In this document: piece after piece, positions 1-64,000 of the stretch | Position numbering within the stretch: position 1 is the stretch's first letter | How the letters are laid out: every line of letters begins with the position of its first letter | Assembly: GCF_017302975.1 (NCBI RefSeq) | Contig: NZ_JAFIMT010000003.1 | From: Corallococcus exiguus | GTDB taxonomy: Bacteria; Myxococcota; Myxococcia; Myxococcales; Myxococcaceae | Reading direction: 5' to 3' (one strand) | Length of the DNA stretch: 64,000 bases | Position numbers and translations under genes: made by a program | Notes under the pieces: model-generated | Told to the model about the DNA's origin: nothing | The model's input: the letters and a program-made list of their open reading frames with translations, nothing else | Database searches by the model: none

Positions 1-489
1 CTCCTTGAGCGGACCCACCAGCGCGTTCACCGCCTCCACGGCCTCGTAGGAGGTGAGGCGCGACAGGTCCAACGACACCAGCGCGAAGCCCGCGTCCACC
101 ACGCGGAAGATGCCGTCCTGGAGCGCGTCCAGCACGTCCGCGTCCGTGGAGTTCACCCGGAGGGGGCCGGCCTGGAGGAACAGGGGCCGGGTGTGCTCGG
201 CCTCCTGCGCCGCCGCGTGCACCGCCCTCACGAAGCGCTCCGGCGCGCCCCGGTCCGCCAGGGGGTGCGGGCAGGAGAGGCCCAGCACCGAGTCCTCCGC
301 GCGGGCCGCGCCCAACAGGCCCGGCAGCGCGCCCTTGGACAGCACCGGCAGGCACGGCAGCGCCATGGGCGTGGATTCCAGCGCCGCAAGCAGCTCTCGT
401 GGATCCAACAGGGGCACCCGGGAGCCCGGGCCCACCCGCGCCACCACGTTGCCCGGCCGCAGCGACAACACCTTGTCCAGCACGCTCAT
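1..489 (-). CDS. Partial CDS (N-terminal ~163 aa; the gene continues off the left edge). Hypothetical protein whose N-terminus reads approximately MSVLDKVLSLRPGNVVARV.
   Basis: The minus-strand reading from the ATG near 489 shows strong GC3 codon bias with no stop before position 1. The overlapping plus-frame ORFs (53..535 and 193..564) are Arg/Pro-rich shadow frames. The gene is absent from the ORF track because it has no in-window stop. I read the translation by eye, so the product is unassigned. Confidence 0.35.
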   Translation of the reverse strand, partial: MSVLDKVLSLRPGNVVARVGPGSRVPLLDPRELLAALESTPMALPCLPVLSKGALPGLLGAARAEDSVLGLSCPHPLADRGAPERFVRAVHAAAQEAEHTRPLFLQAGPLRVNSTDADVLDALQDGIFRVVDAGFALVSLDLSRLTSYEAVEAVNALVGPLKE

Positions 490-536
490 AGAGGCCCGCG
501 AGGATTCCCTCCTCGCGCGCCTTTCGCAAGCGTGAG

Positions 537-1544
537 TCAGTGCACCTCGCCCAGGTGGGCGTAGGACTGGCTCTCAATCTGGATGGTCGTGTGGTCGATG
601 CCGAACCTGTCGAAGAGGTCGTGCTTCACCGCGGACAGGATGTCGTCGTTGTTGCAGACCATGGGGTCCGCCACCACCAGGTGCGCGGACAGCGCGTACA
701 TCCCGCTGGAGATGGTCCACACGTGCAGGTCGTGCACCGCCTGCACGCCCGGCACCTTTCCCATGAGGTCGCGCACCTGCTCCAGGTCCACGTGCGCGGG
801 CACCGCCTCCAGGAGCACGTCCACCGCGTCCTTCACCAGCCGCAGCGCGCCCACGACGATGATCATCGAAATCAGCACGGAGATGATGGGGTCCACCACG
901 TACCAGCCGGTCCACCACATCACGCCCGCGCCAATCAGCACGCCCACCGAGGACAGCGTGTCCCCCAGCACGTGCAGGAACGCGCCGCGCACGTTCATGG
1001 AGTGCGTCTGGTGCAGGAAGCCCAGCGCCGCCAGGTTCGCCACCAGGCCGATGCCCGCCACCAGCGCCATGGGCCCCAACTCCACCTGCGCGGGCGAGCG
1101 CATGCGCTGCCAGGCCTCCATCAGGATGAAGATGGTGATGACCAGCAGCAGCACCCCGTTGAGGAGCGCGCTCAGGATCTCCATCCGGTAGTAGCCGTAG
1201 GTCTTCTTCAGGTCCGCGGGCCGCCCGGCGAACCAGAGCGCCAGCAGGCTCAGGACCATGGCCGACACGTCCGTCAGCATGTGCCCGGCGTCGGAGAGCA
1301 GCGCCAGCGAGTTGGTGAGGAAGCCGCCCACCGCCTCCGCCACCATGATGGTCGCCGTCAGCCCCAGCGCGAACAGCAGCCGCCGCCGGTCCTTGCGCCG
1401 CTCCTCCGCCAGCCCGCCCTTGCGCGGACCGTGCGAATGACCGTGCCCATGGCCGTGCGAATGCCCATGATGCGAGTGGTCATGGTCGTGGTCGTGCGAA
1501 TGACCGTGCCCGGCCCTGCCGTGTGTATGTGGGGGTGCGCTCAC
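537..1544 (-). CDS. czcD: Cation diffusion facilitator (CDF) family heavy-metal efflux transporter, CzcD/ZitB-like.
   Basis: A His-rich N-terminus (HGHSHDHDHDHSHHGHSHGHGHGH) is followed by six predicted TM helices. Conserved CDF motifs are present (LSDAGHMLTD, HVLGDTLSSVGV) along with a cytoplasmic C-terminal domain. Confidence 0.85.
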   Translation of the reverse strand: MSAPPHTHGRAGHGHSHDHDHDHSHHGHSHGHGHGHSHGPRKGGLAEERRKDRRRLLFALGLTATIMVAEAVGGFLTNSLALLSDAGHMLTDVSAMVLSLLALWFAGRPADLKKTYGYYRMEILSALLNGVLLLVITIFILMEAWQRMRSPAQVELGPMALVAGIGLVANLAALGFLHQTHSMNVRGAFLHVLGDTLSSVGVLIGAGVMWWTGWYVVDPIISVLISMIIVVGALRLVKDAVDVLLEAVPAHVDLEQVRDLMGKVPGVQAVHDLHVWTISSGMYALSAHLVVADPMVCNNDDILSAVKHDLFDRFGIDHTTIQIESQSYAHLGEVH

Positions 1545-1657
1545 AGGGAACCAGGGTACGCCATTGGCGCCGTCTTTCAGACAGGTGCCGCTGGATTGAT
1601 TTCGGACAACCCCGTAGATCCGTTGTCCTGATCCGCAACAGGCCGAGGGACGCGGGG

Positions 1658-3247
1658 ATGGACTTCGAGAAGCATCAGAATCTGCACACCATTGTCATGT
1701 TGAGGGATGTCATCCGCAAGTGGTGGCAGGTGGAGCTTTCGTTCGCGGATCGCAACGGCCTGGTGCACGACTGGCAGCGCGGGGATTTCATCCCGCCGCC
1801 CAACGACTTCTGCCGCCACTCGCTGGGGGCGCGGGAGGGGATGCGGCGGTGTGCCCAGTCGGTGCGGGTGCTGCATGAGAAGTTCAAGGCCGCCAAGAAC
1901 CTGCGCCGCTCGCTCTTCCACGACTGCCACCTGCGCCTGTCCATCGTGGGCGCGCCGCTCTACATCCGCAACGAGTACGAGGGCTTCCTCTTCGTGGAGG
2001 GCTTCGCCCGGCAGCCGCTCATGCCCGGAGACGGACAGGTCCTCCTGGGCAAGATGCGCGACATCGCGCCCGGGGCGATGCTGGAGCTGGAGGGCGCGGC
2101 GGAGCGCGTGCCGGTGCTGGACGGCTCGGAGCTGAGCAAGCTGTCGGACCTCTTGGAGTTCGCGGTCACGGAGATCGCCAACCAGGAGGTGGAGCTCACG
2201 CGCAAGGAGGAGACCATCCAGTCCATGGCCTCCGAGCTGTCCAACCGCTACCGCTTCGAGAAGATCATCGGCCGCTCCGGGGCCATGAACGAAGTGTTCC
2301 GCCTGATGGAGAAGGTGGCCCACTCCGACTCCACCGTCCTCATCAACGGCGAGTCCGGCACGGGCAAGGAGCTGGTGGCGCGCGCCATCCACCACAACGG
2401 CCCGCGCAAGGACAAGCCGTTCGTCGTGCAGAACTGCTCCGCCTTCAACGACAACCTGCTGGAGAGCGCCCTCTTCGGGCACACCCGCGGCGCCTTCACC
2501 GGCGCGCTCAAGGACAAGAAGGGCCTCTTCGAGGTCGCGGACCAGGGCACCTTCTTCCTGGACGAGGTGGGCGACATGTCCCCTGCCCTCCAGGTCAAGC
2601 TCCTGCGCGTGCTCCAGGAAGGCACCTTCCTGCCGGTGGGCGGCACCCAGTCCCGCGAGGTCGACGTGCGCGTCATCGCCGCCACCCACAAGGACCTGGG
2701 CGAGATGGTGAAGCGCGGCGAGTTCCGCGAGGACCTCTTCTACCGCATCAACGTCATCCGCCTGCAGCTGCCGCCCCTGCGCGAGCGCAAGGACGACCTG
2801 CCCGTCCTCATCGACCACTTCCTGCGCAAGCACCACCGCGAGGGCCAGCGCGCGCGGGGCCTGGCGCCGGAGGCCCTGGGCATCCTGGGCGCGTACGCGT
2901 GGCCGGGGAACATCCGCGAGCTGGAGAATGAAATCGAGCGGCTGCTCGTGCTGGGCGGCGAGCTGGAGACCATCCCCGCGGACCTGCTCTCCAGCCGCAT
3001 CCGAGACGCCGTCGTCCCCGGCGGCGGGCCCTTCATCGCCCCCCGCGCGCACGGAAAGCTGCACGAGGCGGTGGAGTCCCTGGAGAAGGAGATGATCCAC
3101 CAGGGCCTGGTGCGCACCCGCTACAACAAGAGCCGGCTGTCGCGCGAGCTGGGCATCAGCCGCTCCAACCTCCTCCTCAAGATCTCCCGCTACGGGCTGG
3201 ACAAGGGCATCCCCGAGGGGCTGGACACGGAAGAGGTGGAGGCGTGA
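1658..3247 (+). CDS. Sigma-54-dependent transcriptional activator (bacterial enhancer-binding protein) with an N-terminal Cys-containing PocR-like sensory domain.
   Basis: The central AAA+ sigma-54 interaction domain shows a Walker A (GESGTGKELVARAIH), the GAFTGA motif and an FLDEVGDM box. A C-terminal Fis-type HTH is present. The N-terminal region carries conserved Cys/His residues (FCRHSLGAREGMRRCAQS...FHDCHLRLS). I chose the internal ATG at 1658, preceded by a GAGGGA RBS, because the ORF-track start at 1523 would overlap czcD. Confidence 0.85.
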   Translation: MDFEKHQNLHTIVMLRDVIRKWWQVELSFADRNGLVHDWQRGDFIPPPNDFCRHSLGAREGMRRCAQSVRVLHEKFKAAKNLRRSLFHDCHLRLSIVGAPLYIRNEYEGFLFVEGFARQPLMPGDGQVLLGKMRDIAPGAMLELEGAAERVPVLDGSELSKLSDLLEFAVTEIANQEVELTRKEETIQSMASELSNRYRFEKIIGRSGAMNEVFRLMEKVAHSDSTVLINGESGTGKELVARAIHHNGPRKDKPFVVQNCSAFNDNLLESALFGHTRGAFTGALKDKKGLFEVADQGTFFLDEVGDMSPALQVKLLRVLQEGTFLPVGGTQSREVDVRVIAATHKDLGEMVKRGEFREDLFYRINVIRLQLPPLRERKDDLPVLIDHFLRKHHREGQRARGLAPEALGILGAYAWPGNIRELENEIERLLVLGGELETIPADLLSSRIRDAVVPGGGPFIAPRAHGKLHEAVESLEKEMIHQGLVRTRYNKSRLSRELGISRSNLLLKISRYGLDKGIPEGLDTEEVEA

Positions 3248-4167
3248 GCGCGCCGCACGGACAGGCCGTTTCCTTCCGGCAGGACTCGCTGCGGGTGCCG
3301 GACGGCGCGGACCTCTACTACCAGGTGCGGGGGGACGGCTCGCCGGGCATGGTCCTGTGCGACGGCCTGGGCTGTGACGGCTTCGCCTGGAAGTACCTGC
3401 TGCCCTACCTGGGCCGGCGCCACCGCGTGCTGCGCTGGCACTACCGGGGCCACGGCAAGAGCACCGTCCCCACGGACCGCACGCGCATTGGCATGGCGTA
3501 CACCTGCGACGACCTGGCGCGGGTGATGGACGCCGCGCAGATGGACAAGGCCGTCCTCTTCGGCCACTCCATGGGCGTGCAGGTGGCGCTGGAGTTCCAC
3601 CGCCGCTACGCCCGGCGCGTGGAGGGGCTGGTGCTGGTGTGCGGCAGCTACGGCCTGCCGCTGGACACCTTCCATGACTCCACGCTGCTCAAGCGCCTCT
3701 TCCCCACCCTGCGGGCCGCGGTGGAGCGCTTCCCCCGGCACACCGCGCGCATCGTGCACGGGGCGCTCACCACGGAATTGGTGGTGCAGCTGGCCATCCG
3801 CCTGGAGATGAACCCGGACCTCATCGCGCGCAACGACCTGGCCCCGTACTTCACGCATCTGGCACGCATGGACCCCGTCGTCTTCGTGCGCACCCTGGAT
3901 TCGCTGGCCAACCACACCGCCGAGGACCACCTGGACCACGTGGACGTCCCTACCCTGGTGGTCGCCGGGGAGAAGGACCGCTTCACCCCCGGCTGGCTGT
4001 CCCGGAAGATGGCCGAGCGCATCCCCTCCTCTGAGCTCCTGATGATTTCCGAGGGCACCCATACCGCCCCACTGGAAGTTCCAGGCCTGGTGGAGCTGCG
4101 GGTGGAGCGCTTCCTGAGGGAGCGGCTGGGCGTGGAAACCGCGGAAGTCGCCCCGAAGGTGGGATAA
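3244..4167 (+). CDS. Alpha/beta-fold hydrolase.
   Basis: A nucleophile elbow (GHSMGV, GxSxG) sits about 110 aa in. There is an HGxxxS-type oxyanion region and a C-terminal His in the ISEGTHTAP context. The start overlaps the stop of the upstream enhancer-binding protein gene. Confidence 0.75.
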   Translation: MSAPHGQAVSFRQDSLRVPDGADLYYQVRGDGSPGMVLCDGLGCDGFAWKYLLPYLGRRHRVLRWHYRGHGKSTVPTDRTRIGMAYTCDDLARVMDAAQMDKAVLFGHSMGVQVALEFHRRYARRVEGLVLVCGSYGLPLDTFHDSTLLKRLFPTLRAAVERFPRHTARIVHGALTTELVVQLAIRLEMNPDLIARNDLAPYFTHLARMDPVVFVRTLDSLANHTAEDHLDHVDVPTLVVAGEKDRFTPGWLSRKMAERIPSSELLMISEGTHTAPLEVPGLVELRVERFLRERLGVETAEVAPKVG

Positions 4168-4169
4168 GC

Positions 4170-4207
4170 GCCCAGCAGGCAGGGGGGCTGATTGTTTGCC
4201 TGCTGGA
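4170..4207 (+). terminator. Inverted repeat (CAGCAGGC … GCCTGCTG) immediately after the hydrolase stop; a possible terminator or regulatory hairpin.
   Basis: I read it directly. The stem is about 8-9 bp with a loop of about 17 nt and no U-tract, which is common in high-GC genomes. Confidence 0.3.
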
Positions 4208-4333
4208 CACCCGCCTTCATTGCAGGTGGGAAGCCCCCGGCATATAAGCCCCCGCCTTCCGGGTTCCGGTGGGATTGAGAAACCCCGTTCTGGGCGTCTC
4301 TCCTCGCACCTTCTTTTCCGTTAGTTGGTCCTG

Positions 4334-6184
4334 ATGATCTCTCGCGAAAACATCCGCAACGTCGCCATTGTCGCCCACGTCGACCACGGCAAGACCACCC
4401 TCGTCGACCACCTGCTCCGGCAGGCGGGGACCTTCCGCTCCAATGAGCACGTGGCCGAGCGGGTCATGGACTCGAACGACCTCGAGCGCGAGAAGGGCAT
4501 CACCATCCTCGCGAAGAACACTGCCGTCTCCTACAAGGGGATGCAGATCAACATCATCGACACGCCGGGCCACGCCGACTTCGGTGGCGAGGTGGAGCGC
4601 GGTCTGCGCCTGGTCGATGGCGTCATCCTGCTGGTGGACGCCGCCGAAGGTCCCCTGCCCCAGACGCGCTTCGTGCTCAGCAAGGCGCTGGCCATGGGCC
4701 TGAAGACGGTGCTGGTCATCAACAAGATCGACCGTCAGGACGCCCGGGCCAAGGAAGTGCTGGACCTGGTGTACTCGCTCTACATCGACCTGGGCGCGAA
4801 CGAAGAGCAGCTGGAGATGCCCGTCCTCTACACCATCGCGCGCCAGGGTCAGGCCTCCACGTCCCTGGACGTGCCGGGCAAGACGCTGGAGCCGCTGTAC
4901 GACGCCATCATCAAGCACATCCCGCCCCCGCCCCCGCCCCCGGCGGAGCAGACGACGCTGCAGCTGCTCGTCGCCAACCTGGACTACGACGACTACGTCG
5001 GCCGTCTGGCGGTGGGCCGCGTGCAGGCGGGCCGCATCACCCCGAACATGCCCGTGTCCGTCGTCCGCGAGGGCGGCAAGGTGCAGCAGGGCAAGATCGT
5101 CAAGCTGTTCGGCTTCTCCGGCCTGAAGCGCCAGGAGATCCCGGACGCCGGCCCGGGTGAGATCGTCTCCATCGCGGGCATCGAGGAAATCAGCATCGGC
5201 GACACCATCGCGGACTTCGAGAAGCCCGTGGCGCTGCCGCGCATCACCGTGGACGAGCCCACGATGATGATGATCTTCAAGGTCAACGACGGGCCGCTGG
5301 CGGGCAAGGAGGGCAAGTACGTCACCTCCCGCAACCTGCGCGAGCGCCTGTACCGCGAGGCCTACCGCAACGTGGCCGTGCGCGTGGAGGACACCGCGAC
5401 GCCGGACGCGTTCCGCGTGGTGGGCCGTGGCGAACTGGCGCTGGCGGTCATCATCGAGAACATGCGCCGCGAGGGCTACGAGCTCACGGCCTCCAACCCG
5501 GAGCCCATCACCAAGACGGTGGACGGCCAGCTCCACGAGCCCATGGAGCTGCTCTTCGCCGACGTGCCGGAGAACAGCGTCGGTGTGGTGACGGAGCGCC
5601 TGGGGCCCCGCAAGGGCCGCATGACGGACATGCAGCAACTGGGCTCGGGCCGCACCCGCCTCCAGTTCCGCATCCCCGCGCGCGGCCTCATCGGGTTCCG
5701 CTCGGAGTTCCTCACCATCACGCGTGGTGAGGGCATCATGAGCAGCCAGTTCGACGGCTTCGAGCCGTGGTTCGGCTACATCCCGAAGCGCGCCAACGGA
5801 GCCATGGTCTCCGACCGCCTGGGCGACACGGTGCCGTACGCGCTGTTCAGCATCCAGGAGCGCGGCCAGCTCTTCATCGGCGCGGGCACCACCGTGTACG
5901 AGGGGATGATCATCGGCGAGAACGCGCACCCGTCCGAGCTCAACGTCAACTGCTGCCGCGAGAAGAAGCTCACCAACATCCGCGCCGCCGGCCGCGACGA
6001 GAACGTCATCCTCGTCCCGCCGCGCGAGATGGGGCTGGAGAAGGCCCTGGAGTGGATCGCCGACGACGAGCTCGTCGAGGTGACGCCCAAGTCCATCCGC
6101 ATGCGCAAGAAGGCGCTGGCCGTGGGCGAGCGCTACCGCGCCGAGCGCGAGCGCAAGCGCGAAGAGCGCGCCGACGCGGAGTAG
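4334..6184 (+). CDS. typA: Translational GTPase TypA/BipA.
   Basis: The protein matches over its full length, including [19 protein letters not shown] (G1), [14 protein letters not shown] and NKIDR (G4), together with EF-G-like domains. The ORF track starts at a TTG at 4325; the ATG at 4334 gives the conserved MISRENIRN start. Confidence 0.9.
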
Positions 6185-6261
6185 TCCTTCCGCCAAGCGC
6201 CTGAAGCTTCCAGGGGCCGTCACCCAGCACACCGGGTGGCGGCCCCTTCCTCGTTCCGGTT

Positions 6262-7068
6262 TCAGAAGCCGAAGCGGACCAGGCGCGCGCGGTACGGCGT
6301 GGAGTTGCTCTTGCCCGCCAGGTCGTCCCAGCCCTTGAACTCCACGTCGTCCAGAAGCCGCTCCGTCTGACCATTGACGGTGACGGCGTTGATCAACGGG
6401 ATACCGATGGAGCCCACGTTGCGGCCCGCGAGCTGGTTGCCGGGGTCCAACGGCTCCTGCCGGCCCTGGGAGCAGCTGTCGGTGAAGTAGCAGCCCCGGT
6501 CGCAGGTGGCCTTCGAGTTGTACGAGCCATGCTTGTTCCCGGCCACGTAGATGCGCGGCGCGCCCCGGTACGCGCCCGCGTACTCGAGCTGCGCGTAGCC
6601 GTACCAGCCTGACGAATCGCACGCCGTCTCCAGGTGCGCGGCCAGGAAGGCCTGGTCCAGGTACCAGCGGCCGTCGGCGTAGTGCACGTCCAGCACCTGG
6701 AACTCGGAGTCCCCGTCGTGGGCGAAGACGTTGAAGATGCCCAGGCTGGGGATGCCGTGGTCCTCGTAGTACGCGGCCAGGTAGAAGATGCGCAGCGTGC
6801 GCAGGGCGGAGTTCAACGGCCGCGCCGCGAAGTACGGCCGGCGCGCCACGCCCTTCTCGCCCTGGGCAATCCACAGCGTGGGCATGAAGGCCGCGGCCAC
6901 CTGGAGCTCGCAGCTGTCGCTCACGCCGTCGTGGTCCGCGTCCGGCACCTGGCCCCAGCACTCCTCCGCGGACGGCAGGTTCGGGATGCCCTGCGCGAGC
7001 GCGGGAACGGACAGCAACGACAGCACCAGCACCCACACACGCGCAGGGGAACGGAGAACGGGGGTCAT
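6262..7068 (-). CDS. Secreted Cys-rich hypothetical protein with an Sec signal peptide.
   Basis: The N-terminus MTPVLRSPARVWVLVLSLLSVPALAQ is a signal peptide. GC3 codon bias is strong and at least eight Cys are spread along the protein. I do not recognise the family. Confidence 0.6.
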   Translation of the reverse strand: MTPVLRSPARVWVLVLSLLSVPALAQGIPNLPSAEECWGQVPDADHDGVSDSCELQVAAAFMPTLWIAQGEKGVARRPYFAARPLNSALRTLRIFYLAAYYEDHGIPSLGIFNVFAHDGDSEFQVLDVHYADGRWYLDQAFLAAHLETACDSSGWYGYAQLEYAGAYRGAPRIYVAGNKHGSYNSKATCDRGCYFTDSCSQGRQEPLDPGNQLAGRNVGSIGIPLINAVTVNGQTERLLDDVEFKGWDDLAGKSNSTPYRARLVRFGF

Positions 7069-7227
7069 GTGATTACCTGGAAAGAACCGCGAGGGTGACT
7101 TTCAGGGTGAGCACACGAGCGACGGAGCTGAATCCGCCCGCCAGGCCGGGGCACCTGTCCGGCGTCGGTCGAAGCGGTAGTAGAAGCGCGCCGGGACACG
7201 GACGTCCTGGAGGAGGCGGCAAGGCGG

Positions 7228-8043
7228 GTGGAGTCGAACGCGGGCAAGCCTCGGGGCCTGCTGTACCCCCGCCCGGATCCCCGGCACTTCGAGCATGTCC
7301 GCGTCCTGCCCGCGGAGGACCTGCGCCCGTGGGTCGAACACTTCTGGGCCGTGAGATGGGACCTGCGCGGGCAGCCGCCCTACCTCCAGCAGAGCCTCAG
7401 CCACCCGTCCGTGCACTGGGCCTTCCAGGACGGCACGTCGCGAGTGGGAGGCCCGCACCCGGGCCGCTTCTCCATCACGCTGGAGGGGCTGGGCGGCGTG
7501 TTCAGCATCAAGTTCCGGCCCGGTGGCTTCTTCCCCCTCGTGGGGACGCCGGTGTCCGCGCTCACGCGACGAACCGCTTCACCCGGTGCGTTGCTGGGTC
7601 CGGAGGCGCTGGAGCTGGAGGCAGCCATCCTCGCCACTGACGTCGCGCGAGACGCGGACCGCGAGCGCATCGCCCTGGCGGAGGCCTTCCTGCGGGCCCG
7701 CCTGCCCGCGCCGGATCCGAACGTGGCGCTCGTGCAGGGGCTCGTCACGCGCATCCTGGAGGACCGCGCGGTGACGAAGGTGGAGGATCTGCTCACGCCC
7801 GGAGGCCCGGGCCTGCGCACGTTGCAGCGGCTGTTCAACCGCTACGTGGGCGTGAATCCCAAGTGGGTCATCCAGCGCTACCGCCTGCATGAAGCCGCGG
7901 AGCGACTGCGCGAAACGCCGCCACCGGAGCTGGCGCGGCTGGCGCTGGAGCTGGGCTACTTCGATCAGGCGCACTTCATCCGCGACTTCCGGCGCATCGT
8001 GGGCTGCACGCCCGCCGGATACGCCCGGCAGGTGGCGCGCTAG
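7228..8043 (+). CDS. AraC-family transcriptional regulator.
   Basis: The C-terminus carries the AraC HTH signature (QAHFIRDFRRIVGCTPAGY). The N-terminal domain is uncharacterised. Confidence 0.75.
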   Translation: MESNAGKPRGLLYPRPDPRHFEHVRVLPAEDLRPWVEHFWAVRWDLRGQPPYLQQSLSHPSVHWAFQDGTSRVGGPHPGRFSITLEGLGGVFSIKFRPGGFFPLVGTPVSALTRRTASPGALLGPEALELEAAILATDVARDADRERIALAEAFLRARLPAPDPNVALVQGLVTRILEDRAVTKVEDLLTPGGPGLRTLQRLFNRYVGVNPKWVIQRYRLHEAAERLRETPPPELARLALELGYFDQAHFIRDFRRIVGCTPAGYARQVAR

Positions 8044-8639
8044 AACGTGTACTTCACGCGCGGGAACACCGCGAACGTCATGATGTTGGGCCCGAAGATG
8101 TAGCGCCCGAGCAGGTCCGCGCCCACGGAGAAGTGGTCGAAGGACGTGGCGTACTCCACGCCCACGCCCAGGCCCGCGTTGAAGGCGTTGATGGAGCGGC
8201 CCGGGTCGCCCTGATCCGGATCCACCGGCGTCGGGTCCAACCGCGTGTAGCCCGCCGCCACCTTGGGCGTCAGGTAGAAGCGGTTGGCCAGCCGCACGTG
8301 GTACGCGGCCGTCAGGTCGCCGAAGGCCACGGTGAAGTTGTCGGACAGGGCGCAGACGTTGGAGTCCGGCAGGTAGCCCGCGAAGCAGTTCTGCGCGGAG
8401 GAGCCCAGCGCGAAGTGGGCGCCCAGCGACAGCCGCTCCGTCAGGTCGTAGCCAATGCCCAACTGCACATACGACTGCGCGTTGGAGTAGCTGTTCTCGC
8501 CGCCCACCGTGAAGAAGACCCCGACGTCGGTCTCGGTGAAGAACCCCCGGCGCGGCTCGAACGGCACGCCCTCCGGCGGCGTGGCCCCCAGGGCCGGCGT
8601 CGCCAGCGCGAGCGCGGCCAACAGCAGCGACTTCCTCAC
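8040..8639 (-). CDS. Outer-membrane beta-barrel protein, GltH/NfsH-like; last gene of the Glt/Nfs-type operon.
   Basis: A signal peptide (KSLLLAALALATPALG) is followed by alternating amphipathic beta-strands, and the protein ends in Phe (…RVKYTF). I chose the GTG start preceded by GGAGG; the ORF-track start at 8765 adds an unlikely 42-aa leader. Confidence 0.6.
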   Translation of the reverse strand: MRKSLLLAALALATPALGATPPEGVPFEPRRGFFTETDVGVFFTVGGENSYSNAQSYVQLGIGYDLTERLSLGAHFALGSSAQNCFAGYLPDSNVCALSDNFTVAFGDLTAAYHVRLANRFYLTPKVAAGYTRLDPTPVDPDQGDPGRSINAFNAGLGVGVEYATSFDHFSVGADLLGRYIFGPNIMTFAVFPRVKYTF

Positions 8640-8803
8640 GACTCCTCCCGTCACGTTGTCCTCCTGCTCCCTTGCACGCCTGGCAGCAGTGGCACGGACA
8701 GTAGTGACGCCCGGCACGAAACGGCAGCGGGGAAAAACGAAAATGGCGTGGACCGTTTCGTCCACGCCATTTCGGTCTTCCAGTCTACGAAGTGCGCCCC
8801 GGA

Positions 8804-10870
8804 CTACTCAGCGGCGTCCGCACCCGAGGGCGAGAACAGCCAGGGGTACGTCACGTTCACCACGCCGCCGCCCTTGGGCTCCGGGAACTTCCAGCGGCGG
8901 ATGCGGGAGATCATGCACTGCTCCGCGGGAGAGCTGCCCAGCGTGGACTCGGACACGCTGGCGTCCGCCACCGCGCCCGCCGGGTCGATGGTGAAGGCCA
9001 CCGCGACCTTGCCGGCCAGCGACGGGTTCTTGTTCAGCTCCGACTCGTAGCAGTACTTGATCTCGTTCTGGTGCCGCCGGATGACCTTGGCGATGACGTC
9101 CTTGTCCAGGCCGCCAATCACCGTCGTCTTGCCGGGAATGACCTTGGTGACGGACTTGCCACGGCCGCCCAGGTCGATGCCACCAGAGCCGCCCGTGCCC
9201 CGGCCGTTGCCCTGGGTGCCCAGGCCGCCGATGCCCAGCGCCGTACCGCCACCGCCGTTGCCCGTGCCACGCGAACCCAGGCCGCCCACGCCGTGCGCGT
9301 CACCCATGGCCGCGCCGCCCTTGAGGCCGCCCAGCGAGTTGTTGATGCCGGTGCCGATGCCGCCCGGACCGAACACGTCGGAAGCGCCACCCTTCATGCC
9401 CTTGAGCGCGCCGAGGAGGCCCACCTTGCCCACCACCTGGCGGTCCTTCTCCTTCTTGGACTTGTCCACCACCTGGGTGCCCGGCTTGGAGGGGGCGGCC
9501 TCCTCCTGCTTCGCCTCCTCCTTGCCGAACTTGCCCTCTTCGTCCTTGGCCTTGGCCCCCTCCTCCACACCGGAGAGCTGGAGCTTCTTCGCCTCCACCT
9601 TCTTCTCCGGGGTGATGAGGAACTTGGCCACGCGCTGCTGGGACTCGAAGACGTCGTCCGCGGACTTCGTCTCCGTGTGCGGCGTCAGCAGCATGGCGGT
9701 GACGAACGCCGCCGCCGCGAGGATGCAGATGGCGGCGATCTTGAAGAAGCCGAAGTCGCGGTCGGACAGCGACGTCGCCAGGATGGCCGGCGACGGCTTC
9801 ACGTAGCGCATCACGAACGCCACCGTGCCCAGCGACACTTCCGCACGGTCATGCAGGCCCAGCGTGAAGAGCTGCTCCTGCTCCGACGTGGCGTTGTTGA
9901 GCTGACCCGCGGCGCGCAGCGCGTCCTTCGTGCGGACGTCGCCGTTGTTGGTGACGAAGACGCCAGAGCCCGCCGGAGCGCGCAGCTCGACCTTGTCGCC
10001 CTTGCTCACCGCGAGCACGTGGCGCTTGCCCACCTGCGGAGAGAAGACGGTGAAGGTGTTCTTCGCGCCCTCGCCGATGGTGACCGGTGCGCCGTCCTTG
10101 AAGTGCTGGACCTCCAGCATCTGGTCGCCCCAGAGCATGGACACCTGGAGAACCTTCGCGTCGGGCGTGGGCTGCGCATCCCGGGGCAGAGGTTCCTGCA
10201 GGTGCGGCGGAGGCTGCGGCTTGCGGGCCGCGGCCACCTGGGGCGGCGTGGCCTTGCGCGCAGCCACCGGAGGCGGCGGAGGGCCGAACACCGGGGTGGA
10301 CGTCACGTTCTGGGACACCTGCGTGCCCAGCGCGCCGCCCGCCGGAGCGGAGCGCGGCGTGCTCACCGTACCCACCACGTTCGTGGGCGCCGCGTTCATC
10401 GTGGGCCGCGGAGGTGGAGCCTGCCGCATGTTGGGAGGCACCGGAGCCGCGTGTGCCGCCGGAGGCGCCACCGGAGCCGCCGGGGGCATCACCGGGCGCT
10501 GCTGGAACACGCCGGGCTGCGCCACCGCCGCCGCCGGAGCCACCGGCCGGGGCACCTCACCGAAGAGCACCTCCACCTGCGAAGTGCCCACCGTGAGCAC
10601 GTCCCCGGGCTTGAGCGCCGTGGGGATGATGAGCTTCTGCCCAGACACCTGGGTGCCGCCTTCACTGCCCAGGTCGATGGCCGTCACGGAGCCATCGTTG
10701 TCCACCTTCAGCATCACGTGGAGGTTGGACACGCGCGGATCTTGAATCTTCACCGCCGCCTGGGCGCCCGACCCCACGATGACACTCTCCGCCTCCGAAA
10801 CCGTCTCCTGGATGGAGCCGTCCGGGGTGGTGATCCGAAGCGTCAAACCGTTTTTTCTCGCCGCCGCCAT
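8804..10870 (-). CDS. GltG/NfsG (AgmX)-like inner-membrane protein: FHA domain, Pro-rich linker, one TM helix, Gly-rich region and a TonB-C-like C-terminal domain.
   Basis: The N-terminal FHA fold reads LTLRITTPDGS…VGSG…HVMLKVDNDGSVTAIDLGSEGGTQVSGQKL. The TM helix is FGFFKIAAICILAAAAFVTAML. The C-terminus (VAFTIDPAGAV…VVNVTYPWLF) resembles TonB-C. Architecture and gene position match M. xanthus AgmX/NfsG. Confidence 0.7.
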   Translation of the reverse strand: MAAARKNGLTLRITTPDGSIQETVSEAESVIVGSGAQAAVKIQDPRVSNLHVMLKVDNDGSVTAIDLGSEGGTQVSGQKLIIPTALKPGDVLTVGTSQVEVLFGEVPRPVAPAAAVAQPGVFQQRPVMPPAAPVAPPAAHAAPVPPNMRQAPPPRPTMNAAPTNVVGTVSTPRSAPAGGALGTQVSQNVTSTPVFGPPPPPVAARKATPPQVAAARKPQPPPHLQEPLPRDAQPTPDAKVLQVSMLWGDQMLEVQHFKDGAPVTIGEGAKNTFTVFSPQVGKRHVLAVSKGDKVELRAPAGSGVFVTNNGDVRTKDALRAAGQLNNATSEQEQLFTLGLHDRAEVSLGTVAFVMRYVKPSPAILATSLSDRDFGFFKIAAICILAAAAFVTAMLLTPHTETKSADDVFESQQRVAKFLITPEKKVEAKKLQLSGVEEGAKAKDEEGKFGKEEAKQEEAAPSKPGTQVVDKSKKEKDRQVVGKVGLLGALKGMKGGASDVFGPGGIGTGINNSLGGLKGGAAMGDAHGVGGLGSRGTGNGGGGTALGIGGLGTQGNGRGTGGSGGIDLGGRGKSVTKVIPGKTTVIGGLDKDVIAKVIRRHQNEIKYCYESELNKNPSLAGKVAVAFTIDPAGAVADASVSESTLGSSPAEQCMISRIRRWKFPEPKGGGVVNVTYPWLFSPSGADAAE

Positions 10871-10926
10871 GAAGTTCTTCCTTCTTCCCTTCCCGTCCCG
10901 AAAACGTTCAACGCCACCTGTGTCGT

Positions 10927-11211
10927 CTAGAGATTGTCCGCCGACTTCTGAAGCTCCGGGTCGAAGTTCTCCCGGACCTTGATGAGGCTTTGGAAATCCG
11001 TCTTCTTGCGGTTGAGGACGTAGGAGCCCTCCGGCTTGGTGAGCTCGCCCTCCACCGCCACATCCGTGAAATCAATCACCGTCTTCTTGCGGTACACGGT
11101 GCGATCCTCCTCCTGGATGATCTTCACCGAGTCCTTGCCGTCCTGAGCAAGGGCGGGAGCCGCCACCCCCAGCCCCCCCGCCATCACCATCGCTGCCAGC
11201 AGTCGTTTCAT
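10927..11211 (-). CDS. Small periplasmic protein with a signal peptide, GltF/NfsF-like.
   Basis: About 94 aa from the internal Met (MKRLLAAMVMAGGLGVAAPALAQ). It occupies the position between the E-like and G-like genes, as in the glt/nfs operons. Confidence 0.5.
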   Translation of the reverse strand: MKRLLAAMVMAGGLGVAAPALAQDGKDSVKIIQEEDRTVYRKKTVIDFTDVAVEGELTKPEGSYVLNRKKTDFQSLIKVRENFDPELQKSADNL

Positions 11212-11370
11212 GTGATGTCTCCGCCGAGGCCCGCTTCGCGAATTCCATTGCAGGGCTCGCACCAACTCCAAGTCCCTGGATTCTAAGGGAGCCGCCCGGT
11301 CGCTTGCACCTGGGCGGCTAAAGGCGGGAAGAAAGTTCTCATCCCTCCCGCCGGGACGACTGTTGTTTCT

Positions 11371-12831
11371 TCAGGGCGTCGGAGCAGGCGACGGAGCCGT
11401 CTGTCCATTGCCGGACGCATCGTCGGACGCGGGGGCAGCCGGCTCTTCCGCCGGAGCCGTCTCCGGAGCCGCCTCGGGCGCGCTGGTGTCCTGGGGCAGC
11501 TGGTTCATCACGGACGAGCCCGCGCCCCCGGTGGCGGCGGCGTCCTTCTTCTCCTCGCCCTCGGCCTCCGCGGTGGCGGCCGGCGCCGGCGGCGGGTTCT
11601 TGAGCATGTTCTGCAGGCCGTTCACCTTGGCGGTGATGAGCTGCTTGTCCTGATCCGTCGTGGACGACAGCTCCTTGCAGCGGTCCAGGAACGCGATGGC
11701 CTTCTCGAAGGCCCCTCGCTCGGTCGCGTACGCCCAGCCCGCGCCGCACACCGCCTCCGGCTTGTCCGCGGAGCGCGCGAGCACCTTCTCGAACGCCTCG
11801 CCCGCGGCCACGCCCTTCTTCGGATCCAGGCCCTTCTGCCCGTCCAGCGCGTACGCCAGGTACAGCTGGCCCTCCAGGCCGTCCGGCTCCAGGGACAGGG
11901 CCTTGGTGAAGGCCTTCTCCGCGCCCGCGTAGTCGCGGTAGCTCAGCGCCAGGGCGCCCAGGTTGAGGTGGCCGGGCGCGAAGTTGTCATCCAGCGACAC
12001 GGCCTTCTGGAACTGGGCCAGGGCACGCGGGCGGTCGTCCATCTTCAGGTAGATCATCCCCAGCGTGTTGGAGATGGCCGGGTCGTCCTGCGCCACCTTG
12101 CGCGCGTTGATGACCAGCAGCTCCGCCAGGCGGTACTGGCCGCGGTCGTACGCCACCAGCGCCAGCGTCTTGTACGCCTCCGGGTTGTCCTTGCTGCGCG
12201 CGAGCACGCGCCGGCCGGTGGCCTCCGCCTCGTCCAGCTTGCCCGCCAGCCGGTACGTCGCGGCCAGCGCGTTGAGCACGGGCTCGTCGTGTTCATGGCC
12301 CGGCGTCTGGAGCGCCTTCGTGTACAGCGACAGGGCCTCGTCCAGCTGGCCCGCGTGCCGGTGCATCAGCCCCAGGTTCATCACGGACGGCGTGTGCGCC
12401 GGGTCCAGGGCGAGCACCTGCTCGTACGCCACGCGGGCGTCCGCCGGGCGGCCCTGCTTCTCCGCGATGACGCCCAGGTTGAAGCGCGCGTTGAGCGCCT
12501 TGGGCTGCTGTGAGACGACGGACTCGAAGCCCTTGCGAGCGGCGTCCAGGTCCCCGGCCTCGTAGGCCTTCAGGGCCTGCGCGAACTGGCCGTCCGCGTC
12601 GCCCTTCTCCGCCGGAGCGGGAGGGGGCGCGGCGGCGGGGACCGTGACGGCGGGCTTCTCCACCGCGTTCATCGCGACGGGCGTGGGCCTGGGGCCCGTG
12701 GCGCAGGCCGTGGTGAAGGCGAAGGCGAAGGCCCCCGCCAGGAACATGCGCTTGGTGCGAAAGCCGTTCATCCCCGTCGTCCCCATCCCCTTCAACTGGC
12801 TGCTGATGTCGATGCTGTGGTTCGTCTTCAC
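11371..12831 (-). CDS. TPR-repeat protein, GltE/NfsE (AglT)-like, probably a lipoprotein.
   Basis: There are several 34-aa TPR units and an N-terminal hydrophobic stretch ending in …FTTAC. The start is ATGA-coupled to the stop of the upstream D-like gene. The true start could instead be an internal Met, up to 60 nt further downstream. Confidence 0.7.
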   Translation of the reverse strand: MKTNHSIDISSQLKGMGTTGMNGFRTKRMFLAGAFAFAFTTACATGPRPTPVAMNAVEKPAVTVPAAAPPPAPAEKGDADGQFAQALKAYEAGDLDAARKGFESVVSQQPKALNARFNLGVIAEKQGRPADARVAYEQVLALDPAHTPSVMNLGLMHRHAGQLDEALSLYTKALQTPGHEHDEPVLNALAATYRLAGKLDEAEATGRRVLARSKDNPEAYKTLALVAYDRGQYRLAELLVINARKVAQDDPAISNTLGMIYLKMDDRPRALAQFQKAVSLDDNFAPGHLNLGALALSYRDYAGAEKAFTKALSLEPDGLEGQLYLAYALDGQKGLDPKKGVAAGEAFEKVLARSADKPEAVCGAGWAYATERGAFEKAIAFLDRCKELSSTTDQDKQLITAKVNGLQNMLKNPPPAPAATAEAEGEEKKDAAATGGAGSSVMNQLPQDTSAPEAAPETAPAEEPAAPASDDASGNGQTAPSPAPTP

Positions 12832-15800
12832 GGCCGCACCCCCTCGAGCGACGCGGTGGGTTCAGGCTTCGCGGGCTCCGTGCCCTCCGGCGTGGCGGCG
12901 GGCTTCGCGCCCTCGGCGGGAGATGCTTCCGGAGCGGCGGGCTTCGGATCCACGGAGGCGCTGATGGGGCCGTTGAGGTCCTTCAGCACGCCCGAGGCGA
13001 TGCGCGAATCACTGCTGCCCCGGTACGTCACCGGCTTCACCTGGGCGTAGGCACCCGGGCGCAGGCGGTTGATCTGATCCTGCGCGGCCAGCGTCCACTC
13101 GCTGTAGATGCCCAGCTCGTAGGCCTTCTGGAGCCCCTTCTCCAGGGCCTCGCTGGACTTGTCCTCCAGCGGAAGCGCCAGGTTCTCCAGCTCGCCGCGG
13201 TACATGCTGAGCTGCTCGTCATCCAGACCGGAGGGGTCCGGCGAGTCCATGATGTTGCGAGCGAAGTCCGCGTACGCGAGGCCGATGCGGGTCAGCGCCG
13301 CGATGCCCCACTCGCCGGAGCCCGTGGCGAGCACCGCCGCGTACTCCTTCTCCACGCGCTGCATCTCCTTCTGCTTGTTCGTCAGGTCGCGGCGGATGGT
13401 GGAGACGCGCGTGAACTTGATGTCGGAGAAGCGCTTCCACGTGGGCTCCAGCGCCAGGAAGCGCGCGTGGCCGTACGCGTTGAGCACCGCGGTGTCCTTG
13501 CGCACGCCCTCCGCGAGCTTGTTCCAGCCGCGCACCAGCTCGTCCTGCGCCTTCTCCTGGCCGCGCACGTCCTTCATCTTCTGGTACGCGAGCAGCTCGT
13601 GGTACCGCGCCAGGTACGCCTGCCCCGCGGCGGTGCGCGAGTCGCGGCCGTAGTCCTCCACGAACCGGTTGAAGGCGCGGGCCGCGTCGCCCCACTTCTT
13701 CTCCTTCTCCCAGACAAGGCCAATGGAGAAGGCCACCTGAGGCACGTCCTTGCGGTCCTTGAAGCGCGCCAGGTAGTTGTTCCACGCGGTGACGGCCTTC
13801 TGGGACTCGCCCAGGCCGTCGTACCAGACGCCCGCGTTGAAGAGGGCGTCGGCCACCCACTCGCCCGCCGCGTCCACCTGAGCCTTGAGCTCGGCGGCCT
13901 TCTGCGCGCGCTTGGACTCTACGTCCTCCACGGCGCCCGGCGTGTCGTCCTTCTTCGCGACGGTGGTGGCCTTGGCCTTCTCCTTGCCCTTCTTCGACTG
14001 CGTCTCGCGGGCCTTGATGGCCGCGTCGTACTCGGCCACGAAGGACTCGGACATGGCCGCGGCCTTCTTGAACTCGGCGACCTTCTCGTAGAGGCCGGAC
14101 AGCGTGTAGCGCGTCTTCAGCTCGAAGCTGCTGTTCGGGTACTCCTTGAGGACTCGCTCGCCAGCGATGATGCCCTTGTCGACCTCACCCGCCTCCTGCG
14201 CGATGACCATCGCGTAGGTGAGCGCGCGGTCCGCGTTCTCCGACTTGGGGAACTCCGTCACGAAGGTGAGGAACTCCTCGGCGGCCTTCGCCGGGTTCTT
14301 CTCCTTCTTGTAGACGACCTCATCCACGTACTTGTACTGGCTGCCCTCCACCACGCGTGAGACGCGCAGGGCGAAGTCCGAACCGGGCTTGGACAGCTTC
14401 TTGTTGCCCAGGAACTTGCGCGAGAGCGTGTTGAGCTCCTGCCACTCCTCGCGGCTCTCCAGCACGTACATGGTCAGGTCCGCGGCGTCGCGCGAGCGGC
14501 GCTCCTCCGGGAACTTCTCGATGATCTCCCCGAAGCGGCGGGCCGCGTCCACGAAGTGCGCGCGGTCGTAGAGGATGACGGCGGCCTGGTAGCGCAGGTC
14601 GATCTCATCCTGGTTGCCCGGGTAGAGGTTGTTGTACGTGTCGCACGCGGCGACCAGCCGGTCCTCGAACTTGGTGAGCGACTGCTCGGCCTGCTCCTTG
14701 GCGTCGCGCTTCACCAGCTTCTGCTTGGCGACGTCGCCCTTGTCCTTCTTCTCGTCGACCTTCTGGCCGTCCTTCAGGTCGCTCTTGGAGAGCTGGCCGC
14801 GTTCAATCTTGACGAGCTTGTCGTACGCGAGCACCGCGTTGTACGAGGCGCTCTTGCGGTAGGCCTCGTTGGAGACCTCCTTCGCGGAGTCGCGGTCCGG
14901 AATCTTGAACGCCACCACGGCGTCGTACTCACCGGCGGCGGCCTCCCACTCCTCCAGGGCCCAGAGGATTTCCGCGTAGAAGAAGCGGATGTTGAAGGCG
15001 GAGTCCGCCACGAACTCCGGGTTGTCGCTGGAGGCGAACGCGTCCACGTACTGCTTGTAGATGTCGCGCGCGAGCCGGTAGGTCTCCACCTGGCGCGTCT
15101 TCTGCGCCTCCTGGTGGTACTCGGTGACCATCACGCGCATCGCCTCTTCGGTGACGCTGAAGGCATTGCGCAGCACGCCCGCGTTGCTGGCGTTGGCGGT
15201 CCACCACTCGCCACCGGGGCGGTAGAGGTCCACCATCCGCTTCATCTCCTTGCGGACCTGCTGGCGCTGGCGCAGGCCTTCGAACGCACGCACCACCGCC
15301 TGCTGGTACTCCGGCGCGTTCGCGCCCATGGGCGAATCGTCGATGAGCGTGCGGTACACCAGGATGGCGCTGTCGAAGTGGCCCGCGTCCACCAGGCCCG
15401 CGGCCGTCTTCGCGAGCAGCCGGCCCTGGCGCTTGGCCGGAGCCTTCTGCTTGAAGTAGGCGAGCGCCTCCTTCGGCTGATCCAACTGGACGTAGAAGAC
15501 GGTGAGGTCGTTGAGGGCCTCCGTGCGCAGGTCGCCCAGCTCCTCGCCGCGCTGGCTGGCGTAGTCCACCACCTCGTGGAGCTTCTTCAGGCCCGCGTCC
15601 AGGTCGCCCGCGTTGAAGTCACACCAGGACAGCTTGTAGGTGGCGTAGGCGTAGATCTTCGGAACGCCAGAGGCGCGCGCCTTCTCGTAGTTCTCCTTCG
15701 CGGGCGCGAGCTTGTTGTTCTCGAAGTAGTGGTTGCCCAGCTGGATGTACGCGTCCGGGACGAACTGCGACTTCGGGAAGTCGCGGATCAGCTCCTCGTA

Positions 15801-16481
15801 GCGCGCCACCGCGTCCGCGCGGCGGTTGAGATCATAGAGGTTGTAGCCCAGGGAGAAGAGGACCTCGTCGCGGGCCGGGTAGTCCGGGTACTCGCTGAGG
15901 ATGGCCTCGTAGATGCGCATCGTCTCCGCGCGGTAGCGCTCGGAGTCGCGGTGGTCCTGCTCCGGCGCGGTCGCCTTCTCACCGCGCGCCACGGCGGCGT
16001 CGTAGGCCTTCTCCGCCGTGAGGAACTTCTCCATCTCCAGCTGGTAGAGGTACTTGGACTTCTCCCAGTAGAGCTCCGACAGGCGGTACTGCATCTCCGC
16101 CTTCTGCGTGGAGGTCTCCTGCAGCTTGGGGATGAGGCGCTTGAAGCCTTCAATGGCCTCGTCGCGCTTCTTGTCCGCGAGCGCGTCCTTCTTGGAGTCC
16201 GCGATGCGCGGCATGTCCGCGAACTTGGCCGTGGCGGGCTTCACCCGCGCCGGGCCCTTGCGCATGTCCTGGGGCGCCACGCCGGGTGGCAGCTCCGCCT
16301 TCTTCGCCTCCTCCTTGTCCTTCTTGCTCGCGGCCTCGGCCTTCCTGGCCGCGCCCTTCGAAGAGGACTTCTTCGTCGCCACCTTCCGCGGCGGTGCCGT
16401 CTCCTCCGCCGCCTCCCCCACCCCACCAGCCGCGAGCGCGACGCCCACCGCCAGTGCACCGAACCGAAGAACCACCTTCAT
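12828..16481 (-). CDS. Giant TPR-repeat protein, GltD/NfsD (AgmU)-like, about 1217 aa.
   Basis: A signal peptide (MKVVLRFGALAVGVALAAGG) after a GGAG RBS is followed by a Lys/Ala-rich region and more than 20 TPR-like repeats. The C-terminus is Pro/Ala-rich. The size matches AgmU/NfsD (about 1218 aa). I chose the internal Met; the ORF-track start at 16628 adds a 49-aa non-signal leader. Confidence 0.75.
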   Translation of the reverse strand: MKVVLRFGALAVGVALAAGGVGEAAEETAPPRKVATKKSSSKGAARKAEAASKKDKEEAKKAELPPGVAPQDMRKGPARVKPATAKFADMPRIADSKKDALADKKRDEAIEGFKRLIPKLQETSTQKAEMQYRLSELYWEKSKYLYQLEMEKFLTAEKAYDAAVARGEKATAPEQDHRDSERYRAETMRIYEAILSEYPDYPARDEVLFSLGYNLYDLNRRADAVARYEELIRDFPKSQFVPDAYIQLGNHYFENNKLAPAKENYEKARASGVPKIYAYATYKLSWCDFNAGDLDAGLKKLHEVVDYASQRGEELGDLRTEALNDLTVFYVQLDQPKEALAYFKQKAPAKRQGRLLAKTAAGLVDAGHFDSAILVYRTLIDDSPMGANAPEYQQAVVRAFEGLRQRQQVRKEMKRMVDLYRPGGEWWTANASNAGVLRNAFSVTEEAMRVMVTEYHQEAQKTRQVETYRLARDIYKQYVDAFASSDNPEFVADSAFNIRFFYAEILWALEEWEAAAGEYDAVVAFKIPDRDSAKEVSNEAYRKSASYNAVLAYDKLVKIERGQLSKSDLKDGQKVDEKKDKGDVAKQKLVKRDAKEQAEQSLTKFEDRLVAACDTYNNLYPGNQDEIDLRYQAAVILYDRAHFVDAARRFGEIIEKFPEERRSRDAADLTMYVLESREEWQELNTLSRKFLGNKKLSKPGSDFALRVSRVVEGSQYKYVDEVVYKKEKNPAKAAEEFLTFVTEFPKSENADRALTYAMVIAQEAGEVDKGIIAGERVLKEYPNSSFELKTRYTLSGLYEKVAEFKKAAAMSESFVAEYDAAIKARETQSKKGKEKAKATTVAKKDDTPGAVEDVESKRAQKAAELKAQVDAAGEWVADALFNAGVWYDGLGESQKAVTAWNNYLARFKDRKDVPQVAFSIGLVWEKEKKWGDAARAFNRFVEDYGRDSRTAAGQAYLARYHELLAYQKMKDVRGQEKAQDELVRGWNKLAEGVRKDTAVLNAYGHARFLALEPTWKRFSDIKFTRVSTIRRDLTNKQKEMQRVEKEYAAVLATGSGEWGIAALTRIGLAYADFARNIMDSPDPSGLDDEQLSMYRGELENLALPLEDKSSEALEKGLQKAYELGIYSEWTLAAQDQINRLRPGAYAQVKPVTYRGSSDSRIASGVLKDLNGPISASVDPKPAAPEASPAEGAKPAATPEGTEPAKPEPTASLEGVRP

Positions 16482-16741
16482 GCGAGCTCCTGGAGAACCG
16501 CGCCTCGCCTGACTGGGAAAACTTCTGCCCAATTGGGAGGGACGACGGAAAGTAGACGCGGGTACCCAGATTGAGAAGTGGCCCGGAACGTGCCTTGTGC
16601 CCCGGCGTACGCGATCACGCCGAGCCACCTTCCAGGACTCAACATCACGCGAAGAGGCCCCGTCCCCCGTGACAAACGCACGGTGGCGGGGCCTCTTGGT
16701 TGCTTCTCCTGGCGCACCGGGTGCGCCCGGCTCCTACTTGC

Positions 16742-18280
16742 CTACTTCTCCTGGCGTGCGGGGCAGCCCCGCTTGAGCGTGTACTGATAGTAGCCGATCT
16801 CGTCGATCCAGAACTCGCCCTGGAAGCGCCAGTAGTTCCACGCCGCGCCGGGCATCTTCGGGCGGTAGAGCGTCTGGCGGGTGAGCAGCGCCTTCTGGTC
16901 CACGCCCTCGGAGAAGAGGTCCTTCTCATCCAGCGCCGTCTGCACGCGGATGATCTCCGCCTGGTCGGAGAAGGTGCGGAGGTTGTCCGCGGCCTCCTTG
17001 ATGCGGTTCTTCGCCAGCGTGCCACCCACCTGGAGCAGCGTGGTGCGGATGTCCTCGAGCGACGCCACCGTCTGCGCGGCGAACGGCGTCCCGCGCCACG
17101 GGCCTTCACTGATGGCGCGCTTCTCCTGGTCCACGCGCGACAGGGTCCGCATCACTTCACGGATGCGCTCGTTGTTGCGGATCCACAGGTAGACGGCGCG
17201 CGGCAGGCGGCGGTTCTCGGAGGCCACCAGGTTGAACGCCTGGATGGGCGCCACGTCCTCGCCGGTGAAGGGCTCCAGCTGCTTCGCCATGGGGCCGTAG
17301 CGCTCGTCGAACGCGGCGAGCGTCGTCTTCACCTCGTCGTAGAGGCACGAGTAGTAATAGACGGTGGCCTTGAGGATCCACGACTCGGGCTGGAAGGCGC
17401 CCTCGAACTGAGGCGCGTGCAGCGCCTGGAGGCTGCCCAGCGCACCGCCGAAGTCCTCGTTCTGGAAGCGGGCGAAGCCGTTCTCGAACAGGGCCTGGTC
17501 CCAGAAGCGCGCGTAGCGGGGCACGCCTTCGTACGCCTTCACCGCGTCCGCGTACTCACCGCGGCGGTAGTGCACGCGGCCCAGCGCCAGCAGCGCCAGC
17601 TCGCGCGTCTCCGGCAGCTCCACCTGCGGCTCCTTGGTGTGGAGCACGGCCTGGAACGCGGCGATGGCCTCCTTGTCCAGCGTCTCCCCTTCCCCGGGAC
17701 GCCCCGGGAAGCGCGGGTCGGCCAGCACGGTGCCCAACAGGTAGCGGGCCTTCGCGTAGACGCGGCTGTCCGCGGGCACGGCCTCCAGGAGCGAGCGGGA
17801 CTCCTCGAAGCGCATGCGACGCTGGCTGGCGGTGCCGACCAGGTAGTTGATGCGCGCGAGCACCTCCTTGGGCAGCGTGACCCAGCGGTCGCGCACCTCG
17901 TCGGTGTAGGCCTGGTTGAGGATGCTGGGGATGAGGTTCTGCTCATCCAGCCGCTGCTGCATGTCCACCAGCCCCTCGATGGCCTTGAGGTACGAGGGGT
18001 GCGTGGGGCCGGCGTTGACGATGGCCGCGTAGGAGATGAAGGCCGCGACGGGCAGGTCCTTCTTGGCGAAGGTCTGCGCCAGGTAGAACTCGGCCTTGCC
18101 CTTCAGGTCCGCGTCCTCCCCTTCCGCCAGCTGCGCGAAGAGGGGGCCGGCGGCGTCGAGCTTGCCTTCGTTGAAGGCGGAGAGCGCGCGGTTGTAGGTG
18201 CCCACGTCCTGCTGGGCGAGGGCCACCGGGGACACGGCGAGGGGCCCGAGGACGACGAGGAGTCGGAGCAGTCGGGACAT
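16742..18280 (-). CDS. Periplasmic TPR-like protein, GltC/NfsC-like.
   Basis: A signal peptide (MSRLLRLLVVLGPLAVSPVALAQ) precedes TPR-like helical repeats. The gene sits between the two OMP genes and the D-like gene. Confidence 0.65.
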   Translation of the reverse strand: MSRLLRLLVVLGPLAVSPVALAQQDVGTYNRALSAFNEGKLDAAGPLFAQLAEGEDADLKGKAEFYLAQTFAKKDLPVAAFISYAAIVNAGPTHPSYLKAIEGLVDMQQRLDEQNLIPSILNQAYTDEVRDRWVTLPKEVLARINYLVGTASQRRMRFEESRSLLEAVPADSRVYAKARYLLGTVLADPRFPGRPGEGETLDKEAIAAFQAVLHTKEPQVELPETRELALLALGRVHYRRGEYADAVKAYEGVPRYARFWDQALFENGFARFQNEDFGGALGSLQALHAPQFEGAFQPESWILKATVYYYSCLYDEVKTTLAAFDERYGPMAKQLEPFTGEDVAPIQAFNLVASENRRLPRAVYLWIRNNERIREVMRTLSRVDQEKRAISEGPWRGTPFAAQTVASLEDIRTTLLQVGGTLAKNRIKEAADNLRTFSDQAEIIRVQTALDEKDLFSEGVDQKALLTRQTLYRPKMPGAAWNYWRFQGEFWIDEIGYYQYTLKRGCPARQEK

Positions 18281-18282
18281 GG

Positions 18283-19479
18283 TTAGAAGAGCACCGAGAA
18301 GCCAGCGTAGAAGCTGACGTTGTTGAGGACGTCCGACGAAGGCTCGGCGACGAGGTCCCTCCCGAGGATGATGTCCTCGCGGTAGTTCTTCTTCGTCTTC
18401 GGGTCCACGCCGTCGAACTTCGCCACCTTGCAGCTGCCGCTCAGGCTCAGGCCGTCGAAGGGCTGGTTGGCGGCACGCGCGGCCTCCAGCGCCTCGAAGT
18501 CCGCCAGGTTGCAGCCATCCACCTTGTCCACGCGCGCGGTGTAGATGAGGTCGCGCACCTCCAGGCGCAGGGCGTAGTGCTCACCGAACTGCACGCGGAA
18601 GCCGCCGCCCACCTCACCCAGGAACTTGTTGCCCGTGTCGCCGAAGCGCGCGGGCACCTGGAACGTCTGCCCCTCCACCTCGTTCGCCACTTCCGGGCGG
18701 ATGAGGTGGCGCGTCTTGCCGATGCCCGCGCCGCCGCTGAGCACCACGCTGAACTGCGCCAGCGAGTTGTTGAAGAAGGCGAACTTGCCGTAGAGCGGCG
18801 TGACTTCGACGCCCGCGTACGCGCCCCACTGGAGCAGGAGCGACGACGCGGCCTGGGCCTGCTCGCGCACCTTGTCGATGAGCTCCAGGTTGAAGTCGCT
18901 CTCGTCGGAGTACCAGTTGTACTGGCCGCCCACCTGGAGGGCGAAGTTCTCCTGCAGGTGGTAGACGTAGTTCAGCCCGGTGCCCACGTGGTTGGTGAAC
19001 TTGCCGTTCACCTGCACGACGCCGGGGTACAGCACCAGCTCGTGCTTGCCCTCGTCCGCGAAGCGCTTCTTCTGGACGATGTGGACGTTGACGTTCGGGT
19101 TGTAGAGCGGCGCGCCATTCACCAGCCGCTGCTGCTGCGCGTCCGTGGTGCGCGGCGCTTCGCCGGTGTCCAGCACCGGCGCGTCCGTGGGTGCAGTGGC
19201 GGCCGGAGCCTGGGCAGCCGGCGCGCTGTCCGCGTCGTCCTCACCGGTGACGGCGGGCGCGGACGGCGTGGCCGGCGCGGCTTCAGGAAGGGACTGGGGC
19301 ACGGCCGGCGCGTCGCGCTCGGTGCGCTGGCGCTCCGGCGGTTCAGCCGGTGAAGGAGAGGCCGGCGCGGTCGCATCCGGACCCGGAGCGGCCGGCGGCC
19401 GCGCCGGAGAGGCGCCTTGCGCGAACGCGAGGGCAGGCACCGCGGCGACGAGGAGCGCGATGGAACGGAAGGGTCGCAT
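18283..19479 (-). CDS. Outer-membrane beta-barrel protein, GltB/NfsB-like.
   Basis: A signal peptide (MRPFRSIALLVAAVPALAFAQ) and an Ala/Pro-rich linker are followed by a beta-barrel-like C-terminal half ending in Phe (…AGFSVLF). Confidence 0.6.
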   Translation of the reverse strand: MRPFRSIALLVAAVPALAFAQGASPARPPAAPGPDATAPASPSPAEPPERQRTERDAPAVPQSLPEAAPATPSAPAVTGEDDADSAPAAQAPAATAPTDAPVLDTGEAPRTTDAQQQRLVNGAPLYNPNVNVHIVQKKRFADEGKHELVLYPGVVQVNGKFTNHVGTGLNYVYHLQENFALQVGGQYNWYSDESDFNLELIDKVREQAQAASSLLLQWGAYAGVEVTPLYGKFAFFNNSLAQFSVVLSGGAGIGKTRHLIRPEVANEVEGQTFQVPARFGDTGNKFLGEVGGGFRVQFGEHYALRLEVRDLIYTARVDKVDGCNLADFEALEAARAANQPFDGLSLSGSCKVAKFDGVDPKTKKNYREDIILGRDLVAEPSSDVLNNVSFYAGFSVLF

Positions 19480-19488
19480 AGGAATGGG

Positions 19489-20307
19489 TCAGAAGGAGAA
19501 GGTGTAGCCGAGGTCGAACTGCACCAGGTGCGTGAGGCCCGGGCTGCCGGCGGGCTCGCCGGTGGGATTGCCGGCCTCCCAGTCGTCGCGCAGCAGGTTC
19601 ACGCGGTAGCTGTCCTTGAAGATCCAGTCGCGCAGCTCCAGCCGGATGCCGTGCTGCTCCTTGATGAAGAAGCGGAAGCCCAGCGCGGCGGACACCACCG
19701 GCGCCACCCGCGACTCCTTCACCCAGTAGTTCTCCGTGGCGCTGCCCCGGTCATCCACGGCCGTGCGGTTGTCACAGACGCCCGCGGCCCGGTCCACCAC
19801 CTGGGAGCACTGGATGACGGACTGGCGCTTCAGGTTGGTGAGGCCGCCGCCCGCCCAGAGGTACGTCTGGAAGTGCACCGGGATGTCCGCGACGAGGGAA
19901 ATCTTCCCGTAGATGGGAGCCCACCGCGCGCCAACGACGCCGTGCAGGCCCATCCGCCACATGTCCTCCAACTCGTCCGTGACGCGCTTGTCCTCGCGGT
20001 CCAGGAAGGACTCGGAGATGGAGCGCGCCAGGCCCGTGTGGCGGCTGACGGCGTAGCCCGCGCGAGCTTCCAGCGCGAACGTGTCGAACAGGTTGTAGGC
20101 CAGCCCGACGTCGAAGAAGTAGTGCGCCGTCAGGTGCGTCTGCACTGGCAGGCCCACGGACAGGGACACCTCCGGATGGCCCGCGGGCTTGTAGAGCCGG
20201 TTGCGGACGACCGCCGAGTCCAGGACGCCGTCTTCCTGTGCGGCGGCGCCGAGAGCCGTCAGCGAGAGGCTCAGCGCGGCGAAGACGCGAAGCGTGCGTG
20301 CGTTCAT
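19489..20307 (-). CDS. Outer-membrane beta-barrel protein, GltA/NfsA-like; first gene of the operon.
   Basis: I chose the internal Met after a GGAG RBS, giving the signal peptide MNARTLRVFAALSLSLTALGAAAQ. The protein ends in Phe (…GYTFSF) and is paralogous in character to the adjacent OMP. Confidence 0.6.
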   Translation of the reverse strand: MNARTLRVFAALSLSLTALGAAAQEDGVLDSAVVRNRLYKPAGHPEVSLSVGLPVQTHLTAHYFFDVGLAYNLFDTFALEARAGYAVSRHTGLARSISESFLDREDKRVTDELEDMWRMGLHGVVGARWAPIYGKISLVADIPVHFQTYLWAGGGLTNLKRQSVIQCSQVVDRAAGVCDNRTAVDDRGSATENYWVKESRVAPVVSAALGFRFFIKEQHGIRLELRDWIFKDSYRVNLLRDDWEAGNPTGEPAGSPGLTHLVQFDLGYTFSF

Positions 20308-20639
20308 ATCTCCTGCCCGGCCCGGGGGTGGGCCGTTGGGTGATCCGGATGGCAACCCGTCTGCTTGGACGGCGAGGCTCCGGCGTGGGACAGCGATGTG
20401 AGCACGGCGCCCATTCACCGCAAGCGGATCCCAGCGGCAGTCGGTAAAGTTTTCGCCCTTTGCCCCCAGGGCGACCAGCACTCAACGTTTCCGCGTGGAT
20501 GCGAGGCCTCCGCCCCCGCGCGCACGCGCGGACACCGCCCCCGGAAACGACGAACGCCCCGCCCGGCCACCCGAAGGTGCCCGAAGCGAGGCGTCGAATG
20601 GGGCGTTGTGTGAAGCGCCCCAGCGTCAGCGGCTGCGAA

Positions 20640-21308
20640 TTACTTCGCGGCCTTGTGCTGCGCGCGCATGGCCACCTTGATGGAGGGCCGCACGATGACG
20701 ATGCCGTCGTTGTGGCCGGCGACCGCGCCCTTCACGAGCACGAGGCCCTTCTCCACGTCCACGTCCACCACGGTCAGGTTCTGCGTGGTGACGCGATCGA
20801 CGCCGTAGTGACCCGGCATCTTCTTGTTCGGGTACGTACGGCCCGGCGTCTTACGCTGACCGATGGCGCCCGGGTGACGCTGATACTCGTGCGTACCGTG
20901 GGTCTTGGTCTGCGAACCCTTGAAGCTCCAGCGGCGCATGACGCCGGAGAAGCCGCGGCCCTTGGTCACGCCGGTGACATCCACCAGCTCGCCCTTGGTG
21001 AACATGTCCGCCTTGACGGCGTCGCCCACGTTGAAGGACGCGGCCTCCTCGGCCGTGACGCGGAACTCGCGCAGGTGGCGGCGCGGCGTGGCGCTGGCCT
21101 TCTTGAAGAAGCCGAGCTGCGGCTTGTTCAGGATCTTCTCGCGGATTTCGCCGAAGCCCACGGTCACCGCGGAGTACTGATCCTTCTCCGGGGTGCGCTT
21201 GCCGACCACCAGACAGGTGTTGACGTCGATGACCGTCACCGGAACGAGGTTGCCCTCGTCGTTGAACACCTGGGTCATGCCGATCTTCTTGCCAATCAGA
21301 CCCTTCAC
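20640..21308 (-). CDS. rplC: 50S ribosomal protein L3.
   Basis: The match is full-length: MKGLIGKKIGMTQVF…VTVIDV…VDVTGVTKGRGFSGVMRRW…GAIGQRKTPGR…LLVKGAV. It is not flanked by rpsJ or rplD, so it is a stand-alone copy. Confidence 0.85.
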   Translation of the reverse strand: MKGLIGKKIGMTQVFNDEGNLVPVTVIDVNTCLVVGKRTPEKDQYSAVTVGFGEIREKILNKPQLGFFKKASATPRRHLREFRVTAEEAASFNVGDAVKADMFTKGELVDVTGVTKGRGFSGVMRRWSFKGSQTKTHGTHEYQRHPGAIGQRKTPGRTYPNKKMPGHYGVDRVTTQNLTVVDVDVEKGLVLVKGAVAGHNDGIVIVRPSIKVAMRAQHKAAK

Positions 21309-21451
21309 GTCGTCCTCACAGCGAGCGCCCGTGGCGCTGAAAGCCCAATGAATTCAATGAACTGGCCTACACGCGTACCCGCGGCCGCCAGGAAGCGGCG
21401 CAAGATAGCAAACACGTCCTCAACGTCAAGCACCAAGGGTGGGCGTACCCC

Positions 21452-22222
21452 TCACTGCGCGACGTCCAACCGCTTGTAGAAGGGGTTGAGCTGCCCGTCC
21501 GCGATGCGCTGGGCATACACCTCTTCGCCGAGGAGGAACAGGGCCTGATCCAGATAATCTTCCGCGCCCTTGATCTCCTCCTCCTTGGTGGCGATGGCCT
21601 GGTCGAGCTCCGCCATCCGGGCGTCGTGCTGCTGCTTCTGCTCCGCCGCGGCGTCTTCCAGCTCGATCAGGCGCTTGTGCGCCAGGATGCCGGCCCCACC
21701 GGGCTGGCCGGGGGTGGGCGTGAGGGCGGTCGCCAGCTGGGACTCCCAGTCCTCCACCTCGCGCGCCAGACGCATCTGGGCGATGCGGTTCTTCTTGAGG
21801 TTCTGCTTGGCGGCGTCCAGCTTCACCGGATCCTGGGTGGTCATCTCCAGGTCCGCGAGCTTCGACTCCAGCTTCTTCAGGCCCGCGACGGCGTAGCGCA
21901 GGTCGGCGCGGCGCGTGTCCAGCGTCTTGCGCAGCCCCTTCACCTTGCCCTCCACCGCCGTCACGGCCTTCTGGAACTTGCCGGTGATCTCCCTCTGGGC
22001 GCCGCACTCGTCCTCGTGCTGCGCCAGGAAGTCCTGATAGGCCACGTCCTCGTCGTTCATCTCCGCTTCCAGCGCCGCCAGCTCGTCCCGGCGCGCCTCC
22101 AGCACCTCTTCGGCGCGGTAGACGCGTTCCATGGAGCGGGGGCAGTTCGGCTTGCCCGGGAGGACGTCCCGGGCCAGGTCGCCGAGCTGGAAGATGAGAT
22201 CGTTGTAGCTCTCCTTCGCCAT
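21452..22222 (-). CDS. Coiled-coil hypothetical protein.
   Basis: GC3 bias is strong and heptad-rich Glu/Lys/Ala segments run throughout. The likely start is MAKESYN. Confidence 0.6.
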   Translation of the reverse strand: MAKESYNDLIFQLGDLARDVLPGKPNCPRSMERVYRAEEVLEARRDELAALEAEMNDEDVAYQDFLAQHEDECGAQREITGKFQKAVTAVEGKVKGLRKTLDTRRADLRYAVAGLKKLESKLADLEMTTQDPVKLDAAKQNLKKNRIAQMRLAREVEDWESQLATALTPTPGQPGGAGILAHKRLIELEDAAAEQKQQHDARMAELDQAIATKEEEIKGAEDYLDQALFLLGEEVYAQRIADGQLNPFYKRLDVAQ

Positions 22223-22301
22223 GGGCGGAGTCATACGCCCAAGACGCCAGGACTGTCACCGGCCGAGCGCAATCCCCGCGCCCGGCCCTCTTTCCGTACC
22301 C

Positions 22302-22775
22302 TCAGGAATCCGCGGGAGCCGCGACGGCCTGGGACTCGCCCCGCCGCACCGCCGCCAGGGCCCCTTCCGCCAGGGCGAGCAGCTCCCGGGCGCGGTCCTG
22401 CTCCTCGGTCCGGTTCAGCTCGCACACCCAGGCGGATGACAGGTCCGCGTGCTGGCGCGCCATCTCTGCGGTCGTCTCATAGCGCGCGGCCGATGCTCGA
22501 GCGAAGGCCCCCTCCCGTCGCAGCTCCAGCACCGTGTCCGGATCCAGATCGATTTCCTCTGGGGGCACCGGCAGCGGCCCCCGTCCCAGCGCCGCCAGGC
22601 GGGCCAGGAGCCGTGATGCATGGGCGCGGCAGAAGGCGGCCAGCACCATCAGGCGCGCCCGGACCCGCGCGTCGTTCATGCGCTCCGCCAGCCCCGTCAT
22701 ACGACGGGCCGACACCACTTCTGCTTCCCACGCGGCGGCCAGTGCGGCTGCCAGCCGGGTATGCCTCGCTCCCAT
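22302..22775 (-). CDS. Hypothetical protein (157 aa), Ala/Arg-rich.
   Basis: The ORF fills the gap upstream of hupE with moderate codon bias. I see no recognisable motif. Confidence 0.35.
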   Translation of the reverse strand: MGARHTRLAAALAAAWEAEVVSARRMTGLAERMNDARVRARLMVLAAFCRAHASRLLARLAALGRGPLPVPPEEIDLDPDTVLELRREGAFARASAARYETTAEMARQHADLSSAWVCELNRTEEQDRARELLALAEGALAAVRRGESQAVAAPADS

Positions 22776-22830
22776 CAGCGTCCCTCCCCCACCCTCGTGA
22801 GACGCAAGCTAGGAACGCTGTTGGTGCAAT

Positions 22831-23484
22831 TCAACCGACCGCGCGAGCAACCATCCAATAAAGCCCCACTCCCGCGAGGCCAATGGACGACAGGCGCACA
22901 ACCCTCGAGTGCAGACGGGGCCTGCGCTGAACGATTCGCAGCACGGGAACCAGGAAGGCCACCACCGCCGCCTGCCCCATCTCCACCCCCAGGTTGAAGC
23001 CCAGGAGCGCTGTCACCACGTCCGCCCCCAGCCCGTAGCCGCCGAGCACGCTCGCGAAGCCCAGCCCATGCACCAGGCCGAACAGGAAGGTCAGCCCCGC
23101 GCGGTGCCCGTGCTGGCGCAAGAACAGGTTCTCCAGCGCCATGTAGAGGATGGAGGCGGCGATCGCGGCCTCGGCCCACCGCGTACCCCACGCGCCCAGC
23201 GTCACCACGCCCAGGGCCGTGAGCCCCAGCGTCAGCGAGTGCGCCAGCGTGAAGGACGTCACCAACAAGAGGATCCGCCGGAACGAGCCGCCCACCAGCA
23301 GCACCGCCAGGAGGAACAGGAGATGATCCGCCCCGGCCAGGATGTGGCGGATGCCCTCGCCCACCCAGCCGGCGAAGCCGTCCACCGTTCCGGGCGCGAC
23401 CTCTATTTCGTGGGCATGGGCGGCGGCCGGTCCCAGCAGGAGCAGGGCCAGCAACACCACCCGGACCGGGGGGAACGGCTTCAT
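22831..23484 (-). CDS. HupE/UreJ-family Ni2+/Co2+ transporter.
   Basis: A signal peptide is followed directly by the HAHE motif (AAAHAHEIE) and by GIRHILAGADHLLF. There are six hydrophobic helices in about 200 aa. Confidence 0.8.
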   Translation of the reverse strand: MKPFPPVRVVLLALLLLGPAAAHAHEIEVAPGTVDGFAGWVGEGIRHILAGADHLLFLLAVLLVGGSFRRILLLVTSFTLAHSLTLGLTALGVVTLGAWGTRWAEAAIAASILYMALENLFLRQHGHRAGLTFLFGLVHGLGFASVLGGYGLGADVVTALLGFNLGVEMGQAAVVAFLVPVLRIVQRRPRLHSRVVRLSSIGLAGVGLYWMVARAVG

Positions 23485-23524
23485 CGCGCGAAGGAGCCTG
23501 CCCTCCGCGCGCCCTGCCCGTCCA

Positions 23525-24094
23525 CTACTCGTGCACGAACTCCAGCTGCACCTGGTGGCGGCCCGAAAGCCCGCCGTGGTGCGCGCCGCAGCGCGGACAG
23601 ACCATTGGCAGATCCCATTCCCACTGGGCCTGCACCTCGTCCCCGCAGCAGACCATGGGGAGCGTGCGCAGCATCTCCTCGTCCGGAGGCAGCGGCCGGG
23701 GCAGCGGCTCCGGCGCCACGGAGATGAAGGTGGGCCTCGGGTTCTGGGACAGCGTGCGCTGCACGTACGCCAGCTGCTCGTACCGCACGTGGTTCGCCCA
23801 CGCGCGCGCCATCTGCTCCACGTGCGCGGACTGATCCGGCGTCAGCCACGCGTCCGGCAGCGCGCGGTGGCCGCAGTACAGGCAGTGCCACGCGGGCAGC
23901 TCCTCGGGCGTGTACGCCTCGTGGAGGTTTTCGAAGGGGAAGTAGCCCGCGAGCAGCCGCTGCAGCATCCCCGCGTCGTGGCGGCTGGGCCGCGTCTTGA
24001 AGGAGCGCTGGCAGCGGGGACATTCGCGCCGCACGAAGCCCGCCTTGTCCCGCGGCAGCTCCAGCCACGCCATGTCCAGCTCCGGCAGGTTCAT
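23525..24094 (-). CDS. Zinc-ribbon hypothetical protein with three CxxC pairs.
   Basis: CxxC pairs are CPRCQ, CLYCGH and CPRCGAHH. The start is ATGA-coupled to the stop of the tiny membrane-protein gene upstream. The first 58 aa of the ORF-track version (start 24268) lie in a different gene. Confidence 0.55.
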   Translation of the reverse strand: MNLPELDMAWLELPRDKAGFVRRECPRCQRSFKTRPSRHDAGMLQRLLAGYFPFENLHEAYTPEELPAWHCLYCGHRALPDAWLTPDQSAHVEQMARAWANHVRYEQLAYVQRTLSQNPRPTFISVAPEPLPRPLPPDEEMLRTLPMVCCGDEVQAQWEWDLPMVCPRCGAHHGGLSGRHQVQLEFVHE

Positions 24095-24237
24095 GCCAGC
24101 CCCCGCCGGCGCCCCAGCGACGCGACGGCCAGCACGAACGCGATGAGCGAGAACACCAGGAGCAGGTGCACCCACTGCCCCTCCGTTGAACCGGTGATCA
24201 GCCCCATCACCCACAACACCATCAAGATGATGCCCAT
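24091..24237 (-). CDS. 48-aa lmo0937-family small membrane protein.
   Basis: I translated MGIILMVLWVMGLITGSTEGQWVHLLLVFSLIAFVLAVASLGRRRGLA by hand. It is below the ORF-track size cutoff. It has two hydrophobic helices and a basic tail typical of this family, and a 4-nt overlap with the next gene. Confidence 0.45.
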   Translation of the reverse strand: MGIILMVLWVMGLITGSTEGQWVHLLLVFSLIAFVLAVASLGRRRGLA

Positions 24238-24541
24238 GGTCCAGTACACGCCACGCCTCCCGCCACACAGGGCCTCGGATAATCAGACCGGGCGCAAGCT
24301 AGGAACGAGGAGGCACCGCGGCAACAGGTGGAGCTTTCTGCAGGGTCAGGTTGGGAAACAAACTTCCCAGGCCGGGCATTTTTTCCGGATGCCGAGGGCC
24401 CTCCCGGTCCTGTTTCAGCCCCTCTCTTAAGGATCCGTGAGGCAGCTGGCGCACGCTACGTACGCTGGCACGTTGCCTGCTTAGCCGCTGGGTGTGGGCG
24501 AGTCAGCGGGCGCGAGTGGTTGGGCGCCAGGGGAGGGCGTG

Positions 24542-25279
24542 ATGAGGGGTTGGACGGTGGCGATGGCGGCGGCGGTGGTGCTGATGGGGACGAACGCGGT
24601 GGCGTTCCCGGTGCAGGTTCCGGTGGGTGCGCAGGGGGAAGCGCCGGACGTCGCGGCCCTGAGGGCGCAGCTGGCGGAGAAGGACGCACAGCTCAAGGCC
24701 GCCCTGGCCCGGCTGCAGCACTACGAGGATGAGGCGGACTACCTCCGCGCGGAGCAGATGGGCGTGGCCGAGGCCGTGCGCGCCTCCGGGCTCCCGGAGC
24801 GGCAGCAGCGCCGGCTGGCGGTCTCCATCGTCCGCGAGGCGGAGCGCAACAACCTGGATCCGCTGCTGGTGGTGGCGCTGATCCGCTGCGAGTCGTCCTT
24901 CAACAACTACGCGGTGTCCGGCGTGGGCGCCATGGGCCTCATGCAGGTGATGCCGGACACGGGCAAGTACCTGGCGGAGAAGTCCGGCTGGCGGCTGGGC
25001 CGCCACACCAACCTGTTCGACTTCGAGACGAACGTGAACCTGGGCACCGCGTACCTGGCGGACCTCATCAGCCGCTTCGGCTCCGTGGAGGGCGCGCTCG
25101 TCGCCTACAACGCGGGCCCCGGGCTGGCCAAGCGCATCCTGGCGAAGAAGGAAAACCGGGTGAAGTTCATGGCCGGTTACCCCGCCAAGGTCGTGAAGGA
25201 GTTCCGCAAGCTGAAGGCCCAGCAGGAGCGCGCCATCAGCCTGCGTGCCGAGCAGCCGACAGCCGACCGCAAGGGTTGA
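24542..25279 (+). CDS. Lytic transglycosylase (SLT domain) with a signal peptide.
   Basis: The SLT catalytic motif CESSFNNYAVSGVGAMGLMQVMPDTG is followed by AYNAGPG. The likely start is the Met of MRGWTVAMAAAVVLMG. Confidence 0.8.
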   Translation: MRGWTVAMAAAVVLMGTNAVAFPVQVPVGAQGEAPDVAALRAQLAEKDAQLKAALARLQHYEDEADYLRAEQMGVAEAVRASGLPERQQRRLAVSIVREAERNNLDPLLVVALIRCESSFNNYAVSGVGAMGLMQVMPDTGKYLAEKSGWRLGRHTNLFDFETNVNLGTAYLADLISRFGSVEGALVAYNAGPGLAKRILAKKENRVKFMAGYPAKVVKEFRKLKAQQERAISLRAEQPTADRKG

Positions 25280-25499
25280 CCGCTGCGTGACATGAGCTCC
25301 GCCCGATCGCCAACACTCCAGCCGAAGTTGCATGCCCGGCACTGACCTGATCGCCGGTGAAGGTGCACTGTTCGGCTCCGGCTGTGCACCCCCACCCCGC
25401 GGTGGGGACCCGGATCACCCCTGTGGTCCGGAAACGTGCGGCAGCCGCCATCACATCGCGGGTAGCACACACGTGCACACCTTAGCGGGAGCGCGGATC

Positions 25500-25826
25500 A
25501 TGACGGGGCTTCAGATTCATCGGGAGGAGGAGGCGGCGGGTCGGATCACGCTTCGCCTGGAGGGAACGTTGGATGGCCGTACGGCCCAGGAGCTGCGCAA
25601 CTCGCTCCAGGCGCTGGGCCAGAGCGAGGTGGTCCTGGACTTCGCGCACCTGCGTGAGTTCAAGGACAGCGCGGTGGGTGTCCTGACCCACGGCCTGAAG
25701 GACAGCGCCGTGCAGATGCGCGGGCTGGCCACGCACCACGAGCGGATGTTCCGCTACTTCGGCGTGCTGGCCTCGCCGACGACGAACCGGGCGTACTACA
25801 CGCCCGAGGACATCCTCTCCGTCTGA
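25500..25826 (+). CDS. STAS-domain protein (anti-sigma-factor-antagonist-like).
   Basis: About 108 aa with RITLRLEGTLDGRTAQELRNSL…VVLDFAHLREF, which fits the STAS/SpoIIAA fold pattern. It starts at an internal Met of ORF 25332..25826. Confidence 0.55.
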   Translation: MTGLQIHREEEAAGRITLRLEGTLDGRTAQELRNSLQALGQSEVVLDFAHLREFKDSAVGVLTHGLKDSAVQMRGLATHHERMFRYFGVLASPTTNRAYYTPEDILSV

Positions 25827-25962
25827 GGATGAAGAGCCCTCCGGGCCGCGTGCAGCCCCGGCAAGTGCCCGCGCCTCCAAGGCAAGCGGGCATCCGGCGT
25901 GGAACACGGGCGGCCTGGAGGGGTGCCGGCGGGCGTTTGCCTGGGCTAGAGTCCGCGCCCAG

Positions 25963-26943
25963 ATGACCCAGCCCGCTCGCGTCCTCGGTCCAGTTCCCTC
26001 CCCTGCTTCCGCGCGCGCGGTGATGGAGCGGCTCGCCGCCCAGCTTGGCCGCGCCGTGCAGGGAAAACCGGAGGAGGTGCGGCGCGTCGTCACCTGCGTG
26101 GTGGCCGGCGGGCACCTGCTGTTGGAGGACATGCCGGGCGTGGGCAAGACGACGCTGGCGGAGGCCCTGGCCCGCGCGTGCGCCCTGTCCTTCTCCCGCA
26201 TCCAGTTCACCGCGGACCTGCTGCCGGCGGACATCCTGGGCGCGCAGGTGTTCCACGCGCAGACGGCCACCTTCTCCTTCCGGCCCGGGCCGCTGTTCCG
26301 GCAGCTGGTGCTGGCGGACGAGCTCAACCGCGCGCCCCCGCGCACCCAGTCCGCGCTCCTGGAGGGCATGGCCCAGGGCCAGGTGTCGCTGGACGGGCAG
26401 ACCCACGCGCTGCCCTCGCCCTTCACGGTGGTGGCCACCCAGAACCCGGTGGACTTCTCCGGCACCTATCCGCTGCCGGACTCGCAGCTGGATCGCTTCC
26501 TTGTACGCCTGTCGCTGGGCCACCCGGCGCCGGACGTGGAGGCGCGCCTGCTCACCACGCGCGGCGCGGCGTCCCCGCTGCCGTCGGTGGAGGCGGTGAC
26601 GGGGCCGGAGGAGCTGGCGTCGCTGCGTGAGTTCACCCAGGACGTGAAGCTGGACGCGGCGGTGGCGGACTACGTGGTGCGGCTGGCGCGGGCCACGCGC
26701 GAGCACGGCGACCTGGAGCGCGGCGCGTCCACCCGCGCGGTGCTGGCGCTGGGGTCCGCGGCCCGGGCGCAGGCTTTGTGGGAAGGGCGCGACTTCGTCA
26801 CCCCCGGCGACGTGCGCGCCATGCTGGTGCCCTGCTGGGCGCACCGCGTGCTCTTGAGGAGCGCCGTGCAGGGCGTGTCCGCGCGGGACGAGGCAGCGCA
26901 CCTGGTGGAGGAGATCGCCCGCAAGGTGGCGGCGCCCCGGTGA
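25963..26943 (+). CDS. MoxR-family AAA+ ATPase.
   Basis: Walker A is GVGKTTLAEALA and Walker B / sensor is LLADELNRAPPRTQSALLEGM, followed by TVVATQNP and the typical LDRF. Confidence 0.9.
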   Translation: MTQPARVLGPVPSPASARAVMERLAAQLGRAVQGKPEEVRRVVTCVVAGGHLLLEDMPGVGKTTLAEALARACALSFSRIQFTADLLPADILGAQVFHAQTATFSFRPGPLFRQLVLADELNRAPPRTQSALLEGMAQGQVSLDGQTHALPSPFTVVATQNPVDFSGTYPLPDSQLDRFLVRLSLGHPAPDVEARLLTTRGAASPLPSVEAVTGPEELASLREFTQDVKLDAAVADYVVRLARATREHGDLERGASTRAVLALGSAARAQALWEGRDFVTPGDVRAMLVPCWAHRVLLRSAVQGVSARDEAAHLVEEIARKVAAPR

Positions 26944-27920
26944 AGGCCCCTGCCCGCCCCCCTCTCAAGGCGCGGCTGCGCGCCCTGCTTCGTCCGCCGC
27001 GCACGCTGTCGGTGACGAAGACGGGCCGCACGTATCTGGTGGTGACGTTCGGCGTGGGGCTGGGCGCGCTCAACACGGGCAACAACCTGCTCTACCTGCT
27101 GCTGGGCCTGCTGCTCAGCATGGTGGTGGTGTCCGGAGTGCTGTCGGAGCGCTGCCTGCGCGACCTGACGGTGCGACGGGTGGGCGCGGACGCGGCCTTC
27201 GCTCGCGAGCCCTTCGCCTACCGCTGGGCGGTGTCGCGCAAGAAGGGGCACGGCTTCGCGCTGACGTTCTCCGAGGACCTCTCGTCGCTCACCGGCACCG
27301 GGAAGCTGGGGCATCTGTCCGCGGGCAAGGAGCACATCGTCCGCGCGGACCTGGCCGCGCCGCACCGGGGCCCCGTGCGCCTGTCCGGCGTGCGCGTCAC
27401 CACCACGTGGCCCCTGGGCCTGTTCGCCAAGACGCGCGTGTTCTCCCTGGAGGGGACGCTGCTCGTGTACCCGCGCCGCGGCTACGCCTGCAAGGAACCG
27501 GGGCCCGCGGAGAAGGGCCCCCGGGGCGAGGCGGGCAGCCCGCGCCATCTGGACGGCACCGGCGACGTGGCGGGCCTGCGCGAGCTTGCCCCGAACGAGG
27601 ACGCGCGCCGCATCCACTGGCTGAAGAGCGCCGCGGCGGGGCGCCTCCTGAAGGTGGAGCGCGAGCGCGAGGAGCGCCGCATCTGGAAGCTCGCGCTGGA
27701 GACGGGCCTCACGGGGGACGCGCTGGAGCGCCGGTGTGAAGAGGTCGCCGCCCAGGCGCACCAGCTGCTGGACGCGGGACATGAGGTCGGCCTCCAGTTG
27801 CCGGAGCGCGCGCTGCGGCCCGCGGCGGGGGCTTCGCAGGAGCGGCGCATCCTCCAGGCGCTCGCGTGGGTGGGCTTCGAGGGCGTGGACGCAGGGACGG
27901 ACTCCCGGGAGGCGGCGTGA
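26940..27920 (+). CDS. DUF58-family protein (MoxR partner).
   Basis: The GTG start overlaps the MoxR stop (GTGA). It has two N-terminal TM helices and DUF58-like motifs (DxRRIHW). The 3-gene synteny with MoxR and a transglutaminase supports the call. Confidence 0.75.
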   Translation: MKAPARPPLKARLRALLRPPRTLSVTKTGRTYLVVTFGVGLGALNTGNNLLYLLLGLLLSMVVVSGVLSERCLRDLTVRRVGADAAFAREPFAYRWAVSRKKGHGFALTFSEDLSSLTGTGKLGHLSAGKEHIVRADLAAPHRGPVRLSGVRVTTTWPLGLFAKTRVFSLEGTLLVYPRRGYACKEPGPAEKGPRGEAGSPRHLDGTGDVAGLRELAPNEDARRIHWLKSAAAGRLLKVEREREERRIWKLALETGLTGDALERRCEEVAAQAHQLLDAGHEVGLQLPERALRPAAGASQERRILQALAWVGFEGVDAGTDSREAA

Positions 27921-29986
27921 AGCGCCCCTTGAGGCTGCGGCTCGCCCTGCGCGACCTGGCGGTGGGCTTCGCCTTCGCCGCGATGGCCATGTCCGGCCAG
28001 CTGCCCGTGTGGGTGCTGGGCGTCTTCATCGGGGCGCTGGTGCTGGCGCTGTGCGGCGTGCGGCTCGTCGCGCGCTTCTCCCGTCTGTCCGCGCTGGGGC
28101 TGCTGATCGCGGCGGTGCTCCTGGGCCTCCAGCTGACGGCCGGCGCGATGAACGCGGTGGTGGCGGCGTGCGCCTTCGCGAGCCTCATCGCCGCGCAGCG
28201 GATGCTGTCCACGCCGGACGCCGCGGCGGACGGCCAGACGCACCTGACGGGCCTCTTGATGGTGGCCGGTGGCGCGGCGCTGTCGGGCGACATGACGTAC
28301 GCGCTGTGCCTCATCGCCTTCGGGGTGCTGGCCAGCCTGGCGCTGGCGCTGGGCGTGGTGGAGGCGGCGGTGCCGGACGGCGAGCCCGTGCCGGTGCGCG
28401 CGGTGCTGCGGCCGCTGTCCGTGGGCGTGATGTTCGCGGTGGCTGGCGCGATGGCCTTCTTCGTCCTCTTCCCCCGCCTCAACTGGGCCATGGTGGGGCC
28501 GCGTTCGGCGCCGGGCTTCGGCGCGGTGAGTAGCGCGGGCTACTCCAACACCGTGCGGCTGGGTGGCGCGGGCACCATCAAGGGCAACCCGCGCGTGGTG
28601 CTGCGCGCCACGCTCACGCCGGATCCGGGCCGCGAAGCGCTGGACGCCTACTGGGTGGGCCGCACCTACGACACCTTCGACGGCATGGAGTGGACGAACG
28701 TCGTCGGCGCGCAGCAGACGGAGCGGCAGATCACCCTGCGCCCCGCCAGCGACAAGCTCCTCCACCAGCGCATCGAGCTCTTGCCCGCGTACGGTGCCCG
28801 CACGCTGATTGCCCTGGAGATGCCCTCGCGCCTGGGCAACGCCATGGCCCACACGCCCACCGGCACCCGGAACAGCCCGGTGCAGCTCCAGGGAGGCGGC
28901 GAGGTACGCTTCACCGTCACCGCGCCCTCGTACACCTACGAGGCCTACAGCCTGCCGCCGGACGCGAAGAAGGGCATGTCCGACGGCCTGGTCCAGGCGG
29001 AGCGCGACCAGCTCCTGGCGCTGCCCGAGCACCTGGACGCGCGCGTCGCGCAGCTCGCGGCGCAGGTGCTCCAGGGCGAGAAGGAGCCGCTGGCCGCCGC
29101 GCGCAAGCTCGCCACCTTCCTGCAGCGCGACTACGCGTACACGCTGGAGCAGGCAGGCACGCCGGAGGATCCGCTGGCGGAGTTCCTCTTCGTGCGCAAG
29201 GCGGGCCACTGCGAGCACTTCGCCACCGCGCTCACGCTGATGCTGCGCACCCAGGGCATCGGGGCGCGGCTCGCCACGGGCTTCTATGGCGGCGCGCGCA
29301 TGGACGGCGGCTACCTGGTGCGCGCGGGCGACGCGCACGCCTGGACGCACGTGCTCGTCCCGGGGCAGGGCTTCGTCACCGTGGACGCCACGCCCCCGTC
29401 GAACCGCACGAGCCAGGGCTCCGTGCTGCTGGAGAAGGTGCTCGCGCTCTATGAAGCGGTGGAGTCGCGCTGGCGCAACTCCGTCGTCGACTACTCCTTC
29501 CGCGACCAGTTCGAGCTGGCGAGCGCCCTGGTCCGCCCGCCGCGCCGTGCGCCCGGCGCCCCCGCCAACGAAGCCCCCAGCCGCCTGCCCCCGCCGCGCG
29601 CGTGGGTGACGGCCGCCCTCGTGGCCTTCGTCATCTGGCGCGCGGGCCGTTTCGTCTCCCGCTGGACGGGCCGCGCCCCGGTGATGGAGGCCACGCGCTT
29701 CCTCGACCGCGTGGACGCGCTGCTCCAGAAGGCCCATGTGCCGCGCTTCGAACACGAGACGCTGGAGGACCTGACCACGCGCCTGGCGCGCGACGGGCAT
29801 CCCCTGGCGCTGGCGCTGACGCCCCTCACCCGCCGCTATCTGGAGGCCCGCTTCGGCGGCCGTGCCCTGCGCGAGGGAGAGACCGAGCACCTGCTCGCCG
29901 GCTTGCGCCGCGCGCTGGAGGCGGAAGCCGCCCGCCGGGCAGTAAAGCCGGCCGGACAGGCGGGCCCTACCGCCCGCGCCTCCTGA
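27917..29986 (+). CDS. Transglutaminase-like membrane protein (TgpA-like).
   Basis: The GTG start overlaps the DUF58 stop. About six TM helices precede a transglutaminase core with a Cys-His-Asp triad (RKAGHCEHFATA … GDAHAWTHV … VTVDATP). The C-terminus may be DUF4129-like. Confidence 0.8.
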   Translation: MKRPLRLRLALRDLAVGFAFAAMAMSGQLPVWVLGVFIGALVLALCGVRLVARFSRLSALGLLIAAVLLGLQLTAGAMNAVVAACAFASLIAAQRMLSTPDAAADGQTHLTGLLMVAGGAALSGDMTYALCLIAFGVLASLALALGVVEAAVPDGEPVPVRAVLRPLSVGVMFAVAGAMAFFVLFPRLNWAMVGPRSAPGFGAVSSAGYSNTVRLGGAGTIKGNPRVVLRATLTPDPGREALDAYWVGRTYDTFDGMEWTNVVGAQQTERQITLRPASDKLLHQRIELLPAYGARTLIALEMPSRLGNAMAHTPTGTRNSPVQLQGGGEVRFTVTAPSYTYEAYSLPPDAKKGMSDGLVQAERDQLLALPEHLDARVAQLAAQVLQGEKEPLAAARKLATFLQRDYAYTLEQAGTPEDPLAEFLFVRKAGHCEHFATALTLMLRTQGIGARLATGFYGGARMDGGYLVRAGDAHAWTHVLVPGQGFVTVDATPPSNRTSQGSVLLEKVLALYEAVESRWRNSVVDYSFRDQFELASALVRPPRRAPGAPANEAPSRLPPPRAWVTAALVAFVIWRAGRFVSRWTGRAPVMEATRFLDRVDALLQKAHVPRFEHETLEDLTTRLARDGHPLALALTPLTRRYLEARFGGRALREGETEHLLAGLRRALEAEAARRAVKPAGQAGPTARAS

Positions 29987-30005
29987 GCGGAAGAGAAGTG
30001 CCCTC

Positions 30006-30033
30006 CGGACGGAAGCGGGCTTCCGTCGCCGGT
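30006..30033 (+). terminator. Stem-loop GACGGAAGC-GG-GCTTCCGTC immediately after the transglutaminase stop.
   Basis: I read it directly. It is a perfect 9-bp stem with a short loop and no T-run. Confidence 0.3.
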
Positions 30034-30294
30034 CGCCCGCCCTCCCCAGGAACGCCCGGCCGAGGTGGAGAAATGTCTCCACAGCCGCCACCCGTCGCCA
30101 TTAAGCGTTTCACGAAACCCCATTCGCGAACGTCATGACGACGTGCGCCCGAGGGCACCGCGCCGTGCATTTCCTCCCCTCGCAGACCCGCGGATTTCCT
30201 ACCGGCCACGGGTAACGGTTACAGACCGTTGCCAGGGGACGCCCATCTGCGCCTTCCAACCCCTCGGAGACACACGCGAATACATCCAACCCTG

Positions 30295-30313
30295 GTTGGC
30301 ATCCCGGTTGCTC
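30295..30313 (+). promoter_or_regulatory. Candidate sigma-54 (-24/-12) promoter, TGGCAT-N5-TTGCT, about 80 nt upstream of the sigma-factor gene.
   Basis: I read ctggTTGGCATcccggTTGCTcagg directly. The GG and GC elements have the correct spacing. Position is approximate to +/-2 nt. Confidence 0.45.
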
Positions 30314-30389
30314 AGGGCAGACACGTCAAGTTGTAGGACTTGAACCCAGAGCACCTTTCAAGCGCCTCCGCCGCGGCAGGAGGCCCGAT

Positions 30390-31292
<903 letters not shown>

Positions 31293-31362
31293 GGGCTGTT
31301 TTCGCGCCCCGGCGGAGACCCTGCTACAACGGGCCCCCTGATTTCCTGTCAGGAGTGCCTGC

Positions 31363-33828
31363 TTGTCCCACGGTTCCCCGCCGGTCGTCGATGATCGCGT
31401 CCCCCTCGCGGAGGCGCATGGTGCCCCGCACAAACCCTATGTGTCCCCCGAGCAGTCGCCCACGGAGCTGACAATCCGTGGCCTGGTGCTCGGGTCGGTG
31501 CTGGGCATCGTGTTCGCGGCGTCGTCCGTGTACCTGGCCATCAAGGTCGGCCTCACGGTGTCCGCGTCCATTCCGGTGGCGGTGCTCTCCATCGCCATCT
31601 TCCGGGCCCTGGGGCGCTCCAGCATCCTGGAGAACACCATCGTCCAGACGACGGGCTCCGCGGGTGAGTCGCTCGCGTTCGGCGTGGCGGCGGCGCTGCC
31701 CGCGCTGCTCATCCTGGGCTACGACATCAGCCTCACGCACGCGTTCCTCACCGCCGCGCTGGGCGGCGTGCTGGGCGTGTTGATGATGATTCCCCTGCGC
31801 CAGGGCCTCATCGTCCAGGAGCACGGCAAGCTCACCTACCCGGAGGGCACCGCCAGCGCGGACGTGCTCATCGTCGGTGAGCAGGGCGGCACCAACGCCC
31901 GCACGGTCATCCTGGGTTTCATCATCGGCGGCGTCTACAAGTTCGCCTACTCCGGGATGAAGCTCTTCAAGGAGGCCATCGGCACGCCCATCAAGGGGCT
32001 CAAGGCCGCGACGCTCTCCACGGAGGTGTCCCCGGAGCTGCTCGGCGTGGGCTACATCATCGGGCCTCGCGTGGCGGGCATCACCTTCGCCGGCGGCGTG
32101 CTCAGCTACCTCATCCTCATCCCGATGATCTCCTTCTTCGGCAGCGGCATGGAGACGCCGCTGCTGGTGCACAACGGGATGCTGATCAAGGACATGTCGC
32201 CGGATCAGATCCGCAACGCGTACGTGCTCTACATTGGCGCGGGCGCGGTGGCGACGGGCGGCCTCATCAGCCTCATCCGCTCCCTGCCCACCATCGTGGG
32301 CGCCTTCAAGCGCAGCGTGGAGACGCTGCGCCAGTCGGGCACGAAGGGGGCCCTGCCCACGGTGCTGCGCACGGATCAGGACCTGCCCATCACGGTGGTG
32401 CTGGTGGGAAGCGCGCTGCTCATCCTCGCCATCTGGCTGGCGCCGCCGCTGCACGTGAACTTCATCTCCGCCATCCTCATCGTCATCTTCGGATTCTTCT
32501 TCGTGACGGTGAGTGCGCGCATCACGGGTGAGATTGGCTCCTCGTCCAACCCCATCTCCGGCATGGTGGTGGCCACACTGCTCGTCACCTGCCTCGTGTA
32601 CCTGCTGTTCGGCTGGACGTCGTCGCCGGACCGCTTCATGGCGCTCACCACGGCGGCCATCGTGGGCATCGCCGCGTCCAACGGCGGCACCACCGCGCAG
32701 GACCTGAAGACGGCGTTCCTCGTGGGCGGCACGCCCAAGAAGCAGCAGATCGCCCTCTTCGTCGGCGTGCTCACCAGCGCCATGTTCATCGGCCTGGTGC
32801 TGGTGCTGCTCAACCAGGGCGCCACCGCGGTCATCCCGGAGACGCACCCGGGCGTGCAGGTGACGGAGCTGACGCAGGAGACGCGCACCCAGCACACCTG
32901 GCGCTGGGCGGTGTCCCAGGACGCGCTCACCCAGCGCGGCATGACGCCCGAAAAGCTCAAGCGCTCGCTGTGGGCGGAGCGCCTGGACGCGGCGCCGGTG
33001 GACGGAGCGCTGGAGCTGCGCAGCTGGCGCCCGATGCCGCCCGAGCAGCTGTCCGGCCTCACGCTGGCGCCGGCCAACGGCCCGTCGCTGAAGCTGTCGG
33101 ACGCGGGCGCCATCACCGCCGGTCCGGACCGCATCTACAAGGAAGGCTTCGTGCGCGGCGCGGACACGCCCGTGCCCGCCGGCCGCTACCTGGTGGATGA
33201 CCAGGGCAGCATCCAGTACGTGGTGGACCCGGGCATCGGCGGCCGCATCAGCGAGTACGAGGGCCAGACGCTCACCCGCTACTCCGCTCCGAAGGCGCAG
33301 CTGTTCGCGCTCATCATCGACGGCATCCTCACGCAGCGGCTGCCGTGGGACCTGGTGCTGCTGGGCGTCTTCATCGCGCTGATGCTGGAGCTGTGCGGCG
33401 TGTCCTCGCTGCCCTTCGCGGTGGGCGTGTACCTGCCCATCAGCAGCAGCGCCCCCATCTTCGTGGGCGGCATGGTGCGCCACTTCGTGGACAAGCTGCG
33501 CGGCGGCAGCGCGGCGGAGTCCGAGTTCTCCCCCGGCACGCTGATGTCCTCCGGCTACATCGCGGGCGGCTCCATCGCGGGCGTGCTCATCGCGTTCCTG
33601 GAAATCGCCAGCGACGGGGCCTGGACGCGCGCCATCAACCTGCCCGCCCTCTTCGGGCATGAAGGCGCGGTGGGCTCCTTCCTCAACGCCGTGGGCGAGA
33701 GCGAGCTGGCGCACCCGACGTGGTCCAACGTCTGGGGCCTGGCGTTCTTCGCCGTCCTCACCGCCGTGCTGTTCCGCTCGGCCCTCAAGGGCAAGAGCGG
33801 CGCGGAAGCCCCGCCGCCGTCGCACTGA
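31363..33828 (+). CDS. OPT-family oligopeptide transporter.
   Basis: About 820 aa with roughly 16 hydrophobic helices. N-terminal OPT motifs are present (LTIRGLVLG…AIKVGLTVSASIPVAVLSIAIF), and a large extracytoplasmic insert sits mid-protein. Confidence 0.8.
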   Translation: MSHGSPPVVDDRVPLAEAHGAPHKPYVSPEQSPTELTIRGLVLGSVLGIVFAASSVYLAIKVGLTVSASIPVAVLSIAIFRALGRSSILENTIVQTTGSAGESLAFGVAAALPALLILGYDISLTHAFLTAALGGVLGVLMMIPLRQGLIVQEHGKLTYPEGTASADVLIVGEQGGTNARTVILGFIIGGVYKFAYSGMKLFKEAIGTPIKGLKAATLSTEVSPELLGVGYIIGPRVAGITFAGGVLSYLILIPMISFFGSGMETPLLVHNGMLIKDMSPDQIRNAYVLYIGAGAVATGGLISLIRSLPTIVGAFKRSVETLRQSGTKGALPTVLRTDQDLPITVVLVGSALLILAIWLAPPLHVNFISAILIVIFGFFFVTVSARITGEIGSSSNPISGMVVATLLVTCLVYLLFGWTSSPDRFMALTTAAIVGIAASNGGTTAQDLKTAFLVGGTPKKQQIALFVGVLTSAMFIGLVLVLLNQGATAVIPETHPGVQVTELTQETRTQHTWRWAVSQDALTQRGMTPEKLKRSLWAERLDAAPVDGALELRSWRPMPPEQLSGLTLAPANGPSLKLSDAGAITAGPDRIYKEGFVRGADTPVPAGRYLVDDQGSIQYVVDPGIGGRISEYEGQTLTRYSAPKAQLFALIIDGILTQRLPWDLVLLGVFIALMLELCGVSSLPFAVGVYLPISSSAPIFVGGMVRHFVDKLRGGSAAESEFSPGTLMSSGYIAGGSIAGVLIAFLEIASDGAWTRAINLPALFGHEGAVGSFLNAVGESELAHPTWSNVWGLAFFAVLTAVLFRSALKGKSGAEAPPPSH

Positions 33829-33874
33829 CGGCTTGAAGCACCCTCCCCGCTTCGTCTTCGCGGGGAGGTTTCCG

Positions 33875-34207
33875 TCACAGCCCGGGCACCGACGGCGGCA
33901 CCTCCGTGTCGCCGCCGGCAGCGTCCGCCGACCCCTTCGCGCAGACGTACTCCGCGCGCAGCGGCGTCACGATGCCGAAGGTGAAGGCGTAGACGAACGG
34001 GCTCCACCACGGCCAGTACACGTCCACCCGGGACAGGCCATGCCGGCACTCCGCCGCGGCCACGTTGGACGTCGTCAGCCCCTCCACCAGGCTCACCCCC
34101 GTCTGGGCCTCCGGTGCGCCATCGCGCGGCGCCGGACTGCGCACGCTCATGCGGAAGCAGCCCGTGAGGGACGCCAGGACCAGGGCGGACGCGGCCAGTC
34201 GCTTCAT
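33875..34207 (-). CDS. Bor-family lipoprotein.
   Basis: I chose the internal Met giving the lipobox MKRLAASALVLASLTGC. The C-terminus (FVYAFTFGIVTPLRAEYVCA) matches phage-lambda Bor (…GFITLGIYTPLEARVYCS). Confidence 0.6.
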   Translation of the reverse strand: MKRLAASALVLASLTGCFRMSVRSPAPRDGAPEAQTGVSLVEGLTTSNVAAAECRHGLSRVDVYWPWWSPFVYAFTFGIVTPLRAEYVCAKGSADAAGGDTEVPPSVPGL

Positions 34208-34407
34208 GGACGGGACTCCAGGCTGCAAAGGGACTCCTTGCGTAACACACCGGGGCTTCACCGCCAGTCCGCCCCATGTTGCCCAGGTGTCACGCCAACC
34301 CCCTGGATTCTGGGCAGTTGTCGAATTGGGAGCCGGACCTGGACGGGAGTACACTCCAGGCTCCCCCCACCGGGGCCTTCCGCCCCCTCCGGATTCTTCC
34401 AGGATTC

Positions 34408-36174
34408 ATGGCACAGCCCCAGAAAGTCACGGACGCGACCGCGGAGCCGGAGCAGTCACCGGAGGTCCGCGAGAAGGTGGAGTTGGCGAAGACGTTCGCG
34501 TTCCACCTGCTCAAGGGCATCAAGCAGATTGGCATGTACCGCCACAACGAGGCGCGCTTCCCGGAGTTCCTCTCCAAGGCGCTGGAGGCCATCTCCACGT
34601 ACACGGAGAAGTTCGGACCGCTCTCGCTGAAGGTGGAGCAGCAGAACTTCATGCTGCACGGCGAGCCGCTCTTCTCCGAAGAGTCGCCGCTGCCCTACAA
34701 GTTCTTCCGCGACGGCATCCGTCAGCTCATCTTCCGGCCGGGGCTGCCGCTGGAGGAGCTGGTCACCCTCACGCTCATCGCGCTGTCGGAGCCGGAGCGC
34801 GGCGCGGACGACGTGCTCGCGCAGCTGTGGCGCGCGGGCATGCAGCAGGTGGAGTACGTGGTGGTGGAGGGCTTCTCCATGGAGGGCGCCTCCGAGGACG
34901 AAGTCCAGGTGGAGGTGGACAAGGTGGTGGGCTACCTCTACTCCCGCCTCCAGACGAACTCGGATGACTTCCTGCGCTTCGCGCGCGTGTCCGCGGAGGA
35001 CCTGGACGCGAAGCTGGACGGCGTGGAGCAGATCCGCGGCCTCGTCGTGGGCGGCCGGCACGCTTCCGACGACCTGAAGGCCCGCATCCAGCGCGAAATC
35101 ACGGAAGAAGAGAACGCGCGCCTCTTCCCCAAGCTGGTGGGCGCGGTGTTCCAGGTGGTGGAGGGCGGCGTGGATGACGCGGCGCTGCTGGAGGAAATCT
35201 TCCTGCAGCTGTTGGACATGCTGCTGCTCCAGGACGACTTCGCCACGGTGAACCAGATCGTCCTCAAGCTGCGTGCGCTCTCCCAGCGCGAAGGCGGCGA
35301 GGACCTGGGGCGCATGCTCAACAACTTCCTCCACAAGATGGGCGAGGAGCAGCGCCTCACGCGGCTGGGCGAGTCGCTGAAGACGACGCGCACGCGGCAG
35401 CCGCAGGACGTGACGCGCTACCTGCAGGCGCTGGGCGTGGACTCGGTGCTGCCGCTGCTCAGCGTGCTGGAGACGATTGAACTGCCGGAGAACCGACTGC
35501 TCGTGGGGGACGTGCTGGCCACGTTCGCGCGCGACCTGCCGGAGCCCTTCGTCGCGCGCCTGTTGTCGGACCGGCCGCAGACGGTGCGCGACATGGTCTA
35601 CATCCTGGAGAAGAGCAACCACCCGGAGCGGGTGAAGATGTTCGGCCAGGTGATGAAGAGCCCCAACCTGGTGGTGAAGCTGGAGGTCATGCAGATCATC
35701 GGAAAGGGACGCACGGCGGAGGCCCGGCGCATCATCCAGGACGCGCTCACCGACGGCGTCTCCCAGGTGCGCATGCTGGCCGCGAAGCTGCTGCCGGAGT
35801 TCGACCGCGAGCGGGCCTTCACGGACCTGGTGCGGCAGGTGCGCGAAGCGAGCTGGGACAAGAAGACGACGGACGAGAAGTCCGCCTTCTACGCCGCCAT
35901 CGGGGCCACCAACCTGCCCGCCGCGCTGTCCATGATGCAGCAGCTGCTGACGGTGAAGCCGTCCCTGCTCAACAAGCGGCGTGTGATGGAGGACAAGCTG
36001 CTGGCGATTACGGGCCTGGGCGGCGCGGGCTCCATCCAGTCCTACAAGATGTTGCAGGGCGTGTTGGAGGACAAGGCTCAGCCCTTGGACGTCCTCACCG
36101 CGGCCCGCAAGGCGATGTACCAGACGCGCAAGGCCCTGTTCGGGGACTCGGCGCTCCCGGAAGAGGCGAGCTGA
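34408..36174 (+). CDS. HEAT/PBS-lyase-type repeat protein of unknown function.
   Basis: The likely start is MAQPQKV. The sequence is helical and repeat-rich, and the C-terminal half has HEAT-like units (…VRMLAAKLLPEF…). The stop lies 4 nt before the downstream HD gene. Confidence 0.6.
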   Translation: MAQPQKVTDATAEPEQSPEVREKVELAKTFAFHLLKGIKQIGMYRHNEARFPEFLSKALEAISTYTEKFGPLSLKVEQQNFMLHGEPLFSEESPLPYKFFRDGIRQLIFRPGLPLEELVTLTLIALSEPERGADDVLAQLWRAGMQQVEYVVVEGFSMEGASEDEVQVEVDKVVGYLYSRLQTNSDDFLRFARVSAEDLDAKLDGVEQIRGLVVGGRHASDDLKARIQREITEEENARLFPKLVGAVFQVVEGGVDDAALLEEIFLQLLDMLLLQDDFATVNQIVLKLRALSQREGGEDLGRMLNNFLHKMGEEQRLTRLGESLKTTRTRQPQDVTRYLQALGVDSVLPLLSVLETIELPENRLLVGDVLATFARDLPEPFVARLLSDRPQTVRDMVYILEKSNHPERVKMFGQVMKSPNLVVKLEVMQIIGKGRTAEARRIIQDALTDGVSQVRMLAAKLLPEFDRERAFTDLVRQVREASWDKKTTDEKSAFYAAIGATNLPAALSMMQQLLTVKPSLLNKRRVMEDKLLAITGLGGAGSIQSYKMLQGVLEDKAQPLDVLTAARKAMYQTRKALFGDSALPEEAS

Positions 36175-36178
36175 CACC

Positions 36179-37489
36179 ATGGCCGACAATCTGAAGATCA
36201 ATCAGACCCAGGACGAAAACCTGGGCGAGTACGGTCGAGAGCACAACGAGAAGCTCCAGAACCTGTCGCGCTCCATGCTCGCCGGCCTCTACATGCTGGT
36301 GCGCTCGGTGAAGATGTATGACCCGGAGAACGCGGTCTTCGAAAAGCCGCTCCACCAGCTCCAGGACATCATCAACCAGATCATCGGCAAGGAAGGCCGG
36401 CTGGAGCTGACGGGCGTCAAGGACTCGTTCTACCTGAACGGCATGCTGGTGAAGGTGGACCTCAACTCCATCGAGAACCAGCGCTACCTGCTGTCGGAGC
36501 TGCGCTCCAAGGACGTGGGCGGCATCACGCTGACCAAGCCCGTCACCACGCAGGAGCTGAAGAACTTCGTCTGGATCTTCAGCAAGGAGCAGTCCACCGC
36601 CGCGGAGGAGGACGGCCTGCAGGGGCGCAAGCTGCTCAACATGCGCGTGGCGAAGTTCTCCAAGCTGAAGGAGAAGCTGAACAAGGACATGGACAACCCG
36701 GGCGACCAGAAGGTCGACCGCAAGAAGTACGCGATGACCGTGTACGCCCGCGCGGTGTTCTTCCTGCAGAAGTACCTGGAGTCCGTGCGCGCGGGGAAGC
36801 CCATTGGCTCCTCGCGGGCGCTGCGCCTGGTGCAGGACTTCGTGGACATCTCCTACGATCAGCGCACCCACTTCCTGGGCATGACGACGCAGAAGCGCGA
36901 GGAGGACTACCTCGTCTACCACCAGGTGAACGTGGCGCTGATGTGCATCGTGTTCGGCGCGGAGCTGGGCCTCACCAAGCCGCAGCTGCGAGACCTGGGC
37001 TACATCGCGCTCTTCCACGACGCGGGCATGACGACGCTGCCGGAGGAGCTGGCCACCAAGCGCGGCGCGCTCACCGCGGACGAGAAGACGACGGTGGCCC
37101 GCGCGCCGCTCATCAGCGTGCGCAACATCCTGATGGAGAAGGGCTTCAGCCGCTCCACGCTGCTGCGCGTGGTGACGACGTTCGAGCACAAGACGGACTA
37201 CGGCACCGCGGTGCGGGACGCGCGCGGCAACATCCAGATGATCATCCCCAAGACGAACCTGGGGGTGTACGCGAAGATCATCGCCATCTGCGACGCGTAC
37301 GACGCGCTCACCTCCCGCAGGCCCTACCGGGACGCGTACGGCCCGGAAGTGGCGCTGATGCTGATGTGGACGGAGATGCGCCAGAAGTTCGACCCGGAGC
37401 TGCTGTCCGTCTTCATGCGGGTGATGGCCATCCAGCCCATCAAGGTCCTCTCCCGCCGCCAGCAGCAGATCAGCGTTTCCGGCCTGTAG
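36179..37489 (+). CDS. HD-domain protein of the HD-GYP class with a degenerate GYP motif.
   Basis: The HD motif reads IALFHDAGM and downstream metal ligands read KIIAICDAYDALTSRRPYRDAY. An uncharacterised N-terminal domain of about 250 aa precedes them. Confidence 0.7.
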   Translation: MADNLKINQTQDENLGEYGREHNEKLQNLSRSMLAGLYMLVRSVKMYDPENAVFEKPLHQLQDIINQIIGKEGRLELTGVKDSFYLNGMLVKVDLNSIENQRYLLSELRSKDVGGITLTKPVTTQELKNFVWIFSKEQSTAAEEDGLQGRKLLNMRVAKFSKLKEKLNKDMDNPGDQKVDRKKYAMTVYARAVFFLQKYLESVRAGKPIGSSRALRLVQDFVDISYDQRTHFLGMTTQKREEDYLVYHQVNVALMCIVFGAELGLTKPQLRDLGYIALFHDAGMTTLPEELATKRGALTADEKTTVARAPLISVRNILMEKGFSRSTLLRVVTTFEHKTDYGTAVRDARGNIQMIIPKTNLGVYAKIIAICDAYDALTSRRPYRDAYGPEVALMLMWTEMRQKFDPELLSVFMRVMAIQPIKVLSRRQQQISVSGL

Positions 37490-38498
37490 CCTTCTTCGCC
37501 GCCGGCTTCTTCGCCGCGGGCTTCGCCTTCGTGGGCGGGCCCGCGGGGACGCTCGCCTCGCGCAAGCGCGTGAGCGCCTTCGTGAAGTCCTCCGGGAGGG
37601 GGGCTTCCAGGTCCAACGCCTTGTGGGTGCGCGGGTGCTCGAAGGCCAGGCGCCACGCGTGCAGCGCCTGGCGGCCCACCGCCTCCTGCGCTTCCGCCAC
37701 CGCGCCCTTCGCCTTGCGGCCGGCGCCGTAGAGCGCGTCGCACAAGAGCGGGTGTCCGGCTTCCGCCAGGTGGACGCGGATCTGATGCGTGCGGCCGGTG
37801 AGCAGGTCCACCTCCACCAGCGCGGCGCCGTCGAAGGCCTCTCGCACGCGGAACAGGGTGATGGCGGGCTTGCCCTCCTTCACCTTGCCGGTGAACTTCT
37901 GGCGGTGGATGGGGTGGCGGCCGTAGAGCGTCTCGATGCGCCCTTCCGCGGGCGGCACGCCGTGCACCAGGGCCAGGTACGTCTTCTGGACCTCGCGCGT
38001 CTTGAAGGCCTTCTGGAGCGCCACCAGGGCCTGCTCGTGCTTGGCGACGACGAGGCAGCCGGTGGTGTCCTTGTCCAGGCGGTGGACGATGCCGGGGCGC
38101 AGCTCGCCGCCGACGCCGGCCAGGTCCTTCACGCGGTGCAGGAGCGCGTTGACCAGCGTGCCGGACGCGTGGCCCGCGCCCGGGTGCACCACCATGCCGG
38201 CGGCCTTGTCCACGACGACGAGGTCGCGGTCCTCGTGCAGCACGGACACGGGCAGGGCTTCCGCCTGCGGGATGGCCGCGACGGGCGCGGGGACGTGGAG
38301 GGCCAGCAGCTCGCCACCGCGCAGACGCTGCGCGGCCTTGGCGGGCTTGCCGTCCGACAGCACGTGGCCGTCGGCGATGAGGCCCTGGAGGCGGGAGCGC
38401 GTGAGGTCCGGGAACGCGCGGGCCAGGTACGCATCCAGCCGCTCACCCCGGGCTTCGGGGAGGGCACGGTGCTCGCGCGTGTCGGGTGCGGCCACCAC
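37470..38498 (-). CDS. rluD: RluA-family 23S rRNA pseudouridine synthase (RluD-like) with an N-terminal S4 domain and a Lys/Ala-rich tail.
   Basis: The N-terminus is S4-like (RLDAYLARAFPDLTRSRLQGLIADGHV). The catalytic motif is HRLDKDTTGCLVVAK. The gene overlaps the convergent HD gene by about 20 nt. Confidence 0.85.
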   Translation of the reverse strand: MVAAPDTREHRALPEARGERLDAYLARAFPDLTRSRLQGLIADGHVLSDGKPAKAAQRLRGGELLALHVPAPVAAIPQAEALPVSVLHEDRDLVVVDKAAGMVVHPGAGHASGTLVNALLHRVKDLAGVGGELRPGIVHRLDKDTTGCLVVAKHEQALVALQKAFKTREVQKTYLALVHGVPPAEGRIETLYGRHPIHRQKFTGKVKEGKPAITLFRVREAFDGAALVEVDLLTGRTHQIRVHLAEAGHPLLCDALYGAGRKAKGAVAEAQEAVGRQALHAWRLAFEHPRTHKALDLEAPLPEDFTKALTRLREASVPAGPPTKAKPAAKKPAAKKATGRKR

Positions 38499-38509
38499 GG
38501 CTGAGGGCG

Positions 38510-38773
38510 CTACCAGATCTTCGACTTCACGTGCGCCTTGGAGCGCAACACGATGTCGTTGATGGCGCGCTCGAAGAAGTTCGCCTGGGTGCTGATTTCC
38601 GCGCTCACGCGGCTCTTGTAGAGCGCGCGCCCCTCTTCCAGTTCCTCCTTGAGGACCTCGAAAAGGTTGTCCTGCTCGATGCCCTTGATGATCTTCTGCT
38701 CGTTGTAGAGCGAGATATCGGAGGCGATCGCGCGAGCGAGTCGCATCGCCTTGACCTTTTCCTCTTCCGTCAT
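38510..38773 (-). CDS. Small (87 aa) acidic/basic hypothetical protein.
   Basis: It has clean GC3 bias and sits 11 nt upstream of rluD on the same strand. The sequence is MTEEEKVKAMRLARAIASDISLYNEQKIIKGIEQDNLFEVLKEELEEGRALY…; I do not recognise a family. Confidence 0.55.
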   Translation of the reverse strand: MTEEEKVKAMRLARAIASDISLYNEQKIIKGIEQDNLFEVLKEELEEGRALYKSRVSAEISTQANFFERAINDIVLRSKAHVKSKIW

Positions 38774-38850
38774 CGTGCCACTACTTAGGCACCCACCCCG
38801 TGCGAGTCAACTTTTCCCGTCGCACGGGAGGGGGTCTGGCCCACTCCCGG

Positions 38851-40599
38851 TCAACGGCCCGACTTGGCGGGTTTCTCGGAGAACAGCGCGAGGTAGCTCT
38901 TGGACACGCGCAGGGGGTCCAGGCCCAGCTCGCGGGCGAGGTTCATGAGGATGCCGCGCAGGTACACGGTGGTGGGGAGCGCGGTGTAGCGGTCCGCCTC
39001 CACGTTCTCCAGGTGACGCACGGAGATGCGGGTGCGGTCGGCCAGCTGCTGGATGGAGAGGCCGCGGGCCTCGCGGACGCGGCGGAGCAGTTCGCCGTTG
39101 AACTCGGCGTCCGAGGGGATGTCCACGCCCCGGGGACGGGCCTCGCGGACCTTGGCGGCCACCTGGGCCAGCGCGGACTCGGCGGTCGCGATGGCGGAAT
39201 CCTGCGCCAGGACCTGGGCGTCCCCGAGCTTGCGGACCGTGGGGCCTTTCACGGTCCCCGGCCCCGTGGGGCCCTTCTGCGACGGACGCGAGTCGATGGG
39301 GCGAGACGACGTCAGGGGCCGAACGGCGGCGCGGGAGGCCCCGGTGGCCGGGATCCGGGCCAGCGCGGTCGTACTGGAGTCCAGGGGCGGAGTGCCCGGG
39401 GCGGGGTTCGGATCCGACTCGCCCTGGGTGGTCGTCACCGCGGCCGCGTCGGAGGCGGGCTCGGGGCTGGCGGCCACGGATCCGGCCTCCGGGGCCTGGG
39501 GTGCGGCGCTGGCTTCCGGCGCGGGCGTCGCGGCCACCACTTCGGGCACGTGAATCGCGGCAACCAGCGCGGAGGGCGTGGCGCTCTCTTCCGGCGTGAG
39601 CGGCGCGGCGGGCGTGGCGCTGACCTCGGCCACGGGCGACGCGGCCACGGGATGGGGGTCCGTCACGGGCTGGGGAGCCGGGACCTCTGTTGCCTCGGAG
39701 GCAACAGGCGCATCGAAGGCCTCCACACGGTCCGGTGCGACCGCTGCGGAAGGCTCCGCGGTAACGGGAGGCTCCGCGGCCGCGGAAACGGATCCGGCCG
39801 GAGGCACGGCTTCCGCAGGCGACGCGACCACATTGGCAGGGGTCTCGACCGGGCCAGGCGCCTCGGCCTTGGGTGCCGAGGCAGCCGGCGTGTTCTCGGC
39901 AATGGAGGACTTCACGTCCACGGCGGGGGCCGGCGCTTCGGTGGCTCCCCTGCCCTGGCCGCGCAGCGGAGTCGCTGGGACGTAGACGAACGACAGGCTC
40001 CGGGTGAACGAGGCGCGGAAGGCCTCCACCACCGCCACGCCACCCACCATCACCGGCTCGGAGGGCACGCCTGGCGCGTCCATCCCCGAGGACTCCTGCC
40101 GCTTCGACTCCTCACCCCGCATCCGCTCCTCGCTCTTTCCAGGCGTCCCGCTCGCGCGAGGCGCCTCCCCTTCAGTGTCGCTCACGGACGTCGCGGCCTT
40201 CAGTCGCGACTCCGCCTCCAGCCTTTCGGCATCCACCGCGCCCGCGGCCTTCGCCAGCGCCGCCGCCGCGGTGGCCAGGGCCTCCGCGACACGCGAGGCC
40301 GAGTCCACCTTGTCCGCGGCCTCCGCCGTCGCGGCGGCCTTCGCGAGCCGCTCCGTGGACAGGCCGATGGAGCGGTCATACTCGACGCGCAGGTCCGCGT
40401 CGGTGAGCATCTCCATCGCCTCGTTCATCCGTTCACGCAGCGCTTCCACCTGATCCGGATCCCCCAGCGCGTACACCGCGATGGAATCCGGCGAATACAG
40501 CTCCATCAGGCGCTGGTGGGCCGCGCGGATCTCCGCGTCGGTCGCCGTGGGCGGCACCTCCAGGATTTCGTAGTAGGTCTGCTGCGCGAAGGGCTTCAT
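38851..40599 (-). CDS. J-domain-like N-terminus (HPD motif absent), long Ala/Pro/Glu-rich disordered linker, and a C-terminal RodZ/XRE-type HTH.
   Basis: The N-terminus is QQTYYEILEVPPTATDAEIRAAHQRLMELYSPD. About 400 aa are low-complexity. The C-terminus reads LSIQQLADRTRISVRHLENVEADRYTALPTTVYLRGILMNLARELGLD. The start is ATGA-coupled to the stop of the ParA-like gene. Confidence 0.6.
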   Translation of the reverse strand: MKPFAQQTYYEILEVPPTATDAEIRAAHQRLMELYSPDSIAVYALGDPDQVEALRERMNEAMEMLTDADLRVEYDRSIGLSTERLAKAAATAEAADKVDSASRVAEALATAAAALAKAAGAVDAERLEAESRLKAATSVSDTEGEAPRASGTPGKSEERMRGEESKRQESSGMDAPGVPSEPVMVGGVAVVEAFRASFTRSLSFVYVPATPLRGQGRGATEAPAPAVDVKSSIAENTPAASAPKAEAPGPVETPANVVASPAEAVPPAGSVSAAAEPPVTAEPSAAVAPDRVEAFDAPVASEATEVPAPQPVTDPHPVAASPVAEVSATPAAPLTPEESATPSALVAAIHVPEVVAATPAPEASAAPQAPEAGSVAASPEPASDAAAVTTTQGESDPNPAPGTPPLDSSTTALARIPATGASRAAVRPLTSSRPIDSRPSQKGPTGPGTVKGPTVRKLGDAQVLAQDSAIATAESALAQVAAKVREARPRGVDIPSDAEFNGELLRRVREARGLSIQQLADRTRISVRHLENVEADRYTALPTTVYLRGILMNLARELGLDPLRVSKSYLALFSEKPAKSGR

Positions 40600-41672
40600 G
40601 GGATGGCGGACTCGGGGGAAATGCCGTCGAGCGTCAGGATACGCGCGGCGATGCGCTGGAGTCCCTGGGATACGGGCGAATCGGGCCGCTCGAGGAGCAC
40701 CGGCTTGCGCTTGCGCACCGCGCGCCACGCTTCATCGTCGTGGCGCAGGGCGCCCAGGTCATCCATGTCGATGCCGAAGAACTTCTTCCACGCGGACACC
40801 ATCGCGGCGCCGACCTTCTCGTCCGCGTCCGTGCGCGCCTGGTTCACGACGAGCCGCACGTGGAACGCCGCCAGCTCGCGCTCCAGCCGCTCCGCGTCCG
40901 AAGGGGCCTTGCGCCGCACCTGCGCGACGATGTCGTGAAGCGTCCGCAGGCCGCCCTCGCGGGTGGACAGCGCGCCCTCGACCATGTCCTGGATGCCGTA
41001 GCGCGCCTCCGTCTGCTGGAGCTTGCGGAAGAAGGCCGCCTTGACGAAGCGGTACGCGTTCTCCACGGACGTGGGCTCCGGCAGCACGACGAGCAGGCCG
41101 TGGTCCGCGATGAGAAAGAAGTCGAGCGTATTGAAGCTGGTGCCCGCGCCCAGGTCCAGGATGAGGTAGTCCGCCGTCGTCTGCGACAGCAGCGTGCGCA
41201 GGAGCTTCTGCTTCTGCGCGTACTTGAGGTTCGCCGCGTCCAGCGAGTCCTGAGCGCCGGCGATCAGCGACAGCCCGGGCACGCCGGTGGCGACCATCAC
41301 CTCTTCGAGGTTGGCCTTCCCACGCCGCAGGAAGTCCGACAGCGTGGACTCCGGAGGCCCCACGCCCAGGCAGGTGTGCAGGTTGGCGCCGCCCAGGTCG
41401 GCGTCCACGAGCAGCACCTTCTGGCCTGCCTGCGCGAGCGCGACGCCCAGGTTCGCGGACACCATCGACTTGCCGATGCCGCCCTTGCCGCCGCCCACCG
41501 CGATGATCCGCCGCGCACGGGAGCGCCGCGCGAGGCCCGCGGGCCCCGAGGGCGATGCGTCATTGGCTGCACGCGGCGAGGTGCCAGCCAGTGGGGCGGG
41601 AGCGGATGGAGGCAAGGGGGCGGGCTTCACGAAGGCTCGCATCAAAGCCCGTCCTACCGCCCGAGTCGACAC
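40596..41672 (-). CDS. ParA/MinD-family P-loop ATPase with an N-terminal extension of about 70 aa.
   Basis: The deviant Walker A is AVGGGKGGIGKS, followed by LLVDADLGGANL and Walker B LILDLGAGTS. The N-terminal tail is Ala/Pro/Ser-rich. Confidence 0.8.
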   Translation of the reverse strand: MSTRAVGRALMRAFVKPAPLPPSAPAPLAGTSPRAANDASPSGPAGLARRSRARRIIAVGGGKGGIGKSMVSANLGVALAQAGQKVLLVDADLGGANLHTCLGVGPPESTLSDFLRRGKANLEEVMVATGVPGLSLIAGAQDSLDAANLKYAQKQKLLRTLLSQTTADYLILDLGAGTSFNTLDFFLIADHGLLVVLPEPTSVENAYRFVKAAFFRKLQQTEARYGIQDMVEGALSTREGGLRTLHDIVAQVRRKAPSDAERLERELAAFHVRLVVNQARTDADEKVGAAMVSAWKKFFGIDMDDLGALRHDDEAWRAVRKRKPVLLERPDSPVSQGLQRIAARILTLDGISPESAIP

Positions 41673-41764
41673 CCCGCCATTTCACGGCCGACCCTGTAGC
41701 ACCCGGAGCCCGCGCCCCGCCGCCAGGAGGCTCGGGGAGCAGGCGGCCGGGGAGCCGTTCGCTG

Positions 41765-42358
41765 TCACTCGTCGAGCAGTTCGACGTTCCAGTACGACAC
41801 GTCCGCGAGGTGCAGGAACGGCAGCCACTCCCGGTAGGTGATCTTCCGGATGGCGCCGCGGAAGAGCGGTGTCCAGCGCGGTCGTACGGGTTTCTTGAGC
41901 AGCCGCATCCCGGCCTGTTCCGGAGTGCGCCCGCCCTTCTTCAGGTTGCAGGGCACGCAGGAGCACACGACGTTCTCCCACGTCGTCTTGCCGCCCTGGG
42001 TGCGAGGGCTGACGTGGTCCAGGTTGAGTTCGCTGCGGGGCAGCTGCTTCGCGCAGTACTGGCAGGTGTCGTTGTCGCGCGCGTAGATGTTGAGGCGCGA
42101 GAAGCGAACCTTGGCGCGAGGCAGGTGGTCATACGCGCCGAGCACGAGGACGCGCGGCACGCGGATGGTGCGGTCGATGGTGGTGATGCTGTCCTGGGTG
42201 GCGCTGAGGGCGGCCCAGTCCTCGAACTCATACAGCCGGTACTGCTCGTCGATGGCTTTGGCGACGCCCTGATACAGCAGGGAAAAGGCCCGTTTGACTG
42301 ACGTCACGTGAACCGGTTGGTAGTACCGGTTTAAAACGAGCACGGCGCTGTTGATCAT
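41765..42358 (-). CDS. HNH endonuclease-family protein.
   Basis: The HNH core is CQYCAKQ…LDHVSPRTQGGKTTWENVVCSCVPCNLKKGG. The start (MINSAVLVLNRYY) is ATGA-coupled to the selA stop. Confidence 0.7.
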   Translation of the reverse strand: MINSAVLVLNRYYQPVHVTSVKRAFSLLYQGVAKAIDEQYRLYEFEDWAALSATQDSITTIDRTIRVPRVLVLGAYDHLPRAKVRFSRLNIYARDNDTCQYCAKQLPRSELNLDHVSPRTQGGKTTWENVVCSCVPCNLKKGGRTPEQAGMRLLKKPVRPRWTPLFRGAIRKITYREWLPFLHLADVSYWNVELLDE

Positions 42359-43749
42359 GGCTGGCTTCCCGAACGGGCGGCCGCCACAGCCTGCGCGACC
42401 TGCCCCAGGTCCTCCTCTGAGAGACACCGGACGTCGAGAACCACCTCGTCATCCGCAATCCTGCCAATAACGGGCACCTCGGCTTCGCGCAGACGTTCCA
42501 GGAATACTTTCGGCGCTTCTACGGTGAGGCTGCAAGCGTAGGAAGGCAACCGGGCCAGAGGCATGGCACCTCCACCTACTTGTCCGTCCACGGACATGAC
42601 ACGGCCCTCCACGCCGCGCGCCGCGAGCAGGGCCGCCAGGCGTTCGGCACGGGATTGCAACAAAGTCGGCTGCTGGGTGAGCAGGCTTTGGGTGGGGACC
42701 GCGTCCGCACGGCCATCCCGGTACAGCTCCAGCGTCGCCTCCAGGGCCGCGACCGTCATCTTGTCGACACGCAGCGCACGTGTGAGCGGGTGGGATTTGA
42801 TGCGCTGGAGCAGGTCCGCGCGGCCGACGATGACGCCGGCCTGCGGGCCGCCGAGGAGCTTGTCGCCGGAGAACGCGACGACGTCCGCGCCATCCCGGAT
42901 GGCCTGGCCCACGGTGGGTTCCGGGGTGAGACCCGGGCCGGACAGCGGCACGAGCGCGCCGGAGCCCAGGTCCTGGAACACGGGCACGTCACGGGAGCGT
43001 CCCAGTTCGGTGAGCTCCGCGAGGGACGCCTCTTCCGTGAAGCCGACAAGCACGAAGTTGGAGCGGTGGACCTTCACGATGAGGCCGGTGTCTGGACTCA
43101 GTGCGTTGGCGTAGTCCGCGCGGCGGGTGCGGTTGGTGGTGCCCACTTCGACGAGCTTCGCGCCGGACTGGCGCATGACGTCCGGGATGCGGAAGCCTCC
43201 GCCGATTTCGACGAGCTCACCGCGGGAGACGATGCATTCGCGGCCGGAGGTGAGCGCGGCGAGGACGAGCAGCACGGCGCCCGCGCAGTTGTTGACGACG
43301 ATGGCGTCCTCCGCGCCGGTGAGCGTGCGCAGGAGGCCGATGAGTGGGGCGTAGCGGCTGCCGCGTTCGCCTTCGTCCAGGTCGTATTCGAGGTTGGAGT
43401 AGCCCCGGGCCACGGAGACGACGCGTTCCACGGCTTCTGGAGCGAGCGGTGCGCGGCCTAGGTTGGTGTGGAGCACGACGCCGGTGGCGTTGATCACGCG
43501 CCGGAGATTCGGCGTGGCCAGTGACGCGAGCGCCGACTCCACGTCCTCGTCCTCGAAGGGGCGCGGATCCCCCCCGAGCAGCCTTGCGCGCACGCGTTCG
43601 ACGGCGAGCCGCAGCGCCGCGACCGCGCGGGCATGGGGAAGGTTCGCGAGCCGGGACTCCAACGACGGCCGATGCAGGAGTTGTTCAATGGAAGGAAGGC
43701 CGCGCAAGAGCGCATTCTTCCCTCCGGAGGAGTTCGACGCGGCACCCAT
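42355..43749 (-). CDS. selA: L-seryl-tRNA(Sec) selenium transferase SelA.
   Basis: The match is full-length, with NATGVVLHTNLGRAPL and the PLP-Lys motif VAFSGDKLLGGPQAG. I chose the internal Met (MGAASNSSGG). Confidence 0.85.
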   Translation of the reverse strand: MGAASNSSGGKNALLRGLPSIEQLLHRPSLESRLANLPHARAVAALRLAVERVRARLLGGDPRPFEDEDVESALASLATPNLRRVINATGVVLHTNLGRAPLAPEAVERVVSVARGYSNLEYDLDEGERGSRYAPLIGLLRTLTGAEDAIVVNNCAGAVLLVLAALTSGRECIVSRGELVEIGGGFRIPDVMRQSGAKLVEVGTTNRTRRADYANALSPDTGLIVKVHRSNFVLVGFTEEASLAELTELGRSRDVPVFQDLGSGALVPLSGPGLTPEPTVGQAIRDGADVVAFSGDKLLGGPQAGVIVGRADLLQRIKSHPLTRALRVDKMTVAALEATLELYRDGRADAVPTQSLLTQQPTLLQSRAERLAALLAARGVEGRVMSVDGQVGGGAMPLARLPSYACSLTVEAPKVFLERLREAEVPVIGRIADDEVVLDVRCLSEEDLGQVAQAVAAARSGSQP

Positions 43750-44008
43750 GGTCCCGGAGTCTACCCGGACCACCGTGCCCGGGGGCGTGCCCGGCGGCTT
43801 TTCTCCACCGCAAAGCCATACATCAATAACAGACGTCCCTCTCCTCACCCTGAGAGGACCCGGTGGAGGTCACTCAGCCGGAAACACCGTTTCGATGCGA
43901 CTGCAAGCCCCCTCCCCTGGGTCAAAAGTCGCCGTGAAGCGGGAGATCCAGCGGCTTGTCGGAGCCCAGGATGTTTCGTGAGACATTCGCGGGGTTCTCA
44001 ACGTTTAC

Positions 44009-47000
44009 ATGCCCTCCGGGGCGATGATGGAAACCATGACGTCACCCTCGGACGACAAGCGGGCCCTGCTGGCGAAGCTCCTCCAGGAGAAGGTCGCGGC
44101 CCCCAGGCGCTCTCCGCTCTCCTTCGCGCAGGAACGGATGTGGTTCCTCGAGCAGTGGAGCCCCGGGGGCTCGGCGCTGAACATGCCGGTGGGCGTGCGA
44201 CTCCTGGGCGAGCTCCAGGCACCGGTGCTCCAGCGCGCGCTCCAGGCGCTGGTGATCCGCCATGAGACGCTGCGCACCACCTTCGCGCTGTCGGACGGAC
44301 GGCCCGTGCAGGTCGTCGCCCCCACGCTGGAGGCGGCGCTTCCCTTGGAGAATCTGCAGGCGCTTCCCCCATCAGAGCGGGAGGCCCGTGCCGTCCAGCG
44401 CGTCGCGGAGGTGGCTCGTGAGCCCTTCGACCTGGAACGGGGGCCGCTGTTCCGGGCGCGCCTCTTCCGACTATCCGCGCGCGAGCACCTGTTGCTCTTC
44501 GCCATGCACCACGGGGTGTCGGACGCATGGTCCATGGGCGTCGTCGTCCGCGAGTTGACGGCCCTCTACGCGGCCTTCCAAGAGGGCAAGGCTCCCGAGC
44601 TGACTCCCCTGCCCCTGCAGTACGGCGACTACGCCAGCTGGCAGCGTCGGGCCCAGGAGGGCGAAGAGGCGGAGGCGCGGCTCGCCTGGTGGCGCGAGCG
44701 CATCGACCCCCACGCGTTGCTGGAGCTGCCCACGGACAAGCCGCGTCCGGCGGTGCTGGGCACTCGCGGCGCGCGCGAAGCGCTTGAGCTGCCCGCCGCG
44801 CTCACCGCGGACCTCAAGGCGTTCGCTCGGAAAGAGGGCCGCACGCTGTTCGTCACCCTGCTGGCGGTGTTCCAGACCCTGCTCCACCGCTACACCGGCC
44901 AGGAGGACCTCGCCGTCGGAACGCCCGTGGCCAACCGCCCCCGCGCGGAGCTGGAGGGGCTCATCGGCCTGTTCGTCAACACGGTCGTCCTGCGGACGGA
45001 CCTGTCGGGTGCTCCGTCCTTCCGGGAGCTGCTGGCGCGGCTCCAGTTGGTGGCGCTCGATGCCTTCGCTCGCGAGGAGCTTCCCTTCGAGCGGCTGGTG
45101 GACGCCCTCAAGCCGGGCCGCGACCCGAGCCGCGCTCCCCTCTTCCAGGCGATGTTCGTCCTCCAGAACGCACCGCTGCCGCCCCTGGAGGTGCCGGGCC
45201 TCCAACTGGAGGCGCGTCCGGTGGACACGGCTTCCGCCCAGTTCGACCTGACGCTCATCGCCGAGGACCTGCCCCAGGGACTGCGCCTCACCGCGGAGTA
45301 CCCCACGGACCTGTTCGAGCCCGGCACCGCCCGCCGGATGTTGGCGCACCTGGTCCGCCTCCTGGAGGGAGCCCTGGCCGCGCCGCACGAGCGCCTGTCG
45401 CGGCTGCCCCTGCTCACCCCGGACGAGCGCGAACAGTTGCTGGGAGCGTGGAGCGGCGCTTCCGCGCCCTATCCCCACGAGGACGGTCTGCACACCCTCT
45501 TCGAAGCCCAGGCGCGCCGCACGCCCGACGCGCCCGCGCTCACCTTCGAGGGCGAATCGCTGAGCTACCGGCAGCTGGACGCGCGCGCCAACCAGTGGGC
45601 CTGGCACCTGCGAGGGCTGGGCGTGGGGCCGGAGACCTACGTGGGGCTTTGCGCCGCGCGCTCGTTCGACATGGTGGTGGGCATGCTCGCGACGCTCAAG
45701 GCGGGCGGCGCCTATGTCCCGTTGGATCCCACCTATCCCACGGCGCGGCTGGCCTTCATGCTCCAGGACTCCGCCGTGAAGGTGCTGCTGGCCCACCGGC
45801 CCTTGCTCGCGGGACTGCCCTCCGCTCCGGGCGCGCGCGCGGTGTGCTTCGAGGATGGGGTGCCGGACGCGGACACCTCGCGGGCGCCTCCTGGAGCGCC
45901 CCTGCCGGACGGCCCCGCCTACGTCATCTACACCTCTGGCTCCACGGGCCAACCCAAGGGCGTCATGTGCACGCACCGCGCGGCCTGCAACCTGGTGGTG
46001 CACGAGGCGCGCGTCAGCGAGCTGGGCCCGGGCTCTCGCGTGCTCCAGTTCTCCAATCCCGGCTTCGACGTTTCCGTGGAGGAGATCTTCGCCACCCTCA
46101 CGGCCGGCGGCACCTTGTGCCTGGCGCCGGTGGAGCGGCTGATGCCCGGCGAGCCGCTGCACCAACTGCTGAAGCAACAGGCCATCACCGTGCTCAACGC
46201 CACGCCCACGGCGCTCGCGGCCACCGACGCCACGGGCCTGCCCGCGCTGCGCACCGTCTTCTCCGGTGGAGAGGCGTGCACCGCGGAGTTGGTCGCGCGC
46301 TGGGGCGAGGGCCGGCGCTTCATCAACGGTTACGGGCCCACGGAGGTGACGGTGACGGCCACCGCGACGGAGGTCCGGCCGGAGGGCCGCGCGCCGCCGC
46401 TGGGCCGCCCCATCCCCAACGTGCGCGTGTACGTGCTGGACGCGCGGCTATCGCCGGTACCGGTAGGTGTCCCCGGCGAGCTTTGCGTGGGCGGCGTGGG
46501 CCTCGCGCGCGGATACCTGAACCTGCCGGGCACCACGGCCGAGCGCTTCGTGCCGGATCCGTACGCGTCCGAGCCGGGCGCGCGCCTCTACCGCACGGGC
46601 GACCGGGTGCGCTGGCGGCCGGACGGGGAGCTGGAGTTCCTGGGCCGGCTGGATGGCCAGGTGAAGCTGCGCGGCTTCCGCATCGAGCTGGGGGAGATCG
46701 AGGCGGCGCTCCGTCAGCACGCCGCGGTGGAAGAGGCCGCCGTGCTCATCCAGGACACGCCCGCAGGGGGCCAGCGGCTCGTCGCGTGGCTCGTCCCGGC
46801 CACGGCGGGCCAGCCACCCACCGCGACAGCGCTGCACGCGTTCCTCCTGGAGCGGCTTCCGCCGCACATGGTGCCCTCCGCCTTCGTCGCCGTGACCGCG
46901 TTCCCACTCACCGCCAACGGCAAACTGGATGTTCGCGCGCTTCCGCCACCCACGGCGGGTCAGCTGGAATCGGGGCGAACGTTCGAGGCGCCGCGCACGG

Positions 47001-47359
47001 AGCGGGAGGAGCAACTGGCCCGGCTCTGGAGCGAGGTGCTCCAGGTGGAGCGCGTGGGCCTGGATGATGCGTTCTTCGAGCTGGGCGGCAACTCGCTGCT
47101 CGCGCTGCGGCTGCACCAGCGGCTGCGCGCGGAGCTGGGCGTGGAGCTGCCGCTGACGGTGCTCTTCCAGCACTCCACGGTCCGGGCCCTGGCGGAACGC
47201 CTGGCGCAGGGTGGCGGATCCGACAGCGGGGCGAAGTCCGGACGCGACCGGTCTCGCCGGCGGCAGGCCTTCGCTCGCAAGACGGTGGCCGCACCCGCGC
47301 GGGACTCGGACGACGACGTGGAGCTGGAGCCGGAGCTGGACGAGGACGCGGATGTCTGA
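44009..47359 (+). CDS. Non-ribosomal peptide synthetase, single module C-A-T; first gene of the biosynthetic cluster.
   Basis: The C domain carries HHGVSDAWS. A-domain core motifs are present (YVIYTSGSTGQPKGV, NGYGPTEVTV, GELCVGGVGLARGY, YRTGD, GRLDGQVKLRGFRIELGEIE, and a KLD Lys in LTANGKLD). The PCP motif is FFELGGNSLLAL. Confidence 0.9.
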   Translation: MPSGAMMETMTSPSDDKRALLAKLLQEKVAAPRRSPLSFAQERMWFLEQWSPGGSALNMPVGVRLLGELQAPVLQRALQALVIRHETLRTTFALSDGRPVQVVAPTLEAALPLENLQALPPSEREARAVQRVAEVAREPFDLERGPLFRARLFRLSAREHLLLFAMHHGVSDAWSMGVVVRELTALYAAFQEGKAPELTPLPLQYGDYASWQRRAQEGEEAEARLAWWRERIDPHALLELPTDKPRPAVLGTRGAREALELPAALTADLKAFARKEGRTLFVTLLAVFQTLLHRYTGQEDLAVGTPVANRPRAELEGLIGLFVNTVVLRTDLSGAPSFRELLARLQLVALDAFAREELPFERLVDALKPGRDPSRAPLFQAMFVLQNAPLPPLEVPGLQLEARPVDTASAQFDLTLIAEDLPQGLRLTAEYPTDLFEPGTARRMLAHLVRLLEGALAAPHERLSRLPLLTPDEREQLLGAWSGASAPYPHEDGLHTLFEAQARRTPDAPALTFEGESLSYRQLDARANQWAWHLRGLGVGPETYVGLCAARSFDMVVGMLATLKAGGAYVPLDPTYPTARLAFMLQDSAVKVLLAHRPLLAGLPSAPGARAVCFEDGVPDADTSRAPPGAPLPDGPAYVIYTSGSTGQPKGVMCTHRAACNLVVHEARVSELGPGSRVLQFSNPGFDVSVEEIFATLTAGGTLCLAPVERLMPGEPLHQLLKQQAITVLNATPTALAATDATGLPALRTVFSGGEACTAELVARWGEGRRFINGYGPTEVTVTATATEVRPEGRAPPLGRPIPNVRVYVLDARLSPVPVGVPGELCVGGVGLARGYLNLPGTTAERFVPDPYASEPGARLYRTGDRVRWRPDGELEFLGRLDGQVKLRGFRIELGEIEAALRQHAAVEEAAVLIQDTPAGGQRLVAWLVPATAGQPPTATALHAFLLERLPPHMVPSAFVAVTAFPLTANGKLDVRALPPPTAGQLESGRTFEAPRTEREEQLARLWSEVLQVERVGLDDAFFELGGNSLLALRLHQRLRAELGVELPLTVLFQHSTVRALAERLAQGGGSDSGAKSGRDRSRRRQAFARKTVAAPARDSDDDVELEPELDEDADV

Positions 47360-50300
47360 GGAGACAGCGGACACGGTGGAGCGCATCGCCATCGTCGGCA
47401 TGTCGGGACGCTTTCCGGGCGCTCCCACGCTCGACGCCTTCTGGGACAACCTCCGGCGCGGCGTGCACTCCCGGCGCGAGCTGACCGAGGCGGATCTGGA
47501 GCAGGCCGGTGTGCCCCGTGCCCAGCGCGAGCGGCCGGATTGGGTGCGCGCCGCGTATCCGCTGGATGGGCCCACGCACTTCGACGCGGGGTACTTCGGC
47601 TACAGCCCGCGCGAGGCGGAGGTGCTGGATCCGCAGCAGCGCGTCTTCATGGAGACAGCGCTGGAGGCCCTGGAGGACGCCGGCTACGACCCGGAGCGCT
47701 TCCCCGAGGCCATCGCCGCCTTCGCGAGCACCAGCACCAGCTCGTACCTGTTCCAGGCGCTCCTGCGGCGTCCGGAGCTGTTGCAGACGGTGGGCCTGTA
47801 CAATCTGTCGCTCGCCAACGACAAGGACTTCGTCGCCACGCGCACCTCGCACCGGCTGGGCCTGCGGGGGCCGAGCGCCACCGTGCAGACGGGCTGTTCC
47901 AGCGCGCTGGTGGCGGTGCACCTGGCCTGTCAGAGCCTCTTGTCGGGCGAATGCGAGATGGCGCTCGCGGGCGGCGTCTCCGTGGCGTTTCCGCAGACGG
48001 CCGGGTACGCGTACCAACCAGGGATGATCATCTCCCCGGACGGGCTGTGCCGCGCGTACGACGCCCGCTCGCAGGGCACCATCTTCGGCTCGGGCGTGGG
48101 CGTGGTGGTGCTCAAGCGCCTGTCGGAGGCGGTGCGGGACCGGGACACCATCCACGCGGTCATCCTGGGGTCGGCCGTCAACAACGACGGCTCCGCCAAG
48201 GCGGGCTTCACCGCGCCCAGCGTGGAGGGCCAGGCGGCCGCCATCGCGGAGGCGCTCGGCGTCGCGGGCGTGGAGCCGGAGGATGTGCAGTACGTGGAGG
48301 GGCACGGTACGGCGACGGCCCTGGGCGACCCGGTGGAGGTGGCCGCGCTCAACCAGGCCTTCGGCGGCGCGCGCTCGGGCACGCGGCGCTGCGTGCTGGG
48401 CACCGTGAAGGCGAACATCGGCCACCTGGACTCCGCCGCGGGCGTGGCGGGGCTGCTCAAGACGGTGCTGGCCCTGAAGCACGCGGTCATCCCCCCCACG
48501 CCTCACTTCCAGCAGCCCAACCCCGCCATCGACTTCGACGGTGGCCCCTTCTTCGTCACCGCCGAGCCCAGGCCGTGGGACGGAGCGGTGAAGCGCCGGG
48601 CCGGGGTCAGCTCGTTCGGCCTGGGGGGCACCAACGCCCACGTGGTGCTGGAGGAGCCGCCGCGCGCGAAGGCCGCCGGCACCCGGCGCGCGTGGCACGT
48701 GCTTCCGCTGTCCGCGCGCACGCCCCGAGCGCTGGAGGAGGCCACGTCCCGGCTCGCCGCGCACCTGGAGCGCACGCCGGGCCTGGAGTTGGCGGACGTC
48801 GCGTCCACGCTCCAGCGAGGCCGCCGCACGCACGAGCACCGGCGCGCGCTGCTCTGCCGTGACCTGGAGGATGCGCGGGCCGCGCTTGCGGATCCACGGC
48901 GCCACCTGGGGGGCTCGAGCGTGAACGCGCGCCGCCCCGTGGTGTTCCTCTTCCCCGGCCACGGCAGCCACCACGTGGACATGGGCCGCGCGCTGTACGA
49001 AGCGGAGCCCGTCTTCCGCAAGCACCTGGACGCGTGCCGAGACGCGCTGGCCCCGCATCTGGGCCAGGACCTGTGCTTCGTGCTGTTTCCGGATCAAGCA
49101 CCGCAGGAGGCGGAGGCGCTGCTGGAGCGGATGACCTTCGCGCAGCCCGCGATGTTCGCGGTGGAGTACGCGCTCGCGCAGCTGTGGCGTTCGTTCGGCG
49201 TGGAGCCGGAGGCCATGGTCGGCCACAGCACGGGCGAGTACGTGGCCGCGTGCCTCGCGGGCGTGTTCTCGCTCCCGGACGCGCTGGCGCTGGTGGCCGC
49301 GCGCGGGCGCCTCATGGATGCGCTGCCTCCCGGCGGCATGCTGTCGGTGTCCCTGCCAGAGGACGCACTCGCGCCGCTGCTGCCACCAGGGGTTTCCGTC
49401 GCGGCGGTGAACGCGCCCGCGCTGGTCGTGGTGGCTGGGCCCTCCCAGGCGTTGGAGGCGCTGGAGGCGACGCTGGCCGCCAGGGGCGTGAGCACCCGGC
49501 GGATCCGCGCCCGGCACGCGTTCCACTCAGAGGCCGTGGCGCCGATGGTGGAGGGCTTCCTCCAGGAACTTTCGCGCGTGCGCCTGTCGCCGCCGAAGCG
49601 GCCGTACGTCTCCAGCCTGACCGGGACGTGGATCACCGCCGCGCAGGCGACGGATCCACGAACCTGGGCGAGCCACCTGCGCGAACCCGTCCGCTTCGCG
49701 CAGGCCGCGACCACGCTGCTTGGGAGCACGGAGCGGCTCTATCTGGAAGTCGGTCCGGGCCAGGCGCTGGGGACATTCGTCCGGCAGTGCGCCCCCCCGG
49801 GCAGTCACCCCACCGCCCTCACGTCGCTGCCGCGCCCGCGCGATGGCCAGGACGCCCACCTGCACCTGACGGAGACAGCCGCCCGGCTCTGGCTGGCCGG
49901 CGCATCCATCGACCTGGCGAAGCTGTACGGCAAGGAGCCCCGCCGCCGCGTTCCACTGCCGCCCTACCCCTTCCAGCGGGAGCGCTTCGACCTGCTCGCG
50001 GTCGCGTCCGTTCCGGGTGCCCGGCTTCCGGCCTTCGCGGTGTCCGAGGTCCCCCGCGAGGACGTCACCCCCGCGCTCGAGTGCGCGGCGCCCACGTGGC
50101 AGCGCGTCGCGGGCGCTCCCGTCCCCCGCTTCGATGATCAGCGCTGGCTGGTGATGGAGGATGCGAACGCGCCGGGAGGAAGCATCGCGCGGCTGATGGA
50201 AGCACGAGGCGCGGATATCCTCGCGCTGGGATTGGACGCGGCATGGGCGCCGCTCGAGGAACGGCTGGCGGCCGGTGGAGGGCCGGACCACGTCGCGTTC

Positions 50301-53300
50301 CTGTGGCCCCTGGCTCCGGCGGAGGGCCCGGGCGCGGTGGACCGCGTGCTTCACGGACTGCTGGAGCTCGCTCGGCGGTTGGGGCCGGCCGCGGCCGCGC
50401 GGCCCGTAACGCTGGCCGTGATCACGTGTGGCGCCCAGGACGTGACGGGCGAGGAGCCCCTCCGCGCCTGGCAGGCCACCGCATCCGGAGTGTGCCGGGT
50501 GCTGGCTCAGGAGTACCCGGGGCTGCGCTGCCGCTCAATCGACGTGAGCCCGCCACGACCCGAGGAAGGTCCACGCTGGTCGGAGCAGCTGGTGGCGGAG
50601 CTGGGCGCGGGCGGGCCGGCCGTGGTCGCGCTGCGCGGACCGCACCGCTTCACGGAGTCGTTCGAACCGGTCGTCCCGCCGCGCACGGTGACATCTCCCC
50701 TGCGCCAGGGCGGCGTGTACCTGATCATGGGAGATCTGGAGGCCGGTGGCCTCGCCCTGGCAGAAGCGCTCGCCACCACCGCGCAAGCGCGGCTGGTGCT
50801 GTTGACCGACACCGTGCCCCAGGCGTCCCATCTGGAGCGCCTGGGAGGTCTCGAGCGCGCGGGGGCCCAGGGCGTGCTCTTCGCGCCGATGGGCGCGGGG
50901 GATCCCGAACCGCTCCTCCAGGGAATGATCGCCGCCGAGGCCCGTTTCGGCGCGATCCACGGCGTCTTCTTCTTGCCGCAGGGCACGGCGGGCGCGGACC
51001 GACAATCCCTGGCGGACGCCACGGCCGAGGCGTGGGCGCCCGTCTTCCGCTCCCGCGTGGGTGTGCTGGGCGCGCTGGCCGGAGCGCTCCAAGGGCGTGC
51101 TCCGGACTTCGTGACGGTGTGCTCGTCGCTGACGGCCGTGGTGGGCGGCGTGGGCCGGGGCGTGCTGGCCGCCGCGCATGCCGCGATGGACACCTTCGCG
51201 GCGCAACAGAACCGGGGCCCGGGCCCACGCTGGTACGTGGTGGACCTCGATGCGTGGCGGGAGGAGGTCATCCCGGTGTGGATGGGCCTGCTCGCCGCCT
51301 CGGGGCAGGGAGGACGCTGGTGGATCTCCCGGGGCCCGCCGCGCGCGGAGGAGCCGGAGGATGGTGGGACGCCCGGGACGGCGCCGGATCCGGCAAGCGG
51401 TTCCCGGGGCACCGGACGGCATCCCCGCCCGTCGTTGGCGACCCCGTACGTGGCTCCCCGTGGCGACAGCGAGCGCCGCGTGGTGGAGCTGTGGCAGGAG
51501 ATGCTGGGCATCGACGCGCTCGGCGTGGACGATGACTTCTTCGAGCTGGGCGGCCACTCGCTGCTGGCCACCCAGGTGCTCGCGCGCGTGAGGTCCGCCT
51601 TCGCCGTGGAGCTGCCCCTGCGCGCTTTCTTCGAAGCGCCCACGCCCGCGAAGCTCGCGGAGCGCGTGGACGCCGCGACTGCTGCTGGCGCTCCCGCGAA
51701 CGTTCTCCCTCCGCTGACGCCCGTGCCTCGCGATGGACAGCCCCTGCCGCTGTCCTTCTCCCAGCAGAGCCTCTGGTTCCTCGATCAGCTCCACCCGGGA
51801 GGCAGCGCCTACAACATGCCGTCCGCCCTCCGGCTGGAGGGCCGCGTCGACACGGCGGCGCTCGAGCAGTCCTTCACGGAGCTGGTCCGCCGGCACGAGG
51901 CGCTGCGCACCACCTTCCACGCGGACGGCGGCGCACCCCTGCAGCGCATCCACCCACCGGCGAACTTCCGGCTGGCGGTGATGGACGTGTCGTCCCACGG
52001 GACTCCCGAAGCGGAGTCGCACCGGCTCGCGGCGGAGGAGCAGCTGCGTCCGTTCGATCTCGCCGCGGGGCCGTTGCTGCGCGCGGTGCTGATCCGGCTC
52101 GCGGAGGCACGGCACGTGCTGGTGGTGACGATGCACCACATCGTCTCCGACGGCTGGTCGCTGGGCGTGCTCGTCCGGGAGATGGTGGCCCTCTACCAGG
52201 CCTTCGCGTCCGGACAGCCCTCCCCGCTGGCCCCGCTGCCGGTGCAGTACGCCGACCATGCCGCGTGGCAGCGCGCGTGGCTTCGGGGAGAGGCCCTGGA
52301 GTCGCGGATCCGCTGGTGGCGTCAGCAGTTGGAAGAAGCCCCCGCGTTCCTGACGCTGCCCACCGACTTCCCGCGTCCACCGGTGGCGTCCTTCCGGGGC
52401 GACGCGGTGCCCGTCGCCCTGCCACGCGCGCTCTCAGAGTCCCTGGCAGCGTTGTGCCAGGCCGAGGGCGTCACCCCGTTCATGGCCCTGCTGGCCGGAT
52501 TCCAGGCCCTGCTCAGCCGCTATTCGGGCCAGGACGACGTGAGCGTCGGCAGCGCCATGGCCGGCCGCCGGTTCGCGGAGCAGGAAGCGCTCATCGGCTT
52601 CTTCGTGAACACGCTGGTGTACCGCACGCGCCTGCACGCGGCCCCCACGTTCCGCGAGCTGCTCGCCCGCGTGCGCGACACGACCCTGGAGGCGCACGCC
52701 CACCAGGACCTGCCCTTCGAGAAGCTCGTCGAGGCGTTGCGGCCGGAGCGGGATCCCTCGCGCTCGCCTCTCTTCCAGGTGAACTTCACGTTCCAGAACA
52801 TGCCCATGGGCACGCTGGAGGCGCCGGGGCTGCGCTTCGAGCCCATCCCCATCGAGGGCGGCACGGGTCGCTTCGACCTGACGCTGGTGCTCACCGACAC
52901 GCCGCGAGGCCTGACAGGCACGCTGGAGTACGCCAGCGACCTGTTCCGCCCGGAGACGGCACGGCGCCTGGTCACCCACCTGCACGTGCTGCTGGAGGGG
53001 GCGCTGCGAAGCCCCCAGCTGCGGCTGTCCGAGCTGCCCCTGCTCACGGACGCCGAGCGCCACGAGGTACTGGTGGACTGGAACGCCAGCGACGCGGACT
53101 TCCCGCGCGAGGCGAGCCTGCACACGCTGTTCGAGGCGCAGGTCCGGAGCACGCCGGAAGCGCAGGCGGTCGTCTTCGAAGCGCAACACCTCACGTACCG
53201 ACAGCTGGACGCGCGCGCCAATCAACTCGCGCACCACCTGCGCGCGCTGGGGGTGGGCCCCGAGGTCATCGTGGGGCTGTGCGTGGAGCGCTCGGTGGAG

Positions 53301-56300
53301 GGCGCGGTGGGAATGCTCGCCATCCTCAAGGCGGGAGGCGCTTTCCTCTGCCTGGATCCCGCCCATCCCACCGCGCGGCTCGCGCTGATGCTGGAGGACT
53401 CGGGGCTCCAGGTGCTGTTGACCCAGGACGCGCTGCTGGACGTGCTGCCCCTGTCCTCGTCCTGCGTGCCGTGCTGTTTCGACGCCGACGCGGCCGCCAT
53501 CTCGCGCCGCCCCACGACGCCGCCGGAGGTGGAGGTCCACGCAGGGAACCTGGCCTACGTCATCTACACCTCGGGCAGCACTGGACGGCCCAAGGGCACG
53601 CTCCTCGCGCACCGGGGGCTGTGCAATTCGGTGCTCGCGGCGGTCCGGGCCCATGCGCTGTCCCCTACGAGCCGCGTCCTCCAGTACGCGTCCCCGACCT
53701 TCGATGCCGCCATCCTGGAGACCTTCGCGCCGCTGCTCGCGGGAGCCACGCTGGTGCTGGCCCCTCGGGAGCGGCTGCTGCCGGACGCGCCGCTGCGCGC
53801 GCTGTTGACCGAGCAGGAGATCACAACGGTCACGCTGACACCGTCGGTGCTGGCGCAGCTGACGTCGGAGGATCTCGCGAGCCTGCGCACCGTCATCTCC
53901 GCGGGCGAGGCCCTGTCTCCGGAAGTTGCCCGGCGCTGGAGCGAGGGCCGCACCCTGCTCAACGCCTACGGTCCCACCGAGGCCACCGTCTGCGCCTCCA
54001 TCACGCCAGGGCCGGTCCACGCCGACGCGCCCGGCATCGGCAAGCCGTGGCCCAACACGCGGCTCTACGTGCTGGATGCGAATCTGCGGCCGGTGCCCGT
54101 GGGCGTACCGGGAGAGTTGTTCATCGGGGGCGTGTGCCTGGCCCGGGGCTACCTGGGCCGTCCAGACCTCACCGCCGGGCGCTTCCTCCCTGATCCCTTC
54201 GGCACCGAGCCCGGCGCGAGGCTGTACCGCACCGGAGACCGCGTGCGCTGGAGGCAGGAGGGAGACCTCGAGTACCTGGGCCGGACCGACTTCCAGGTGA
54301 AGCTGCGCGGCTTCCGCATCGAGCTGGGAGAGGTGGAGGCCGCGCTGCAAGCACATGCGGCGGTCCTCCAGGCCGTGGCGATGGTGCGCGAGGACGCACC
54401 GGGGCTGCCCAGGCTGGTCGCATACGTGGTGGCGAACGGGGACGGGCCTCTGGACGTGGCCGCGCTGCGTGAGTTCCTTCTGCAGCGTCTGCCCGAGTAC
54501 ATGGTGCCCGCGACGCTCGTCGTGCTGGAGGCGTTGCCGCTCACCTCCAGTGGCAAGGTGGACCGAAGGGCCCTGCCTTCACCCGAGAGCCGCGCGAGCG
54601 GCACCCCGGGCTACGTGCCCCCACGCACGCCCACGGAAGAGCGGCTCGCGGCGCTCTGGGCACCGCTGCTCCAGGTGGAGCAGGTGGGCGCGGAGGATCA
54701 CTTCTTCGAACTGGGAGGCCATTCGTTGCTGGCCACCCAGCTCGTCTCCCGCATCCGCGCGGACTTCGGCGTCGAGTTGGCGCTGCAAGCCCTCTTCGAA
54801 GCCCCGACGCTCGCGGCGCTCGCACGCCGGCTGGACGCGGCCCGGCCCGAGGACGCATCGCGGGCCCCGCCCCTGCTGCCGGTGCCACGCACAGGTGCCC
54901 TGCCGCTGTCCTTCGCGCAGCAGCGCCTGTGGCTCATCGAGCAGATCGAACCCGGAGGCACCGCCTACAACATCCCCACGGTCCTGCGGATCCGCGGACG
55001 CCTGGACCGGGGCGCGCTGGGCAGGGCCTTCAGCGGGCTCGTCGAACGTCACGAATCCCTGCGCACCATCTTCGCCACGCAGGACGGCGAGCCCGTGCAG
55101 ATCATCCAGCCCTCCACGGAGTTCGCGCTGCCAGAGGTGGACCTGTCGGACGCTCCGGACTCGGAGCGCGTCCGGCAATGCGCCGAAGCAGAGACCCAAC
55201 GCCCGTTCAATCTGGCGGAGGGGCCGCTGCTCAGAGCCCTGCTGCTGCGAATGGGCGAGCAGGAGCACGTGCTCGTGGTGACGATGCACCACATCGTCTC
55301 CGACGGCTGGTCCATGGCCCTGCTCGTGCGTGAGGTCGCATCCCTCTACGCGTCCTTCTCCTCAGGCCTCGCACCCTCGCTTGCGCCCCTGAGTCTCCAG
55401 TACGCCGACTTCGCCGCGTGGCAGCGGCAGTGGCTGCAAGGCGACGTCCTCTCCCGCCAGCTCGACTTCTGGCGCCAGCAACTCTCCGGTGCTCCTGCCC
55501 TCCTGGAGTTGCCCACCGACAGGCCACGCCCCGCCGTCCAGTCCTCTCGCGGCGCCTGGGTCCCCTTCCATCTTCCTCAGCCCCTTACCTCCAGCCTCCT
55601 CAGCTTCTGCCAGCAGCAAGGCGCCACCCCCTTCATGGCCCTGCTCGCCCTCTGGCAGCTGCTCCTGTCCCGCTACTCAGGCCAGCTCGACATCAGCGTC
55701 GGCGCTCCCATCGCGGGCCGCACCCGCTCAGAAACCGAAGGCCTCATCGGCTTCTTCGTCAACACCCTCGTCCTTCGCTCCCACGTGGAGCCGCACTCGA
55801 CGTTCCGTCAGCTGCTCTCCCACGTGAGGGCCACCACTCTCGCCGCCTTCGAGCACCAGCACCTCCCCTTCGAGAAGCTCGTCGAGGAACTCCAGCCCCA
55901 GCGCTCCCTTCGTCACTCCCCTCTCTTCCAGGTGATGTTCACGCTGAGGAACACGCCGGACGCGGCCATCCAGGTGGAGGGGGGCGCTTCCGCGCTGGAG
56001 TTGAGTCCGGTGGATTCGGAGGTCGTCGCGGCGAAGTTCGACCTGAACCTCTCACTTGCGGAGACACCCGAGGGCCTGGCCGGGGAGATCCTCTACCGGG
56101 CGGACCTGTTCGATGCGGCCACCATCACCCGCATGGGCGAACACCTGCGCACGTTGACGGAGGCCACGCTCGCTGCGCCGGATGCGCCCGTGGGCGACCT
56201 ATCCCTGCTGTCCGCCGGGGAACACGCGCAGGTGCTGGAGGGCTTCAACGCGACCGCGGACGCATTCGTCGCACCAGGCCCCCTGCACTCGATCATCGAG

Positions 56301-59300
56301 GCTCGGGCCGCCCGCCACCCGGAGCGGCCAGCGGTGGCCTGCGCCGGTGAGGTGCTCACGTATGGGGCGCTGGACACGCGCGCCAACCAACTGGCGTGGC
56401 GACTGCGCTCGCTGGGCGTGGGTCCCGAGACGCGCGTCGGGCTGTGCCTGGAGCGCTCGGTGGACATGGTGGTGGCCCTGTTGGGGGTCTGGAAGGCCGG
56501 GGGAGCGTACGTCCCGCTGGAGCCGTCCCAACCCGCGCAGCGGCTACGGACCCTGGTGGAGGAGATCGCCGCCCCCGTCGTCGTGACAGCGTCTCGTCAC
56601 GCGGAGGCCTTCACTTCGCTCGCGGCGCACGTGGTGCGGATGGACACGGACGCGCAGGTGCTCGCGGCCCAGCCACGGGAAGCTCCCGCCCACGGCGCCA
56701 CCGCGCGGTCACTGGCCTACGTCCTCTTCACGTCGGGCAGCACGGGCCGGCCCAAGGGCGTGGCCGTGGAGCATGCCCAGCTCTTCCAGTACGTGCGGGC
56801 CGCCACCGAAAGGCTGCGGCTGGAGGAGTGCGCAAGCTTCGCGCTCGTCTCCACCTTCGCCGCGGACCTGGGCAACACGGTGCTCTTCCCCGCGCTGTGC
56901 ACGGGAGGCCTGCTCCACGTGCTGCCGCAGGAGTTGGCCAGCAGCCCCGCGGAGGTGGCGGCGTACTTCCAGCGCCACGCGGTGGACTGCATGAAGATCG
57001 TCCCATCGCACCTGGCGGCGCTGCTGACGGCGGCCGAGCCCCGCCACGTCCTGCCCCGGAAGAAGCTGGTGCTGGGAGGTGAGTCCTCCTCGCCGGCCCT
57101 GCTGGAGCAGGTGCGAGCGCTGGCGCCGGACTGCGAGCTGTTCAACCACTACGGCCCCACGGAGACGACCGTGGGAGTGAGCGCGGGTCCGGTGGAGGTC
57201 CGGCCCCAGGCACCGGTCCCTCTGGGCCGGGCCCTGGCGCACACGCGGCTGTATGTCCTGGACGAAAGGCTGCGGCCCGTGCCCGTGGGCGTCCCGGGCG
57301 AGTTGTTCATCGGCGGCGCGCAGGTGACGCGCGGCTATCTCGGCAGGCCGGAGCTGACGGCGGAGCGCTACTTGCCGGACGTGCACAGCCCGCTGCCAGG
57401 CGCGCGCATGTACCGCAGCGGGGATCGGGTGCGCTGGCTGCCGGATGGGCGCGTGGAGTTCATCGGTCGCGCCGACTTCCAGGTGAAGGTGCGCGGCTTC
57501 CGTGTGGAGCCGGGAGAAGTCACCGCGGCCCTGAACGAACACCCCGCCGTGCGTGAGGCCTGGGTCGTGGCGCGCGAGGACATGCCCGGGGATGCGCGGC
57601 TGGTGGCCTACGTCGTGAGTGCGGCGGAGCCCGTGCCCACCGGGGAGCTGCGCGCCTTCCTCCAGGAGCGGCTGCCGGCCTACATGGTGCCTGCCGCCTT
57701 CGTGCACCTGGAAGCGATGCCGCTCACCTCGAACGGCAAGTTGGATCGCAAGGCCCTTCCCGCGCCAGAAGACACGACCCGCGAGGCGGCCTTCATCGCC
57801 CCGCGAACGCCCACCGAGGAACGGCTCGCGGCCCTGTGGGCCGGGCTGTTGCGCGCGGAGCGGATCAGCGTGGAGGAGGACTTCTTCGCGCTCGGTGGCC
57901 ACTCACTGCTGGCAACGCAGGTGGTCTCGCGGGTGCGCCAGACCTTCGAGGTGGAGCTGCCGGTGCGAGCGCTCTTCGAAGCGCCCACCGTGGCCGCGCT
58001 CGCGGCGCGCATCGACTCCGCCGCGCGTACGCAGGCCCCTGCCCTGCGCCCTGTTCCTCGTGACGGGGACCTGCCCCTCTCCTTCGCCCAGCAGCGCCTC
58101 TGGTTCATCGACCAGTTGCAGCCGCTGAGCGCCGCCTACCACATGCCCACCTTCGTGCGGCTGGTGGGCCCTTTGGATGAAGCCTCGCTACAACGCGCGC
58201 TGGATGAACTGGTGCGTCGTCACGAAGCCCTGCGCACCACCTTCGTCCAGCACGAAGGCCAACCGCTTCAGCGCATCTCCGCCACGGCGCAGCTGCCGCT
58301 CGTCGTCTTGGAGCCGGGGGCCGTTCCCCTGGAGCCGCAGCTGAGAGAAGAGGCCTCACGACCCTTCCAGCTCGACTCCGGTCCCCTGGCCCGAGCGAGG
58401 CTCTGGCGCCTGGGCCCCACCGAGCACGTGCTCGCGCTCACGCTCCACCACATCGTCTCCGACGGCTGGTCCATGGGCGTGCTGGTGCGCGAAGTCGCCG
58501 CCCTCTACGAGGCCTTCTCCCAGGGCAGGCCTTCCCCCCTTCCACCTCTGCCCGTGCAGTACGCCGACTACGCCGTCTGGCAGCGACAGTGGCTGCAAGG
58601 CGACGTCCTCCAGGCGCAACTGGACTACTGGAAGCACCAGCTCTCTGGCTCCGCTCCGCTGGAGCTGCCCACGGACAAGCCCCGGCCTCCCGTGCAGTCC
58701 TCCCACGGCGCGCAGGTGCCTGTCGTCCTGCCGGCCGAGACGTCCCGTCGAATCAAGGCCCTGGGTCTCCAGGAGGGCGTCACGCCCTTCATGCTGTTGC
58801 TGGGCGCCTTCCAGGTGCTGCTCTCCCGCTACTCCGGCCAGGAGGACATCACCGTCGGCTCTCCCATCGCCGGACGTCAGCGCGGGGAGCTCGAAGACCT
58901 CATCGGCTTCTTCGTCAACACGCTGGTGCTTCGTGCACGCGTTGCCCCCGCCCTCTCCTTCCGGGCCTTGCTCGCGCAGGTGAAGGAGACGGCACTGGGG
59001 GCCTACGCCCATCAGGACGTCCCCTTCGAGCGGCTGGTGGAGGAGCTTCACCCCACGCGCGACATGAGCCGCGCTCCGCTCTTCCAGGTCCTCTTCTCCC
59101 TGCAAGGCGTACCCGGCACGGAGCCCCTTCGGAGCCAGGCCCTGTCGCTGCACCCATTGGAGGCGGACACCGCGACCTCCAAGTTCGAATTGCAGCTCAT
59201 CCTCTCCGCCCCCCCTGAGGGCTTCCGAGGCACGCTCGCCTTCAACACCGACCTCTTCGAAGAAAGCACTGCCTCACGCATGGCCGGGCACTTCGGCCGC

Positions 59301-62300
59301 CTCGTGGATGCACTGCTGACACGGCCCGACGCACCTCTGGCCTCCGTCTCCATGCTCGGCGAGGACGAACGGCGCCAGGTGCTCGTGGAGTGGAACACCA
59401 CTGCTTCCGACTTTCCTCGCGACGCCAGCATCCACTCGCTCTTCCACGAACAGTCGCTGCGGACTCCGGACGCCGTCGCCGTCGAGGCGGAAGGGACGAC
59501 GCTCACCTATCGGCAGCTGGATGCGCGCGCGAATCAGCTCGCGCGTTTCCTGCTGACACTGGGCCTGGGTCCGGAGCCGCGCATCGGGGTCTGTCTCCAC
59601 CGGAGCGTGGATCTGGTGGTGGGGCTGCTGGGCATCCTCAAGGCCGGTGGCTGCTACGTGCCGCTGGATCCTTCCTACCCGCCCCAGCGGTTGGCGTTCC
59701 TGCTCGGGGATTCGGATGTGGCGGCGGTGCTCACGCATCAGTCCCTGACGCCGGTGCTTCCGGAGTCCTCGCGCCCGGTGGTGTGCCTGGACTCCGACGG
59801 GGAACGGATTGCACGTCAGCCGGTGGAAGCGCCGCACGCGCCCGTCCGCGCGGATCAACTGGCGTATGTCACGTACACGTCGGGTTCGACGGGGACGCCC
59901 AAGGGCGTGGCCATTCCCCACCGGGGCGTGGTGCGGCTGTTGTTCGGCTCGCGCTTCGTGAAGCTGGGGCCGTCGGAGGTCGTGTTGCAGCTCGCGCCGC
60001 TGGCGTTCGACGCGTCGACCCTGGAGCTCTGGGGTGCGCTGTTGCACGGCGGCCGGTTGGTGCTCTTTCCCCAGGCGGTTCCGTCGATGGAGGAGCTGGG
60101 CCAGGCCCTGCTCCGGCATCAGGTTTCGGTGCTCTGGCTGACGGCGGCGCTCTTCGACCAGATGCAGCAGGAGCAGCCTCAAGCCCTCGCGGCCGTGGCG
60201 CAGCTCCTCGCCGGAGGCGATGTGCTCCCCGTGCCGCGGGTTCGCGAGCGGCTGGCCCAGTCGCGCGGCCTCGTGAACGGCTACGGCCCCACGGAGAGCA
60301 CGACCTTCACCACGTGTCACGTGATGGCTCCCGGAGACGCCGTGGGCGGCTCCGTGTCCATCGGCCGGCCCATCGCCAACACCCAGGTCTACGTGCTGGA
60401 TGCGGCGATGCAGCCGGTCCCAGTGGGAGTGCCGGGCGAGCTGTACATTGGCGGTGACGGCCTGGCGCGGGGCTACCTGGGGCGGCCAGCCCTCACCGCG
60501 GAACGCTTCGTGCCGCATCCCTTCGCGGCGTCGCCGGGCGAGCGGCTGTACCGCTCCGGGGACCGCGTGTGCTGGAGCGAGGACGGCACGCTGAGGTTCC
60601 TGGGGCGCATGGACTTCCAGGTGAAGCTGCGCGGCTTCCGCATCGAACCGGGCGAAGTGGAGGCGGTGCTGCGCGAGCACGCCGACGTCACCGAGGCGAC
60701 CGTGCTGGTGCGCGAGGACATCCCCGGAGACAAGCGACTGGTGGCCTACGTCGTGCCCGCGGAGCTGGACCCAGCGAGGCTGCGAGACCACCTGCGCCAG
60801 CGTCTGCCGGAGTACCTGGTGCCATCCGCCTTCGTGGCGATGAAGGCCTTGCCGCTGTCGGCCCACGGCAAGGTGGACCGCAAGGCACTGCCCGCACCGG
60901 AAGCCCCACGCGGCTCCGCGCCCCACGAGCCCCCGCGCAACGCGCTGGAGACCCAGCTGGTCTCGCTCTGGGAGAAGGTCCTGGGCCGGGAAGGCATCGG
61001 CATTCACGATCACTTCTTCGAACTGGGAGGCCATTCACTGCTGGCGACCCAGCTCGTCTCCCGGATCCGTTCCGCACTGGAAGTGGAGCTGCCAGTGCGA
61101 GCGCTCTTCGAAGCGCCCACCGTGGCCGCGCTCGCGGCGCGCATCGACTCCGCCGCACGCACGCAGGCCCCTGCCCTGCGCCCTGTTCCTCGTGACGGGG
61201 ACCTGCCCCTCTCCTTCGCCCAGCAGCGCCTCTGGTTCATCGACCAGTTGCAGCCGCTGAGCGCCGCCTACCACATGCCCACCTTCGTGCGGCTGGTGGG
61301 CCCTTTGGATGAAGCCTCGCTACAACGCGCGCTGGATGAACTGGTGCGTCGTCACGAAGCCCTGCGCACCACCTTCGTCCAGCACGAAGGCCAACCGCTT
61401 CAGCGCATCTCCGCCACGGCGCAGCTGCCGCTCGTCGTCTTGGAGCCGGGGGCCGTTCCCCTGGAGCCGCAGCTGAGAGAAGAGGCCTCACGACCCTTCC
61501 AGCTCGACTCCGGTCCCTTGGCCCGAGCGAGGCTCTGGCGCCTGGGCCCCACCGAGCACGTGCTCGCGCTCACGCTCCACCACATCGTCTCCGACGGCTG
61601 GTCCATGGGCGTGCTGGTGCGCGAAGTCGCCGCCCTCTACGAGGCCTTCTCCCAGGGCAGGCCTTCCCCCCTTCCACCTCTGCCCGTGCAGTACGCCGAC
61701 TACGCCGTCTGGCAGCGACAGTGGCTGCAAGGCGACGTCCTCCAGGCGCAACTGGACTACTGGAAGCACCAGCTCTCTGGCTCCGCTCCGCTGGAGCTGC
61801 CCACGGACAAGCCCCGGCCTCCCGTGCAGTCCTCCCACGGCGCGCAGGTGCCTGTCGTCCTGCCGGCCGAGACGTCCCGTCGAATCAAGGCCCTGGGTCT
61901 CCAGGAGGGCGTCACGCCCTTCATGCTGTTGCTGGGCGCCTTCCAGGTGCTGCTCTCCCGCTACTCCGGCCAGGAGGACATCACCGTCGGCTCTCCCATC
62001 GCCGGACGTCAGCGCGGGGAACTCGAAGACCTCATCGGCTTCTTCGTCAACACGCTGGCACTGCGCATCCAGGTGGACGGGCAGAAGTCGTTTGTTCACT
62101 TGTTGCGACAGGTGAAGGAGACGGCGCTGGGGGCCTACGCCCATCAGGATGTCCCCTTCGAGCGGCTGGTGGAAGAGCTTCAGCCCACGCGCGACATGAG
62201 CCGCGCTCCGCTCTTCCAAGTCCTCTTCGCCCTACAGAACGCTCCGGCCTCATCTCTTCGCGAGCAGGCCCTGTCGCTGCGCCCGTTGGACGTCGAGGCC

Positions 62301-64000
62301 TCCACCTCCAAGTTCGAATTGCAGCTCATCCTCTCCGACACCCCCGAGGGCTTCCAGGGGGCCCTCGGCTTCAACACCGACCTCTTCGACGCGAGCACCG
62401 CCTCGCGCATGGCCGCGCACTTCGGCCGCCTCGTGGATGCGTTGCTGGCACGGCCCGACGCGCCCCTGGCATCGGCCTCCATGCTCAGCGAGGACGAGCG
62501 GCGCCAGGTGCTCGTGGAGTGGAACAACACCGAGGCCAGCTATCCGCAGGACTCCACCCTTCCTGAAGTCTTCGCTCAGGTCGTCGCCCGATTCCCCGAG
62601 ATGCTCGCACTTGAGTTCGGAGAGGCACGCCTCACCTACCGGCAGCTGGACGCGCAGGCCAACCGCCTTGCGCACCACCTGCGCGGTCTCGGCGTCACCA
62701 CCGACTCGCGAGTGGCCATCGCGCTGGACCGCTCGCTAGAACTCGTCGTCGGCCTGCTCGCCATCCTCAAGGCTGGCGGCGCCTACGTACCGCTGGATCC
62801 CAGCTACCCACCTGAGCGTCTCGCGGCCATGGTCGAGGACGCCCGTCCGCGTGTCCTCCTCACGTCCCGTGCACTCCTGTCGAAGCTGCCCGAGGCCTTG
62901 TCCACGGTGGTGCTGGAGGAAGTCTCGCTGGAGGGCCTGCCGACCCACGCCCCTGCGCCTTCCGCCCTTCCTCTGAGCCTCGCCTATATCGACTTCACCT
63001 CCGGCTCCTCCGGCAGGCCCAAGGGCGTCGGCACTCCTCACCGCGCCGTCCTTCGCACCCTCTTCGGCAAGGGCCTCACCCACTTCGGGCCCGACGCGTC
63101 CTTCTTGCTCCTCGCCCCCATCTCCTTCGACGCCTCCACCTTCGAAATCTGGGGCGCCCTGCTTCACGGCTCACGTCTCGTCATCGCCCCCCCCTCTCCT
63201 CCCTCCCTCGAAGAGTTGGGCGCACTCATTCAGCGCTCATCCATCACCACCCTCTGGCTCACCTCCGGCCTCTTCTCCCAGATGGTCGACGGCCACCTCG
63301 AAGGCCTTCGCCCCCTCAAGCACCTGCTCACCGGAGGCGACGTCGTCTCGCTCGCGCACGCGCGACAAGTCCTCGACTCGCTCCACCTCCCCGTCACCAA
63401 CGGCTACGGCCCCACCGAGTCCACTGTCTTCGCCACGGCCCTCCACCTCCGTGACACAACCTTTCCCGGTGCCTCGCTGCCCATCGGCAAGCCCCTGGCC
63501 AATACCCGCGTCTACGTCCTCGACGCCCACGGCCTTCCGCTTCCCATCGGCCTGCCCGGTGAACTCTTTATCGGCGGTGACGGCCTCGCGCGCGGATACC
63601 TTGAGCAGCCCTCCCTCACCGCGGAGCGATTCCTCCCTGACGCCTTCTCCTCCACTCCCGGCGCGCGTCTCTACCGCACCGGCGACAAGGCCCGCTGGCG
63701 CACGGACGGCTCTCTCGAGTTCCTCGGCCGCCTCGACTCCCAGGTGAAGCTGCGCGGCTTCCGCATCGAGTTGCCCGAAGTCGAAGCCGCCTTGCTTCTC
63801 CACCCCGACGTACGCCAGGCCGTCGTCCTGCTTCGCGAAGACGTCCCCGGCGACAAGCGCCTCGTCGCCTACGTCACCGCCCCAGACACACTCTCCGCCT
63901 CCAGCCTGCGCCCTTTCCTCCTACGGCACCTCCCCGAGTACATGGTGCCCTCCGCCTTCGTGCACCTGGACGCCTTGCCCCTCACTGCCCAGGCCAAGCT
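47352..64000 (+). CDS. Giant hybrid PKS-NRPS gene, partial (continues beyond the window; more than 5,549 aa in window). Layout: KS-AT-KR(inactive-like)-T, then C-A-T, C-A-T, C-A-T, C-A(partial).
   Basis: The ATG overlaps the upstream NRPS stop by 8 nt. The frame is open to the window end; the ORF track lists no ORF in this frame, and every listed ORF here lies in the other two frames. The KS domain shows TGCSSALVA, EGHGTATALGDP and KANIGHL. The AT domain shows GHSTGEYVAA. The KR-like region lacks the GxGxxG and YAAAN signatures (GDLEAGGLA…LAAAH). The carrier domain reads DDFFELGGHSLLATQV. Four A domains carry SGSTG(R/T)PKG and K(L/V)RGFR(I/V)E core motifs; the first near 53.55 kb, 56.73 kb, 59.88 kb and 63.0 kb. 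C domains carry HHI(V)SDGWS. Confidence 0.85.
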   Translation, partial: MSEETADTVERIAIVGMSGRFPGAPTLDAFWDNLRRGVHSRRELTEADLEQAGVPRAQRERPDWVRAAYPLDGPTHFDAGYFGYSPREAEVLDPQQRVFMETALEALEDAGYDPERFPEAIAAFASTSTSSYLFQALLRRPELLQTVGLYNLSLANDKDFVATRTSHRLGLRGPSATVQTGCSSALVAVHLACQSLLSGECEMALAGGVSVAFPQTAGYAYQPGMIISPDGLCRAYDARSQGTIFGSGVGVVVLKRLSEAVRDRDTIHAVILGSAVNNDGSAKAGFTAPSVEGQAAAIAEALGVAGVEPEDVQYVEGHGTATALGDPVEVAALNQAFGGARSGTRRCVLGTVKANIGHLDSAAGVAGLLKTVLALKHAVIPPTPHFQQPNPAIDFDGGPFFVTAEPRPWDGAVKRRAGVSSFGLGGTNAHVVLEEPPRAKAAGTRRAWHVLPLSARTPRALEEATSRLAAHLERTPGLELADVASTLQRGRRTHEHRRALLCRDLEDARAALADPRRHLGGSSVNARRPVVFLFPGHGSHHVDMGRALYEAEPVFRKHLDACRDALAPHLGQDLCFVLFPDQAPQEAEALLERMTFAQPAMFAVEYALAQLWRSFGVEPEAMVGHSTGEYVAACLAGVFSLPDALALVAARGRLMDALPPGGMLSVSLPEDALAPLLPPGVSVAAVNAPALVVVAGPSQALEALEATLAARGVSTRRIRARHAFHSEAVAPMVEGFLQELSRVRLSPPKRPYVSSLTGTWITAAQATDPRTWASHLREPVRFAQAATTLLGSTERLYLEVGPGQALGTFVRQCAPPGSHPTALTSLPRPRDGQDAHLHLTETAARLWLAGASIDLAKLYGKEPRRRVPLPPYPFQRERFDLLAVASVPGARLPAFAVSEVPREDVTPALECAAPTWQRVAGAPVPRFDDQRWLVMEDANAPGGSIARLMEARGADILALGLDAAWAPLEERLAAGGGPDHVAFLWPLAPAEGPGAVDRVLHGLLELARRLGPAAAARPVTLAVITCGAQDVTGEEPLRAWQATASGVCRVLAQEYPGLRCRSIDVSPPRPEEGPRWSEQLVAELGAGGPAVVALRGPHRFTESFEPVVPPRTVTSPLRQGGVYLIMGDLEAGGLALAEALATTAQARLVLLTDTVPQASHLERLGGLERAGAQGVLFAPMGAGDPEPLLQGMIAAEARFGAIHGVFFLPQGTAGADRQSLADATAEAWAPVFRSRVGVLGALAGALQGRAPDFVTVCSSLTAVVGGVGRGVLAAAHAAMDTFAAQQNRGPGPRWYVVDLDAWREEVIPVWMGLLAASGQGGRWWISRGPPRAEEPEDGGTPGTAPDPASGSRGTGRHPRPSLATPYVAPRGDSERRVVELWQEMLGIDALGVDDDFFELGGHSLLATQVLARVRSAFAVELPLRAFFEAPTPAKLAERVDAATAAGAPANVLPPLTPVPRDGQPLPLSFSQQSLWFLDQLHPGGSAYNMPSALRLEGRVDTAALEQSFTELVRRHEALRTTFHADGGAPLQRIHPPANFRLAVMDVSSHGTPEAESHRLAAEEQLRPFDLAAGPLLRAVLIRLAEARHVLVVTMHHIVSDGWSLGVLVREMVALYQAFASGQPSPLAPLPVQYADHAAWQRAWLRGEALESRIRWWRQQLEEAPAFLTLPTDFPRPPVASFRGDAVPVALPRALSESLAALCQAEGVTPFMALLAGFQALLSRYSGQDDVSVGSAMAGRRFAEQEALIGFFVNTLVYRTRLHAAPTFRELLARVRDTTLEAHAHQDLPFEKLVEALRPERDPSRSPLFQVNFTFQNMPMGTLEAPGLRFEPIPIEGGTGRFDLTLVLTDTPRGLTGTLEYASDLFRPETARRLVTHLHVLLEGALRSPQLRLSELPLLTDAERHEVLVDWNASDADFPREASLHTLFEAQVRSTPEAQAVVFEAQHLTYRQLDARANQLAHHLRALGVGPEVIVGLCVERSVEGAVGMLAILKAGGAFLCLDPAHPTARLALMLEDSGLQVLLTQDALLDVLPLSSSCVPCCFDADAAAISRRPTTPPEVEVHAGNLAYVIYTSGSTGRPKGTLLAHRGLCNSVLAAVRAHALSPTSRVLQYASPTFDAAILETFAPLLAGATLVLAPRERLLPDAPLRALLTEQEITTVTLTPSVLAQLTSEDLASLRTVISAGEALSPEVARRWSEGRTLLNAYGPTEATVCASITPGPVHADAPGIGKPWPNTRLYVLDANLRPVPVGVPGELFIGGVCLARGYLGRPDLTAGRFLPDPFGTEPGARLYRTGDRVRWRQEGDLEYLGRTDFQVKLRGFRIELGEVEAALQAHAAVLQAVAMVREDAPGLPRLVAYVVANGDGPLDVAALREFLLQRLPEYMVPATLVVLEALPLTSSGKVDRRALPSPESRASGTPGYVPPRTPTEERLAALWAPLLQVEQVGAEDHFFELGGHSLLATQLVSRIRADFGVELALQALFEAPTLAALARRLDAARPEDASRAPPLLPVPRTGALPLSFAQQRLWLIEQIEPGGTAYNIPTVLRIRGRLDRGALGRAFSGLVERHESLRTIFATQDGEPVQIIQPSTEFALPEVDLSDAPDSERVRQCAEAETQRPFNLAEGPLLRALLLRMGEQEHVLVVTMHHIVSDGWSMALLVREVASLYASFSSGLAPSLAPLSLQYADFAAWQRQWLQGDVLSRQLDFWRQQLSGAPALLELPTDRPRPAVQSSRGAWVPFHLPQPLTSSLLSFCQQQGATPFMALLALWQLLLSRYSGQLDISVGAPIAGRTRSETEGLIGFFVNTLVLRSHVEPHSTFRQLLSHVRATTLAAFEHQHLPFEKLVEELQPQRSLRHSPLFQVMFTLRNTPDAAIQVEGGASALELSPVDSEVVAAKFDLNLSLAETPEGLAGEILYRADLFDAATITRMGEHLRTLTEATLAAPDAPVGDLSLLSAGEHAQVLEGFNATADAFVAPGPLHSIIEARAARHPERPAVACAGEVLTYGALDTRANQLAWRLRSLGVGPETRVGLCLERSVDMVVALLGVWKAGGAYVPLEPSQPAQRLRTLVEEIAAPVVVTASRHAEAFTSLAAHVVRMDTDAQVLAAQPREAPAHGATARSLAYVLFTSGSTGRPKGVAVEHAQLFQYVRAATERLRLEECASFALVSTFAADLGNTVLFPALCTGGLLHVLPQELASSPAEVAAYFQRHAVDCMKIVPSHLAALLTAAEPRHVLPRKKLVLGGESSSPALLEQVRALAPDCELFNHYGPTETTVGVSAGPVEVRPQAPVPLGRALAHTRLYVLDERLRPVPVGVPGELFIGGAQVTRGYLGRPELTAERYLPDVHSPLPGARMYRSGDRVRWLPDGRVEFIGRADFQVKVRGFRVEPGEVTAALNEHPAVREAWVVAREDMPGDARLVAYVVSAAEPVPTGELRAFLQERLPAYMVPAAFVHLEAMPLTSNGKLDRKALPAPEDTTREAAFIAPRTPTEERLAALWAGLLRAERISVEEDFFALGGHSLLATQVVSRVRQTFEVELPVRALFEAPTVAALAARIDSAARTQAPALRPVPRDGDLPLSFAQQRLWFIDQLQPLSAAYHMPTFVRLVGPLDEASLQRALDELVRRHEALRTTFVQHEGQPLQRISATAQLPLVVLEPGAVPLEPQLREEASRPFQLDSGPLARARLWRLGPTEHVLALTLHHIVSDGWSMGVLVREVAALYEAFSQGRPSPLPPLPVQYADYAVWQRQWLQGDVLQAQLDYWKHQLSGSAPLELPTDKPRPPVQSSHGAQVPVVLPAETSRRIKALGLQEGVTPFMLLLGAFQVLLSRYSGQEDITVGSPIAGRQRGELEDLIGFFVNTLVLRARVAPALSFRALLAQVKETALGAYAHQDVPFERLVEELHPTRDMSRAPLFQVLFSLQGVPGTEPLRSQALSLHPLEADTATSKFELQLILSAPPEGFRGTLAFNTDLFEESTASRMAGHFGRLVDALLTRPDAPLASVSMLGEDERRQVLVEWNTTASDFPRDASIHSLFHEQSLRTPDAVAVEAEGTTLTYRQLDARANQLARFLLTLGLGPEPRIGVCLHRSVDLVVGLLGILKAGGCYVPLDPSYPPQRLAFLLGDSDVAAVLTHQSLTPVLPESSRPVVCLDSDGERIARQPVEAPHAPVRADQLAYVTYTSGSTGTPKGVAIPHRGVVRLLFGSRFVKLGPSEVVLQLAPLAFDASTLELWGALLHGGRLVLFPQAVPSMEELGQALLRHQVSVLWLTAALFDQMQQEQPQALAAVAQLLAGGDVLPVPRVRERLAQSRGLVNGYGPTESTTFTTCHVMAPGDAVGGSVSIGRPIANTQVYVLDAAMQPVPVGVPGELYIGGDGLARGYLGRPALTAERFVPHPFAASPGERLYRSGDRVCWSEDGTLRFLGRMDFQVKLRGFRIEPGEVEAVLREHADVTEATVLVREDIPGDKRLVAYVVPAELDPARLRDHLRQRLPEYLVPSAFVAMKALPLSAHGKVDRKALPAPEAPRGSAPHEPPRNALETQLVSLWEKVLGREGIGIHDHFFELGGHSLLATQLVSRIRSALEVELPVRALFEAPTVAALAARIDSAARTQAPALRPVPRDGDLPLSFAQQRLWFIDQLQPLSAAYHMPTFVRLVGPLDEASLQRALDELVRRHEALRTTFVQHEGQPLQRISATAQLPLVVLEPGAVPLEPQLREEASRPFQLDSGPLARARLWRLGPTEHVLALTLHHIVSDGWSMGVLVREVAALYEAFSQGRPSPLPPLPVQYADYAVWQRQWLQGDVLQAQLDYWKHQLSGSAPLELPTDKPRPPVQSSHGAQVPVVLPAETSRRIKALGLQEGVTPFMLLLGAFQVLLSRYSGQEDITVGSPIAGRQRGELEDLIGFFVNTLALRIQVDGQKSFVHLLRQVKETALGAYAHQDVPFERLVEELQPTRDMSRAPLFQVLFALQNAPASSLREQALSLRPLDVEASTSKFELQLILSDTPEGFQGALGFNTDLFDASTASRMAAHFGRLVDALLARPDAPLASASMLSEDERRQVLVEWNNTEASYPQDSTLPEVFAQVVARFPEMLALEFGEARLTYRQLDAQANRLAHHLRGLGVTTDSRVAIALDRSLELVVGLLAILKAGGAYVPLDPSYPPERLAAMVEDARPRVLLTSRALLSKLPEALSTVVLEEVSLEGLPTHAPAPSALPLSLAYIDFTSGSSGRPKGVGTPHRAVLRTLFGKGLTHFGPDASFLLLAPISFDASTFEIWGALLHGSRLVIAPPSPPSLEELGALIQRSSITTLWLTSGLFSQMVDGHLEGLRPLKHLLTGGDVVSLAHARQVLDSLHLPVTNGYGPTESTVFATALHLRDTTFPGASLPIGKPLANTRVYVLDAHGLPLPIGLPGELFIGGDGLARGYLEQPSLTAERFLPDAFSSTPGARLYRTGDKARWRTDGSLEFLGRLDSQVKLRGFRIELPEVEAALLLHPDVRQAVVLLREDVPGDKRLVAYVTAPDTLSASSLRPFLLRHLPEYMVPSAFVHLDALPLTAQAK
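57960..58930 (+). repeat. Copy 1 of a near-identical direct repeat of about 0.97 kb inside the PKS-NRPS gene. It covers the end of a PCP domain plus the first two-thirds of a C domain.
   Basis: It is identical or nearly so to 61090..62060, offset 3132 bp. Identical shadow ORFs corroborate this: 58105..58359 with 61237..61491, and 58268..58474 with 61400..61606. Confidence 0.7.
61090..62060 (+). repeat. Copy 2 of the ~0.97-kb direct repeat. Diverged homology continues for about 0.5 kb further downstream of both copies.
   Basis: I aligned the text directly. Identity is essentially complete up to about 62,057, after which the sequence diverges for about 60 nt and then shows substitutions only. 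Confidence 0.7.

Follow-up and report, generated by a model that had tools for sequence, protein, structure and literature searches.

A contiguous Glt/Nfs-type locus of Corallococcus exiguus as the probable orthologue of the Myxococcus xanthus nfsA-H operon

Which of two paralogous envelope-spanning machines is encoded by a contiguous run of eight genes in Corallococcus exiguus, the gliding complex Glt or the spore-coat assembly complex Nfs? In Myxococcus xanthus, nfs is induced during sporulation and is needed for a compact Exo spore coat. The GltA-K gliding complex has a paralogous A-H domain series, the same envelope-spanning architecture and, presumably, the same AglRQS motor acting via its G subunit, but it is split into two clusters, G1 (gltKBAC) and G2 (gltD-J), and has the extra subunits GltI, J and K, whereas genes A-H are contiguous in the window analyzed here, a 64,000-nucleotide stretch of C. 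exiguus DNA (NCBI RefSeq assembly GCF_017302975.1, contig NZ_JAFIMT010000003.1). The original prediction left two options, an Nfs orthologue or an ancestral contiguous Glt complex, and held that the window could not decide between them. Once comparison data are added the choice can be made: the locus is very probably the Corallococcus nfsA-H operon, a one-to-one positional orthologue of MXAN_3371-3378, with assembly and function predicted by way of that orthology.

The eight genes and their products

Positions 8040-20307 of the minus strand hold eight co-directional ORFs with coding-type GC3 (0.86-0.95), in agreement with the gene number, direction and sizes first proposed:

19489-20307, minus strand: nfsA orthologue; 272-aa outer-membrane (OM) beta-barrel with a signal peptide and C-terminal ...YTFSF
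18283-19479, minus strand: nfsB orthologue; 398-aa OM beta-barrel whose N-terminal linker is rich in Pro/Ala
16742-18280, minus strand: nfsC orthologue; 512-aa TPR protein, periplasmic or OM-associated
12828-16481, minus strand: nfsD orthologue; TPR protein of 1217 aa whose N-terminus carries a hydrophobic anchor or signal
11371-12831, minus strand: nfsE orthologue; 486-aa TPR lipoprotein with a lipobox-like TTAC and a GTG start
10927-11211, minus strand: nfsF orthologue; 94-aa secreted protein
8804-10870, minus strand: nfsG orthologue; 688 aa, with a cytoplasmic FHA domain, one TM segment and a periplasmic TonB_C / AgmX-PglI domain
8040-8639, minus strand: nfsH orthologue; 199-aa small OM beta-barrel with an OMP_b-brl match

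The predicted domain series (OMP, OMP, TPR, 1217-aa TPR, TPR lipoprotein, small protein, FHA-TM-TonB_C, OMP) is also borne out. The myxobacterial OM beta-barrel model TIGR04565 matches A at 189 bits (191 for M. xanthus NfsA) and B at 72 bits, and A, B and H all end in the aromatic residue F. TPR repeats are found in C, D and E, those of NfsD being YbgF/CpoB-like. The 688-aa product, on whose FHA and TonB-C folds the initial assignment hung, carries both: it matches Pfam FHA (E=4e-14) and Pfam TonB_C, has a single TM segment at aa 378-396, and scores 121 bits against NF033768, the AgmX-PglI C-terminal domain (cut-off 40).

The spacing of the genes was described less accurately. Tight packing holds for A-B-C (gaps of 9 and 2 nt) and for D-E but not for the other junctions, with gaps of 260 nt (C-D), 159 nt (E-F), 56 nt (F-G) and 164 nt (G-H). 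None of the junctions is ATGA-coupled, where several had been said to be; D/E alone overlaps, by 4 nt and as GTGA (the nfsE GTG start over the nfsD stop), and the same overlap is annotated in M. xanthus DK1622 and in C. carmarthensis. The nfsD ATG has CCAGGAGC just 5' of it, as at the corrected M. xanthus start. Two longer ORFs were set aside as over-extensions: a 330-aa version of A, judged by orthologue lengths, and a 241-aa version of H reaching position 8765, which exceeds the orthologue lengths and would cross a conserved hairpin between nfsG and nfsH; the C. carmarthensis annotation of nfsH is also 199 aa. Every one of the eight products has full-length orthologues in other myxobacteria (60-98% identity), and purifying selection acts on each of the eight genes (dN/dS 0.06-0.33 versus the nearest relative), which together argue that the locus is not a product of chance.

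Conservation with the M. xanthus nfs locus

As the reference we used DK1622 positions CP000113.1:3908579-3932238, reached via a DK1622 protein that belongs to the same 90% cluster. Its genes A-H (294, 442, 512, 1219, 499, 96, 682 and 200 aa) fit Table 3 of Mueller (2010), and its nfsD start coordinate agrees with bp 3918630 of that paper. Comparison with MXAN_3371-3378, proposed at the outset, gave 66-80% identity for all eight products (75, 67, 80, 76, 66, 74, 71 and 78% for A to H, with MXAN_3374 as the D reference), supporting both the Glt/Nfs-type assignment and the nfs-like A-H order; the 1217-aa protein, for which AgmU/NfsD homology was considered critical, is 76% identical to NfsD. The two loci are alike in gene order, orientation, gene sizes (also with M. 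xanthus NfsD and NfsF taken as 1202 and 94 aa) and both flanks, and share the G-H hairpin, the large C-D, E-F and G-H gaps and the D/E overlap. Common flanking genes are rplC, genes of 256 and 157 aa and then SLT, STAS and AAA_3 upstream, and typA, an alpha/beta hydrolase, a PocR sigma-54 activator and a cation efflux gene downstream. Archangium, Aggregicoccus and C. carmarthensis share this flank synteny. All eight genes recur as one locus in Myxococcus, Archangium and Aggregicoccus, and a C. carmarthensis-like genome carries that locus at 94% DNA identity, with an NfsA that is 97% identical. Against this background, the window NfsB is shorter than that of M. xanthus (398 vs 442 aa), a difference lying within its low-complexity Pro/Ala linker, and between nfsH and typA the window has, in addition, a 268-aa ORF and a gene for an AraC-family regulator.

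The locus also has several noncoding elements, some of them conserved:

20308-20639, minus strand: rplC-nfsA intergenic region, presumed nfsA promoter region
20545-20594: rplC terminator hairpin within that region
20481-20492: conserved motif AAACGTTG upstream of nfsA
20418-20427: conserved motif CTTG upstream of nfsA
20384-20407: conserved motif GTGCnCACATC..CCAC upstream of nfsA
16482-16741, minus strand: nfsC-nfsD intergenic region, 260 nt
16651-16696: hairpin in the C-D spacer, with a GC stem of ~20 bp
16536-16582: conserved block in the C-D spacer
8729-8773, minus strand: nfsG-nfsH hairpin, a 14-bp GC-rich stem followed by a T-run, putatively terminator- or attenuator-like

The motifs upstream of nfsA, which come from an alignment of six genomes in four genera, are conserved with M. 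xanthus, as is the G-H hairpin. In M. xanthus, nfsA expression is driven by 323 bp of upstream sequence (Mueller 2010), and we infer that the rplC-nfsA intergenic region is the nfsA promoter region here. A sigma-70 consensus scan found no promoter, and inspection by eye upstream of nfsA found no GG-N10-GC sigma-54 spacing. The G-H hairpin is kept in M. xanthus, C. carmarthensis and Aggregicoccus, with changes in the loop only, but not in Archangium. Folding of the C-D spacer is unremarkable as a whole (z = -1.8); the M. xanthus spacer is 214 nt long, and RT-PCR across it failed, which was blamed on secondary structure (Mueller 2010). An Rfam scan of positions 7900-21500 gave no match above chance. 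The G-H hairpin and the nfsA upstream motifs are candidate regulatory sites for studies of nfs expression.

A true Nfs orthologue might have shifted its role in Corallococcus, for example by taking on a different task with envelope polymers or by using a motor other than AglRQS. The function predicted for the Corallococcus locus is the one established by experiment in M. xanthus; divergence is comparatively high in NfsE (61-66% identity) and in the NfsB linker, and the AraC regulator and 268-aa ORF make for a different downstream neighborhood. Such a shift nevertheless seems improbable to us, as none of the eight genes is disrupted, their synteny is preserved, purifying selection acts on all of them, and the G-H hairpin and upstream motifs are conserved with M. 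xanthus. Moreover, Corallococcus, like Myxococcus, forms myxospores.

Distinguishing Nfs from Glt

Alternatively, the locus could encode this organism's gliding machine, Glt, with A-H still contiguous as an ancestral state; its domain series and gene order are those of Glt. To represent Glt, we used 80 GltD-type loci, including M. xanthus and several Corallococcus, among them C. carmarthensis and C. exercitus; among the representatives of a 50%-identity search, GltD-type proteins were recognized by gene context. Identities of the window proteins to these were 27-29% (D), 24-33% (E), 29-46% (F), 28-55% (G) and 28-34% (H), the highest values, up to ~55%, coming from short local matches; for Corallococcus and Myxococcus GltD-H, the range of ~24-55% compares with 66-80% for NfsA-H. 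Published Nfs-versus-Glt identities are 23-42% overall and 23-30% for A-C. No A-C genes lie within 10 kb of gltD in any of the 80 loci, and for A-C the Glt side was judged by the GltC model score and these published identities rather than by GltA-C sequences.

Profile scores follow the same pattern. The NCBIfam equivalog cut-offs are 450 bits for GltC, 225 for GltE, 90 for CglF/GltF and 650 for GltG, and the window proteins miss all four, scoring 203, 128, 73 and 364 bits, respectively. Genuine M. xanthus Nfs proteins score much the same (NfsC 214, NfsE 124, NfsF 68, NfsG 337), whereas true Glt proteins, including those of Corallococcus, pass by wide margins (GltE 622-742, GltF 129-137 and GltG 983-1073, with 742, 137 and 1073 in Corallococcus). 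Only H exceeds a Glt-type cut-off, with 212 bits against the CglE/GltH model NF033755 (cut-off 70), a point that might seem to favor gliding. Since genuine NfsH (214 bits) outscores true GltH (135-170), this model does not separate the paralogues and the pass is uninformative; the score pattern predicts that NfsH would be named CglE. In automatic annotation these Nfs proteins go by no more than "tetratricopeptide repeat protein" or by the misleading name "gliding motility protein U."

The phylogeny of D that had been suggested gives a concordant answer. In a neighbor-joining tree of 52 sequences and 1050 columns, window D groups with the NfsD proteins, in a clade with bootstrap 100, and lies outside the GltD clade; the two clades mirror one another species for species. 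Gene content also differs from that of Glt loci: there are no GltI/J/K-like genes in the cluster, whose neighbors are rplC and the AraC-type regulator, and no giant GltI- or GltJ-like gene, whereas G2 loci carry a TPR gene of ~4100 aa. Neither aglRQS nor exo genes occur within the window. A gltD locus distinct from this one occurs in C. carmarthensis, the nearest species to the window, which has the present locus at 94% DNA identity. The gltD-H cluster of C. exercitus is complete, and its GltE, F and G score above the equivalog cut-offs. We therefore regard the gliding interpretation, including the proposed ancestral contiguous Glt complex, as effectively refuted for this locus.

Least credible of all is membership in another Glt-like paralogous cluster of the G4 or G5 type, a notion encouraged by the four gltD homologues of M. 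xanthus (Luciano 2011) and by a comparison set that omits the G4/G5 sequences (MXAN_1922, MXAN_1327), but one that the 76% identity of D to MXAN_3374 itself and the synteny with that gene would indirectly exclude, the flanks, eight gene sizes and intergenic pattern all fitting MXAN_3371-3378, that is, G3 or nfs.

The Nfs orthologue option is thus upheld by flank synteny, by the gap in identity, by the missed Glt cut-offs and by the NfsD-clade placement, and no sequence evidence contradicts it. The system itself is already known, the locus being the Corallococcus copy of the described nfsA-H.

Proposed assembly, age and significance

By orthology, the eight products would form a sporulation-specific, envelope-spanning complex. 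NfsA, NfsB and NfsH are the predicted outer-membrane beta-barrels, with NfsC probably at the face of the outer membrane that borders the periplasm; as TPR proteins, NfsD and the lipoprotein NfsE would act as periplasmic scaffolds, NfsF would be a small protein of the periplasm, and NfsG would be a TonB-like inner-membrane protein with its FHA domain in the cytoplasm. In M. xanthus, Nfs replaces its gliding paralogue Glt as sporulation begins, and NfsG binds AglR of the AglRQS motor, which is driven by the proton motive force, resembles TolQR/ExbBD and is encoded elsewhere; AglRQS drives Nfs units around the spore as it rounds up, so that Exo polysaccharide is tightly wrapped into a coat (Mueller 2010; Luciano 2011; Wartel 2013; Jakobczak 2015). 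An AglRQS-driven Nfs complex may likewise wrap Exo polysaccharide around the Corallococcus spore. The architecture recalls Tol-Pal and TonB-ExbBD in the TonB_C-type periplasmic domain of NfsG behind one TM segment, in the YbgF/CpoB-like TPRs of NfsD and, from the literature, in the TolQR/ExbBD-like partner motor. Nfs differs in adding a cytoplasmic FHA domain on NfsG, dedicated OM barrels and giant TPR scaffolds, and in having surface polysaccharide as its cargo, as opposed to siderophore import or envelope constriction.

There are also hints about the age of this arrangement. An uncultured Myxococcales MAG carries genes A-G after rplC, ordered as in the window, and its D is 37-42% identical to window D, compared with 28% for GltD of the same genus. 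Many metagenomic representatives fall on the Nfs side of a bootstrap-96 split in the neighbor-joining tree, and a homology search with the MAG D protein matched only uncultured "Myxococcales" and "Deltaproteobacteria" MAGs. The gene order and identities of this MAG, together with the split, hint at a tentative scenario in which the contiguous rplC-nfsA-G(H) module is far older than Myxococcaceae/Archangiaceae, the NfsD and GltD types are two deep lineages that did not arise by recent duplication on a terminal branch, and the split Glt layout derives from the contiguous order; we consider this possible but doubtful.

In conclusion, the locus adds little that is new and confirms a known system, which synteny and the GltC/E/F/G model scores can tell from Glt. 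Corallococcus, Myxococcus, Aggregicoccus and Archangium share the Nfs spore-coat machine down to each gene and both flanks.

Gene layout and synteny with the M. xanthus nfs locus

Eight consecutive minus-strand ORFs fill 8040-20307 (third-position GC 0.86-0.95; window G+C ~69%), and domain calls bear out the series of envelope proteins proposed in the original prediction:

19489-20307, minus strand: A, 272 aa; match to TIGR04565 (myxobacterial OM beta-barrel); aromatic Phe at C-terminus
18283-19479, minus strand: B, 398 aa; TIGR04565 match; aromatic Phe at C-terminus
16742-18280, minus strand: C, 512 aa; TPR protein
12828-16481, minus strand: D, 1217 aa; TPR protein
11371-12831, minus strand: E, 486 aa; TPR protein with lipobox-like TTAC
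10927-11211, minus strand: F, 94 aa; small secreted protein
8804-10870, minus strand: G, 688 aa; N-terminal FHA (E=4e-14), single TM (aa 378-396), C-terminal TonB_C / AgmX-PglI domain
8040-8639, minus strand: H, 199 aa; aromatic Phe at C-terminus

None of the junctions is ATGA-coupled, as several had been said to be: A-B and B-C are separated by 9 and 2 nt, and the 4-nt D/E overlap is GTGA. The C-D, E-F, F-G, and G-H gaps (260, 159, 56, and 164 nt) and the D/E overlap reproduce the spacing pattern of M. xanthus nfs (214, 207, 55, and 152 nt, with D/E overlapping; Mueller et al. 2010). The motor genes aglRQS and the exo genes are absent from the window.

We reached the M. xanthus DK1622 locus (CP000113.1:3908579-3932238) through the 90%-identity cluster of a Myxococcus D orthologue (member ABF89098.1 / Q1D702). 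Its gene sizes (294, 442, 512, 1219, 499, 96, 682, and 200 aa) are those of nfsA-H (MXAN_3371-3378) in Table 3 of Mueller et al. 2010, given the corrected D and F starts there, and its D start (3918579+48) agrees with their "bp 3918630." Upstream lie an rplC-type L3 gene, 256-aa and 188-aa genes, then HupE, SLT, STAS, and an AAA_3 ATPase; downstream lie typA/bipA, an alpha/beta hydrolase, a PocR-type sigma-54 activator, and a cation-efflux gene. These flanking genes recur on both sides of A-H, the sole extras being an AraC-family regulator and a 268-aa ORF in the H-typA interval. From shared flanks, gene sizes, and spacing pattern, as read in the sequence, the A-H locus is the positional orthologue of nfs.

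Separation from the paralogous gliding complex

The A-H products share 75, 67, 80, 76, 66, 74, 71, and 78% full-length identity with DK1622 NfsA-H, respectively. For the Glt side, a GltD-type representative was recognised from its context (D-E-F-G-H followed by a ~4100-aa GltI-like TPR gene, without A-C upstream), and an alignment of GltD-type proteins, used to scan one genome per species, recovered 80 GltD loci, including those of C. carmarthensis CA043D, C. exercitus, other Corallococcus species, M. xanthus, and Archangium. Identities of window D-H to these Glt proteins were 27-29% (D), 24-33% (E), 29-46% (F), 28-55% (G, local matches), and 28-34% (H), in line with the published Nfs-vs-Glt range of 23-42% (Wartel 2013, Table S1), and A-C homologues were found within 10 kb of GltD at none of the 80 loci. 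All four NCBIfam Glt equivalog cut-offs were missed by the window products, with scores about the same as those of genuine M. xanthus NfsC/E/F/G, while true GltE/F/G clear them widely.

Bit scores against NCBIfam Glt equivalog models (MAG, metagenome-assembled genome)
Model (cut-off): window; M. xanthus Nfs; true Glt
GltC (450): 203; 214
GltE (225): 128; 124; 742 (C. exercitus), 622 (MAG)
CglF/GltF (90): 73; 68; 137 (C. exercitus), 129 (MAG)
GltG (650): 364; 337; 1073 (C. exercitus), 983 (MAG)

The CglE/GltH equivalog NF033755 ("gliding_CglE") was run on window 8040-8765, the DK1622 nfs locus (L002:17905-18507), L003:17858-18532, and the C. exercitus glt locus (L034:17716-18354). NfsH-type proteins scored 212-214 bits, above true GltH (135-170 bits), and all passed the 70-bit cut-off, so automatic annotation will name NfsH "adventurous gliding motility protein CglE."

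In a neighbour-joining tree of the D family (52 proteins, 1050 columns, 100 bootstraps, midpoint rooting), window D sits beside a C. carmarthensis protein, to which it is 96% identical, within an NfsD clade (bootstrap 100). The species branching of this clade is mirrored in a distinct GltD clade drawn from these genomes; C. carmarthensis, Pyxidicoccus caerfyrddinensis, Hyalangium versicolor, Archangium minus, A. violaceum, Vitiosangium, and Aggregicoccus appear in both. Synteny, identities, NCBIfam scores, and the D tree thus uphold the Glt/Nfs assignment and sharpen it to Nfs orthologue; the choice between Nfs and an ancestral contiguous Glt complex, initially judged undecidable, falls to Nfs on comparison with DK1622 nfs and the 80 GltD loci.

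D orthologues at 62-80% identity occur in Myxococcus, Pyxidicoccus, Hyalangium, Archangium, Cystobacter, Melittangium, Vitiosangium, and Aggregicoccus. Across window 6264-22954, the contig carrying the C. carmarthensis-cluster D protein (L087) shows 94.1% DNA identity; with the 96% identity of D, this makes the source a Corallococcus strain lying close to the C. carmarthensis species boundary. M. vastator, M. xanthus, A. violaceum, Aggregicoccus, and a more distant metagenomic contig (L085) also have rplC followed by the eight A-H genes. The A-H genes have dN/dS of 0.06-0.33 when compared with the C. carmarthensis-like locus and 0.19-0.54 when compared with M. xanthus, which indicates that all eight are maintained by selection.

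In the D tree, an Nfs side that includes many metagenomic representatives is separated from a Glt side (bootstrap 96). An uncultured Myxococcales MAG locus (L084; GCA_023248955.1, JAHFDP010000001.1:40889-64218) carries rplC then contiguous A-G in the same order, with no H. Its proteins are 30-48% identical to those of the window; its D (37-42%), whose relatives are all MAG proteins, is nearer to window D than is GltD from the window's own genus. As a lead from a midpoint-rooted neighbour-joining tree, this hints that the contiguous order is old, and Nfs and Glt may be lineages deeper than the "recent duplication" proposed in 2011 (Luciano 2011).

Neighbouring genes and non-coding elements

Directly upstream of nfsA lies a stand-alone, full-length rplC (uL3; 20640-21308, minus strand; 270 bits on TIGR03625, cut-off 143), which aligns end to end with Thermus L3. 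M. xanthus (MXAN_3370), Archangium, Aggregicoccus, L085, and L084 all have the gene in this place, and for a ribosomal protein it has diverged rather quickly (Corallococcus-Myxococcus amino acid identity 89.6%; dN/dS 0.24-0.37). In the rplC-nfsA spacer (20308-20639, minus strand) the rplC terminator hairpin (20545-20594) is invariant, and so, across four genera, are the short motifs AAACGTTG (20481-20492), CTTG (20418-20427), and GTGCnCACATC..CCAC (20384-20407). These are candidate sites for a promoter or a regulator; neither a sigma-70 nor a sigma-54 consensus could be recognised in this spacer.

The nfsC-nfsD spacer (16482-16741, minus strand) contains a ~20-bp GC hairpin (16651-16696), and its block at 16536-16582, which includes CTACTTTCCGTCGTCCCTC, is conserved with Myxococcus; in M. 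xanthus, cDNA amplification across the C-D spacer failed, and the authors suspected secondary structure (Mueller et al. 2010). In the nfsG-nfsH spacer, a 14-bp GC-rich hairpin with a T-run behind it (8729-8773, minus strand) resembles a terminator or attenuator; the spacer is 81% identical to M. xanthus, more than the surrounding coding DNA. This hairpin is nearly unchanged in M. xanthus and C. carmarthensis and persists with an altered loop in Aggregicoccus; the Archangium sequence is different.

Between nfsH and typA, the AraC-family regulator (DUF6597 + HTH_18; 7228-8043, plus strand) and the 268-aa ORF (6262-7068, minus strand; no family match) are present in C. carmarthensis too and missing from this interval in M. 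xanthus. A 2.5-kb indel before typA (6264/6265 vs L087:16764-19297) leaves L087 with two genes (DUF6923, 546 aa; a 190-aa gene) that the window lacks. Elsewhere, selA (L-seryl-tRNA(Sec) selenium transferase; 42355-43869, minus strand) adjoins an HNH endonuclease gene (41765-42448, minus strand) and suggests selenocysteine use in the source genome. A secondary-metabolite cluster unrelated to A-H (43982-64000, plus strand) comprises an NRPS gene (C-A-T; 43982-47359, plus strand) and a giant hybrid PKS/NRPS ORF (KS-AT-KR-ACP-C-A-...; >5600 aa) continuing past the window end.

Predicted role in spore-coat assembly

In M. xanthus, viable spores need all nfs genes, and glycerol induction raises expression of the locus at least 10-fold in 30 min; the promoter responsible lies within the 323 bp preceding nfsA (Mueller et al. 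2010). The OM barrels NfsA and NfsB stabilise one another as well as NfsC (Jakobczak 2015). At sporulation onset Nfs replaces Glt; NfsG binds AglR, the proton-conducting AglRQS motor is required, and Nfs units travel round the spore surface, recruiting Exo polymer secreted at fixed sites, which is thus wrapped tightly about the spore membranes (Wartel 2013).

Every sequence feature needed by this model is found in the window proteins: OM barrels, TPR scaffolds, a lipoprotein, and a TonB-like inner-membrane subunit with FHA. Differences from M. xanthus Nfs are small, namely a shorter Pro/Ala linker in NfsB, a more divergent NfsE, and the extra regulator and ORF downstream. The A-H locus, already contained in public Corallococcus genomes under generic annotation, is the known Nfs system in a sister genus of Myxococcus and no new variant, and by orthology it would carry out the same AglRQS-driven Exo wrapping of the spore.

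What the first reader, a model, noticed from the sequence alone, without database searches (positions are those of the whole stretch)
38510..41672. ParA/MinD-like ATPase translationally coupled to a J-domain-like, disordered, C-terminal-RodZ-HTH protein plus an 87-aa partner
A P-loop ATPase (KGGIGKS) with a low-complexity N-terminal tail overlaps by 4 nt (ATGA) with a 582-aa protein. That protein has a DnaJ-like N-terminus lacking HPD (YYEILEV…), a linker of about 400 aa rich in Ala/Pro/Glu, and a C-terminal HTH that reads like the RodZ N-terminal domain but placed at the opposite end. An 87-aa charged protein follows. The architecture suggests an ATPase-driven positioning or scaffolding module in the style of PomXYZ, ParA-adaptor or bactofilin-PadC systems, with a DNA- or nucleoid-binding adaptor. 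I do not recognise this as a named system.
Basis: inference. Interest (0 to 1): 0.6.

Follow-up and report, generated by a model that had tools for sequence, protein, structure and literature searches.

The report
MinD-like ATPase, J/RodZ-HTH partner, RomX
Two of the three genes form an unstudied gene pair found in several bacterial phyla, a MinD/FlhG-like ATPase with a partner that joins a defective J-domain to a RodZ-type helix-turn-helix, and the third gene is the already known polarity protein RomX, which probably has its own promoter.

Summary
On the minus strand lie a deviant-Walker-A ATPase (40596-41642), a 582-aa protein that overlaps it by ATGA (38851-40599), and an 87-aa ORF (38510-38773). 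The 582-aa protein has a J-like domain with SPD in place of HPD, a roughly 415-aa disordered linker rich in Ala and Pro, and a RodZ-type HTH_25 domain.

The 87-aa ORF is RomX, the partner of RomR in the Myxococcus MglA polarity module (PDB 8ZNA, E 1.7e-46).

The ATPase and the J-HTH protein are a conserved pair. In 138 of 139 evaluable loci the J-HTH gene follows the ATPase gene directly, and in 62 of 88 pairs the start and stop overlap by 4 nt. The loci come from Myxococcota, Nitrospirota and other MAGs. HPD is absent in all 88 J-like domains.

The ATPase is closest to FleN/FlhG (about 25% identity). It carries a family-specific helical insert of about 50 aa, has no membrane-targeting helix, and misses every curated family cut-off.

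RomX follows the pair only in Myxococcota-type loci (52 of 66). There it usually sits behind a conserved TTGACn-17-TAnnnW element that ends 6-9 nt before its ATG.

I found no publication on the ATPase. The M. xanthus J-HTH orthologue MXAN_3349 was reported to bind DnaK1 and DnaK2.

My verdict is a new variant of a ParA/MinD ATPase-plus-adaptor system. Its cargo (MreB or DNA) is unresolved.

The parts
40596..41642 (-). Deviant-Walker-A ATPase of the MinD/FlhG type, 348 aa. The mechanical ORF begins at a GTG at 41672. It has a disordered N-terminal tail of about 45 aa, a P-loop GGGKGGIGKS, the motif DADLGGANLHT, and a family-specific helical insert at about residues 205-258.
   Evidence: Pfam ParA, AAA_31 and CbiA match. 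All NCBIfam family scores are below cut-off. The best solved relatives are FleN 5j1j and FlhG 4rz2. The AF2 model has pLDDT 75.7. K53, K58, D80, D82 and D163 are invariant across phyla.
40596..40599 (-). A 4-nt ATGA overlap between the ATPase stop and the J-HTH start, indicating translational coupling.
   Evidence: The overlap is read directly. The same overlap occurs in 62 of 88 ATPase/J-HTH pairs from other genomes and metagenomes.
40360..40599 (-). J-like domain of the 582-aa protein, residues 1-80. The HPD tripeptide is replaced by SPD, and there is a 5-residue insertion after that loop.
   Evidence: Pfam DnaJ scores 43.3 bits. The AF2 pLDDT is about 90, and Foldseek matches J-domains with TM up to 0.87 when normalised by target length. 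HPD is absent in all 88 homologues.
39115..40359 (-). Acidic linker rich in Ala, Pro, Ser and Val, residues 81-495, predicted disordered. Its length varies greatly between genera.
   Evidence: Composition and pI 4.7 come. pLDDT is mostly below 50. Total protein length ranges from 181 to 649 aa among homologues, and the proteins are short outside Myxococcaceae.
38851..39114 (-). C-terminal RodZ-type HTH_25 domain, residues 496-582, plus the stop codon. The most conserved block is LPxxVY[LIV][RK]G in helix 4.
   Evidence: Pfam HTH_25 gives 4.1e-20. The best profile hits in the PDB are the RodZ N-terminal domains 3fym, 4gqm and 2wus_R. Invariant columns are listed. There is no transmembrane segment.
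38782..38810 (-). Promoter-like element for romX. The -35 hexamer TTGACT is at 38810-38805, followed by a 17-nt spacer and the -10 hexamer TAAGTA at 38787-38782. The element ends 8 nt before the romX ATG, which predicts a leaderless or near-leaderless mRNA.
   Evidence: The element is read. TTGACn-17/18-TAnnn[AT] is conserved in 70 of 90 RomX-bearing loci and ends 6-9 nt before the ATG in 63 of them, while the rest of the spacer diverges. The generic promoter scan did not flag it.
38510..38773 (-). romX, encoding the 87-aa three-helix-bundle partner of RomR in the MglA polarity module. Its orthologue in M. xanthus is MXAN_3350.
   Evidence: PDB 8zna 'RomX' matches at E 1.7e-46 over residues 1-87. 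It is 99% identical to COCOR_03217 and 85-93% identical across Myxococcaceae. The MXAN_3350 assignment comes from bioRxiv 10.1101/2024.02.20.581209.
37470..38498 (-). RluD-like 23S rRNA pseudouridine synthase. It starts 11 nt after the romX stop. It is a conserved neighbour and probably not part of the ATPase module.
   Evidence: TIGR00005 scores 283.5 bits, above its cut-off. It follows romX in all RomX-type loci and overlaps the romX stop by 4 nt in Archangium and Hyalangium loci.
41765..42358 (-). HNH_5 endonuclease-like gene upstream of the ATPase. Its probable start is the ATG at 42358, which overlaps the selA stop as ATGA. It is a conserved neighbour only in RomX-type loci.
   Evidence: Pfam HNH_5 gives 8.6e-15. 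The gene is present in 51 of 52 RomX-type loci and in none of the 14 RomX-less loci.

Best explanation
The stretch holds two separate things.

(1) romX, which is known. It encodes the small partner of RomR that binds MglA-GTP in the front-rear polarity module of Myxococcus. In this genome it is most likely transcribed from its own promoter together with rluD.

(2) An uncharacterised two-gene cassette conserved across phyla.
- The first gene encodes a catalytically intact deviant-Walker-A ATPase. It forms its own orthologous group next to FlhG/FleN and MinD. It has a conserved helical insert of about 50 aa and no C-terminal membrane-targeting helix.
- The second gene is translationally coupled to the first. 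It encodes a cytoplasmic adaptor with an acidic N-terminal J-fold domain that has lost the HPD motif, and a basic C-terminal RodZ-type HTH.

Proposed mechanism (inferred): the cassette works like other ParA/MinD systems.
- ATP makes the ATPase dimerise.
- The partner encoded just downstream binds the dimer through its N-terminal end (the J-like domain and the conserved N-terminal MK... peptide) and triggers ATP hydrolysis.
- The partner's other end, the RodZ-type HTH, anchors the complex to a cellular scaffold. That scaffold is either MreB filaments, as for RodZ, or the nucleoid.

In Myxococcaceae the linker grew into a disordered acidic spacer of about 400 aa. In Myxococcota the cassette came to lie directly upstream of romX. 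This may reflect a functional tie to polarity or gliding, but it could also be inherited gene order.

Shown here: gene identities, domain content, loss of HPD, RodZ-type HTH, conservation and coupling of the pair, restriction of the romX link to one lineage, and the romX promoter element.

Inferred: the physical ATPase-adaptor interaction, which end binds what, the nature of the scaffold, and any role in polarity.
For: Pair conservation:
- A J/HTH gene lies directly downstream of the ATPase on the same strand in 138 of 139 evaluable loci.
- These loci include Myxococcota genomes, and metagenome loci with GC 0.45-0.73 whose proteins are named Nitrospirota or 'Deltaproteobacteria' MAGs.
- Among 22 long RomX-less loci only these two genes are shared by all.
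- The start and stop overlap by 4 nt in 62 of 88 pairs.

ATPase:
- The signature and catalytic residues K53, K58, D80, D82 and D163 are invariant across the family.
- Identity within the family across phyla is 42-51%, against about 25% to FleN/FlhG.
- The insert is seen as an alignment gap from residue 212 to 265 against FleN. It is helical in the model and conserved across phyla.
- All curated NCBIfam scores are below cut-off.

Partner:
- The J fold is confidently predicted, but HPD is absent in all 88 homologues.
- The HTH profile hits RodZ N-terminal domains at 1e-12 to 7.5e-8, ahead of XRE regulators at 3e-5 or weaker.
- Conservation is concentrated in helix 4.
- There is no transmembrane segment. 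The J-like domain has pI 4.3, the HTH pI 10 and the ATPase pI 9.5.

RomX:
- It matches PDB 8zna.
- It is linked to the pair in 52 of 66 evaluable loci, and those loci also carry RluD and, in all but one case, HNH.
- It has its own promoter-like element.
Against: - No interaction was tested, and no complex model could be built with the tools available.
- The M. xanthus orthologue MXAN_3349 was reported to co-immunoprecipitate with DnaK1 and DnaK2 and to give a split-luciferase signal (PMC11019930). The J-like domain may therefore still engage Hsp70 and not the ATPase.
- Conservation of Lys2 in the partner is partly forced by the ATGA overlap, because codon 2 must begin with A.
- One locus (L117) has an ATPase of this family with no J-HTH gene downstream.
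- In Myxococcaceae the second aromatic residue of the RodZ MreB-contact motif is Ile or Met (YLRGIL) and not Phe or Tyr.
- The loci are the best 80 hits of two scans. They are phylogenetically clustered and are not independent samples.
Confidence: 0.6

Rival explanations
1. The 582-aa protein is a genuine Hsp70 co-chaperone (a J-domain protein). It would recruit DnaK to a particular place or client, and the ATPase would regulate or position this chaperone hub. The J-like domain would then work with DnaK and not with the ATPase.
For: Pfam DnaJ scores above its gathering cut-off, and the J fold is predicted. M. xanthus MXAN_3349, whose J sequence matches this family, was found in co-IPs of MxDnaK1 and MxDnaK2 and confirmed by split NanoLuc (PMC11019930).
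Against: The His of HPD is required for Hsp70 ATPase stimulation in canonical J-domains (established knowledge). It is replaced in all 88 homologues examined, by SPD, APD, GPG, EPN and other variants. A protein with a disordered region of about 400 aa could bind DnaK as a client. This explanation also does not account for the strict coupling to the ATPase gene.
Confidence: 0.2
2. The pair is a transcription-control couple like FleN-FleQ. The HTH protein would be an XRE-type DNA-binding regulator, and the FleN-like ATPase would act as its anti-activator or co-regulator.
For: The closest solved relatives of the ATPase are FleN and its complexes with the regulator FleQ. The HTH belongs to the XRE superfamily (weaker hits to HTH_31, HTH_19 and HTH_3), and the domain is basic.
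Against: The HTH matches RodZ domains far better than it matches regulators. The putative recognition helix is variable, whereas helix 4 is conserved. No conserved operator was found. FleN binds the AAA+ domain of FleQ, and no such domain is present here.
Confidence: 0.1
3. The ATPase, J-HTH and RomX form one three-part polarity module. RomX would be a true partner of the cassette, and the cassette would supply positional information to RomR/RomX and MglA.
For: romX lies 3-105 nt downstream of the J-HTH gene in 50 of the 52 RomX-type loci, in lineages whose ATPases are as little as 47-51% identical to the window's. In a sub-clade of 20 loci romX has no promoter motif of its own and follows a GGAGG-like Shine-Dalgarno sequence. 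MglA-GTP binds MreB in M. xanthus (PMC4508894), and the adaptor carries a RodZ-type HTH.
Against: The cassette exists without RomX in 14 of 66 evaluable loci, including Nitrospirota. RomX-type loci also always keep RluD and nearly always HNH, so the linkage may simply be inherited synteny. In most loci, including this window, romX has its own promoter-like element and is joined to rluD. The RomX papers I could read do not mention the neighbouring genes.
Confidence: 0.25
4. The ATPase is simply an FlhG/FleN orthologue, that is, a regulator of flagellar number and placement, as automatic annotation says.
For: JGI labels many family members 'flagellar biosynthesis protein FlhG'. FleN and FlhG are the best PDB matches.
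Against: Identity is only about 25%. There is an extra insert of about 50 aa. The extreme C-terminus is not a conserved amphipathic helix. No flagellar genes lie nearby. Myxococcus has no flagella (established knowledge). The invariant partner is a J-HTH protein, not FlhF or FliM/FliY.
Confidence: 0.03

Closest known systems
FlhG / FleN (MinD-type ATPases that control flagellar number and FleQ activity)
   Same: They share the fold and the deviant Walker A with its signature lysine. They are the best sequence and structure matches (5j1j E 4e-26; Foldseek E 5e-17, TM 0.82 normalised by target length).
   Different: Identity is about 25%. This family has a conserved helical insert of about 50 aa and no conserved C-terminal amphipathic membrane helix. 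I saw no FlhG-type N-terminal activator motif (the motif is recalled from memory and was not searched formally). There is no flagellar context. The partner is a J-like/RodZ-HTH protein.
ParA-ParB, MinD-MinE and PomZ-PomX/PomY (a positioning ATPase plus an ATPase-activating adaptor)
   Same: The operon logic is the same: the ATPase gene is followed directly by its partner gene, often translationally coupled. As in ParB, the partner has an N-terminal end free to contact the ATPase and a separate HTH-containing anchoring domain. PomXYZ is a precedent in Myxococcus.
   Different: There is no sequence relationship between the partners. The curated ParA and MinD models are not reached. The surface the system patrols (DNA, membrane or MreB) is unknown. 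No interaction or ATPase activation has been shown.
RodZ (MreB-binding morphogenetic protein)
   Same: The C-terminal domain is HTH_25. Its best solved relatives are RodZ N-terminal domains, including the chain co-crystallised with MreB (2wus_R). The helix-4 signature Y-x-[RK]-G is conserved.
   Different: The domain is at the C-terminus and not the N-terminus. The transmembrane segment and the periplasmic RodZ_C/DUF4115 domain are missing. The protein is fused to a J-like domain. Myxococcaceae have Ile or Met at the second aromatic position.
RomR-RomX polarity proteins of M. xanthus
   Same: The 87-aa gene is RomX itself.
   Different: The upstream ATPase and J-HTH genes are not part of the described RomR/RomX/MglA/MglB/MglC module in any paper I could read. 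The cassette also occurs where RomX is not adjacent.
J-domain proteins with non-chaperone or DNA-binding partner domains (CbpA; TopJ of Mycoplasma; HPD-less J-like division proteins such as ZipN/ARC6). These are recalled from memory, apart from the weak NCBIfam hits to CbpA and TopJ.
   Same: All combine an N-terminal J fold with a second targeting domain. TopJ also has an acidic proline-rich spacer and acts at a polar motility organelle. ZipN/ARC6 lack HPD.
   Different: CbpA and TopJ keep HPD. None of them has a RodZ-type HTH, and none is paired with a MinD-like ATPase. The NCBIfam scores for these families are far below cut-off.

Membership tests
RomX | Full-length sequence match to the experimentally characterised M. 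xanthus RomX (87-aa three-helix bundle) | tested here: met
   PDB 8zna 'RomX' matches at E 1.7e-46 over residues 1-87 of 87. Identity to Myxococcus proteins is 91-93%.
RomX | Binding to the RomR receiver domain and to MglA-GTP | not testable with these tools
   This is biochemical and is known only for the M. xanthus protein (abstracts).
ParA/MinD superfamily (deviant Walker A ATPases) | KGGxxGK[ST] P-loop with signature lysine, Walker A' and B aspartates, and the MinD-like fold | tested here: met
   GGGKGGIGKS is present, and D80, D82 and D163 are invariant. Pfam ParA, AAA_31 and CbiA score above cut-off. Foldseek hits FleN, FlhG, MinD and Soj.
MinD | Score above the curated equivalog cut-off (TIGR01968) | tested here: not met
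   The score is 84 bits against a cut-off of 212.9. The archaeal MinD model gives 104.3 against 201.75.
MinD | C-terminal amphipathic membrane-targeting helix, and neighbouring minC/minE genes | tested here: not met
   The C-terminal tail after the last core helix is variable and not amphipathic. The neighbouring genes are HNH and J-HTH.
FlhG / FleN | Orthology-level similarity, flagellar gene context, and FlhF or FliM/FliY/FleQ as partners | tested here: not met
   Identity is about 25% with an extra insert of about 50 aa. No flagellar genes are found in the window or in the related loci examined.
ParA (partition ATPase) | Score above the NF041546 cut-off and an adjacent parB-type gene | tested here: not met
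   The score is 34.5 bits against a cut-off of 180. The partner is not ParB-like.
BcsQ / Mrp-ApbC | Score above the curated cut-offs | tested here: not met
   BcsQ scores 54.2 against 157.85, MrpORP 48.5 against 450, and ApbC 42.7 against 348.
J-domain proteins (Hsp40 co-chaperones) | J-domain fold or Pfam DnaJ match | tested here: met
   Pfam DnaJ scores 43.3 bits against a cut-off of 27.8. The AF2 J fold matches solved J-domains.
J-domain proteins (Hsp40 co-chaperones) | Conserved HPD tripeptide between helices II and III | tested here: not met
   The window protein has SPD. None of the 88 homologues has HPD.
J-domain proteins (Hsp40 co-chaperones) | Stimulation of Hsp70 ATPase | not testable with these tools
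   Only binding of MXAN_3349 to DnaK1/2 has been reported (PMC11019930).
RodZ | HTH_25 cytoplasmic domain | tested here: met
   HTH_25 scores 71.8 bits. The profile's best PDB hits are RodZ domains.
RodZ | N-terminal position of the HTH, a single transmembrane helix, and the periplasmic RodZ_C (DUF4115) domain | tested here: not met
   The HTH is C-terminal. The maximum Kyte-Doolittle 19-mer score is 1.44, so there is no transmembrane helix. There is no PF13464 hit. The NCBIfam RodZ models are far below cut-off.
RodZ | Binding to MreB | not testable with these tools
   Only conservation of the helix-4 motif can be shown. The contact residues are recalled from van den Ent et al. 2010, a paper that is not held in the library.

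The most novel reading that the evidence does not exclude
The ATPase/J-HTH cassette would be a previously unrecognised, phylum-spanning positioning system. Its adaptor would dock a MinD/FlhG-like ATPase onto MreB filaments through a RodZ-type HTH. In Myxococcota it would have been recruited next to romX, and it would supply the still-unknown positional cue that places RomR/RomX, and hence MglA, at the poles or in gliding focal adhesions.
Probability: 0.15. Interest if true: 0.85.

Novelty: new variant of a known kind. Interest (0 to 1): 0.6.

Why it matters
ParA/MinD ATPases are the main means by which bacteria position chromosomes, division sites, flagella, chemoreceptor arrays and carboxysomes. 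Each newly defined partner type has revealed a new cargo.

In this case a well-conserved ATPase clade, now mislabelled FlhG or 'P-loop NTPase', always comes with one unusual partner: an HPD-less J fold joined to a RodZ-type HTH. The pair occurs in at least Myxococcota and Nitrospirota, yet it has no published function.

The RodZ-type domain points to MreB or the nucleoid as the scaffold. In Myxococcus the cassette lies directly upstream of romX, in an organism where MglA-GTP is known to bind MreB. As far as I recall, how RomR/RomX are placed in the cell is not understood.

The finding gives concrete, testable candidates in a genetically tractable model: MXAN_3348 and MXAN_3349. It also corrects the annotation of the 87-aa ORF to RomX, and it suggests that romX is made from a leaderless transcript with rluD.

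Tried and rejected
- The generic promoter/terminator scan of 37300-42600 found nothing. The romX promoter-like element emerged only from cross-genome comparison.
- I tested whether the RomX-less loci share any other neighbour. They do not. Only a Nitrospirota subgroup has ScpA-HEAT-ScpB upstream, and other subgroups have LptF/G or a polyprenyl synthetase. I therefore did not adopt a general link to chromosome condensation.
- The extra 385-aa gene between J-HTH and romX in L065 recurs only in L081. I rejected it as a module member.
- Literature searches for MXAN_3348, MXAN_3349, MXAN_3351, HTH_25 with DnaJ, RodZ with J-domain and MinD/ParA, and orphan ParA-like proteins in Myxococcus found nothing on the ATPase or on the pair.
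- The original RomX paper (Szadkowski 2019) and the RodZ-MreB structure paper (van den Ent 2010) are not held. I therefore could not check whether the former comments on the romX neighbours. The MreB-contact residues are from memory.
- The afdb50 fold library was unavailable.
- Foldseek with the full-length J-HTH model gives only weak E-values, because most of the model is disordered. I used it only to confirm the two folds.
- Other genes in the window that I checked (OPT transporter, sigma factor, transglutaminase, MoxR-type AAA, SLT, TPR and FHA proteins) show no relation to the finding.
- A model of the ATPase-partner complex could not be made.

Full report
1. WHAT IS IN THE SEQUENCE

The window is from a Corallococcus genome. 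The 582-aa protein is 100% identical to a C. exiguus protein. The 87-aa protein is 99% identical to COCOR_03217.

On the minus strand the gene order is:
- selA (42355-43848)
- an HNH_5 gene (41765 to about 42358)
- a 122-nt gap
- the ATPase (40596-41642; the mechanical ORF starts at a GTG at 41672)
- the 582-aa gene (38851-40599)
- a 77-nt gap
- the 87-aa gene (38510-38773)
- an 11-nt gap
- an rluD-like gene (37470-38498)

The ATGA overlap between the ATPase and the 582-aa gene is real.

2. THE 87-aa GENE IS RomX

A sequence search of the PDB hits entry 8ZNA, 'RomX', at E 1.7e-46 over all 87 residues. RomX (MXAN_3350) is the partner of the response regulator RomR. RomR/RomX were described as the GEF for the polarity GTPase MglA. 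A 2026 paper argues instead that RomRX is an effector that binds MglA-GTP (abstracts; locus tag).

The protein is very strongly conserved, at 85-93% identity across Myxococcaceae.

3. THE ATPase

It has the deviant Walker A motif GGGKGGIGKS. Lysines K53 and K58 and aspartates D80, D82 and D163 are invariant from Corallococcus to Nitrospirota homologues. It should therefore be an active ATPase that dimerises on binding ATP; this rests on established knowledge of the ParA/MinD family.

Its best solved relatives are FleN and FlhG:
- phmmer gives 4e-26.
- Foldseek gives E 5e-17 and TM 0.82 normalised by target length, at about 25% identity.

Several points separate it from those families:
- Every curated NCBIfam model is far below its cut-off, including MinD, BcsQ, Mrp/ApbC and ParA.
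- The alignment to FleN breaks at residue 212 and resumes at 265.
- The AF2 model (pLDDT 75.7) shows three extra helices there.
- The insert is present and conserved in all family members examined.
- The extreme C-terminus is variable and not amphipathic, so I see no MinD/FlhG-type membrane-targeting helix.
- The N-terminal tail of about 45 aa is disordered and restricted to certain lineages.

Identity within the family across phyla is 42-51%. This looks like a separate orthologous group and not FlhG. Myxococcus also has no flagella (established knowledge).

4. THE 582-aa PROTEIN

Residues 1-80 match Pfam DnaJ above its cut-off. They are modelled confidently as a J fold.

The catalytic HPD reads SPD in the window protein. 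In an alignment of 88 homologues with E. coli DnaJ, none has HPD; the variants include SPD, APD, GPG and EPN. All of them carry a 5-residue insertion after that loop.

Residues 81-495 form an acidic, disordered spacer rich in Ala and Pro. Its length varies widely. Whole proteins are 181-271 aa in the RomX-less lineages and up to 649 aa in Corallococcus.

Residues 496-582 are an HTH_25 domain. A profile built from 14 diverse C-termini hits these structures first:
- S. aureus YmfM, 3fym, at 1e-12
- Chlamydia CT009, 4gqm, at 6e-12
- T. maritima RodZ from the MreB complex, 2wus_R, at 7.5e-8

Ordinary XRE regulators come later, at 3e-5 or weaker.

The invariant residues cluster in E...LPxxVY[LIV][RK]G...A, which is helix 4. 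As I recall from van den Ent et al. 2010, this is the helix that contacts MreB (Tm RodZ Y53 and Y57). I could not verify this because the paper is not held. Most family members have Y...F at those two positions. Myxococcaceae have Y...I or Y...M.

There is no transmembrane segment and no RodZ_C domain. This is not RodZ but a soluble protein that borrows RodZ's cytoplasmic domain.

5. THE PAIR IS CONSERVED AND RomX IS A LINEAGE-SPECIFIC NEIGHBOUR

A genome scan seeded with the ATPase returned 80 Myxococcota loci with ATPase identity of 50-98%. Wherever the contig is long enough, the order HNH - ATPase - J..HTH - RomX - RluD is kept. SelA and the convergent HD and HEAT genes drop out in the distant loci.

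A metagenome scan seeded from the most distant ATPases gave 80 more loci.

Results over all loci:
- 138 of 139 evaluable loci have a J/HTH gene directly downstream on the same strand. The exception is L117.
- 62 of 88 pairs show the 4-nt start/stop overlap.
- Of 66 loci that extend at least 1.5 kb beyond the J-HTH gene, 52 have RomX. It lies 3-105 nt downstream in 50 of them and about 1 kb downstream in 2. All 52 have RluD, and 51 have HNH.
- The other 14 loci, with ATPase identity of 51% or less, have none of these three genes.

Those RomX-less loci have GC of 0.45-0.73 and share only the two cassette genes. Exact-sequence look-ups name them as Nitrospirota, 'Deltaproteobacteria bacterium' or 'bacterium' MAGs.

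In the Nitrospirota group the cassette follows ScpA-HEAT-ScpB, and the scpB stop overlaps the ATPase start. In L160 an RluD-like gene follows J-HTH with no RomX between them. The arrangement ATPase - J-HTH - rluD may therefore be older than the insertion of romX.

6. romX HAS ITS OWN PROMOTER-LIKE ELEMENT

The J-HTH/romX spacer diverges between genera but keeps the element TTGACn - 17 nt - TAnnn[AT]. The element is found in 70 of 90 RomX-bearing loci and ends 6-9 nt before the romX ATG in 63 of them. In the window, TTGACT is at 38810-38805 and TAAGTA at 38787-38782.

This predicts a leaderless or near-leaderless romX mRNA. The other 20 loci have very short spacers and a GGAGG-like Shine-Dalgarno sequence instead.

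rluD starts 11 nt after romX in this window. It overlaps the romX stop by 4 nt in Archangium and Hyalangium loci. romX-rluD therefore looks like a unit of its own. Read-through from the cassette is possible, since no terminator-like site was found, but it is not required.

7. LITERATURE

I found no paper holding MXAN_3348, and none on a MinD-like ATPase paired with a J/RodZ-HTH protein.

[quoted passage not shown] Its J sequence is TYYEILEVPVTAPKEEIRAAYERLTELYAPDSIAVYAL... It was among six J-domain proteins recovered in DnaK co-IPs. It bound both MxDnaK1 and MxDnaK2 in a split-luciferase assay, and its expression fell on heat shock (PMC11019930). That study did not address the missing histidine or the neighbouring ATPase.

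MglA-GTP binds MreB in M. xanthus (PMC4508894). That is why an MreB-directed adaptor next to romX would be interesting.

8. INTERPRETATION

The best-supported reading is a ParA/MinD-type ATPase with its cognate adaptor, forming a new subfamily with a new kind of partner. romX would be a lineage-specific and probably separately transcribed neighbour.

By analogy with ParB, MinE, PomX and McdB, I expect the partner's N-terminal end to contact and activate the ATP-bound ATPase dimer. I expect the RodZ-type HTH to tether the complex to MreB or to DNA. The charges fit: the J-like domain is acidic (pI 4.3), and both the ATPase (pI 9.5) and the HTH (pI 10) are basic. All of these steps are inference.

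The main rival is that the J-like domain really works with DnaK. A transcription-control couple like FleN-FleQ, and a true three-part module with RomX, are less likely but are not excluded.

9. VERDICT

- RomX is already known.
- The ATPase/J-HTH cassette is a new variant of a known kind of system, is currently mis-annotated, and can be tested directly in M. xanthus.
- Interest is 0.6.

Noticed in passing
window 38782-38810 (minus strand): A conserved sigma70-like element, TTGACT-17 nt-TAAGTA, ends 8 nt before the romX ATG. The same architecture is found in 70 of 90 RomX-bearing loci, and it predicts a leaderless romX mRNA. The generic promoter scan missed it.
   Followed up: yes
window 38498-38512; L023, L029, L033-L037, L039: rluD starts 11 nt after the romX stop in the window. 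In Archangium and Hyalangium loci it overlaps the romX stop by 4 nt. A polarity gene and an rRNA pseudouridine synthase therefore appear to be co-translated. I have no functional explanation for this.
   Followed up: partly
window 41643-41672 (minus strand): A block of about 30 nt directly upstream of the ATPase ATG is conserved across Myxococcaceae and Archangium-type loci. Its pattern is [GA]GTCGAC[TG]CGG..GG[TC]AGGACGGG.TTTG. It contains the palindrome GTCGAC and an AGGA sequence resembling a Shine-Dalgarno site. It could be an operator or a 5'-UTR element.
   Followed up: no
window 42355-42358 and 41765-42427: The probable ATG of the HNH_5 gene overlaps the selA stop as ATGA. This HNH gene sits upstream of the ATPase in 51 of 52 RomX-type loci and in none of the RomX-less loci.
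   Followed up: partly
L083, L091, L093, L100, L101, L103 (Nitrospirota metagenome loci): In these loci the cassette follows ScpA - HEAT-repeat protein - ScpB, and the scpB stop overlaps the ATPase start. This hints at a chromosome-organisation context in that phylum.
   Followed up: partly
proteins P0241-P0253, P0274, P0286 and others: RomX-like sequence occurs as 2-5 tandem repeats inside large proteins of 350-1000 aa. About 1,700 cluster representatives match RomX at E 0.001 or better. The RomX fold is therefore a widespread repeat module and not only a stand-alone small protein.
   Followed up: no
L117 5902-6837: This is an ATPase of the same family, with the same motifs and insert, but no J-HTH gene downstream; an opposite-strand gene follows instead. 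It is the single exception among 139 evaluable loci.
   Followed up: partly
L065 9717-10874 and L081 2719-3489: A zinc-ribbon membrane protein with a Pro/Glu-rich tail is inserted between the J-HTH gene and romX in these two related loci only.
   Followed up: yes
window 44009-64000 (plus strand): Very large ORFs of 1116 aa and more than 5500 aa read like non-ribosomal peptide synthetase modules and run off the end of the window. I did not analyse them.
   Followed up: no
window 34276-37489 (plus strand): A HEAT-repeat protein (632 aa) and an HD_5-domain protein (436 aa, with a weak match to c-di-GMP phosphodiesterase-type regulators) converge on rluD. They stay syntenic in most Myxococcaceae-type loci but are lost in distant ones.
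   Followed up: partly

Follow-up and report, generated by a model that had tools for sequence, protein, structure and literature searches.

What does a myxobacterial assembly line make when it opens with a stand-alone C-A-T module, hands over to a single polyketide synthase (PKS) module and then returns to nonribosomal peptide synthetase (NRPS) modules, and does the condensation (C) domain at its head still acylate the first residue? The question is raised by the right-hand end of a 64,000-nucleotide stretch of Corallococcus exiguus DNA (contig NZ_JAFIMT010000003.1, hereafter the window). The original prediction for this DNA was an uncharacterised hybrid NRPS-PKS line whose leading C domain suggested N-acylation. 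The locus is a genuine, intact two-gene hybrid NRPS-PKS assembly line found in the C. exiguus group, and its parts are as follows.

44036..47359 (+), ORF1, a stand-alone NRPS module, C-A-T, delimited by Pfam, choice of start codon and alignment with orthologues and paralogues
44111..45442 (+), C domain of module 1 (C1), motif HHGVSDA, Pfam E=4.7e-109
45500..46924 (+), A domain of module 1 (A1), code DVENFGGVT(K), predicted basic amino acid of Arg/Orn type, from Pfam, motif and code
47009..47203 (+), T (PCP) domain of module 1, GGNSL, Pfam PP-binding E=7.4e-18
47352..47359 (+), 8-nt overlap between the ORF1 stop and the start of the giant ORF, ATGTCTGA
47352..63998 (+), giant hybrid PKS-NRPS ORF, modules 2-6, cut at the window end, 5549 aa in the window
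47379..48509 (+), KS domain of module 2, Pfam ketoacyl-synt E=2.3e-66
48942..49796 (+), AT domain of module 2, GHSTG and HAFH, predicted malonyl-CoA specific, from Pfam and motif
50052..51260 (+), degenerate KR region (structural subdomain plus KR0), weak Pfam KR match of 59 bits
51474..51668 (+), carrier domain of the PKS module, GGHSL, Pfam PP-binding
51744..54833 (+), module 3, C-A-T, code DALTIAAVC(K), predicted Phe/Tyr-like, from Pfam, motifs and code
54897..58016 (+), module 4, C-A-T, code DLTKVGHVG(K), predicted Asp (possibly Asn or β-OH-Asp), from Pfam, motifs and code
58059..61145 (+), module 5, C-A-T, code DALWLGGTF(K), predicted Val, from Pfam, motifs and code
61197..63998 (+), module 6, C-A, code DAFWLGGVF, predicted Val/Ile-like, A domain cut after motif A8, from Pfam, motifs and code

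The longest frame of ORF1 runs from 44009 to 47359 (+) and encodes 1116 aa. Its start is most likely ATG 44036 (MTSPSDDK, 1107 aa), because ATG 44009 does not lie in frame in C. llansteffanensis and because the NCBI protein WP_206883656.1 of C. exiguus, identical to the translation of 44036-47356, starts there. In the 1116-aa numbering Pfam places Condensation at 35-478, AMP-binding at 498-837, AMP-binding_C at 896-972 and PP-binding at 1001-1065; a 25-aa docking-like segment precedes these domains and an acidic tail follows them. The giant ORF is free of stops from ATG 47352 to 63998 (16.6 kb, GC3 0.88), with KS at 10-386, AT at 531-815, a weak KR at 1121-1303 and PP-binding at 1375-1439. Its C motifs, HHIVSDG, lie at residues 1595, 2646, 3699 and 4743 and its GGHSL carrier motifs at 1400, 2455, 3515 and 4559, giving the order KS-AT(malonyl)-KR0-T, three C-A-T modules and a C-A truncated by the window end. 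Over both genes there are five Pfam Condensation domains, each with an HHxxxD-type motif, and five A domains, all matching AMP-binding and AMP-binding_C and all with Asp235 in their codes (5/5). The core motifs A3, A5, A7, A8 and A10, with Lys517, are likewise recognisable in the A domains, A10 of the last one being read from the C. carmarthensis orthologue. The 8-nt overlap recurs in C. llansteffanensis and C. coralloides and measures 17 nt in Archangium minus. Antisense ORFs such as 46448-47575 and 46908-49526 were dismissed as shadow frames of high-GC DNA.

Most of the predicted architecture was borne out. The hybrid character of the line was reproduced by Pfam, motif reading and comparison with active ketoreductases, and the stand-alone C-A-T gene by Pfam and motifs; the giant ORF begins inside the end of ORF1, as claimed, and has the predicted length of more than 5.5 kaa. 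The reported absence of E, MT and TE domains agrees with Pfam, which finds none within the window, and there is no space for them, because each module measures only about 1050 aa. Two details changed: the first A domain, placed near 44.9 kb, in fact starts near 45.5 kb, and of the four C-A-T modules said to follow the PKS module all four are present as NRPS modules but the fourth is cut inside its A domain. The left border is formed by nonbiosynthetic genes (selA, HNH, ParA-like, DnaJ/HTH, RluD and others), and no biosynthetic gene was found upstream of ORF1 in the window or in C. caeni or C. llansteffanensis. Between selA and ORF1 no sigma-70-like promoter site was detected, a result that is uninformative for a myxobacterium.

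The PKS module was predicted to comprise KS-AT, a KR without its glycine motif and catalytic Tyr, and a carrier with a GGHSL signature, and each of these features was recovered. The Cys-His-His triad of the KS is complete (TGCSS, HGTAT and NIGH), and the best PDB match of KS-AT is 8xju_A (E=1.2e-231). The HAFH motif of the AT is a marker of malonyl specificity. In the KR, GDLEAGG stands where GGxGxxG is expected and LAAAH where YAAAN is expected, whereas the active relatives P0095 and P0098 keep GGLGRIG and YAAAN/YSGAN. The KR is also the fastest-evolving region: compared with C. llansteffanensis it is 63-69% identical in amino acids, where the KS reaches 94% (the KS-AT block about 90%), and its dN/dS is 0.36-0.45, that of the KS 0.12. 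In one metagenomic relative, P0033, on a frameshifted contig, the KR has been deleted entirely. The missing motifs show a domain of the KR0 type that is catalytically dead; the β-keto group would therefore be kept, leaving an internal γ-amino-β-keto acid unit.

Specificity codes were obtained for all five A domains. The substrate predictions are readings of 8-10-residue codes, extracted with a GrsA reference fragment for which the numbering was internally consistent. The module 1 code is identical at 8/10 positions to DVESIGGVTK, an Arg/homoarginine code (PMC12283262), and module 1 is predicted to activate a basic amino acid (Arg/Orn-like). This code is the same in all 15 members checked of the ORF1 90% cluster, and the C. 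llansteffanensis orthologue has Val for Glu at position 239. The module 4 code is exactly one assigned to Asp (PMC12283262 and PMC10391617), and the module 5 code is 9/10 identical to DALWIGGTFK, the commonest Val code (PMC12283262). A full-text literature search with six codes returned an exact match for the Asp code only, and the supplements returned none. From their codes we infer that modules 3-6 incorporate, in turn, a Phe/Tyr-like residue, Asp, Val and Val/Ile. The domain content shows these four modules to be simple C-A-T units that lack epimerisation and methylation domains.

The end of the line can be read in orthologues. A C. carmarthensis contig, found in a genome scan with the last 999 aa, is colinear with positions 51014-64000 at 92% nucleotide identity and runs 1.1 kb beyond the window end; there the A10 motif of the last A domain, outside the window itself, is followed by the T domain of module 6 and a TE (Thioesterase PF00975, E=9e-30, GWSLG and GDH). 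In C. caeni, where the locus lies on BTTX01000007.1 at about 215-240 kb and has the same synteny on the selA side, the giant gene encodes 5,957 aa, and by orthology this gives the C. exiguus protein a full length of about 5,957 aa. The predicted minimum of six modules thus becomes a definite count, exactly six with a TE behind them, since module 6 leads into T-TE in C. carmarthensis and the gene has 5,957 aa in C. caeni. When homologues of the last module were sought, all matches were proteins of 1.3-1.75 kaa, with no orthologue among them, in an index where giant proteins seem not to come up. The best C-A-T-TE match, P0191, is 67% identical to the last module and sits at a contig start.

We put the probability at roughly 80% that this is a functional, co-transcribed two-gene NRPS-PKS-NRPS line, giving an (acyl)-basic amino acid-ketide-aromatic-Asp-Val-Val/Ile product, a structure drawn from the module order, the codes, the KR0 and the leading C domain. 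Module 1 would activate a basic amino acid, which module 2 (KS-AT-KR0-T) would extend with malonate, keeping the β-keto group; modules 3-6 would append Phe/Tyr-like, Asp, Val and Val/Ile, and the TE would free a six-unit product, linear or cyclised. Tailoring enzymes, a trans-acting KR or a loading module may be encoded downstream of the TE.

The nearest nonorthologous relatives, 60-70% identical, belong to differently composed and likewise uncharacterised clusters. In Archangium minus Cbm 6 (CP043494, about 5.467-5.513 Mb) an uncharacterised cluster consists of two PKS genes, a C-A-T gene, KS-AT-KR0-T and a 10-module NRPS. As in C. exiguus, the C-A-T gene overlaps a KS-AT-KR0-carrier (GGHSL) that feeds an NRPS, with 70% identity in KS-AT and 60% in the C domain, and the KR lacks the catalytic Tyr (LAAAH), but its NADPH glycine motif is kept. 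It differs also in encoding the PKS module on its own, as a protein of 1489 aa, in having two PKS genes ahead of the C-A-T gene, and in the Ser type of its A domain (DVWHVSLVD). Its ten NRPS modules carry different codes, and colinearity with the modules of the window was rejected on that ground. A cluster conserved in Corallococcus and seen in C. coralloides KYC2213 (PKS, PKS, C-A-T(Ser), KS-AT-KR0-T, MFS, penicillin amidase) contains a paralogue of the C-A-T and PKS cassette, in which the overlap is again 8 nt and the KR again lacks its Tyr; the upstream PKS there has a sulfotransferase-like tail. Identity to the window is 62% in KS-AT and 54% over the whole PKS module; in contrast to the C. 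exiguus locus, the A domain is specific for Ser and the line has no NRPS modules after the PKS. Relative to these cassettes the A-domain core has been swapped in the lineage of the window, which indicates recombination.

C1 heads the first module of the line. As far as the upstream side shows, no carrier precedes it in the cluster, and neither an acyl donor nor a FAAL or ACP gene lies ahead of ORF1. Its PDB scores are higher for the elongation domains Txo2 (359 bits) and TycC6 (251 bits) than for the starter domains CDA-C1 (61) and RzmA-Cs (57), and its match profile is like that of an internal C domain, so that C1 looks elongation-type (LCL-like) and outside the starter-C clade, an assignment made from bit scores. 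Homologues of C1 elsewhere sit behind PKS modules. The suggestion of N-acylation drawn from the leading C domain is neither proven nor refuted: C1 looks functional but is elongation-type. N-acylation of the first residue by C1 is plausible, and likely in so far as C1 is intact and under purifying selection; it stays unproven because C1 is elongation-type and has no donor module upstream. The acyl donor would reach C1 on a carrier protein whose gene lies beyond the window.

Could the cluster be decaying and nonfunctional? Its KR has degenerated and it lacks the PKS genes that stand upstream in its relatives, yet the 16.6-kb frame is uninterrupted, every catalytic motif outside the KR is intact, and dN/dS lies between 0.05 and 0.36 in every C, A, T, KS and AT segment, indicating that all catalytic domains are under purifying selection. 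The ORF1 90% cluster has 18 members, from C. exiguus, C. caeni, C. carmarthensis and C. exercitus (genome CP102577); orthologues were found only in Corallococcus genomes, and many strains, belonging to five species or more, have kept the locus, which makes decay the most improbable of the alternatives. The leading C domain may be a donor-less relic, leaving a free amino group on residue 1, in which case the TE may cyclise the chain head to tail and the product would be a nonacylated cyclic or linear peptide-ketide. The homologous cassettes of Archangium minus and C. coralloides follow two PKS genes that are absent here, no donor gene lies upstream, the swapped A-domain core points to recombination, and the C1 motif ends in Ala (HHGVSDA) instead of Gly (HHxxxDG). 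However, HHGVSDA is kept in all 14 full-length members among 15 checked in the 90% cluster, and both His residues and the Asp are retained in every orthologue; the dN/dS of C1 (0.30) falls within the range of working internal C domains (0.16-0.32) and clearly below that of the dead KR (0.45), and the docking-like N-terminal segment of ORF1 is also conserved (88% identity). We regard a relic C1 as unlikely, though as the strongest competitor of an acylating C1.

A further scenario preserves the function of C1 by giving it a polyketide chain in trans, for example from the PKS that lies upstream in the paralogous cluster of order PKS-PKS-(C-A-T Ser)-PKS, which would amount to crosstalk between clusters. 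The N-terminal segment and C domain of ORF1 are 57-60% identical to C-A-T proteins directly behind such PKS genes, those PKS proteins carry a terminal docking-like helix, and homologues of the paralogous PKS occur in many Corallococcus strains, C. exiguus included. Against this purely inferential proposal, the ORF1 cassette resembles that of Archangium more closely than it does the Corallococcus paralogue (70% versus 62% in KS-AT), and the real donor could be encoded downstream of the TE. Such crosstalk is improbable, distinctly more so than a relic C1.

It is also very improbable that the cluster has been characterised already, as that of myxoprincomide, myxochromide, DKxanthene, corramycin or another MIBiG entry. 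Single NRPS modules are 50-55% identical to many myxobacterial synthetases, including one on a Myxococcus xanthus contig, a level of similarity that is generic, and no M. xanthus protein is among the best 120 matches to the PKS module. The separation from known clusters was made by architecture, matches and literature. As far as tested, the cluster is an orphan: myxoprincomide and corramycin are excluded, and myxochromide and DKxanthene were weakly tested. The description of the line as uncharacterised is upheld by its Corallococcus-only orthologues, by the uncharacterised state of its nearest relatives and by a 2025 survey, in which the characterised clusters conserved in Corallococcus are only those for geosmin, carotenoid, VEPE/AEPE/TG-1, alkylpyrone and myxochelin, and in which the myxoprincomide and DKxanthene clusters are placed in other genera, the latter in Myxococcus and Stigmatella (PMC12766979).

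Myxoprincomide and corramycin resemble the present system in being products of myxobacterial NRPS lines with one embedded PKS module. Myxoprincomide (MIBiG BGC0000393) comes from a single giant gene, mxan_3779, conserved in Myxococcus and Pyxidicoccus, in contrast to two genes and six modules here; it was rejected on gene and module content and the lack of M. xanthus among those 120 matches. The corramycin line has 12 modules, starts with FAAL-ACP-C-HAD-T and contains MT and E domains (PMC10099666). It was rejected since Pfam finds no FAAL, HAD, MT or E domain here. Myxochromide and DKxanthene are made by iterative or multimodular reducing PKSs with DH/ER ahead of the NRPS part; one nonreducing PKS module is present here, with no DH/ER by Pfam, which is a weak test. 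In the myxopyromide line, mpd of Myxococcus sp. SDU36, a PKS module receives the aminoacyl chain of one NRPS module (bioRxiv 10.1101/2023.04.01.535179). The passage from a single NRPS module to a PKS module is thus shared between two myxobacterial systems, but 4/5 of the mpd genes are PKS genes, the amino acid is Ala, a PKS and TE end the line to give a pyrrolinone, and the line occurs in Myxococcus only. Both myxofacycline and myxopyromide, whose lines differ in architecture, were rejected as the identity of the related cassette. In the nostopeptolide synthetase (nos) of Nostoc sp. GSV224 a leading C domain N-acylates the first residue, an internal PKS adds an unreduced acetate (a leucyl-acetate unit), and NRPS modules and a TE follow. 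By description the nos line resembles this one in layout (leading C, one nonreducing PKS module, NRPS, TE), and differs in being cyanobacterial, in its nine amino acids, in its separate PKS protein and in its other residues.

Myxobacteria are a proven source of drug leads. The cluster is compact (about 21 kb, two genes), intact, under selection and common to many Corallococcus strains, and therefore lends itself in practice to promoter exchange or to expression in another host. As a speculation with little weight, an Arg-like first residue converted to a γ-amino-β-keto acid could act as an inhibitor of trypsin-like proteases in predation, with C1 perhaps loaded in trans by the PKS of another cluster; if true, the product would present an electrophilic ketone beside a basic side chain, and the crosstalk between clusters would be unusual. 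The machinery itself is ordinary and well understood, and its architecture holds no surprises for the specialist. It does offer small testable points on assembly-line evolution, in the dead KR, the elongation-type C domain at the head and a near-perfect internal repeat within the giant gene.

57951..58926 (+), direct repeat copy A, 976 nt, near-perfect
61083-62058, direct repeat copy B, 976 nt

The two copies differ at 5 positions, and the 976-nt unit covers the end of a T domain and the linker, together with ~290 aa at the start of the C domain, in module 5 for one copy and in module 6 for the other.

The two genes at the end of the window make up a genuine orphan hybrid NRPS-PKS cluster, intact, conserved and built to a standard design. 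The original prediction described it accurately, and its interpretation is supported here.

44009-47359, + strand: ORF1, the stand-alone C-A-T gene (module 1), longest ORF, 1116 aa in the ORF list
47352 (ATG) to 63998 (last full codon): giant ORF, the hybrid PKS-NRPS gene (modules 2-6), 5549 aa inside the window, zero stop codons

The giant-ORF ATG lies 8 nt within the end of ORF1 (ATGTCTGA), whose stop is at 47359, and the frame is open to the window end; both the overlap and a frame of more than 5.5 kaa had been predicted. Both frames have a third-position GC content of 0.88-0.90, in line with the other real genes in this window, whose overall GC is 70%. The ORF1 start is probably ATG 44036, with ATG 44009 not used, since the latter is out of frame in the Corallococcus llansteffanensis ortholog. 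Read from 44036, ORF1 is identical to NCBI WP_206883656.1 (Corallococcus exiguus), and the resulting MTSPSDDK is the start of most database orthologs, including that protein.

Pfam assigns ORF1 Condensation (E=4.7e-109) and AMP-binding (1e-87) domains, then AMP-binding_C and PP-binding, and the same four families alternate in the giant ORF after its PKS module. By motif reading, the giant ORF carries the C motif HHIVSDG at aa 1595, 2646, 3699 and 4743 and the carrier motif GGHSL at aa 1400, 2455, 3515 and 4559, and motifs A3, A5, A7, A8 and A10 of the A domains occur in the expected order. As originally stated, E and MT domains are absent from both ORFs within the window by Pfam, and modules of ~1050 aa leave no room for either.

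The window stops within the fifth A domain, past its motif A8. A genome scan identified a contig of C. carmarthensis CA043D colinear with window 51014-64000 (92.2% nt identity), whose frame runs on beyond the window end into A10, then a T domain (GGHSL) and a thioesterase bearing GWSLG and GDH (Pfam PP-binding and Thioesterase, E=9e-30). In C. caeni both genes follow selA in the order seen here; its giant gene encodes 5957 aa, in agreement with the 5549 aa inside the window and about 380 aa more for A-T-TE. The orthologs thus indicate exactly six modules plus a TE and no more; the "at least six modules" of the original prediction is borne out as to the six and narrowed to an exact count.

The Stachelhaus codes that the original prediction had proposed to extract were obtained for all five A domains by aligning each to a GrsA Phe-A fragment (D235-C331), whose own numbering gives DAWTIAAIC.

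A-domain codes and predicted building blocks
Module 1: DVENFGGVT, basic residue, Arg/Orn-like (probable)
Module 3: DALTIAAVC, aromatic, Phe/Tyr-like
Module 4: DLTKVGHVG, Asp (also Asn, beta-OH-Asp)
Module 5: DALWLGGTF, Val
Module 6: DAFWLGGVF, Val/Ile-like

The aromatic assignment of module 3 follows from likeness to the Phe code DAWTIAAVCK and the Tyr code DASTVAAVCK. DLTKVGHVGK has been assigned to Asp, and also to Asn and beta-OH-Asp (PMC12283262, PMC10391617), and the module 5 code DALWLGGTFK differs by one residue from the commonest Val code, DALWIGGTFK (PMC12283262). Module 1 probably loads a basic residue, because DVENFGGVTK shares 8/10 positions with DVESIGGVTK, reported for Arg/homoarginine (PMC12283262), and matches the Orn-type pattern D-x-E-x-x-G-G-V/I-T-K (from PMC12283262); no exact match to it appeared in a full-text and supplement literature search.

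In its first part the giant ORF matches, by Pfam, the N and C ketoacyl-synt families, the KS-AT linker families, Acyl_transf_1, a weak KR (59 bits) and PP-binding. The KS retains its Cys (TGCSS) and both His (HGTAT, NIGH), and the AT motifs are GHSTG and HAFH, the latter a malonyl-CoA marker. The predicted loss of the cofactor Gly motif and catalytic Tyr from the KR is evident in GDLEAGG and LAAAH, which replace the GGLGRIG and YAAAN/YSGAN of active relatives. The catalytic Tyr is absent throughout the related clade (Archangium minus, Vitiosangium and the Corallococcus 1.5-kaa proteins), the glycine motif is kept in these relatives, and a metagenomic relative (P0033) is missing the KR region altogether. 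Identity to C. llansteffanensis is 90% in the KS-AT part and 64% in the KR region, with dN/dS values of 0.12 for KS, 0.21 for AT and 0.36-0.45 for the KR region. The lost motifs, low identity and raised dN/dS argue that the KR is a spacer in decay, with survival of the beta-keto group predicted.

Scores against solved structures place the leading C domain of ORF1 with elongation-type domains (Txo2 359 bits, Txo1 348 bits, TycC6 251 bits) rather than starter C domains (CDA-C1 61 bits, RzmA-Cs 57 bits); the ranking is identical for an internal C domain from the giant ORF. Its dN/dS of 0.30 (window versus C. llansteffanensis) falls within the 0.16-0.32 of the four internal C domains (window versus C. 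carmarthensis) and under that of the dead KR, so the domain is probably functional and would depend on a carrier-bound acyl donor; no acyl-donor gene lies upstream of ORF1 in the window. Its closest homologs (57-60%) are the C domains of A. minus and C. coralloides C-A-T proteins, which lie directly behind two PKS genes and have a Ser-type A domain. In 4/4 aligned C-A-T proteins the N-terminal segment of 25 aa, the C domain and the T domain are conserved, whereas in the window lineage the core of the A domain is unrelated to the others, which points to A-domain exchange in this lineage.

In the mechanism we propose, the basic amino acid loaded by ORF1 may be acylated by the leading C domain, and docking of the two proteins would presumably be mediated by the acidic ORF1 tail and the giant protein's short N-terminus, as the conserved gene overlap supports. 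The KS would take the aminoacyl or acyl-aminoacyl chain and condense it with malonyl-T, leaving the keto group unreduced; four LCL-type C domains would next attach the Phe/Tyr-like, Asp, Val and Val/Ile residues before TE release. As E domains are absent, every residue is expected to be L.

Within the giant ORF, a 976-nt direct repeat (57951-58926, copy A; 61083-62058, copy B) with 5 mismatches spans, in modules 5 and 6, the T end, linker and initial ~290 aa of the C domain; at the protein level it is 100% identical over about 300 aa. Both C. carmarthensis copies are equally distant from each window copy (65 differences to A, 68 to B), which suggests ongoing gene conversion, or concerted evolution, between the two Val modules. 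The repeat also accounts for the breaks of short-read assemblies in the giant gene.

The 90%-identity cluster of WP_206883656.1 has 18 members, from several C. exiguus strains, C. caeni, C. carmarthensis, C. exercitus and further strains; the module 1 code is the same in 15/15 members checked and HHGVSDA is identical in 14/14 full-length members checked. Homolog searches and the genome scan found no ortholog outside Corallococcus. C. llansteffanensis has the same gene pair with a more distant ORF1 (83% aa; locus L001, 6694-10008), in which the module 1 code is DVVNFGGVT, with Glu at position 239 lost, and the C motif is HHAVSDG, so the first building block may differ there. The same locus has ~6 kb of additional genes (416-6202; glyoxalase, MAPEG, histidine kinase, KaiC-like ATPase, Ser/Thr kinase, ODP di-iron protein) between selA and the C-A-T gene, missing from the window (43848-44036) and from C. 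caeni, where selA directly adjoins the C-A-T gene.

Upstream of ORF1 the window encodes selA, an HNH protein, a ParA-like ATPase, a DnaJ/HTH protein, RluD and other housekeeping or regulatory genes, with no FAAL, ACP, PKS or tailoring genes among them; ORF1 thus marks the cluster's left border. A sigma-70 family factor and, after it, an OPT-family oligopeptide transporter (30390-33828), ~10 kb upstream, show no sign of membership. A very GC-rich stretch (25963-29986, GC 74-75%) with a MoxR-type AAA ATPase, an overlapping 380-aa ORF without assignment (26778-27920) and a TgpA-like transglutaminase is unrelated to the cluster.

For Corallococcus, a survey counts only the five phylum-wide clusters as characterized and lists a conserved unknown hybrid NRPS-PKS (PMC12766979). 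Corramycin (12 modules with FAAL, HAD, MT and E), myxofacycline (a line without an A domain and with an aminotransferase) and myxopyromide (mostly PKS, with an Ala unit and terminal PKS-TE) do not fit. The nostopeptolide synthetase combines acylation by a leading C domain, a single non-reducing PKS module within a peptide line and a TE, a logic that the window line presumably shares. The cluster is a reasonable genome-mining target, though unsurprising to a specialist.

The ORF1-PKS cassette has its closest complete relative in the A. minus cluster, whose ten downstream modules (Ile/Val-like, Val, Ala, Ser, two unknown, Val, Ala, Ala, Tyr) are unlike those of the window, so that its predicted product differs. 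In A. minus (L081, 748-6684) and C. coralloides (L082, 722-6682), both apparently uncharacterized, the PKS gene before the related C-A-T cassette ends in a carrier domain and a tail of ~500 aa, by eye sulfotransferase-like of the CurM/olefin-synthase type, closing in a docking-like helix. In C. coralloides an MFS transporter and a penicillin-amidase-family gene come after the cluster.
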